Shown here: positions 1 through 27,318 of the stretch, in pieces
Numbering within the stretch: position 1 is the first letter of the stretch
Layout: every line of letters starts with the position of its first letter
Assembly (NCBI GenBank): GCA_002794465.1
Contig: MTSL01000050.1
Coordinates: 113,194-140,511 of the forward strand
DNA from: Paramicrosporidium saccamoebae KSL3
Lineage: Eukaryota; Fungi; Cryptomycota
Length of the DNA: 27,318 nucleotides
Reading direction: 5' to 3'
Notes under the pieces: generated by a model
Database searches by the model: none
Told to the model about the DNA's origin: nothing
The model's input: only the letters and a program-made list of their open reading frames with translations
Position numbers and translations under genes: made by a program

Positions 1-1
1 G

Positions 2-592
2 ATTGCAATACGCAAGTGCTGGTTCCCCGGTCCCCGTCACTATGCTGCTAGCTGCGCACCATTCGAATTCACTGGTGGTATTATCCAGAGGGTTGTTGGA
101 TTCGGTCAATATTTCCTTTCTCAGACAGAGAGATTAACTTTAAAGGGGAGGCTGTTCGGCTCTTTGATGGAGCACAACACAATGATTTTCTCTGAGCATG
201 TCAAATATGGCCAGTTTGGGAAGGGAACGGAAGCACTAAAGGATCAGGGCTTCTTTGGCAGTGAGAGGCTGTTGGAGGTGAAAGAGCCTGCCATTGATAC
301 ATTGGCGGTGGTTCTCACTGGGACACGCATCGTGATCCATTCATTTGGTGCACCAGCTTTGGCCGCTGTCTTACTCCGTGTCAAGAACGGTCAATACGAA
401 CCAATCATGGTCAATGAGGATAACATGTCAGTTGAGGGAACTCTGAAGTCGAAAGATATTATAGTCGTTGGTGTGTGCGAGACTATATGGAGAGGTCTAT
501 CATTTCCCGCAGACAAATTACTTGAGGATATCACCACTGATGTAGCGGAACAATTGCCATACGGCATGGCTGTCGCAGCCATCATTAGATAG
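2..592 (+). CDS. 3' part of a hypothetical protein, open to the window edge; weak resemblance to a degenerate PPM/PP2C-type fold
   Basis: The frame is stop-free from position 2 to TAG at 590-592 (196 codons). The spacing of DTLAVVLTGTRIVIHSFG...KDIIVVGVCETIW...MAVAAII recalls PP2C strands (TAVV..L.VAN.GDS / D.IIL.SDGLW / TVIV), but the metal-binding DG/GD residues are absent. Confidence 0.5.
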   Translation: MAIRKCWFPGPRHYAASCAPFEFTGGIIQRVVGFGQYFLSQTERLTLKGRLFGSLMEHNTMIFSEHVKYGQFGKGTEALKDQGFFGSERLLEVKEPAIDTLAVVLTGTRIVIHSFGAPALAAVLLRVKNGQYEPIMVNEDNMSVEGTLKSKDIIVVGVCETIWRGLSFPADKLLEDITTDVAEQLPYGMAVAAIIR

Positions 593-1132
593 TCAATTGT
601 GCTTGTGCCGTGATAGGCTCATGCATCCATGATAGAATATTACACTAATTATCATTTAATACACAACCGACCACTGGCGCACGTTTCCTATTCCTGTAGA
701 TCGGGTCGCTTAATCATTATACTGCCGCTAGGGGATGTAAATGAGAATGTTGCCACTTTGCGTCAGCTGTGCGCCTCATATGGATGTATCATTTGGCCTT
801 GCAGATACTGAAAAATTCGACTCTGAAATAGAGATGGATAAGAGCAATATAAAGTTTCATGACGTGCTTTGTAGGTGAGAGCTTCAATGATGAATTTTAG
901 TTTAGGGCTTGATCGATGGAGTCGAACGCAAGGTCTCTGTGGTTGCTGTTGAACAGTTAATTGTAAAGGACAAAGGAGCGATGGTGGCTGTCATCAAACT
1001 GGCCAATACTGATGAAGCTTGGCGTCGGTGGTGAAAGAGGGGTCAGATGGGCTGATCTAAAGTGCAAGGCGGGTTGAAGAGAAAGCTCTAAGCGTAAAGA
1101 CCAGACACTCGGCTTGGCCGTCTTACTTGACC

Positions 1133-1428
1133 TGTCGCGTAGTGGGGATAATACAATACTACGGACTTTGTCAAGCGGGAAGAGAACCCGCTCATTTTTA
1201 ATCCAATGGCCCTTTTATAGTCTCCCGAGTTGCATAATAATAATCCTCAAATGGTAAGATATAGATCTCATTATCCTTCGTCGATTATTCTGATTATCCC
1301 TTCTCCAAACTAGAGAACTATTTCCAAAAGACATACTAATCAGTCTTCTACGTCACAGACCTACTCACAATATTAGTTTTAGATATAGCAAGCACCGTTG
1401 ATGGCAGCTAAACTATAACCACTAACAG
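1133..1428 (+). repeat. Dispersed intergenic repeat family, copy C (degenerate, about 296 bp)
   Basis: Begins TGTCGCGTAGTGGGGATAA, identical to 5527-5545. Then, in the same order as other copies: GTCA-GCGGGAA, TCCTCAAAT, ACTAATCA..TCTACGTCACA (1335-1357), AGCACCGT (1391-1398) and CACTAACAG (1420-1428). Confidence 0.7.
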
Positions 1429-1494
1429 TATTACAAACACTACCAAAACTACTACTAATACTTGTTATTTACATTCAACTATGCCTAGAAACAA

Positions 1495-2166
1495 TCACAA
1501 TCGCGGAGCATGCGGCACCAGACAGCTTCCACCGCCGAGTAGAGGCGGAGATAGCCTTCTCTCGCCTGCTCTCGCCACAGCCGTGCTAGCTGTACCAATT
1601 TCTCCCCCAAGACCTGCAGCCATCGGCTGGCACTTGTGCCAACACTGCATACTCTTGCCTGTAGCTCGTAAAGACCTACTACTAATCAATGAGACACCAA
1701 TAGACTCACTGGGTGCTCGTGAATGCCATCCCACCGGCAGATCGGGTCCGACCAGACGAATGGGACGCACCTTCAAGCTTGAATGCACAATTACTAAACT
1801 CCTTACCGGCTGCAGCAGCGGAATAGGGGGCTTTGGTGTGGCAACGGGACACGACAGTGGGTCATGTGGTTGGTAGACAATCTTGGTGGGGACGTCTCGC
1901 ACGCATACTGCAGTCTGATATACAATGGTAGTGGAGAGAATCCGATGAATAGCTGCAGCCAGTACAATAGCCATTAAACATGCCGATACAGCCATAAAGG
2001 ACATTGTCATACCACCATCGGCCGTCTGTCGTTCATCGTCATCCTCGTCGTGATGTGGGAGGGTAGGGTAAATGATGAGAGGCGGGATTGGATGTTTCGT
2101 CTGTACAATGAGAAATTCATCGTCGCTCTCCAGAACGGGCGAGTCGCAATCCATTGTCATATTCAT
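1495..2166 (-). CDS. Orphan hypothetical protein with an acidic N-terminus and one predicted transmembrane helix
   Basis: 223-aa ATG-initiated ORF, with a hydrophobic segment MSFMAVSACLMAIVLAAAIHRILSTTIVY. No family recognised. Confidence 0.5.
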   Translation of the reverse strand: MNMTMDCDSPVLESDDEFLIVQTKHPIPPLIIYPTLPHHDEDDDERQTADGGMTMSFMAVSACLMAIVLAAAIHRILSTTIVYQTAVCVRDVPTKIVYQPHDPLSCPVATPKPPIPLLQPVRSLVIVHSSLKVRPIRLVGPDLPVGWHSRAPSESIGVSLISSRSLRATGKSMQCWHKCQPMAAGLGGEIGTASTAVARAGERRLSPPLLGGGSCLVPHAPRL

Positions 2167-2469
2167 CTGCAGTCACCCCTATTTATACTCTCCAGCCAGT
2201 CAGAGCCGAATAGGCTCGAGCCCATTGACCAATCAGCCGTTGAGTGGGTTTATATACTAAATTTCGTAGTGGAGACCTCTAAAGACTCTGATCCGTGCAA
2301 AGTTTGTGTTTATAGGTAGTAAAGACGGGGTCTTGATTTGGCGAGGATGTACATGCACATATATTCTATAATATATACACCTTGAACCCACACCACACCA
2401 CCCTCAACCCCACTCTTGCATTCCCATATATCACAATTTATAGATTATCGACTACAGCAGAGTGGATGA

Positions 2470-3383
2470 TTACCAGTCAAAGTCAGTGTTGGAGCGAGAG
2501 AAGCAGAAATCAGAGCCATTGACGTGGATGATCCCCGCCCGAAGCACTCCGCGCCATCGGGTACGCACGCGACCAATCTTTTCGTACTGACATAAAATAA
2601 GATCAGCAATGTTTTCGTCGTCCACTTCGCCGTCCAACTCGTCCTCGTCATCCAGGTCAGAACCCAATTCGTCGACTGGCTCGACAGCAGTGGTGACAGC
2701 AGAGGGGATGGATGCAGGAATTTCACTCCTGGGCCGTTTGGCATTTGAACCAGTCTCCTCCTCGCCGTCGTCGTCAGCATTGTCGTTGCCATCCTTTTCA
2801 CTGTCGCCTCCGTCATATTGTGGGAGCGTGACTACACAATCAGTAGGACCAAAAGGTCTACAGTCGAAATGTATGTCCATTGCGCCGTCATATTGGGGAA
2901 TGTTGTCATTCTGCACAGTCTCCACCTCATCGGTGGCAGGCTGCATCGGTTTGTTCACTGTTCGAATGGTTGTTGTCAGTTGGCCCGTTGCGGTTGGAAG
3001 CTGCACCGTGGCTGACATTATCGGTCTTGGCGGCGCATAGTACGGTACCGGTGTCGAGTAGGTGGCGGGGAAGCCGGGTCGCGCTACTCCAGGTGTCGGG
3101 TAGAAGAACCCTGCCGTCTGGGAGTAGTCGCGCGTCGCCGTAATGGGAAAGTCCTGTGGGCTGAAGACGCGCGATTCAATGAGCTTTTGCTCCCACAGCT
3201 ACACATTAACAATACCCCACCTGCGTACCGTTTGGAGGTCCACTAGCACCTGCTCATCCACTCCCATATTTACAAAATCCGTCCGCACCGTCTTAATGAC
3301 TTCCTCAATGACATTTTTGTATAATTGGGCCTACACCTATTATTCATTTCAGGGCTGCCTACCACATCTCCAGAGTTGGACAT
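2470..3383 (-). CDS. TOA1: Transcription initiation factor TFIIA large subunit (alpha/beta), 3 exons
   Basis: Spliced model: exons 3383-3363, 3330-3229 and 3198-2470, GT-AG introns 3331-3362 (32 nt) and 3199-3228 (30 nt). N-terminus MSNSGDVAQLYKNVIEEVIKTVRTDFVNMGVDEQVLVDLQTLWEQKL, acidic linker, and C-terminus LILCQYEKIGRVRTRWRGVLRAGIIHVNGSDFCFSRSNTDFDW are typical of Toa1. Confidence 0.93.
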
Positions 3384-3440
3384 GCCAAACCAGGGATGAG
3401 GGGGAGGATGGAGATTCCCAGAGAGTTTGTAGTTGTAAAG

Positions 3441-3534
3441 AGTGTGTAATGAGTAGTATGTAATGAGTGGTGTGTAGTGAGTAGTGTGTAGTGAGTAGTG
3501 TGTAGTGAGTAGTGTGTAATGAGTAATGTGTAAT
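3441..3534. repeat. 14-bp minisatellite, consensus GAGTAGTGTGTA(G/A)T, about 6.5 copies
   Basis: Units at 3451, 3465, 3479, 3493, 3507 and 3521 (three consecutive units nearly identical), plus a partial unit at 3441-3450. Confidence 0.95.
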
Positions 3535-3615
3535 TAGTATTTGAAATCTCATAGACCATTCATTCTTATACTATAGCCTCACAAATCCCCTCTTTATTAC
3601 ATTCTCACTACAGGG

Positions 3616-5293
3616 CTAGTTGTTGCCAAGACGGCGCATTATGTCTTCAATGGCAAACTCAATGGCACAACGCATCTCAATTTGGCTGTGCCGCTTCCAT
3701 GTTGCAACCTCGCCCTTTTGTATGCAGTATCGGACAAATTTTGGATCGGGATTGGACAGCAAATATTGGATATCCGAGCAGTAGATGGTCGGTGTGATTT
3801 GGACATCACCCACCATGGGAGCCTTGAAAAAGTTGAGAATATTCAAAATTATTTGGGGAACAAGTCCCAGTTCCTTCATCTGTCTGAACCGATGTGACAC
3901 TTCTGTAGTTGCCAGATTTGAAAGAGTCCACAAAAACGATCCGCGGTACTGTTCTGAGCGAAGAGGCCGCCACGTCAAATACGACGGCACTTGGGAGACG
4001 ATAAAGTTGTTGGCGTTGAAAAGCTCAGTTAGACGCTTCACCGGCATCTCTTGAACCATCCGGGCTGACTCTAGCTTTACCGCCGAAGGATGCCAAGGAT
4101 AGATTGTCCCGTCTTCCTTTTTGGACAAAAGCATGACTTCTTCATAAATGCCTGGTGTGGCGAGCGAGGCACATGCTGCCGTCCAGATGACAAGATCAGG
4201 TGCTGTCATGTAGTTCAGCAAAACTGGAACTTCGTGCTTTCTCTTGGCGTATACGGTAATGTTGAGGATCAGCCCTGATTTTTGGTATGCCTCCCTAAAG
4301 GTGACATCTCCGATGTTGTGCCTCGCACACTCTTCCATTACGCGAATGTCAAAGAGACGTCCATGTTTCAAGAAGCGGGTCAACTTTCGTTTAAAGCTGC
4401 CTTGGGCTCCATTTCTGTAAAAGGCGTCGAATTTGATAGTTTCGCCGCTAAATATTTCACTCAGCTTTGATGCGTCCTGCACACAGATGAGCGATGCAAC
4501 CAGAGCCCCAACATACGAACCACAGATTATCCGCGGCATTAAATTGCGCTCGTGGAGGGCCTTGACAACACCCAAATGACACATACCAAACGAAGCGCCG
4601 CCGTGGAGGATGAGCACCGTCCGGCCGAATGTCTGCAGCAGTTCGGAAAAGAACTCTCTTTTAGAAATGGGGTCGATGGAGGGGTCTTTGCTGTCGGCGA
4701 TTCTGTTTAGACCATGCACCACTTCATGAACGTACTCTTCAATCAGCGCCTTGGTTCCCGCAAACGAGTGTCTGTACAAGTCGGGATTTCCAATCCCGCC
4801 TAGATTTCGCAAATGTCCTAAACACATTACAACACTGGCAATCCAATACCGGCCCGAATAAAAAACATTGTGGAGGCAATGTCGTCCTCTGCGTTGAAGC
4901 CACGGAGGTGGTCGAGACGTACAGATATCATTTTGTGATCATATCCCTTTCCCTTTGGAATAGTCCTCCACCTTTCATTCCCTAAGTATTTGGTAAACTG
5001 TTCAAGTAGTCTTACCGGTGACCCTACAAAGTCAAATAACATGCGTTGTTACCGGTCAAGTTCCGCTGCAAGCATTTTCCATTGTTCATAGGACTCGGCC
5101 CTAGCCATCTGTCTTCTCAAAACATCCGCGTGACTTTGGCACGGATACATGATCGTGTTCAGGGACACCTGCGCTCAACAGACAGTTCAGCGGCTGTACC
5201 TGAATCCATTGGACCAGTGTGCTGGCAACCCGAAAGCTCTTTTCTAGCAAAAAGGCCTACTATCAGCTAGTCTGATCAATCGAGTACAATCAT
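3616..5293 (-). CDS. Patatin-domain triacylglycerol lipase family protein (TGL3/4/5-SDP1 type, with DUF3336-like N-terminus); catalytic motif degenerate; 6 exons, about 506 aa
   Basis: Exons 5293-5288, 5256-5200, 5168-5053, 5023-5016, 4981-4850 and 4817-3616, with introns of 31, 31, 29, 34 and 32 nt, all phase-consistent. Motifs: ESYEQWKMLAAELD, HLRNLGGIGNPDLY, FGRTVLILHGGASFGMCHLGVVKAL, LLNYMTAPDLVIWTA, LTELFNANNFIVSQ. Confidence 0.9.
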
Positions 5294-5526
5294 GGACAAC
5301 AGCCAGCCTCCTGCGGACCCGTGTTTCCGCTTAGGCTCAGCCTGCAACTTAAACTCCCGACCCAAATCGGTTAAGTAAAATTAATATTTTTGGGGTTTGT
5401 AGTAACTATTCTGATAAACAGCACCTGCTTCTGATTTGTAATCCAATGTGCTGAAGTTGGTAGTCTGTAGCGGTTAATAGCGAGATGTTCTCGTGCACTG
5501 AAAAAATTTGTTAAACCGCATCCGCT

Positions 5527-5832
5527 TGTCGCGTAGTGGGGATAAATAGTATGGACTGTCAGGCGGGAAAGGGGGGATTTGTTCACTGCTAATCCTAGAA
5601 TAGTATGCACACACATCTCACTGTCCTCAAACACTCGGCTAATCGATCCACTCTATCACACAAGTATATCTTCACATCTCCAAATGCCCACCTAATCAAC
5701 CCTCTACGTCAAACGCTTATGATTGGCGACCTTGACTCAGATACTTTTGCTATCCCACAATCCCGTGTTGGGGGTAGTAATCTGTAATGGCGTCATTTAG
5801 TAACTACATACGCTTGCTCTCTAACAGGGCCC
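5527..5832 (+). repeat. Dispersed intergenic repeat family, copy A (about 306 bp)
   Basis: Six colinear blocks shared with the inverted copy at 13322-13519: TGTYGCGTAGYGGGGATAAATAGTATGGA; TTRTTCACTGCTAATCCTAGAATAGTA; TGCACA..TYTCACTGTCCTCAAA; CTAATCAACCCTCT..CTACGTCA; AATGGCGTC.TTTA; CGCT..CT.CTAAYAG.GCCC. Confidence 0.9.
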
Positions 5833-5929
5833 CTTCGTCTGGATTTAGATAGCGTCGGACGGCCAGTCTACTTTAAGATAATGTGCATTGATTATGTCAA
5901 GACACCCCTCATTGTCAATCCCCGGCCCA

Positions 5930-6436
5930 ATGGACAACTCCATCCATCCGAACAAAAGAAACTTTATAGAGGGCCTGCATATCATTTTTGATCGCTGGGT
6001 TGCCTTCCGGATGGCACTGGATATGGAATGGGGCGGCCACGATACCTCGGACAAGGCACAGCAATTCAAAGAGGGGCTGGTGGACTATTTCGATCGAGGT
6101 AGGACGGTTCTGGTTGTTTTATGTTGAAGAGGGAAAGAATATTGAGCCGGAAGATATCGAAGACATTCTGCTTGATGTCATGTGTAGCGAGTTTTGCACA
6201 GTTCTTGAGGACGGCAGCGAAATAGAGGTTCATCTAGGGTATCCGAGTGCTCATTAGTTGTAGGTGGCAAAGTCTATCTGGGCGCTTTACCAAGAATCTG
6301 TAAAGGGAAATACAGCATTGCTAGAATCTCTGCGGCAGCGTGCTGGGAAGGCTTTGAACTTGAATGTTGTGAAACCATCAAACGAGGAATCCTCGTCAGA
6401 AGAGTATAGTGAAGATGACGACCCGATGGACGAGTG
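5930..6436 (+). CDS. TSR2: Pre-rRNA-processing protein TSR2 (Rps26 escortin), 3 exons
   Basis: FIEGLHIIFDRWVAFRMALDMEWGG (WGG motif) and IEDILLDVMCSEFCTVLEDGSEIE|VAKSI, with an acidic tail. Introns 6099-6129 (31 nt, AAG acceptor) and 6228-6263 (36 nt). An alternative in-frame ATG lies at 5894. Confidence 0.88.
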
Positions 6437-6657
6437 ATTCATAGATCAATAATTATTTAGATGAATGTATTATTTTTCCTTTGGTTGACCAGGTGAATAA
6501 GCTTTTCTTGACGCCCTGCGCATTCTAGGCCGAGCGAGCGGCCACTAAACTCCCCGCCCTTTATTGAAAGCTTTAATGTCCATCATATAAGCATCATACT
6601 TGTGTCGTGGCTAAAATACAAAACCAGCATTTTTCCTTTCTTTGGCACATCACTAAG

Positions 6658-9072
6658 ATGCCTTTTCGGCGTGTCGCCACCCTTTCGTCAACATCTACCA
6701 ACTTTTCCGAATTCCTAAGCACCTGGAAGTCGGTTACAGATGCGGAGTATGAGACTCACAAGGAAGCCTTTTCCTCTTGCATGGAGCATGGAGAATTGCC
6801 TGTTACTCAAATTATCCAGAATTATTTTGAACGTATCCGGACAGAGTATTCACGACGTGATCGTTATGAAAATAAAGGCGAGTTTATGAAGGTGCTCGTT
6901 CTGGGGAGCAGAATAAAGGCGCTGTATGGACGCCTAGTGCAGGACAATGTTGCCAAAGTGTCACATACTGTACTTTGCTGGATGAATGAAGAACTTCAGA
7001 CTCACATTTCGGCGTGGACGAGCGATCTCAAATTGCGTGTTTGTCCGAGACCTGCTTGCTACGGTCAGTTGGTGAAAGTCTCCATAATGTTGGACATTAC
7101 TCGCGACTGGGTTGCCTCTTTTCCTCTACAGCTTCGCGTGGCTAACTCGAACGGAACAATTTTTTTTGCACTTGGGTAGCAGCACAGGTTTGCCTTACGT
7201 TTTAGGTATTACGGAATCTTTTTATTGGACCAAATTATTGATAGCACAATTAGTTCTGTTAGTCGATTGCACGATCGCTTCTTGCTAAGGGGTGATCGGG
7301 GTCTCTTTATGCGGGATCTACGAAAACTAGTTACCGTGCTCAATTTCCGTTTCCAAACCTATGGGCGATGCATGCAGGTTATGAAACGCAGCGTAGCACT
7401 ATGCAGCGATCTAAAGGCTTTTTCGGAAGAGTCACTTCAAAAATTTCTGGTGCACTTGAAAAATTGTGGCAAGTTTATGATCGAGTACGAGGATGAGGAT
7501 GTTGTAGAGTTCTTGTCCACTTCTTTGCAGGATCCAGAAAGACGAAGAATATTCGACGAGGCCATTAGTGACTTTTCATTTGCCCTCACCGATGACTTTA
7601 GGATCAGAGTCTATCAGGGCGGAACTAGACACGGTGACATTTATGTTGAAAGTCGGCATTCGTGGGTCAAGGACAAGTGGGTTTCTGAGGTGTCTCATTC
7701 GTTTGGTCTGCAGATTACCAACTCGGGCTACTCGCCCATGCCAAAATTGAATTTATGGATGATGAATGTTCGATCTCGGCTAGAGATGATTTCGCTTTCT
7801 TCCTTTTGGGTTACTAACATTCTCGAAGACGGGGGATTTTTGACCGTGGATCCCGCGACAAACATAATGATGCACTACCTTGCCTGTGTGCACAGTGCCG
7901 AAATTCTTATAAATCCGATAAGCCTGTTGGTAGCGTCAACTGGAATGCTTTGGACTGTCACCATGGCAAAGATGGGGAGCTGGTTGTGTACGATGGAAAA
8001 ACTAATCGGAACAGAGTGGTTGACTCAACCGTGGAAAAAGCTGACTTTTTGCATGAACCTTATCAGCCAGTTGATCAGAAGGTGTCCTAAAAGCATGCGC
8101 TTGCATGGCCTTGTCAATGCCATGACAGACATAGTCAATTTATTGCAAGATGACGCCGATCTTAAAACTATTGACAAAGAAAACAAAGACATTAATGAAA
8201 AAATGATCCTCAAAGAGATGACAGTCAAATGTATTGACGAGGCTGTCCATTTAGAGTCGAAAAAGGTTGAAACTTGCGGGCCAGCAGAGGTTAAATACCT
8301 TTATCGTCTGGGCGGGGGATCATTTGGCCAGGTGTATCGCTGCTACGATCCTGTGCTGAATTGCGCCATTGCCTTAAAGGTCGTCACCGTCCCTGCTGCA
8401 GACGCCGTATCTGGCCAGCATCTGGCTTCTGAAATTGGTCACTTGAAGTACATTAACCATCGGAACATTACTCGTCTTCATGACTATGTTGTTCAGGGCA
8501 ACACGACCTATCTCAAGATGGAGCTCTGCGATGGCGGTTCTCTCCAGGACCTGATTAAACCTGGTAATCATGTTGACTTGCGACTGTTCCGGGGCGTTGC
8601 GCATCAGATCCTTCTGGGATTGTCCTTTCTCCATGCCAACCAAATCGTCCATGGCGATATGAAGCCAGCCAATATCCTTTGCGACTCTTTTGGCGCAATC
8701 AAGTTGGCCGACTTTGGAACATCACACTGTCTCATAAACAGCGCCCGGAACGAGACTACCGGCACCTTTCTATACACGGCGCCTGAAGTCTTGGTGGGAG
8801 GGGCAGCCTTGCCACATTCAGATCTCTGGTCAGTAGGATGCACTCTTTTCCATCTGGCTACTGGAATTCCTCCCTGGGCCGACTGTAGAACCTCGTGGCA
8901 AGTCATGCTAAAGGCCTCTCAGAAACAATGCTTCGACTTGACCCCGCTCCATCAATGTCCCTTGCCGCAAGAAGCAAAGGACATTATTTTGGCGTGTCTA
9001 GAGGTAGAGCCAGCATCTAGACCCTATGTTCCAGAACTCCTGGTCACCAAATATTTTTTTGATCCCGAATAG
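6658..9072 (+). CDS. Ser/Thr kinase of STE11/MAP3K type (SSK2/Wis4/MEKK4-like), non-RD, about 794 aa; paralog 1
   Basis: C-terminal kinase domain GGGSFGQVY, AIALK, MELCDGGSL, HGDMKPANIL, DFG, GTFLYTAPE, SDLWSVGC. The two ORF-track pieces (6607-7179 and 7225-9072) are in the same frame and are joined by a 30-nt GT-AG intron at 7176-7205 that removes the TAG. Confidence 0.85.
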
Positions 9073-9385
9073 CAAACCAATGTATATAGTAAACTGTGTC
9101 CGCTATTAACTACATAGCGGTATTCTAAAAGTTGGTTTATCTTGTCCCGCAAATTTCCTTTACAAGTCGCGCTTAAGGGATGATAATTTGTATTTAGAGC
9201 ATGATCAAATAAAAGAGTTCACCTTATGGAAGGAGCTCTACTACTCACAGACACAGCTACTGCTTAGGGCGTGCAATAGTAGCCCTTGTACGTAGGCTAA
9301 AGAGTCCTTGCACCATACAAGCCCATTCTTTTCAGCCTGGCGATTCATCAATTTCACTCGCCACTCGGGGAAACCGGGGGTATAT

Positions 9386-11668
9386 ATGAGCTCGTCCTCT
9401 TTGGCGCTGATTGAAAACTGGGGCATCTTTTTCAATGAAAACTCGGACAAGACTGCTCTTGAAAAGCTTTCCATCCAATCAGTACAAACTAGTATTCACG
9501 AACTGTTCGGTATCATTGAACAAGAGTCGTGGGACTTTTATGATGAACAGCAACAACTGATTAATGCGTTCATAGCCACTGCACGGCTCCGCAATCTGCT
9601 AATCCTATATGGTCTTGAACTATCCACTTCAGCTATTAGAAACATCGACATGCGAATCCGCTCCATGTTTGCCGTTTGGACTGCCAGTTTGCAGAAGAAG
9701 ATGATTCCCCGCCCCGCCAATTTGGGCGATTTTCCCTGCTTCTCTGGGCTACTTGCATACTTTAATAATTTTGTCCGGTCTTTTTCCATTTCCAGCAGTG
9801 TCCGAGGGACGGAGTCTATGCTATTACTGGGTTGTGGAACTAACACGCTGGGACTGGTCGATCAGATCGGCGACTTTCTAATCGTAGCCATTAGCCATGC
9901 ACACGACCATTTCTTACTGAACGGAAATAGAGAAAGACTGATGGAAGAGTATAAAAACATCATGTTCAAGACGATGGGGAGATTGAGGCGACATGTGGGA
10001 TGTGCTCGGGTATTGCGTCAGTTGGCATCCATCTCCTCGCTACTAAATGCTCCTGATCAGGTTGCATTGCAAGAATTCACAGATTACCTAATTGTCACTG
10101 GCAAATTTACTCGAACATTGCAAGATGATGGGTCTGTGCAGTTTGTGTCAAACTCTCTAATCAGAGATACTGCCAAATATGCACTTTTCAAGTATTCTAC
10201 AGTGGATCGATCATCAACCTTTTTTGATGAATTCCGCATCACTGTCGACACTACCAAGCTGGCAGTCACAGTCGAAGGACGCAATTCGTGGGCCAAGGAC
10301 CGCTGGGTCTCTGAGATTACTTCCAAATTCCGCCTCTCCATCGTCCGTGCGCAAATGGCCTCTGTGGCCACGCTGAACCAATGGATGGGTGATGTGCAGC
10401 ACCGATTAGAGACTATTGTTCTCATTATGATGTGGGGAGTTCATCTTGTTAGGAGGGAAAGCTTGCTGGAATTGGACCCGACCTTTGTCTTAACGTGCTA
10501 CTATTACTGTTGTTCGTTTGCCCTGGATACTTTGGAGACTGCTGATGGTGCCATTTCGTGTATCACAAAAGATTTGTGGCGTGCGACTGGAAGAAAGATT
10601 TGTTCTTGGATCGCTGCATCGGCGTCGTTTTGGCATTCTGAATCGCCCAAACTTGCCATGGAAAACACTCTGCTAGCCCTGAATCATCTGGCGCGATATA
10701 TGCACGTCTGTCCTAATAACAATCTTATCCCGTTCAACAGCCTTTGCTCATCATTGCAGAGGCTTCAGGCCGTTGTTCTATCCCCAGCGGCAGCCACTCA
10801 GAGTAGCGAGCTTCTTGCCCACTTTCTTGACTGTTGTCTTGAACGTTGCCGTAGCAATTGCAGCAATTTCGTGTCACCCATAAAAAATACAAAAGGCACT
10901 GGAATCAAGTTCCCCACCATTATTGGTGGCGGCACATATGGCATTGTTTACAAGTGCTTTGATCTCAAACTCAATTCCGCCATTGCCCTTAAAGAAATTC
11001 GTCTCTCTAAAGCCAATGGTAATCTTGCTGAAGAGGTATGCTATCTCAAGTTTCTCAAACACTGCAACATTGTGGCCTTCCTGGACGCAGTCACTACAGA
11101 TGAGGCAGTGTATCTCAAGACGGAACTCTGCCAAGGCGGATCGCTTCTTGATCTTATTACTGCCGGCCCACCTCCTGACTCTCTAAGCTTTAGAAGGATC
11201 ATGGTCCAAATACTGTTGGGATTGACGTTTCTACACGGGAACAACATTATTCACGGCGACTTGAAGCCGGGAAACATTTTGCTAGATCGATTTGGAGTGG
11301 TCAAGCTGGCAGATTTTGGGACGTCGCATTGCCTTGCAAAGGACAGACAGGCATTTCCGATGGGCACGCTCCCTTACATGGCGCCAGAAGTCATATTGGG
11401 CGGCCAAGCCACCCATAGTTCAGACATTTGGTCCCTAGGATGTACGCTCTTCCAATTGGCCACTGGGCTTGCACCTTATGCGGAATGCGAAGGGCTTTGC
11501 CAGACCCTGCTGACCATTTCCCAAGGAAGGTTATTTGATCTGGCTCCGCTTTACAAAGCCCCACTAGAACCATGGATTCAGCAACTGATCTGTTCCTGTC
11601 TCTCCTTTAATCCAATCGAACGGCCGCTGACCACCATCCTGTTGCTCAACAATAACCTTTATGGATAA
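9386..11668 (+). CDS. Ser/Thr kinase of STE11/MAP3K type (SSK2/Wis4/MEKK4-like), non-RD, about 760 aa; paralog 2, intronless
   Basis: IGGGTYGIVY, AIALKEI, TELCQGGSL, HGDLKPGNIL, DFG, GTLPYMAPE, SDIWSLGC. The N-terminal region aligns with paralog 1 (WTASLQKKMIPRPA vs WTSDLKLRVCPRPA; NSWAKDRWVSEI vs HSWVKDKWVSEV). First true ATG is at 9386. Confidence 0.88.
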   Translation: MSSSSLALIENWGIFFNENSDKTALEKLSIQSVQTSIHELFGIIEQESWDFYDEQQQLINAFIATARLRNLLILYGLELSTSAIRNIDMRIRSMFAVWTASLQKKMIPRPANLGDFPCFSGLLAYFNNFVRSFSISSSVRGTESMLLLGCGTNTLGLVDQIGDFLIVAISHAHDHFLLNGNRERLMEEYKNIMFKTMGRLRRHVGCARVLRQLASISSLLNAPDQVALQEFTDYLIVTGKFTRTLQDDGSVQFVSNSLIRDTAKYALFKYSTVDRSSTFFDEFRITVDTTKLAVTVEGRNSWAKDRWVSEITSKFRLSIVRAQMASVATLNQWMGDVQHRLETIVLIMMWGVHLVRRESLLELDPTFVLTCYYYCCSFALDTLETADGAISCITKDLWRATGRKICSWIAASASFWHSESPKLAMENTLLALNHLARYMHVCPNNNLIPFNSLCSSLQRLQAVVLSPAAATQSSELLAHFLDCCLERCRSNCSNFVSPIKNTKGTGIKFPTIIGGGTYGIVYKCFDLKLNSAIALKEIRLSKANGNLAEEVCYLKFLKHCNIVAFLDAVTTDEAVYLKTELCQGGSLLDLITAGPPPDSLSFRRIMVQILLGLTFLHGNNIIHGDLKPGNILLDRFGVVKLADFGTSHCLAKDRQAFPMGTLPYMAPEVILGGQATHSSDIWSLGCTLFQLATGLAPYAECEGLCQTLLTISQGRLFDLAPLYKAPLEPWIQQLICSCLSFNPIERPLTTILLLNNNLYG

Positions 11669-13306
11669 ATGCCTTTTCGTGCAACCACAATGCTAAAGGT
11701 TTCTACTGGAATGCAATTTACGGAAGATGATACTCCTTCCTTTACCTCGTGCAATTGCGACCACACAAAGCGAGAGAATTCTGTTGGAATACTTGATTGC
11801 GGGGGAACATTTGGTTGTGGGAGAGCACTTCAACTCATTGGGATGTCCAATTGCGAAAAGCCGCCTCAATATATCAATGCGGCCTGCAAGCCCAGCATTC
11901 ACGAGCCTGTCTCGATTGAGGATTTAATTCCAAAGTATTCCCACTCAGTACGACTGACACTTAGTGTCGTAGAAACTTCAATCGCTACCGTTGGCGAGGG
12001 ACTTTGCAAGGCAGAGGCCGAGGCGATTCGCTCTAATTTAATTCGACAGCAAGAACAAGTATATTTTATGATGGCTGCCCCAACTTTTATAGTTCCGCGA
12101 ACATCGAATTAAAGAATTCAGTCGAAAATTGGAAAAGATACGTTCCATGTATGACTATCTGACGGCGGAGGAGGTGTTTGAAGTATTAGGATTGTTTAAT
12201 GACGACGAGGATCTTGTGGTCCTGGAATTGACAAAGCCCGAAACTCTTTCGGCGATACGCAAGTCGGTTGCTCTCAAATACACTGCCATCAATAATGTCA
12301 AAGCTGGTTTCATTTCCCAAGGTCCATTAATTGATAGAGAATCTGTCCGAGGCACAGCGGATGGCACAGAAGACTTTACTAGAGCGCCGTGTGCAGTCGG
12401 CAGAACGTGGATTTATTGCCACCAACCGACGTCGCAAGTAGCAGGATTTGTGCACTGTTGACATTTAGAGTTTACAAGTGTGAGGGTCGATTACGTCTGG
12501 ATGATGCCGTTGCACAGTTGGATACCAATTTGGAGGATGCCATGAAAGGCTGGTCCACCGCCCGCGTTAGGGCCTTTAATGCGCTCAAGGATAAGCCCAA
12601 TACGTATTACTATCGATTCAATGCACCGGGTGAGCAGCAGCGCAACGGTGCTTGGACCAGCGAGGAACACCGTCTTTTTATGAAGCGGATCGCCGAAGTT
12701 GGTGCCGACGGGCAATGGGGCATCTTTTCCATGTCCATTCCGGGACGTGTCGGCTACCAAGTAGGCCGCTTGGGATCTATTGGTGATATTTAGTGCGCTA
12801 ATTACTACCGGAAATTGATTCAAGAAGGAAGAGTAACTGACGAGAATTATGTCATTGATCAGAAAGGAAAGGCGCATTATGTATTCGGAACCAAAAGCAA
12901 AGAAATCCGTTTGCAAGAAAAATCACTGAAACGCCCAAATGCAAAAAGAGTGCGATCACAGAGTATTTCCAGTGAATCGGAACAAGAGGCGACAGTCGTC
13001 TCTCCGCTAACCTTGGAGAGTGAATGCGAGGAATCCCAAAATTCCTGTCCAATAAATCCACGCAATGGTGATATCAATCCGCTTCCTGGGTTCATTGATT
13101 TCGTCACCAGACAAGAAGTGACAAGACCTGCCATCTCGCCGTACGGACATGTGCTCAGCTACGATACATGGTTACGGTGTCTGTGTACTGGAGACCGTAG
13201 GAACATTTGTCCCTTTACCAATCAACCACTCTACAAACGACAACTCGTCATTCTCACCGAAGATAACGTGTTCAGCTATCGCGACATGATCCAGCAGTCT
13301 TTATGA
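11669..13306 (+). CDS. SANT/Myb-like plus C-terminal U-box protein, 5 exons, about 502 aa (start codon uncertain)
   Basis: Four ORF-track fragments join through phase-consistent introns 12059-12092, 12307-12337, 12438-12468 and 12761-12793. Myb-like GAWTSEEHRLFMKRIAEVGADGQWGIFSMSIPGRVGYQ|CANYYRKL; U-box-like FIDFVTRQEVTRPAISPYGHVLSYDTWLRCL...CPFTNQPL. Confidence 0.8.
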
Positions 13307-13321
13307 GCGCGAATGGATGTT

Positions 13322-13519
13322 GGGCCTATTAGTGAGCGAAAATTTTTATTAAAGACGCCATTGTAGACTATCGCTCACGGTGCTATTGTGACGTAGAGGC
13401 AGAGGGTTGATTAGTTGCTGGGTATTTGAGGACAGTGAAATGTGCATCCCTACTATTCTAGGATTAGCAGTGAATAAACCCTCCTTCCCGTCCATACTAT
13501 TTATCCCCGCTACGCAACA
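13322..13519 (-). repeat. Dispersed intergenic repeat family, copy B (198 bp, internally shorter than A and C)
   Basis: The reverse complement reads TGTTGCGTAGCGGGGATAAATAGTATGGA...TTATTCACTGCTAATCCTAGAATAGTA...TGCACATTTCACTGTCCTCAAA...CTAATCAACCCTCT...CTACGTCACA...AATGGCGTCTTTAATAAAA...CTCACTAATAGGCCC, colinear with 5527-5832. Confidence 0.9.
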
Positions 13520-13644
13520 CTATGTATACTGAGTGGTGGATCAAAGACGTCAAGAGTAATTAGAGACAAGAAACGGCAGAGACAGGTAATGGCAGAGGTG
13601 AGAAAATAAAAGACTGACGTTCCAATCTATCTATGTTTTAGCAT

Positions 13645-13661
13645 CTTCCCCGCTACGCGAT
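13645..13661 (-). repeat. Dispersed repeat family, isolated 5' block (fragment E)
   Basis: The reverse complement contains TCGCGTAGCGGGGA, matching the start block of copies A, B and C; same strand as B and about 130 bp from it. Confidence 0.5.
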
Positions 13662-13743
13662 ATGATATATGATATGCTGTCGCACATAAATGAAATTGTT
13701 TTCCATCTGTCCTTAAAGGGCAAATATTTACGCGTCGACAACC

Positions 13744-15423
13744 ATGCGGTGTCTGAGTGTCCTTGTGCTGGCCAGCACTGCCTCTCTCGCCTCCAGCCTC
13801 GAATTTGTTGCTGTTCCATCTTTTGTCAGTTTGGCTGATGAGTAGTATACGGACAATGGCCCGCCAGCCTGTGGACCTGTTTTTGCACCGGGATTCTGGG
13901 TTCCTGGGCGTGTGCCTGCGTCTGTAGATTGTACCATAAGGGATTTGTCTTACCGGTAGTGAAATTACAGCTTATGGATGCCTCACCTGACACGCCATTT
14001 GGCTATGTCATCTACAATTACGATGATGAGGAATCTATCGGCTACAAGCTGCCTGGCGAGGTTTGTGTCGGTTACATCTAAGGTTATAGAGCACCAAAAT
14101 GCTATTCTGCTCAACCGCAACGATTGGAAAAGGGCCGTGCACCAAAGAAAAGGTGGGACAGCTCATGACTGATGAGAAGCGACCCCCCAAACACCAACTC
14201 CGCAAAGACTGGATCGACTCTTCAAGCGGGAATGCCTTCACCACCAAGACCTCCTTTCCCGTCAAGGAGACTGGATATTATTGCCTCCGAATTGCCAACC
14301 CGAATGCAGGCTCATTGGATGTCAAGCTGAATTTTATCAATCCATATGGAAAGATGCCGCCAGAGTTTTTCCCCCTACTCAAGGTCTCCATGTTTTTATT
14401 CGTGACGTACGCGATGGGATTGTTGGCATGGATTGTATTGTCGGTGAAGCATAGGAAACATTTGGTTTCTCTACAGAATTACATTGGAATTGTCATTGGA
14501 CTGTCATTGATTGAGATGGGAGTGATCCATGCCTTTTACTATCACTTTAACGAGACTGGCGCTCCTTGTAAAATCCTGGTGCGATCGCTAATGTCTAGCC
14601 AATACAATGATGCTGCTCACTTCGGTTTTCAGTGCAGTCAGGGCTACTGCAGCGCTATTCTTCCTTCTTCTAGTCAGCATGGGCTATGGTGTTGTCATGT
14701 ATGCCGATGCCCCATGGCTAATGATGTAGGGCTACTCTGGGTGACAAGTCCAAATCTGTCTATGCCTTGACATTGGCTCATCTCGGATTCTCCGTCTTGA
14801 ATGCGCTGGCTGGGGTTTCTATTCGGAATCAAAAAAGCCTTTTAATTCTGTTGGCTTCTGTGCCCATTTCTGTAACATACACCATCTTTTTTTCCTGGAT
14901 CCTCAATGGACTGTCGGCCACCAAGGAAAGTTTGACGGTACGTAAGCAGAGTGCCAAGCTTGGGATGTATGAACAGCTGACTTGGGTTCTCTTTGGATTC
15001 TTTGGTGCGGCCTGTTTCTTTATGATTGGCGCCGTCTTTGTGATTATCACTTATAACAACAGTCAATCCTGGTATGCCTCTCACTGGAACTGGCTCTGGT
15101 TCTTTTCTGCGGGCTGGCCAATGTTTCTCAACTGTCTCGCCTGCATGGCCGTTGGCTGGATCTTCCGTCCGCAGGCATACAACCGCAGCTACGGGATGAA
15201 TGAAATATCCGAGTTTCCCCTTGACGAGGAGGATCTCGATAACCGTGCAAACATGGCCCTTGATACATTGCGAGCGCATCGCCGTGGCACTGAGGAGTAT
15301 GGAAATCTTAGCGGAAGCATGGATGAGCTCGAAGGACATTCCCGATGGAACACGGGAAGCTTGCAAGCATTTGGTAACGATGATGACTCGGGAAGTGAGG
15401 AGCACGTACTGTCAAAGAAATAA
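13744..15423 (+). CDS. PTM1: PTM1/TMEM87/GPR107-family (LUSTR, GOLD-domain seven-transmembrane) protein, about 6 exons
   Basis: Signal peptide MRCLSVLVLASTASLA; lumenal VIYNYDDEESIG and FPVKETGYYC; NPYGKMPPEFFPLLK; HRKHLVSLQNYI; LLLVSMGYGVV; IFFSWILNGLSAT...KLGMYEQL; WIFRP. Introns at about 13813-13845 (donor ambiguous), 13931-13959, 14061-14089, 14568-14598 and 14699-14729. Confidence 0.85.
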
Positions 15424-15450
15424 TCCATTAAATATTTGTTTTCAACATCC

Positions 15451-15765
15451 ATGCGCATGATTATATCTGCGGCGCGACATTTCCTACAAAGACCAGCACT
15501 AGTCCTTTTTAGGAATGCATCAGGTCTTTTACGACCCACCCTACAGAGTGCATCAAGCCTTTTTCAACCTATCATGCAAAATACATTCAAGTTCCCAATG
15601 CACCTAATACCCCTCCGCACCTTCAAGATAAAATCCAGCGTTCGTCTCCGCTGTCCCCAATGCTACTTTGCACGACGGCAGGGCACACTGTTTGTGCGGT
15701 GCAAGTTGCATCCGCGCCACAAACAGCGTCAGGGCCGAGCCACGCGTAAGCAGCAGGTCTTTTAA
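15451..15765 (+). CDS. RTC6: Mitochondrial ribosomal protein bL36m with an N-terminal presequence
   Basis: FKIKSSVRLRCPQCYFARRQGTLFVRCKLHPRHKQRQG is the L36 signature with intact C-x2-C...C...H zinc ligands. The leader is Arg/Ser/Leu-rich and lacks acidic residues. Confidence 0.9.
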   Translation: MRMIISAARHFLQRPALVLFRNASGLLRPTLQSASSLFQPIMQNTFKFPMHLIPLRTFKIKSSVRLRCPQCYFARRQGTLFVRCKLHPRHKQRQGRATRKQQVF

Positions 15766-18449
15766 TAAATGTTGCCTGCGTACATGGTGGATGGATCGGG
15801 CTGCTGGACCAGCTTCTGGTGGAGTAGGGTGAGTGTGTCGGTCCAGTGTGAATAACGTTGGTCGGTGGAGAGAGAAGTGATACTGGGAGTCAGTGCGACT
15901 GCAGTGATGGTGGAATGATGAGCCTGTGCATTAGTGTGTTGCAGATGAAGATTGTGGTCCAATATGGCCAACATTCCATCATCGCCACCCGTCAGTATTC
16001 GTGTTTCATCAATTGCAATTGCATTAATTCCTGATTGATGCACTTTTAATGAGCCCCTCCCCTCCAGCTTTGTCATGTACAGCGAGGATTTCGCCAACAT
16101 TTCATCATCGCCACAAGTCAGTTCTTGTGTTTCATCAATCGTAATTGCCGTAGTTTCCGATTGTTGTACCTTTGAATTTGTCCTTTCCAACGTTTTCACG
16201 GATAGCGAGGATTTCACCAAGAGACCATCGGTGCCACCCGAGTAGCAAATAATCTCATCTCCGACAGTCTTTGTAACCACTTTTAAGCAGCAATGTCCTG
16301 GGTGAGCTTCAAGCTCCGCCAAGTAGACGAAATTTTCATTATCAAACATCCACGCCCGGAGAAACGAATCGGAATATGCAGCAACAACTCTGTTGCCTGA
16401 GACGACCACGTCCATGACTCGTGCTTCTCGCACCCGAGACGCCAACGGCGCAGCTGCAATTTTGCAAAGATGAGAGTCGGACCATCGCCAGCAAGTCAGC
16501 TCCTCGCCCGATCCCCCCACATAGACGAGATTGTGTGCAACAGCAAGGCATTTGATTCCAGAACTGTGTGCAATGATCGTGTCCAAAATTCTTAGCTTCG
16601 AGTCCATAACCACCAATCGCCCATCCTCGCCACCCGTAATGATCGTCTCATCATCAATATGTGCGGATGCGCGTATTTCGGCTCCATGCAGCGGCTCTTT
16701 GATTATCCGCGAAGGAATCTCTTTTAGGAATGTATGGAATTTATATACCTTTCCCAGCCGAATAAATGCAAAAATGCACTCGTCGTCCACAAGTGACAGC
16801 GACCAGAAGCGATGTGCACCACCCGTTGTTAGCCGAACTATCTCTTGCTTGGTAGTAAAGTTGTACAGAAAGAAACTGGTGCCCTCGAATCCTGCTATCA
16901 TTACACGTCCGTCTGGCAGGATGAATACTTTTTCAAGCCAACTCTTGGTCAACTTGTGGCACCATTCCAATTCTAGCTGGTCTCCCACCCGTTTGTATGA
17001 AGACAGTTGTCCATTCCGATCAGTCATCAATAGTTTTGTGTCGACGGTGGATTGAATACAGGTAATTGCCTCTGTTGAGATTCTACCCAAGTCTTTGATT
17101 TCGTTGCTGTCAATGCCAATGTGCAATACTCTTCCATCGCGACTCCCCAGGAGCAAACAGTTTTCGTCCACAATGATTGATGACTTTATGACGGTACTTT
17201 CGATACTTAGGGGGATGACTTGGTATTCATTGTTCGTCGTATTGAAACGAATAATCGATACTTTTCCATCTCCCGCTTGAACCAATATGATACAGTGTGT
17301 TAACATCCATGCTTCAATGTAGACGATGCGAGAAGCAAATTTGCAGTCGACGGAAAACACAGAGTTGCCGTTTTGGATTATTAGCATACCAGACAAATTT
17401 CCAATCAATAATAAGCTGTCGATTGTCTTTAGCACGGCATTTCGTTTAATGTCGTCTGGTGGAATGAAGCAATCAAGCCCCTCCACAGTCCCATCAGCGA
17501 GTAGAGTGACAAGGGATCCTAAAGGGAGGATTGAAAAACATTTTGGTTCTACTGATTTAGAATACGCCATCAACTGCGGCACCGGCTCCTTAATAGACTT
17601 CCATAGCCGAACAGAGCCATCGTCGCCGCCGCTGGCAATTACATCCCCCCGCGTTGCCAATGCCCAAATGTTCATGCCAATATGCCCGTTAAAAAGTCTC
17701 ATACAATCACCGGTCATCTCATCCCACACACGGACCGTAAAGTCTTCAGCTGCTGTGACAATCTTTGTGTCCATACAAAGTACTCGCCAGACTCGGGATC
17801 TGTGGCCAACGGCAATCCACTCGGCCTTGGTGATTGTCTCTGGAAGGATTATAGGAAGCGACCATTTCCTCAGGGTGCGATCGTCAGACACTGAAAATAA
17901 CGCTTTTCCATCCGAGGCGCTGCAAAGACCAAAAATGGATCCTTCGTGGCCCTGTATACTACATCGTTTCTGCAAAGTTGAATTATCCTTGTCGACTTGA
18001 TAAATTTCTATTCCATGAAATACAGTGCCCATTGCAATTAAAATTTCACTGCGAGCTGAAATCACAGTTGCCGAGTATAGCAAAAAGTCTTCCTCGAGGC
18101 AATGCCGGCTTAAGGTCTGGAGCTCGGGATCCAGTATGAACACTTGTCCATGGGCCAAAACCACCATAAAAGTCATCTCAACTATGCTCACATGGACTAT
18201 TCGGTCCGGCAAAGTAGTTCTTGTTCTTATTTCATTGTCTAATACATGAACAAGCTCACGGCCACCACAGGCAAGGAATCCCTCGAAAGCCGGCATGATG
18301 CTTGACACTGTCCCCTTTTTCAATACTTCTATTGTATGTCTAATATCTTTACCTTTTGTATCCCAAATCTCGATACATCTTCCGGAACCGACTGCTAGAC
18401 TATCATCGGCTAAAAAGAAAAGCGCCGTGATGGACAGCCTCCCATTCAT
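15762..18449 (-). CDS. WDR6: WD40-repeat protein WDR6/Trm734(Rtt10), cofactor of the tRNA 2'-O-methyltransferase Trm7
   Basis: 895-aa ORF with many WD repeats and family-like motifs GHEGSIFGL, SVSDDRTLRKW, GHRSRVWRV, HIGMNIWAL, TGGAHRFW, HGAEIRA, TGGEDG, HQSGINAI and TGGDDG. Confidence 0.8.
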   Translation of the reverse strand: MNGRLSITALFFLADDSLAVGSGRCIEIWDTKGKDIRHTIEVLKKGTVSSIMPAFEGFLACGGRELVHVLDNEIRTRTTLPDRIVHVSIVEMTFMVVLAHGQVFILDPELQTLSRHCLEEDFLLYSATVISARSEILIAMGTVFHGIEIYQVDKDNSTLQKRCSIQGHEGSIFGLCSASDGKALFSVSDDRTLRKWSLPIILPETITKAEWIAVGHRSRVWRVLCMDTKIVTAAEDFTVRVWDEMTGDCMRLFNGHIGMNIWALATRGDVIASGGDDGSVRLWKSIKEPVPQLMAYSKSVEPKCFSILPLGSLVTLLADGTVEGLDCFIPPDDIKRNAVLKTIDSLLLIGNLSGMLIIQNGNSVFSVDCKFASRIVYIEAWMLTHCIILVQAGDGKVSIIRFNTTNNEYQVIPLSIESTVIKSSIIVDENCLLLGSRDGRVLHIGIDSNEIKDLGRISTEAITCIQSTVDTKLLMTDRNGQLSSYKRVGDQLELEWCHKLTKSWLEKVFILPDGRVMIAGFEGTSFFLYNFTTKQEIVRLTTGGAHRFWSLSLVDDECIFAFIRLGKVYKFHTFLKEIPSRIIKEPLHGAEIRASAHIDDETIITGGEDGRLVVMDSKLRILDTIIAHSSGIKCLAVAHNLVYVGGSGEELTCWRWSDSHLCKIAAAPLASRVREARVMDVVVSGNRVVAAYSDSFLRAWMFDNENFVYLAELEAHPGHCCLKVVTKTVGDEIICYSGGTDGLLVKSSLSVKTLERTNSKVQQSETTAITIDETQELTCGDDEMLAKSSLYMTKLEGRGSLKVHQSGINAIAIDETRILTGGDDGMLAILDHNLHLQHTNAQAHHSTITAVALTPSITSLSTDQRYSHWTDTLTLLHQKLVQQPDPSTMYAGNIY

Positions 18450-18623
18450 CTAAGAATAAATGTGTTATTATGTGGAGTTTTAACACACTTGACTGGTTCT
18501 TGGTTGAAAATGGCTCAACCTCTTTGATATCATTCAGGGACACTCGCCTTTTTAGTCAGAGTGTCACTATGCGATGATTGCATCCATATTTTAATAGGGG
18601 CCGAAAATAAAGAACTAATTTCC

Positions 18624-21419
18624 ATGGAGCGTTTTATGGCACATTCGGCGGGACATTGCCGTCTTCGAGCCCTCCCGAACGAGTAGCGTCTTTTCTAAAT
18701 TAACATTCTAGCTGCTTCCTGACGGGCGGAAGCGATGGTGAGCTTGCACTTCACCACCTCGATGAATCTTGCAAACTAAGCACAACTGTTCATCGACGAA
18801 TTCACCGTGGCGCCATCACGGACATTTCTGCCACGGATGCGCATTTTATCAGTGTCGGCGAGGATGGTGCCCTGTATGTCACTAGTCACAACGTGCTGGA
18901 AAGCAAACTGACATTTCGAGCGACCTTGCCGCTGCAGACGGTGGCAGTGGACGTTTTGATAGCGGTAGCAGGAGATGAATTGACCATTTCAGTGGTTGAT
19001 TTTGAAGCAAATGTGGTTTGGAAGAGCGAGATCCTCGCCTCTGTGGTAGTGGGATTAGCATGGTGCAATTCTTCTTTGGTATTTTTGTTGTGGAATTAAC
19101 ATTGGCGTAGATTAGCGTGGATGCAAAGGGATTGGTGTCAGTTTGGAAACCGGCTGATGGAGGATATGCAAAGAGTCGCAGTGTGAATATTGGAGTTTCG
19201 CTGAGTAAGTATACCCAAGTCTTTATCAACAGCAAATGGATCATCCTGTGTTGTCCAGATAGTAATACTTTGTCACTACCTATTTACATATTGTAGATGG
19301 ATTATTTATACTCGAAAAGGACGAGCTAAAGATGAAGGAACACATTAAGCCACCCACAGCTGCACATTTTTCTGCAGCCGTGATCCCAGTGCCTGGGACT
19401 GAAGTTGTTGTTCTAGCGCATTCCGAGGGAGCCACTCTAATCAGTAGCGATTCTCTGGAGCTCTCCCCCGATCTACCTATGCCAGTTGCCAATGTCATTG
19501 GAGTTGCTGGAAATGCCCTTGGCAATATGCTCACAATCAGCAGTGATGGTAGCCTTGCTCCATTTTCAGTGACTTTTGCATTTGATGATGCACCCAAGTC
19601 TAAAAAGAGTTCCTTTGACATGTTTGACTCTGACGCCGAGGCAGAGGAGAGGGAGGACGAAGACAAGATTCTTAAACGGGATCGTAAATATATGATGGAC
19701 AGTGAGGAAGAATTTGACGACTACGATGTGGAAGATCCCACCGATCAGCCGGAGCCCGCTATTATTCCACCCTCTACTATGCAGTATCGTCCAGAGTGCA
19801 TCCATAAGCAATTTCAGCCATCATGCACCCCTTTTGTTCATGGGTATCGTTTCCTGTGCTGGAACAATACCGGAATAATCACATCACGTCAAGATGAGGG
19901 GTATTGTAGTGTTGCTGTCGAGTTTCACGACAAAAATTTCCATCGACCAGTTCACTTTATTGACGAGTTTGGCTACACGATGGGCGCCATTGGCAAATCT
20001 GGCTTCATCTTGGCATCTCCCAAGGACGCAGAGAGGCCGTCTATGTTATATATTTCTCCACTTGATTCTCAGGAACGGTCAGCACCATGGTCCATCTCAC
20101 TGGCGCCAGAAGAAGATGCCTTGGGCGTGGCAATTGGTGCTGCTAAATATGCAGTGGTTGCTACCAGTGCAGGATTCTTGCGAACCTTTAGCCCAACGGG
20201 TCTGCAGGGACCGATTGTCAATTTCCCGGGGAGCTTTGTCTCCATGGTCGCCCATGCAAACCAACTATTTGTCCTGACATCTGACGAATTCAGCAGCGAA
20301 TTGGTGTACACATTTTATAGCCTCGATAAGCTTGCACAGCTACGCACGGGTCATGTTGGAGGACGGTTCCGCAATCTAAGACTCGGCTGGATAGGATGGA
20401 GTGATAGCGGTATTGCCGGAATTTTCGACGAACAGATGGTACTTCATATCTGCAATGCGGATGCCGGATATGTCTGGCAGCCATGGTTGGAATGTCGAGA
20501 GCACAAGGAAAAGAAAGAATTAGTTTGGCCAATCGGCTTTACGGCCAACGACCTTTTATGTTTGCAGCTGAGGAGCGGAGACGAACATCCCGAGCCAGTC
20601 CCCCGGCCCATGCCGACGGTGATCCCCATGCAGATTCCGCTCCTGGCCATTGATGATCCAACCGTTGTATCCTTTGAAAGGGCCTTTAGAGCTCATACAA
20701 TCTTCAACTCTGGCTCTTTGCGACCCGAGCTGGCGGATCGAGAGTCTCGAAGGCTACAGTTGGCATCGGACAAACATGTACTTGAGCTGATTCAGCTGGC
20801 AATTCGAGCGGATAAACCGGCCAGAGTTATCGAGTTGTGTCCGTTGTTCTTGATGGAAAAGTCTTGGGATATGGCCATACAATTGGTCAGACACAACAGG
20901 CTTGCGCAGCTAGCCGACCGTATCGAAAACTTGCGCAACAAGACTGAATGCAAGACGGAGGTGCCTTGTGAAACAAGAGTAAGGCCAGCTTTGGTGAAAA
21001 CTCCGAAGGCACTGAGCCAGGTTGCTATAGAGTCCCCGAGCACTACTCTAGCCAACTTGACACCAATCCCATTCAGTCTGGAAGCTACACAATTGAAGCC
21101 TGATGTTCCATTATTTCCCTTGAGTCATTCTGCATTCGATGAATCCACCCAGCTCCCTCCCGAAATGCCCATCGAGCCTGCCCTCGAGACACCCGCGGCA
21201 CTCGCCAATCCATTCGCTCAACTCTCATTTGACACTCCGCGCACAGAGGCAAAGTCGCGCAGCTTTGCAGAAATGATGCGCACAGTCCAGCAGGCTGTCG
21301 AGGCGCCTTCACCCATAAAGAAAGCCAGGTCTGAAGCTCCCGCAGAAAAGACCAAGAGGCAGTCGGAATTGTCGCTCTTTTCAAAGTGCGTGGATGAGAA
21401 CACTGCAGGCAATGAATAA
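18624..21419 (+). CDS. CTF4: Replisome adaptor Ctf4/Mcl1/AND-1 (N-terminal WD40 plus SepB-like domain), 4 exons
   Basis: The 5' exons are missed by the ORF track: MERFMAHSAGHC...D|CFLTGGSDG...TLPLQTVAVDVLIAVAGDELTISVV. Introns 18683-18711 (29 nt), 19079-19110 (32 nt) and 19262-19296 (35 nt; an alternative in-phase donor lies at 19205). Core HKQFQPSCTP..RFLCWNNTGII..VEFHD..HF.D..GYTM and GFLRTFSPTGLQ. Confidence 0.9.
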
Positions 21420-21782
21420 ACGGCCATTATGTGCACCAAAGTTTCAATTTATCAATGAGCGCATATTACTGTACTACTTTAGCTACTTTTTAGAAACTTC
21501 CGAGGTATTACCAAAGCCTTACAACTGTGACTCGAGTGTTCAACGTAAAGTAGTCACGCTCCACGCTCAGCAGCAATAATCAAAAAACATCTTTGAGTGA
21601 GCATAGACGGATTGTGCTATAAATTTCAATAACTTTGACATTTCTGGAATTAATTTAATTTAGTGCACCCAATTAGTGTCTCATCGATGGCCGTTCAATC
21701 GATTTCGGGGATACCCCCTCTGATTGGACAACCGCCACTTTATTGCAATCTGGCAATCTCACATATTCCCCAAGGTAGCAAT

Positions 21783-21790
21783 TATAAAAA
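21783..21790 (+). promoter_or_regulatory. TATA box (TATAAAAA) upstream of the small secreted protein gene
   Basis: Consensus TATA ending about 30 nt before the ATG at 21822. Confidence 0.5.
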
Positions 21791-21821
21791 GGAGCGCTGT
21801 CGTTTAAGCACCCTGTCGGCA

Positions 21822-22139
21822 ATGCAGCTTCCTATTCTTGCTCTTCTCGTCGTTTCTGTAGTGGCAAGCAGATTTTCAGAACAAGAAATAAGAGCATTCA
21901 GGACCAACACCATGACGGATTCGGAGGATGATATATATGAAAATGCTTACAGGGGAGCAAACAGATATGCAACACTATCCACCGCGCCAATGGGCAATAC
22001 ATATGGTTCTTTTTTGCTTTGTGATTAACCTGCATGAATAGGTGGTGGATATGGTGCCGTACCCGGAGCACACGAGGCGGCAGCTAAGGAAGCAGCAAGG
22101 GCCGTTTTGGAGCACCGTGCAAACAAAGCAGGAAAGTAG
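21822..22139 (+). CDS. Small secreted orphan protein, 93 aa, 2 exons
   Basis: Signal peptide MQLPILALLVVSVVA. A 36-nt intron at 22006-22041 (GT...TTAAC...TAG) removes the stop and gives ...NTYG|GGYGAVPGAHEAAAKEAARAVLEHRANKAGK*. An upstream TATA is present. Confidence 0.7.
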
Positions 22140-22238
22140 AATATTCATTAGTGTCTCAATCACATAAACGTAGCAATTCATGCATGCAATGTATTGCACT
22201 CTGCAGCTCATTGTGCTGGTTCAAGTATCCAAAATGCT

Positions 22239-23219
22239 TTATTCATCGGGTTCTACTTCTACCTCTTTCCAGACTTTGATGGACTTGTCACCCTCCCCAG
22301 TTAGCAGGCGAAGTCCAGTCCTGTCGAACGTGGATGCGTATATGGCTGCCTCACAATCCAGTGAGCCAGGCTGTGGGATGGAATCCAGTTTTTGGAAGCA
22401 CTCGCCCGAGCCCCAATCCCAAAAGCGCAGCGATCCATTGTCGCCGCCACTGACAAGGACATTATCATGGTTCACTGAGACTGTGTTAATGACTGTGTCA
22501 TGTCCATCAAAGTCGTTTAAAAACGTTCCTTCGGGCAGTTTCCATTTTTTCAAATGGTCAGTGGCACCCGACACAAAAGTATATTCAGTTGGGTGTCCAG
22601 CCAATGTCCGCACACTCCGTTTGTGATGTGTCAGCACGGCCATTGTCTTCCCCGCCACCACATCCCACAGTCTAATAGTTGCATCCATCCCTGCCGTCAC
22701 AATTTGCGGCTTGCACTCGTTGGTAAGGACGGCTGACACAGTCTGCTTGTGTCCGCCCAGCACGTGAATTGCCTGTCTCGTCCGCAAATCCCATACTCGG
22801 GCTGTTGCATCCCTTCCTGCTGTCACTAGTAGGTCCAGTGTGGGGTGCAGTGCTACTGCATACACGCCGCTCAGATGGCCATGGTAATGTCTGACTACCT
22901 TGTTCTGTTCGAGGTCCCAGCATTTGATCATCTTGTCGTCAGACACTGAAAAGAGGTACGGATGACGGGGACTGACAGCAAGACCGCGCACAGAGCCGAT
23001 ATGGCCTGTGAGGGTGAGCTTGAGGGTCCCAGAGGGGAGGTCCCAGATTTTGATGGTACGGTCAGCCGACCCAGAGGCAAACCACTGGTTGGAGACGTCT
23101 ACTGCTAGAGACCGCACCCAGCCAGTATGGCCAGACTGCACCCGCATTAGTCGCCACTGAGAATGTGGTCTGGCATCCGGTCTTTTCGTCTTTGGCTGTG
23201 TAGTAAGCTGCTGGGACAT
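22239..23219 (-). CDS. PRP46: Pre-mRNA splicing factor Prp46/PLRG1 (WD40)
   Basis: [79 protein letters not shown] and [16 protein letters not shown]. First ATG is at 23219. Confidence 0.96.
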
Positions 23220-23635
23220 GTCTTTGTATACAATAGCTGTCCAGGGTGTCCTATAACGGATATTGTACACCGTCTGTGTGATATGATGACGTAGAGATTC
23301 TTTTATCTACGTGCAGAAACCGAGAGCTGTTTCTGTAGGGTATAATATTATTTATAGAGCAAACCTATGGGGGTAAATTTATGGAGGCGGATTCTTTCCT
23401 CTGATTATGCTCTGAATGGACATTATCATTCCTTAGGTGCGAATTGTTTCACCACGTACCAGTCAGCGCTCCTAAACAGGGAGTCTTTTTACCACCTTTT
23501 CTGGTCCATAAGCTTTGATCCGTATATTATGCATGGTGGATTGGTCAACCACGTGACCCAATGTAAGATGCCGTGTCGTTAACACGCTTCAAAATCATTG
23601 GTCGGTTTGTTTATATACTTCACTAACCAACAACG

Positions 23636-24352
23636 ATGGCTCCCTTTTGTCGCGAGAGCCTCATCTCGCTTATTCGTCCACAGCCTCCGCAGAAAATATC
23701 ACTGGCTCAGACTGTCGAAATGCTAGTGCAATCCAATGAGATTAGCATGGAACCTGTGATATTGGAGGATGCCACCGTGGGAGAGGTGCTGGCTACTCGG
23801 ATTATGAGATCCTCGTTTCCCGAGTTCCCAGTGACTGCTGTTGCATCCAATGATTCTACGGAGAGAATCGACCCGATGGTCCAGCTAACACATGCTGCTG
23901 ATCTCATTACTCAGCATGGCATCTCGGTAGAGGGAATATTTAGACTCACCAAGAGCCTCGAGCGGCCCGAAGAATTAGCTTCGATAATTGCGGCAGGGAC
24001 ACGGGCGGATATGGAGCACGACAGTCCTTATGACCTTGCTTCCATGTTAAAGATTTACACGCGAAAATACTATCCAAACATCCTTTCCGAGTCTGATATA
24101 ACGAGCATCAATGAAACCGGCGATGCCGCCACGTTCCTTTCCACACTTACTGCAGAGCGGCGTCGGTTCCTTGCTCTGCTAGGTGCGCTCTGTCGCACCA
24201 TTGACTCGCATCAGGAGACTAACAAAATGTCCATGTCCAATCTTGCTCGCGTCCTCGCTCCGAACCTTTTCCAACACCCCGACCCAATGGTGGAGATGCG
24301 TCTCATTCTGCCCACTATTGAGGCAGCTAGGATTATCATGAACGTTGCATGA
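23636..24352 (+). CDS. Stand-alone RhoGAP-domain protein
   Basis: HGISVEGIFR (arginine finger intact), PYDLASMLKIYTR and NKMSMSNLARVLAPNLF. Confidence 0.9.
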   Translation: MAPFCRESLISLIRPQPPQKISLAQTVEMLVQSNEISMEPVILEDATVGEVLATRIMRSSFPEFPVTAVASNDSTERIDPMVQLTHAADLITQHGISVEGIFRLTKSLERPEELASIIAAGTRADMEHDSPYDLASMLKIYTRKYYPNILSESDITSINETGDAATFLSTLTAERRRFLALLGALCRTIDSHQETNKMSMSNLARVLAPNLFQHPDPMVEMRLILPTIEAARIIMNVA

Positions 24353-24500
24353 ATAAATAGATTTACTACTTGTCCACCACTACAACGAGAATCCCATGAG
24401 CGTTTCATGAATAAGTAGATTTGCTAGTTGACCACTGCTACAGCGAAAATCTCATGAATAAATAGATTTACTAGTTGTCTACTACTACAGCGAGAATCTC
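24349..24500. repeat. Three tandem 47-bp units at the RhoGAP/HSP10 convergent junction
   Basis: Units 24349-24395, 24407-24453 and 24454-24500, with an 11-nt insert at 24396-24406. Unit 1 vs unit 3 is 42/47 identical; unit 2 vs unit 3 is 41/47. Confidence 0.95.
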
Positions 24501-24776
24501 AGATTCGCGGAGAAGCAACGTGGAATCGTCCGTTTTATCGCCGAGGTTTACGGGTGAGCCACCGTAGGTAGGGAGAATGACGATATCACCAGTTTTGAGA
24601 GTGACCTTGTCCTTGTCGCTCCCAGGCCCGACTGCAAGCACTTCACCGCGGTGCAGGGTCTCCTGAGACCCCTCGGGGATAAGGATTCCAGTGGCGGTTT
24701 TTTTAACTGGTTTGAGCTTTCGTACAAGGATACGGTCCAGCAGCGGGATGATGCGCTTAATGGCTTGGTTGGTCAT
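24471..24776 (-). CDS. HSP10: Mitochondrial co-chaperonin Hsp10 (GroES family)
   Basis: IKRIIPLLDRILV...KTATGILIPE...GEVLAVGPG...GDIVILPTYGG...LLRESEILA. Confidence 0.96.
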   Translation of the reverse strand: MTNQAIKRIIPLLDRILVRKLKPVKKTATGILIPEGSQETLHRGEVLAVGPGSDKDKVTLKTGDIVILPTYGGSPVNLGDKTDDSTLLLRESEILAVVVDN

Positions 24777-24827
24777 GATACGCGATTCAAGGGCTATCCT
24801 GCGAAAATCGCCAAGCCCCTTTTTAAG

Positions 24828-24844
24828 GATTTTTCGCGAAAATC
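24828..24844. promoter_or_regulatory. Possible heat-shock element / palindrome upstream of HSP10
   Basis: Perfect palindrome TTTTCGCGAAAA (24831-24842) containing TTCnnGAA, preceded by an imperfect third unit (GAT), about 55 nt upstream of the HSP10 ATG. Confidence 0.35.
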
Positions 24845-24879
24845 TGACTTGCCCTGACCAATCACCGAGTCTTTATTAT

Positions 24880-25076
24880 TGTCGTGTAGTGTAGAGGAGC
24901 CGTCACCATGCACAACGTCAGGTGGTAAGAGACGAAGAAATGCGAAAAAAGCGAAAAGAAAACTTGTTCACTGCTAATCCAACGGACCAAGTCATAAGGA
25001 ACCATTAATTGTCATTCGCGGTTAATCCAACGATCCATTTATAGAATACCCAGATGAGCAATCCACTATATCACAC
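24880..25076 (+). repeat. Dispersed intergenic repeat family, copy D (degenerate, 3'-truncated at the neighbouring stop codon)
   Basis: TGTCGTGTAGTG (24880), then TTGTTCACTGCTAATCC (24964-24980, 17/17 with copy A), ATACCCAG (shared with B) and ATCCACTATATCACAC (15/16 with A), in colinear order. Confidence 0.7.
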
Positions 25077-27138
25077 TATGAGCTTGCCAATTCCACCAAG
25101 CTCGCGGCAAAGTCCATTTCCGGTGGGACTGGATCAGTAGAGAGCTCTTGGAGATCGGATCGCAGTTGAGCAATAATTTCGTCTTTGGATTTAATGGCGA
25201 GCATGAGGTTATGGGCTTTGTCCAAGTTGGACTGATCTCGATGTTTGGCCAAGTCTAGGTCATTCTTCAGTTCGATCAGCTTGTCCTGGAGGGTTGAAAC
25301 TTGTTCTGAATGCTGAATAATGAGGCCATTATGATTGAGCCGATCCATAGCTTGCTGTCGCTTCGTTTCGGCAAGCAATGCTTGATAGGATTCTTTTTGA
25401 CTTTGCAATTGCTGTTCCGTACAGGCGAGCTCTAGGGACAGCTTTGAGTTTTGTTGATCGCACAATGCAAGCTGCTCTTCTAGCTCGTAAATTTTGTCAT
25501 TCTTCTGCTGCAACTCGTCTTTGGAAGCAGCCAATTTTGTAGATGTTTCATCCAGGTAAAGTTGGCATTGACGTAGGGCATTGCGCTCCTGCTCCAATGA
25601 CTCTGTTAGAGTGAATCGCTCGCTTTGCAGCAACTCGCCTAGATTGACAAGATCCTCCTTGACTCGGCAGTGTTCAGAACGCTCCTGTTGCAGAAATACC
25701 TCAATATTTTGGGCATTCTCACGTTCGGCATTAAGATTCGTTGCTGTTTCATCGATTTCAGCCTGCATAGCTGATAGTTTGGATTCAAGTGCAGAGATGG
25801 CCTCTCGGTATTCTTCATCCCGAGCCTGAAATTTTGCTTGCTTACGCAACTTGACGAGCGATGCAAGCAAAGCTTGTTCCGAACATGCTTTAGTATCGGC
25901 CGACTTCCAGTAACCAACCCGTTCTCTGACGTGCTGATATAGATCCCTGTTCATCTCAAATAAGCGCCTTTCCTGTCCATATTCAAGAAGAATCGCCCCG
26001 ATTCCATCGGTTCCAACATCATACGCCAGCATCCTGTCTGCATCGTTATATAGCGTCAAAAACTCTTCATCCAAGATTGAGCGATCACCTCCTTCAAGCA
26101 TGTGTAATACTTTAAAGAGACATCTCGCGGCTAACACCGACTCCATTCCATTGCCATGTAAGTGTCGTAGCAATGGTGCCAACACATCGGGACCAATCCT
26201 GCCAATGTTTAGAGAGCACTGGCTAACCGCGTTAAACATTCCACAGAGTAATTCTAATAGCTAAAATAAAGTTGCAGTGTGCGCCAGTGTACTTTTAGAT
26301 TATGCGCAATGTTGGTAGACGTGAATAATCCGCAGAGTTTAACAATGAGACCCTTTTCGATCCACCAAGTGAGTCGATCTTGTATGGTGCGGGAATTGAT
26401 TGCGGCAAGTACAAAATCAATGCCAGCGTACATTTGATCAGAATCTCCACTGCTCACTACTGATACTGCTATCCTAATGAGAGCGTCAATGTTTTCATCG
26501 CTAAACAGCTGTAAGTGTTAGTGCTTGAAAAGAGTTACTTGGCAAGAATGGCAAACACGGATTAGCCAAGTATAACAAGCGAGTAGGATTACGGGAGACT
26601 CTTCCTGGGAAACCTTTTGAATTACTGCGTGAATCAAGTCAGAGTGCCTCTGGATATAGTCTAATACTCTTTCGTTGCGTGTCGCCTCGATCCAGGACAA
26701 AGCATTTTCGTTATTCATTTGATCACAAATCATAAGGATTAACGTTTCCTCCAAAATGTCCTCCCATTTGATTAGTCGCTGGAGACACATGGAAACTGGG
26801 CACGTTTCTGACAGGGCACTTTCCAAGAGGAAATTCCGAAGTCTCTTGTCATTTTTGAAAATTTCCTGGAAATCTTGAAACTCACAGAGCGCTTCGATTA
26901 CGGAAAGGACCAGACTAGGATTCTCTGCTTGCAAGGACTCGGTGACTAGTCGGTGGCAGAACTGCCACGCAACGCTACGTCTCTCGGGCGCATCCCTTTT
27001 AAATAGCACAGAGATTATTTTGTTCGGTTTTGTCTGCAGCTGCGGGAGGAATTCTGCCTGTAGTCCTCGAATAGACTCATTGGTGGATTCATCGGACGAC
27101 TCGGGTGGCAATTGGCAGAATTGCTGGATGGCCTGCAT
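25076..27138 (-). CDS. N-terminal ARM/HEAT-like plus long C-terminal coiled-coil protein, CIP2A(KIAA1524)-like; 3 exons, about 666 aa
   Basis: Exons 27138-26539, 26508-26293 and 26260-25076, with phase-0 introns 26509-26538 (30 nt, CTAAC branch point) and 26261-26292 (32 nt). Heptad-rich E/Q/K/L C-terminal half. The CIP2A similarity is a by-eye comparison with the remembered human sequence. Gene structure confidence is high; identity confidence is moderate. Confidence 0.6.
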
Positions 27139-27318
27139 AATTCAGTGCTGATTGGTCGCGAGTTGTAAAAGTTCAAATAGGCGATGATCGAGGCATGCTC
27201 GATAATGGAGTCTCCGAAGATGGCCATCTACGCCAGGAACCGTTTCGGATCGATATTTTATGCGCTCCACGTGATATGCATCTTGGTATCTGCATTAGTA
27301 ATAGTAACTGATCATAGG

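Follow-up and report, generated by a model that had tools for sequence, protein, structure and literature searches.

The window, by which we mean the whole 27,318-nucleotide stretch of DNA analysed, forms the last 27.3 kb of contig MTSL01000050.1. The contig belongs to Paramicrosporidium saccamoebae, a rozellid that parasitizes amoebae and has a compact genome. The window contains four copies, A to D, of a dispersed repeat (Table 1), all of them placed between annotated genes. Their neighbours form convergent (A), divergent (B) and tandem (C and D) pairs, as the preliminary description had it and as the NCBI gene models, from which we took the gene-pair context, agree. The family occupies 2.7% of the window, or 12% when only intergenic DNA is counted, and element copies underlie three of the four largest intergenic gaps. 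Copy B sits 217 bp upstream of the TSR2-like gene, while the 3' end of copy D immediately adjoins the stop codon (25076-25078) of a 623-aa gene and its 5' end precedes the Cpn10 start codon by ~100 bp. With D inserted exactly at the stop codon, the 3' untranslated region of the 623-aa gene would now have to run into the element. A search for further copies, which had been proposed at the outset, yielded three (E, F and G) in another 38 kb of P. saccamoebae DNA. The seven-copy family is spread over two contigs, and the DNA covered, the window and the additional 38 kb together, amounts to ~65 kb of the 7.3 Mb genome.

Table 1. Positions in the window of the repeat copies, of their target-site duplications (TSDs) and of a head-like fragment.
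Feature	Positions	Strand	Description
Left TSD of A (GACC)	1129-1132	.	Same as 1358-1361
Copy A	1133-1357	+	225 bp, TGTCGCG...CGTCACA; in the 902-bp gap of a convergent gene pair
Right TSD of A (GACC)	1358-1361	.	Same as 1129-1132
Left TSD of B (CGCT)	5523-5526	.	
Copy B	5527-5713	+	187 bp, TGTCGCG...CGTCAAA; in a 998-bp gap between divergent patatin-like and TSR2-like (WGG) genes
Right TSD of B (CGCT)	5714-5717	.	
TSD of C	13383-13386	.	CTAT on the + strand, ATAG in element orientation
Copy C	13387-13519	-	133 bp; between, and antisense to, two tandem + strand genes
Second TSD of C	13520-13523	.	CTAT on the + strand
Head-like fragment TATCGCGTAGCGGGGA	13645-13661	-	16-nt match, nhmmer E only ~3-5
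Copy D	24880-25075	+	196 bp, most diverged; flanks TTAT/CTAT match at 3 of 4 positions

The intergenic repeat family is real, and all four copies in the window belong to it. The four starts and strands first assigned to the repeat were confirmed by counts of its head, by alignments and by leave-one-out profile searches. A head of 18–19 nt is nearly invariant among the copies; the 18-nt head TGTCGCGTAGTGGGGATA, with three or fewer mismatches, occurs three times in the window and four times in a second P. saccamoebae locus, as compared with the 0.00–0.02 occurrences expected from shuffled sequences. Copies B and C align with an E value of 1e-22 and are 88% identical over aligned columns, C and G, the latter on another contig, are 84% identical, and A aligns with B at E 3e-6, with a collinear second match at 1.6e-4. 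The 27–29 nt near-identical blocks previously attributed to A and B were not recovered at that length, the best blocks being 22 nt (19 matches) and 19 nt (16 matches). Across copies, the conserved blocks keep a fixed order and orientation. When nhmmer was run with a profile lacking the copy under test, A was recovered at E 9e-13, B at 1e-25, C at 8e-17, E at 8e-9 and G at 1e-19; D was recovered at E 6e-4, over its first 110 nt. Copy D is a genuine, though divergent, member of the family, in which the TAATCCAACG block is duplicated internally.

A further fragment had been assigned to the family near copy C. The head-like match does exist, 142 nt from the head of C and on the same strand, but it is marginal (Table 1), and perhaps what is left of an older copy. 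Matches to the 18-nt head elsewhere (nine in JGI metagenome contigs and two in bacterial genomes) were rejected as chance, because none of them extends past about 24 nt.

The 3' limits of the element differ from those first proposed. Three of the copies had been described as ending near CTAA(C/T)AG, and the stretch leading up to that motif proved not to be repeated between copies. The element finishes with the block CTCTACGTCACA, which repeats the head TGTCGCGTAG imperfectly and in inverted orientation; the true 3' ends are at 1357 (A), 5713 (B), 13387 (C) and 25075 (D). Alignments confined to the flanks were at chance level, apart from a weak similarity between those of B and C (z 6.1). An AATAAA reported near the 3' end of B is absent, as B contains neither AATAAA nor ATTAAA. 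All seven copies begin with TG, six of them with TGT (G begins TGA), and six terminate in ACA, B ending in AAA. Apart from G at its head and B at its tail, the copies conform at both ends to TGTNR, the terminal pattern given for Gypsy LTRs (PMC2836005). The terminal inverted repeat (TIR) is short and imperfect, with 7–10 of the first 16 nt matching the reverse complement of the last 16; no symmetry was found further inside the element, beyond ~14 nt, and the interior is asymmetric, with ordered blocks. The one recurring helix, in which GCGTAG of the head pairs with CTACGT, proved to be this same TIR.

With the corrected ends, perfect 4-bp TSDs flank four of the seven copies (A, GACC; B, CGCT; C, ATAG; F, CATG). 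The flanks of D and G match at three of the four TSD positions, and no TSD is present at the element borders of E. At none of the eight shifted boundaries tested was a perfect 4-bp TSD found, and we estimate the chance of at least four perfect TSDs among seven copies at about 8e-9. The preliminary description had found no 4–5 bp target-site duplication, an objection to its own proposal of transposon relics; that objection disappears because the 3' boundary has moved to CTACGTCACA.

Sites without the element were also available for comparison. Two paralogous spacers that are free of the element carry CATG or GATG once; measured against them, copy F is a clean insertion of 234 bp at which CATG has been duplicated. 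In a relative, the orthologous spacer from the ortholog of the 623-aa gene to Cpn10 is 157 bp long and element-free, while the same spacer in P. saccamoebae is 299 bp long, of which D and one TSD copy account for 200 bp. No copies of the element, and no dispersed repeats of their own, were found in four loci of relatives (57 kb, mostly syntenic). The TSDs and the empty site together show that the copies came by insertion. Copies A and F, which are 90% identical yet differ in their flanks and TSDs, transposed independently.

We read the copies as mobile-element relics, probably solo LTRs of a Ty3/Gypsy-type LTR retrotransposon. Of the explanations offered initially, solo LTRs or non-autonomous transposon relics are what the ends, the TSDs and the empty site support. 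Solo LTRs are the usual transposon relic of compact fungal genomes, and they are flanked by TSDs of 4–6 bp that vary in sequence, as the perfect duplications here do. On this reading, an integrase would have inserted the element by its TG...CA ends at a staggered cut of 4 bp between genes, and repair of the cut would have made the 4-bp duplication, integration being the step that the sequence itself records; later LTR–LTR recombination in each insertion would then have removed the internal gag-pol and left one LTR between the TSDs. The conserved, ordered blocks would be the parts that an LTR lineage must keep, namely the ends recognized by integrase, TGTCGCGTAG at the 5' end and CTACGTCACA at the 3' end, together with promoter or enhancer-like signals in the interior, of which the repeated TAATCC block is an example. 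From block to block, the intervening spacers would differ because the copies derive from diverged subfamilies (A/F, B, C/G, D and E). The TAATCC block is duplicated internally in A and D, and the duplications resemble the enhancer repeats of LTR U3 regions, a resemblance that is weak evidence.

Known Ty3/Gypsy solo LTRs, such as sigma of Ty3 in S. cerevisiae and the solo Tf LTRs of S. pombe, resemble the element in their TG...CA and TGTNR ends, in a short imperfect inverted terminal repeat with an asymmetric interior, in their diverged subfamilies, in a short TSD of fixed length and variable sequence, and in their dispersal as single copies between the genes of a compact genome of fungal type. 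They differ in that fungal Ty3-type elements usually produce 5-bp rather than 4-bp duplications, which counts against the solo-LTR reading, and in that the element described here has no association with tRNA genes (ARAGORN found none in the window). Its length, 133–234 bp, is at the short end of the range for LTRs and likewise counts against this reading; yeast LTRs are longer, at roughly 250–370 bp. TRIMs (terminal-repeat retrotransposons in miniature) also have very short LTR-like repeats, of 100–250 bp, with TG...CA ends and short TSDs. In TRIMs, however, the repeats come as a direct pair enclosing a short internal segment that carries a primer-binding site and a polypurine tract; only single copies were seen here. 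No full-length element, with two LTRs, gag-pol, primer-binding site and polypurine tract, was found in the ~65 kb of this genome, although full-length repeats may have been lost or collapsed in a short-read metagenomic assembly. A Pfam scan of hypothetical and unannotated ORFs beside the copies detected no reverse transcriptase or integrase domain, and none is among the listed Pfam hits of the genes called in these loci. The missing TSD of copy E also counts against solo LTRs, as does the genome paper, which gives repeats as 0.53% of the genome, mostly simple repeats, and leaves transposons unmentioned (PMC5701793).

The termini and the length of the duplication would also suit another kind of mobile element. 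It is possible, if doubtful, that the copies are MITE-like miniatures of a cut-and-paste DNA transposon whose integrase-related transposase (Ginger/Tdd-like or IS3/IS481-like) recognizes TGTNR ends and makes 4-bp duplications. Ginger1 and Ginger2/Tdd and their non-autonomous derivatives share TGTNR termini and 4-bp TSDs with the element (Bao, Kapitonov and Jurka 2010, PMC2836005), which is itself short, has a TIR of about 10–14 bp, is present in the sampled DNA as short copies only and is unaccompanied by retroelement genes in the scanned ORFs. However, TIR symmetry ends after about 14 nt as compared with the 40–270 bp TIRs of Ginger1 and Ginger2 (PMC2836005), and no transposase gene was seen in the DNA sampled. 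The TSDs GACC, CGCT, ATAG and CATG, from a family of which only seven sites are known, show neither the CCGG or CCGT preference of Ginger1 nor the RTATAY context of Ginger2 (PMC2836005). The existence of diverged subfamilies, with no single homogeneous burst, also argues against such miniatures, as does the fact that the sole fungal Ginger found is a vestige in Malassezia (PMC2836005).

The remaining explanations fare worse. That the copies are a host cis-regulatory module (a replication origin, insulator or shared promoter) selected for in many intergenic regions is very unlikely. Such a module could account for block-wise conservation, for the near-invariance of the head and for the position of copies near gene ends, as with D, which adjoins a stop codon and is close to where Cpn10 begins, and with B, which precedes the TSR2-like gene. 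But the TSDs and the empty site speak of arrival by insertion, the position and orientation of copies relative to their neighbours are inconsistent, and the family is absent from the 57 kb of relatives' DNA. Moreover, relatives without the element also have the conserved promoter motif of Cpn10, which lies outside D. The origin or insulator envisaged in the preliminary description thus finds no support, since the copies are TSD-flanked insertions, one of them with an empty site. Block-wise conservation is better explained by selection on ends and internal signals during transposition, and by diverged subfamilies; single copies may have been co-opted later. Equally improbable is that the copies are structured ncRNA genes, or a tRNA-derived SINE transcribed by Pol III in which the head is an A box and TAATCC a degenerate B box. 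The fixed order and orientation of the blocks would fit, and the head TCGCGTAGTGG matches 10 of 11 positions of TRGCNNAGTGG, which we take to be the A-box consensus. Rfam, however, gave no relevant match, whether for the window at gathering thresholds or for copy B at E values up to 10, ARAGORN found no tRNA-like gene in the window, and the folding energies of B, C and G equal those of shuffled sequences (z -0.37, +0.60 and +0.08). Nor is there a consistent T-run terminator or an A-rich or simple-repeat tail, the 3' end being CTACGTCACA, and LINE-mediated SINE insertion does not produce TG...CA ends together with a TSD fixed at 4 bp. With no copies in the mostly syntenic DNA of relatives either, the earlier suggestion of a multi-copy ncRNA is left unsupported.

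Two further readings were rejected. The copies are not coding, as the head has stops in all three forward frames and the indels that distinguish copies have lengths not divisible by three (for example 1 nt for C against G). CTAACAG had looked like a branch point with an acceptor; an intron or introner running from GTAGTG to CTAACAG was dismissed, as that motif falls beyond the TSD-bounded element, the flanks show no significant similarity and the copies are all intergenic, not inside annotated genes.

In conclusion, the family consists of unannotated small mobile-element insertions, most likely solo LTRs, an ordinary kind of thing that the annotation of this genome missed; no new kind of biology is involved. 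The practical gain is modest, namely a consensus for repeat-masking and annotation of the assembly and presence/absence markers between strains. We think it unlikely, though worth stating, that the copies represent an LTR lineage of unusual miniaturisation, its LTRs as short as 133 bp, which is mobile still or was so until recently in a genome among the most compact of fungal type. Some of its copies have perhaps been taken over as gene-end signals, D being placed at a stop codon and ahead of Cpn10, and B in a divergent promoter. Relevant to recent mobility is the 90% identity of A and F at different sites. If such a lineage exists, 0.53% repeats, as published, is too low an estimate of the mobile DNA of P. 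saccamoebae, and the element would show how transposons persist under extreme genome compaction. Mobile elements have invaded the reduced genome of P. saccamoebae on more than one occasion, and the family provides a lead to a retrotransposon or transposon active, now or formerly, in Rozellomycota, near the root of Microsporidia.

The dispersed intergenic repeat in the window belongs to a real family. Its conserved 5′ start, the head (TGTCGCGTAGTGGGGATA, 18 nt), occurs three times in the window with up to three mismatches, as compared with 0.00 expected from dinucleotide-preserving shuffles. The pairwise alignment of copies B and C extends over ∼125 nt (E 1e-22), and A and B match in two collinear segments, of which the head scores E 3e-6 and the other E 1.6e-4; D by itself is marginal in pairwise searches. 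Leave-one-out profiles recovered A at 9e-13 (its close relative F being excluded too), B at 1e-25, C at 8e-17, D at 6e-4, E at 8e-9 and G at 1e-19. Copies E, F and G came from extra DNA of the same genome, comprising 17 kb from the window's own contig, upstream of the window (L003, L005), together with 20.8 kb from contig MTSL01000003.1 (L004). The total is seven copies in ∼65 kb on two contigs, a density drawn from a sample that is biased because the window was picked for holding copies. The preliminary description is borne out in its claim of a dispersed family and in its start coordinates.

Copies of the element, with ends corrected for those in the window, the four bases flanking each, and one gene of the window
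Feature	Location	Strand	Length	Flanks (before head / after tail)	Matching bases
Copy A	window 1133-1357	+		GACC / GACC	4/4
Copy B	window 5527-5713	+		CGCT / CGCT	4/4
Copy C	window 13387-13519	minus		ATAG / ATAG	4/4
Copy D	window 24880-25075	+		TTAT / CTAT	3/4
Copy E	L003 2380-2569	minus		TGCT / AAGG	0/4
Copy F	L003 5684-5917		234 bp	CATG / CATG	4/4
Copy G	L004 19352-19485			AAAT / GAAT	3/4
PRP46/PLRG1-like gene	window 22239-23219	minus			

Past the block CTCTACGTCACA, likeness between copies is at the level of shuffled sequence, except for a modest similarity between B and C (Smith–Waterman z 6.1; 1 of 300 shuffles was equally good), and BLAST found no repeats of these flanks; the 3′ end proposed earlier, at CTAA(C/T)AG, is therefore abandoned. 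In folded C and G, GCGTAG of the head pairs with CTACGT, by which CTCTACGTCACA was recognized as repeating the head imperfectly and in inverted orientation. When the opening 16 nt are set against the reverse complement of the closing 16, each copy shows 7–10 matching positions; the element ends are TGT...ACA. With the 3′ end set at the CTCTACGTCACA block, the four bases before the head were compared with the four after the tail, the conserved 3′ end. Target-site duplications (TSDs), previously reported as absent, appear as perfect matches in A, B, C and F, and shifting the right boundary by 1–4 bases either way leaves zero perfect flank matches in any copy. The estimated chance of at least four perfect 4-bp matches in seven copies is ∼8e-9, for a boundary picked after the sequences were inspected and applied as a single rule to all copies. 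The AATAAA assigned to B and the lengths given for the conserved blocks were mistaken.

The B–C likeness lies outside the TSDs, at 5780-5835 (3′ of B) and 13322-13365 (3′ of C); it is weak, takes the form AATGGCGTC.TTTA.TAA ... CTAAYAGGSCC, and did not recur elsewhere by BLAST. Directly 5′ of C, positions 13520-13661 hold a head-like 16-mer (13645-13661), a 16-nt tandem repeat (13562-13597) and CTCTGCC motifs resembling those near the C and G tails; this stretch may be the decayed remnant of an earlier copy that served as the insertion site of C.

The spacers between the tandem paralogous genes PSACC_00583-00586, upstream of the window, are likewise paralogous, and the spacer bearing F was aligned with two that lack it. 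Homology reaches ...GGTC CATG, is interrupted by exactly 234 bp of F and restarts at CATG GAATCG, while the two F-less spacers have one CATG or GATG at this point; they are an empty site with a single copy of the duplicated target. Copies A and F are 90% identical, yet their flanks are unrelated and their TSDs differ, which indicates separate transposition events and rules out an origin of the pair by segmental duplication. L019, the Logan assembly SRR28204432 of a related species, has no element in the 157-bp spacer that leads from its ortholog of the 623-aa gene (the gene adjoining D) to Cpn10; the corresponding spacer of P. saccamoebae measures 299 bp, 200 bp of it being D and one TSD copy.

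The gene array itself (L003 1470-9956 and window 1-592) comprises at least five paralogous genes of ∼312 aa, with a sixth family member, PSACC_00010, on another contig. The proteins have a signal-peptide-like N-terminus and lack a Pfam domain, and are putatively secreted. The first pair of genes annotated in the window (ending at 137, and 182-592) resembles the two halves of one broken member.

A multi-copy ncRNA and a cis module such as an origin or insulator had also been proposed. The element had no match in Rfam and no tRNA-like gene by ARAGORN, and its minimum free energy is at the level of shuffled sequence (z +0.08 for B, −0.37 for C, +0.60 for G). A coding element is excluded by stops in all three forward frames of the head and by 1-nt indels between close copies. 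Among the relatives L006, L007, L019 and L020, ∼57 kb of loci that are for the most part syntenic contained zero family members and likewise lacked dispersed repeats of another kind, and a head scan of metagenome contigs and prokaryotic genomes gave only bare 18-mer chance matches. TSDs, an empty paralogous site and absence from relatives would be unexpected if the copies were conserved RNA genes or regulatory modules of the host, and neither proposal is supported.

The copies very probably represent a mobile-element family of some kind, and the TSDs, empty site and separate transpositions support the earlier suggestion of solo LTRs or non-autonomous transposon relics. A retroviral-type integrase has as its signature the combination of a 4-bp TSD with a short inverted terminal repeat and TG...CA ends of the TGTNR pattern. 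We favour solo LTRs with moderate confidence. Against them count the very short element, the lack of any full-length element or retroelement protein domain in the DNA covered (∼65 kb of the genome), and the 4-bp TSD, fungal elements usually having one of 5 bp. A derivative of an integrase-type DNA transposon is possible though doubtful: Ginger elements, whose transposase is integrase-related, have TGTNR ends in common with Gypsy LTRs and likewise have 4-bp TSDs (PMC2836005). However, Ginger terminal inverted repeats span 40–270 bp and the preferred targets are CCGG/CCGT or of RTATAY context (PMC2836005), whereas here the symmetry of the ends stops after ∼14 nt, the interior lacks symmetry and carries blocks in a fixed order (head, GTCAGGCGG, TTCACTGCTAATCC, ATCTCACT, CTAATCA, tail), and the target sites are GACC, CGCT, ATAG and CATG; solo LTRs therefore fit better than Ginger-derived miniature elements. 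All other readings together are very unlikely. As solo LTRs, the copies would show a block-and-spacer pattern because diverged subfamilies are being compared, the integrase-binding ends and promoter signals being retained while the remaining LTR sequence turns over. A TAATCC block is duplicated within A and within D, which we take, as a weak point, to resemble U3 enhancer repeats of LTRs.

The window forms the terminal 27,318 bases of contig MTSL01000050.1 (140,511 bp; GCA_002794465.1), for which NCBI records a protein identical to the PRP46/PLRG1-like product of 22239-23219 (minus strand). By the NCBI gene models, the gaps holding A, B, C and D measure 902, 998, 667 and 299 bp, and the remaining twelve in the window 21–416 bp, but for one of 819 bp. 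The four copies amount to 741 bp, or 2.7% of the window and 12% of its intergenic DNA. B is located 217 bp upstream of a TSR2-like gene, in a divergent promoter region. The insertion point of D coincides exactly with the stop codon of the 623-aa gene; the right flank of D, CTAT, includes the TAG stop (minus strand), so that the 3′ untranslated region of this gene now enters the element. At its 5′ end, D begins 12 bp past a motif at 24828-24867 (GATTTTTCGCGAAAATCTGAC...CCAATCACCG), probably the Cpn10 core promoter; the motif is 77% conserved in L007 (positions 23-62), and a similar GATCAGATTTTCGGGAAAAATCC is present in L019.

The 819-bp gap (21420-22238), which separates the Ctf4-like gene from the PRP46-like one, contains neither an element copy nor an annotated gene, and Pfam gave no match for its longest ORF (21663-22028, 121 aa). 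The 232 bp that separate the TFIIA-like from the patatin-like gene are taken up in large part by a 14-nt tandem repeat, AGTGTGTAATGAGT (3441-3539, ∼7 copies, 7-nt sub-period). Another, at 24337-24501 (47–58 nt unit, 2–3 copies, 81–90% alike), runs from the last RhoGAP codons (stop 24352) into the 3′ end of the convergent Cpn10 gene (24471), every unit holding ATGAATAAATAG with its AATAAA. Two tandem paralogous protein kinases (7309-9072 and 9386-11668), with long N-terminal regions lacking a Pfam domain, have a 49-nt stretch in common at 78% identity. Contigs syntenic with the window, carrying Cpn10, PRP46, Ctf4, a WD-repeat gene and GOST, occur in Logan assemblies SRR14578328 (L006), SRR28640822 (L007), SRR28204432 (L019) and SRR24693327 (L020); with PRP46 71–83% identical and G+C of 48–57%, these appear to be undescribed Paramicrosporidium relatives.

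The published P. saccamoebae genome (MTSL00000000) is reported as 76% gene space and 0.53% repeats, with transposons unmentioned (PMC5701793). The family adds unannotated transposons to a genome characterized as almost without repeats; in itself unsurprising, it helps annotation and the search for the parent element.

Follow-up and report, generated by a model that had tools for sequence, protein, structure and literature searches.

The window analysed here, a stretch of 27,318 nt from a contig of Paramicrosporidium saccamoebae KSL3, carries on its minus strand, at positions 25076–27138, a gene whose coding sequence is split into three ORF pieces that join to a protein of 666 aa (Table 1). P. 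saccamoebae is an intranuclear parasite of amoebae with a compact genome. The preliminary description of this DNA had assigned the gene to a strongly reduced relative of the fungal lineage, which agrees with the host being a member of the Rozellomycota. It had also stated that the gene is hidden in three ORF fragments and that the spliced product measures 666 aa; we obtained exactly this product by removal of one 30-nt and one 32-nt intron, with junctions that match those of relatives.

Table 1. Features of the gene and of its 666-aa product, with positions in the window.
Feature	Position	Strand	Remarks
ORF pieces	26518-27138, 26254-26457, 25076-26239	(-)	from the ORF list
Exon 1, aa 1-200	26539..27138	(-)	start ATG at 27138; codes for the helical head's N-terminal half
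Intron 1, 30 nt, phase 0	26509..26538	(-)	GTAACT...CTAAC...ACAG; frame-preserving donor/acceptor pair
Exon 2, aa 201-272	26293..26508	(-)	carries the most conserved block of the family (family alignment A2)
Intron 2, 32 nt, phase 0	26261..26292	(-)	GTACAC...TTTTAG
Exon 3, aa 273-666 and stop codon (25076-25078)	25076..26260	(-)	ORF 25076-26239 plus its in-frame upstream extension as far as the acceptor
Modelled all-helical ARM-type head, aa 1 to ~395	25892..27138 (introns included)	(-)	AlphaFold2, Foldseek and PDB profile matches
CIP2A-like segment, aa 198-342	26051..26547	(-)	against CIP2A 222-386; importin-alpha ARM repeats 8-10 equally similar
Predicted coiled-coil stalk, aa ~396-650	25127..25891	(-)	composition and Pfam coiled-coil noise; includes the conserved C-terminal ~90 residues
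C-terminal tail, aa 651-666	25079..25126	(-)	acidic/aromatic motif 'DP ... [MV]DF' recurring in relatives

The three-exon gene is genuine. Exon 1 opens with MQAIQQFCQLP.., a beginning shared in sequence and start position with the relatives P0003, L005, L001 and L004, and its end is kept in relatives (..IRVCHSCQ, ..LRICPSCP); with ..IRVCHSCQ conserved, the NCBI model cannot be right in choosing an earlier donor. In relatives from metagenomes intron 1 lies at the identical codon boundary, with lengths of 36, 41, 44 and 36 nt. The best conserved block of the family, located in exon 2, reads LF..DN[IMV]D.L[IV]R[IV]..G..F..R..W..[KR]GL, and a degenerate DNA pattern derived from it matched once in the window (26348-26493) and once in each of the five related loci, with 0 matches expected by chance. 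At the position of intron 2 an intron is also present in L002 (39 nt) and L005 (38 nt); L001 and L004 lack it and read through as ..NCDLLELILS.., matching the junction ..NLK/LLELLCGM.. given in the preliminary description, and this intronless read-through confirms LLELLCGMFNAVSQ as coding. Intron 1 is common to the whole family and intron 2 to three of the five lineages, and both splice junctions are backed by four environmental relatives. Exon 3 agrees at 100% identity with the corresponding parts of the NCBI entry PSACC_00603, a mis-spliced model of 623 aa in which 43 conserved residues are missing. The gene model of this public hypothetical protein is hereby corrected, and conserved introns of 30–44 nt, of a kind that standard annotation pipelines misplace, are documented. 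With introns of 31 and 33 nt in a neighbouring gene, such short introns are normal in the window.

So far the family is known from Paramicrosporidium and from four environmental lineages related to it, each with ultra-short introns, and the relatives (P0003–P0007 and loci L001–L005) show 25–83% identity. When 1.84 billion representative proteins were searched exhaustively with phmmer, 7 matched, all inside the Paramicrosporidium-related clade, and a word-indexed homologue search brought up nothing beyond the NCBI entry and close fragments. Further members were sought in metagenome contigs, where alignment A2 contained no stretch of sufficient conservation for a search, alignment A5 gave 324 pattern matches of which 0 were confirmed, and a pattern of fixed spacing, built by hand and matching each of the six known loci, gave no match in the metagenome collection. 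This defines a small unannotated family of ARM and coiled-coil proteins in Paramicrosporidium-like rozellids.

Proteins of the ARM superfamily are helical solenoids built from three-helix repeats of ~42 residues. The AlphaFold2 model of the head is all-alpha with 24 helices (pLDDT 67.6, pTM 0.55, i.e. moderate confidence), and a central model covering aa 184–396 is likewise all-alpha (pLDDT 65.8). Shallow alignments of 4–5 sequences (A4, A8) served as input; these thinner alignments were used because MAFFT misplaced fragment P0006 among several N-terminal fragments. Foldseek with the whole head gave 18 matches at E ≤ 1e-3, without exception ARM proteins or related solenoids, and Foldseek TM-scores are low overall (0.3–0.5); the top 50 for the whole head contain designed ARM proteins, importin-alpha, beta-catenin and Kap95. 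Family profiles searched against the PDB matched ARM repeats 8–10 of importin-alpha (E = 0.004–0.05) and also CIP2A. No Pfam family, ARM or other, reached its threshold with the full protein, six N-terminal domains or five fragments, and phmmer with the head against the PDB returned nothing. A Pfam match to MOR2-PAG1_C was dismissed, as its 20.6 bits lie below the cutoff of 25 and it occurred with the window sequence only and in none of the relatives. Judged from the modelled fold and the profile matches, the head is a member of the ARM-repeat superfamily.

Residues 389–648 contain only two Pro/Gly and ~40% charged residues plus Gln, are rich in E/Q/K/L and include Pro/Gly-free runs of 91, 103 and 64 residues, and Pfam gave nothing but coiled-coil noise on the stalk (TMF_DNA_bd, HAUS1, Fez1). 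From this composition the C-terminal ~255–270 aa are predicted to form a coiled coil, in line with the long coiled coil after the ARM-like half, as in CIP2A, that had been proposed at the outset. The last ~90 residues of the stalk are conserved across lineages, with the C-terminal alignment reading ..RL....L..QH.E....LQ..L..L...L.......R.......I..KD..I.QL..ELQ.L. The proteins end in ..DPVPPEMDFAASLVELASS in the window, ..DPHQMDEENMADFSNLSLDIDLK in L004 and ..SLSDVDFNAIETSWT in L002.

CIP2A (KIAA1524; PDB 5UFL; Pfam PF21044) is an animal inhibitor of PP2A-B56 and a partner of TOPBP1. The preliminary description had set six segments of the ARM half in register with strings of human CIP2A. All six strings are real CIP2A sequence and were located in PDB 5ufl_A at about residues 70–80, 226–250, 258–275, 286–308, 342–348 and 359–366. 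Five of the six segments stood, as hhalign places aa 198–339 of the window protein on CIP2A 222–386 and as these segments sit on family-conserved positions in alignment A2, whereas the first (PSLVLSVIEAL against ASLILSIIGLL) fell away, not being conserved in the relatives.

Two readings of this resemblance have to be weighed. The protein is probably lineage-specific, tied to CIP2A through the ARM superfamily only, with a likeness that reflects the generic pattern of ARM helix 2 and helix 3. Alternatively, and this we consider doubtful, it may be a true, highly diverged CIP2A orthologue that descends from a shared opisthokont ancestor and acts as a mitotic dimeric scaffold for PP2A-B56 and/or Dpb11, the TopBP1 homologue. 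The pairwise comparisons supply points in favour of orthology. The six-sequence family profile A2 aligned with human CIP2A residues 1–467, recovered from PDB alignments, with a score of 34.8 (P = 8.6e-4 and a probability of 23.5%, for one pairwise comparison), in the register of the preliminary description; KPNA2 scored 26.4, and 72 shuffles reached 21.3 at most. The signal rises as family members join the profile, from P = 0.1–0.67 for single sequences (the window sequence alone gave P = 0.1 in a different register) to 0.0055 for four relatives and 0.00086 for six sequences. After removal of the window sequence and P0003 the register remained unchanged and CIP2A held a score of 29.1 (P = 0.0055), while KPNA2 dropped to 19.2 without the window sequence. 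The control sequences of KPNA2 and of the designed ARM proteins are to be read as generic ARM yardsticks only. In the PDB-wide searches, which do not depend on these controls, the picture was unchanged. Greedy hhalign is colinear (Q29–352 against T28–399), the match begins near both N-termini, and the domain order is the same. An N-terminal ARM head joined to a long C-terminal coiled coil is moreover a rare pairing that CIP2A shares, which together with the lead over KPNA2 counts against a purely lineage-specific origin.

Other features of the same comparison count against orthology. In the matched block only 4 of the 14 family-invariant residues are identical in CIP2A, and both family signatures, DxLxR and WxxKGL, are missing there, as expected of a lineage-specific protein; the restriction to one clade among the 1.84 billion representative proteins points the same way. 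The addition of vertebrate CIP2A fragments lowered the hhalign score slightly, to 30.3. On the CIP2A side a deep profile was out of reach, since the homologue search with a human CIP2A fragment returned vertebrate exon fragments only. In the literature searched, CIP2A is not reported outside animals.

In the searches for specificity, ARM repeats 8–10 of importin-alpha fall on the block that resembles CIP2A, with E-values as good as those of CIP2A or better, a point for a lineage-specific protein. The first place of CIP2A with one of the profiles is a point for orthology. With profile A6 (aa 198–342) hmmsearch of the PDB placed CIP2A first (E = 0.0023) and importin-alpha second (E = 0.0038), E-values that are optimistic for this segment, which was picked after the CIP2A alignment had been seen, and that compare with E = 0.027 for a clearly spurious match with a sister profile. 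With profile A9 importin-alpha came first (E = 0.046) and CIP2A third (E = 0.37), and with profile A2 CIP2A was filtered out by default and with --max scored 13.7 bits, importin-alpha 13.5; which of the two comes first changes with the profile boundaries. The Pfam family CIP2A_N (PF21044) remained silent in hmmscan at E ≤ 10 for the 666-aa protein, the six family N-terminal domains and the five best-matching fragments of 107–145 aa, a result to be read with the HMMER speed filters in mind, which can hide very weak matches; in the same database PF21044 is found on vertebrate CIP2A fragments. With Foldseek, a comparison limited by model quality, 5UFL lies outside the top 50 for the whole head, and over both lists the leading matches are designed ARM proteins of idealised sequence, importin-alpha, beta-catenin and Vac8. 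For the central model no match reached E ≤ 0.001; 5ufl_A ranks 7 (E = 0.072, not significant, rmsd 5.2 Å over 162 columns) and leads this list in TM-score (0.51) and identity (20%), a point in favour of orthology.

The first 200 aa also argue against an orthologue. In CIP2A aa ~1–85, including K21, form the B56-binding head, which is conserved from human to lancelet (PMC9974998), and no counterpart of it was detected in the first 200 aa of the family. The profile of this region (A7) did not find CIP2A in the PDB, and against human CIP2A with filters off it scored 1.2 bits, a value exceeded by 324 of 3000 shuffles.

Of the natural proteins, CIP2A regularly comes first or close to first. The likeness itself is weak and unspecific, not clearly beyond chance or generic ARM similarity and statistically no better than that to importin-alpha. 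The preliminary description had named the lack of a significant CIP2A match as grounds for refutation, and such a match was essentially not obtained, given the silence of PF21044 and the low hhalign probability, nor did the proposed structural comparison with CIP2A single it out. Since membership in the CIP2A family is unsupported, the suggestion of an ancient opisthokont CIP2A–TOPBP1 pathway is unsupported as well. A CIP2A link is not justified by the present evidence, as the resemblance is of a kind that any ARM-repeat protein can show. Taken further, the orthology reading would make the protein a rozellid remnant of an ancestral opisthokont CIP2A in which the central ARM block and the coiled-coil dimeriser were retained and the B56-binding head was lost or rewritten; CIP2A would then be older than the animal–fungal split and lost in the Dikarya model yeasts, and an intranuclear parasite would possess a working CIP2A–Dpb11/TopBP1 (or PP2A-B56) scaffold, a scenario we think unlikely. 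Were the link true, an 'animal' oncoprotein would become an ancient opisthokont scaffold, and one could ask whether its ancestral role was PP2A-B56 control or the TopBP1-dependent tethering of mitotic breaks.

A very diverged vesicle-tethering golgin of the Uso1/p115 type, raised in the preliminary description as the competing best match, fits in architecture (ARM head, ~255-aa coiled coil, short tail with acidic residues) but is highly improbable, as neither Uso1_p115_head nor Uso1_p115_C was matched in Pfam, no p115/Uso1 chain occurs among the PDB profile matches or in either Foldseek top 50, and the head measures ~395 aa versus ~650 aa in p115; this absence from all matches in turn speaks for CIP2A orthology.

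We conclude that the protein is a rozellid-restricted ARM and coiled-coil scaffold with a CIP2A-like architecture. As a whole, this explanation, which combines the gene model, an ARM alpha-solenoid, a coiled coil, a clade-limited family and a presumed dimeric adaptor, appears likely to us. In such a scaffold two copies would pair in parallel through the coiled coil, giving a homodimer with a long stalk that bears two ARM solenoids at its end. Short peptide stretches of partner proteins would be bound in the solenoid grooves, and the conserved C-terminal segment together with the tail would anchor the dimer to another structure. By analogy with CIP2A, the overall role would be that of a dimeric adaptor or tether; any link to PP2A-B56 or TopBP1/Dpb11 would be hypothetical.

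Among known systems, a TOG-domain (Stu2) identity was rejected, as profile or fold support is lacking or the architecture is wrong. Vac8 is a fungal ARM-repeat adaptor without a coiled coil and with N-terminal acylation motifs; it resembles the central domain in Foldseek (TM-scores 0.45–0.50, E = 0.06–0.24, not significant), but no sequence-profile match exists between Vac8 and the 666-aa protein. With Uso1/p115 the protein shares the general plan. Importin-alpha combines an N-terminal IBB domain with ten canonical ARM repeats. Aa 210–317 of the window protein align with repeats 8–10 in the PDB profile searches, and many importin-alpha chains are present in both Foldseek lists; in contrast to the 666-aa protein, importin-alpha differs in total length and has no long C-terminal coiled coil. 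An importin-alpha identity was rejected, as no Pfam IBB, Arm or Arm_3 match was obtained at E ≤ 10 and as the coiled-coil tail gives the wrong architecture. CIP2A homodimerises via residues 331–560 and binds B56 and TOPBP1 (BRCT5-6 linker). It differs from the rozellid protein in length (905 versus 666 aa) and in the size of the head (560 versus ~395 aa), and the family signatures DN[IMV]DxL[IV]R and WxxKGL are absent from CIP2A. Like CIP2A, the rozellid protein has a helical ARM-type domain from residue 1 followed by a long C-terminal coiled coil, and the two share a colinear resemblance over ~140 residues with ~21% identity.

The minus-strand gene at 25076-27138 falls into three ORF pieces, which the preliminary description had spliced into a single 666-aa product. 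Both its junctions and the reading frame are kept by a single combination of GT..AG pairs. Introns as short as 30 and 32 nt are normal for this window; a Myb/SANT-like gene at ~12.1-13.3 kb has introns of 31 nt and 33 nt, and removal of the latter restores the motif ..GRVGYQ/CANYYRKLI. In NCBI the gene is deposited as 'hypothetical protein PSACC_00603' (Paramicrosporidium saccamoebae, Rozellomycota), in a 623-aa model with an intron 1 of 117 nt (donor GTAATT at 26625) and an intron 2 of 74 nt, by which VIQKVSQEESPVILLACYTWLIRVCHSCQ and LLELLCGMFNAVSQ (29 + 14 residues) are removed. These residues are retained in all relatives. Intron 1 lies at the identical codon boundary in all relatives rebuilt from metagenome contigs (36-44 nt), intron 2 is common to loci L002 and L005, and loci L001 and L004, which are without intron 2, have continuous coding (..NCDLLELILS..). 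Because the relatives keep the cut residues and match the intron positions, the 666-aa model is right and PSACC_00603 is wrong; introns and read-through in the relatives thus bear out the assembly from three ORF fragments.

Spliceosomal introns of 30-44 nt are typical of this genome and of its environmental relatives, with donors mostly GTA.., acceptors mostly ..TAG and a CTAAC branch site in some, and their positions are kept between lineages with only 25-40% protein identity. Genes of this kind will be annotated wrongly by gene callers that set a lower limit on intron length.

Features of the window and of related metagenome loci
Feature	Position	Strand	Detail
ORF pieces of the 666-aa gene	26518-27138, 26254-26457, 25076-26239	-	
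Intron 1	26509-26538	-	30 nt, phase 0, GTAACT...CTAAC...ACAG
Intron 2	26261-26292	-	32 nt, phase 0, GTACAC...TTTTAG
Introns of Myb/SANT-like gene	12436-12466, 12761-12793	+	
Ultra-short intron, L001	1967-2002		
Ultra-short intron, L004	3825-3865		
Ultra-short introns, L002	4434-4477, 4694-4732		
Ultra-short introns, L005	1004-1039, 1259-1296		
Upstream neighbours, L002	71-2319	opposite to homologue	
Upstream neighbours, L004	1-1812	opposite to homologue	
Tandem protein kinases	7225-9072, 9308-11668	+	
Ctf4/Mcl1 (And-1) homologue	19332-21419	+	
Mitochondrial-type Cpn10/Hsp10	24471-24776	-	Pfam
RhoGAP-domain protein	23636-24352	+	Pfam
Seven-bladed WD40 protein, PLRG1/Prp46 type	22239-23270	-	Pfam
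Multi-propeller WD40 protein	15762-18449	-	Pfam; 895 aa
Patatin-like lipase with DUF3336	3616-4827	-	Pfam
PTM1/GOST seven-transmembrane protein	14099-15423	+	Pfam; split over two frames

When 1.84 billion representative proteins were scanned exhaustively with phmmer, only seven matched, all of them metagenome ORF fragments. From their contigs four further lineages were rebuilt (L001/L004, L002/L003, L005), with 25-43% identity to the window protein; one additional close lineage comprises the metagenome proteins P0003 and P0002, which are probably from a single organism. Attempts to deepen the family profile with metagenome contigs were unsuccessful. P0002, a metagenome fragment to which JGI gives the name 'chromosome segregation ATPase' (coiled coils are typically mislabelled in this way), has tandem ~11-residue units (CNQQNS[RKV]L[LS]LE[IL]E-like) inserted in its coiled coil at aa ~225-290, which are absent from the corresponding aa ~545-560 of the window protein; stalk length therefore differs among near relatives. 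Upstream of the homologous gene, L002 and L004 carry the same 6-phosphofructo-2-kinase/fructose-2,6-bisphosphatase and glyoxalase-domain genes, a conserved microsynteny between two distant environmental relatives; on this side of the gene the window extends for just 180 nt.

Elsewhere in the window, two tandem paralogous kinases (35% identity over 619 aa, E = 6e-119) have in common a ~350-aa N-terminal region without Pfam match, followed by a C-terminal Pkinase domain, which looks like a lineage-specific tandem duplication. Besides Ctf4_C, the Ctf4/Mcl1 homologue has an Mcl1_mid domain (E = 5e-65). Its listed ORF does not include the N-terminal WD40 propeller; either a further exon upstream encodes the propeller, or the protein is truncated. 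The frame split of the PTM1/GOST gene is probably another short intron. The Cpn10/Hsp10, RhoGAP, WD40, patatin and PTM1/GOST genes have no bearing on the CIP2A-like finding.

No Pfam family scored above threshold for the window protein. AlphaFold2 models, which rest on thin alignments, are all-helical for aa 1-420 (five-sequence alignment, pLDDT 67.6, pTM 0.55) and aa 184-396 (pLDDT 65.8, pTM 0.61). Foldseek against the PDB returned armadillo-type solenoids only (designed ARM proteins, importin-alpha, beta-catenin, Vac8, Kap95), for the head with 18 matches at E <= 1e-3, yet with TM-scores of just 0.3-0.45. Residues ~396-650 are E/Q/K/L-rich with two Pro/Gly in 260 positions, and Pfam gave coiled-coil noise only on this stalk; its last ~90 residues and a short 'DP..[MV]DF' tail are kept across lineages. 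Models and composition support the fold class proposed from the sequence, an ARM head with a coiled-coil tail.

The likeness to CIP2A had been claimed from six human strings. When these strings are used as query, 5ufl_A ('Protein CIP2A') is found, with the matches at the positions given, and human CIP2A residues 1-467, recovered from PDB alignments, served as comparison sequence, with vertebrate fragments as the deepest extension of the CIP2A side. Aligned by hhalign, the six-sequence head profile gave a single local alignment of window 198-339 with CIP2A 222-386 (score 34.8, P = 8.6e-4, probability 23.5%, identity 22%). All six strings are genuine CIP2A and five are placed exactly in the claimed register, while one lies outside the alignment. 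Controls scored 20.2 (reversed CIP2A), at most 21.3 (72 shuffles), 10.9 (idealised ARM consensus) and 26.4 in the same query region for importin-alpha-2, used as a generic ARM yardstick only. The register is kept without the window sequence and P0003 (29.1, P = 0.0055) and with the three most distant sequences alone (21.5, P = 0.063), and is absent with any single family sequence (P = 0.1-0.67); a signal rising with profile depth is the pattern expected of remote homology.

Other results weaken the case for CIP2A. Addition of vertebrate CIP2A fragments lowered the hhalign score to 30.3. PF21044 (CIP2A_N), the model proposed as a check, is detected on these fragments and has no Pfam match in the window protein, any relative or the best-matching fragments. 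Searched against all 177,635 PDB sequences, the profile of the full head listed importin-alpha (E = 0.27) and not CIP2A; with filters off the two were level (13.5 and 13.7 bits). CIP2A came first (E = 0.0023), ahead of importin-alpha (E = 0.0038), with a sub-profile of aa 198-342, whose boundaries were picked after the CIP2A alignment was known; with the 'natural' unit, aa 201-420, importin-alpha (E = 0.046) led the list and CIP2A (E = 0.37) ranked third. The N-terminal 200-aa profile did not find CIP2A in the PDB (filters off 1.2 bits, with 324 of 3000 shuffles higher), and a plainly spurious match reached E = 0.027, so such E-values mean little for these shallow profiles. CIP2A has its B56-binding 'head' in this N-terminal part, and conservation of that head between human and lancelet has been reported (PMC9974998). 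For the central-domain model Foldseek placed 5ufl_A at rank 7 (E = 0.072) with the highest TM-score (0.51) and identity (20%) in a list where nothing is significant. Within the matched block the family has 14 invariant residues, four of which are identical in CIP2A, and CIP2A does not have the family signatures DN[IMV]DxL[IV]R and WxxKGL.

CIP2A is thus at or near the top among natural proteins by three independent methods, with concordant architecture, and is not separable from generic ARM similarity by any method used. Uso1/p115, the rival named beforehand, is entirely unsupported and was rejected. The searchable literature describes CIP2A only in animals. Because CIP2A does not stand out from generic ARM similarity, PF21044 is silent and the functionally defining head is undetectable, we file the protein as an ARM-repeat superfamily member with a CIP2A-like domain plan rather than within the CIP2A family; that it is a true CIP2A orthologue seems rather unlikely.

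Judged by its anatomy and by the way in which CIP2A, p115 and other proteins that combine ARM repeats with a coiled coil work, the protein is most likely a dimeric adaptor or tether. The coiled coil would form a parallel homodimer displaying two ARM solenoids, whose grooves may bind extended peptide segments of putative partner proteins, and a second attachment site would be offered by the tail together with the conserved segment at the C-terminal end of the coiled coil.
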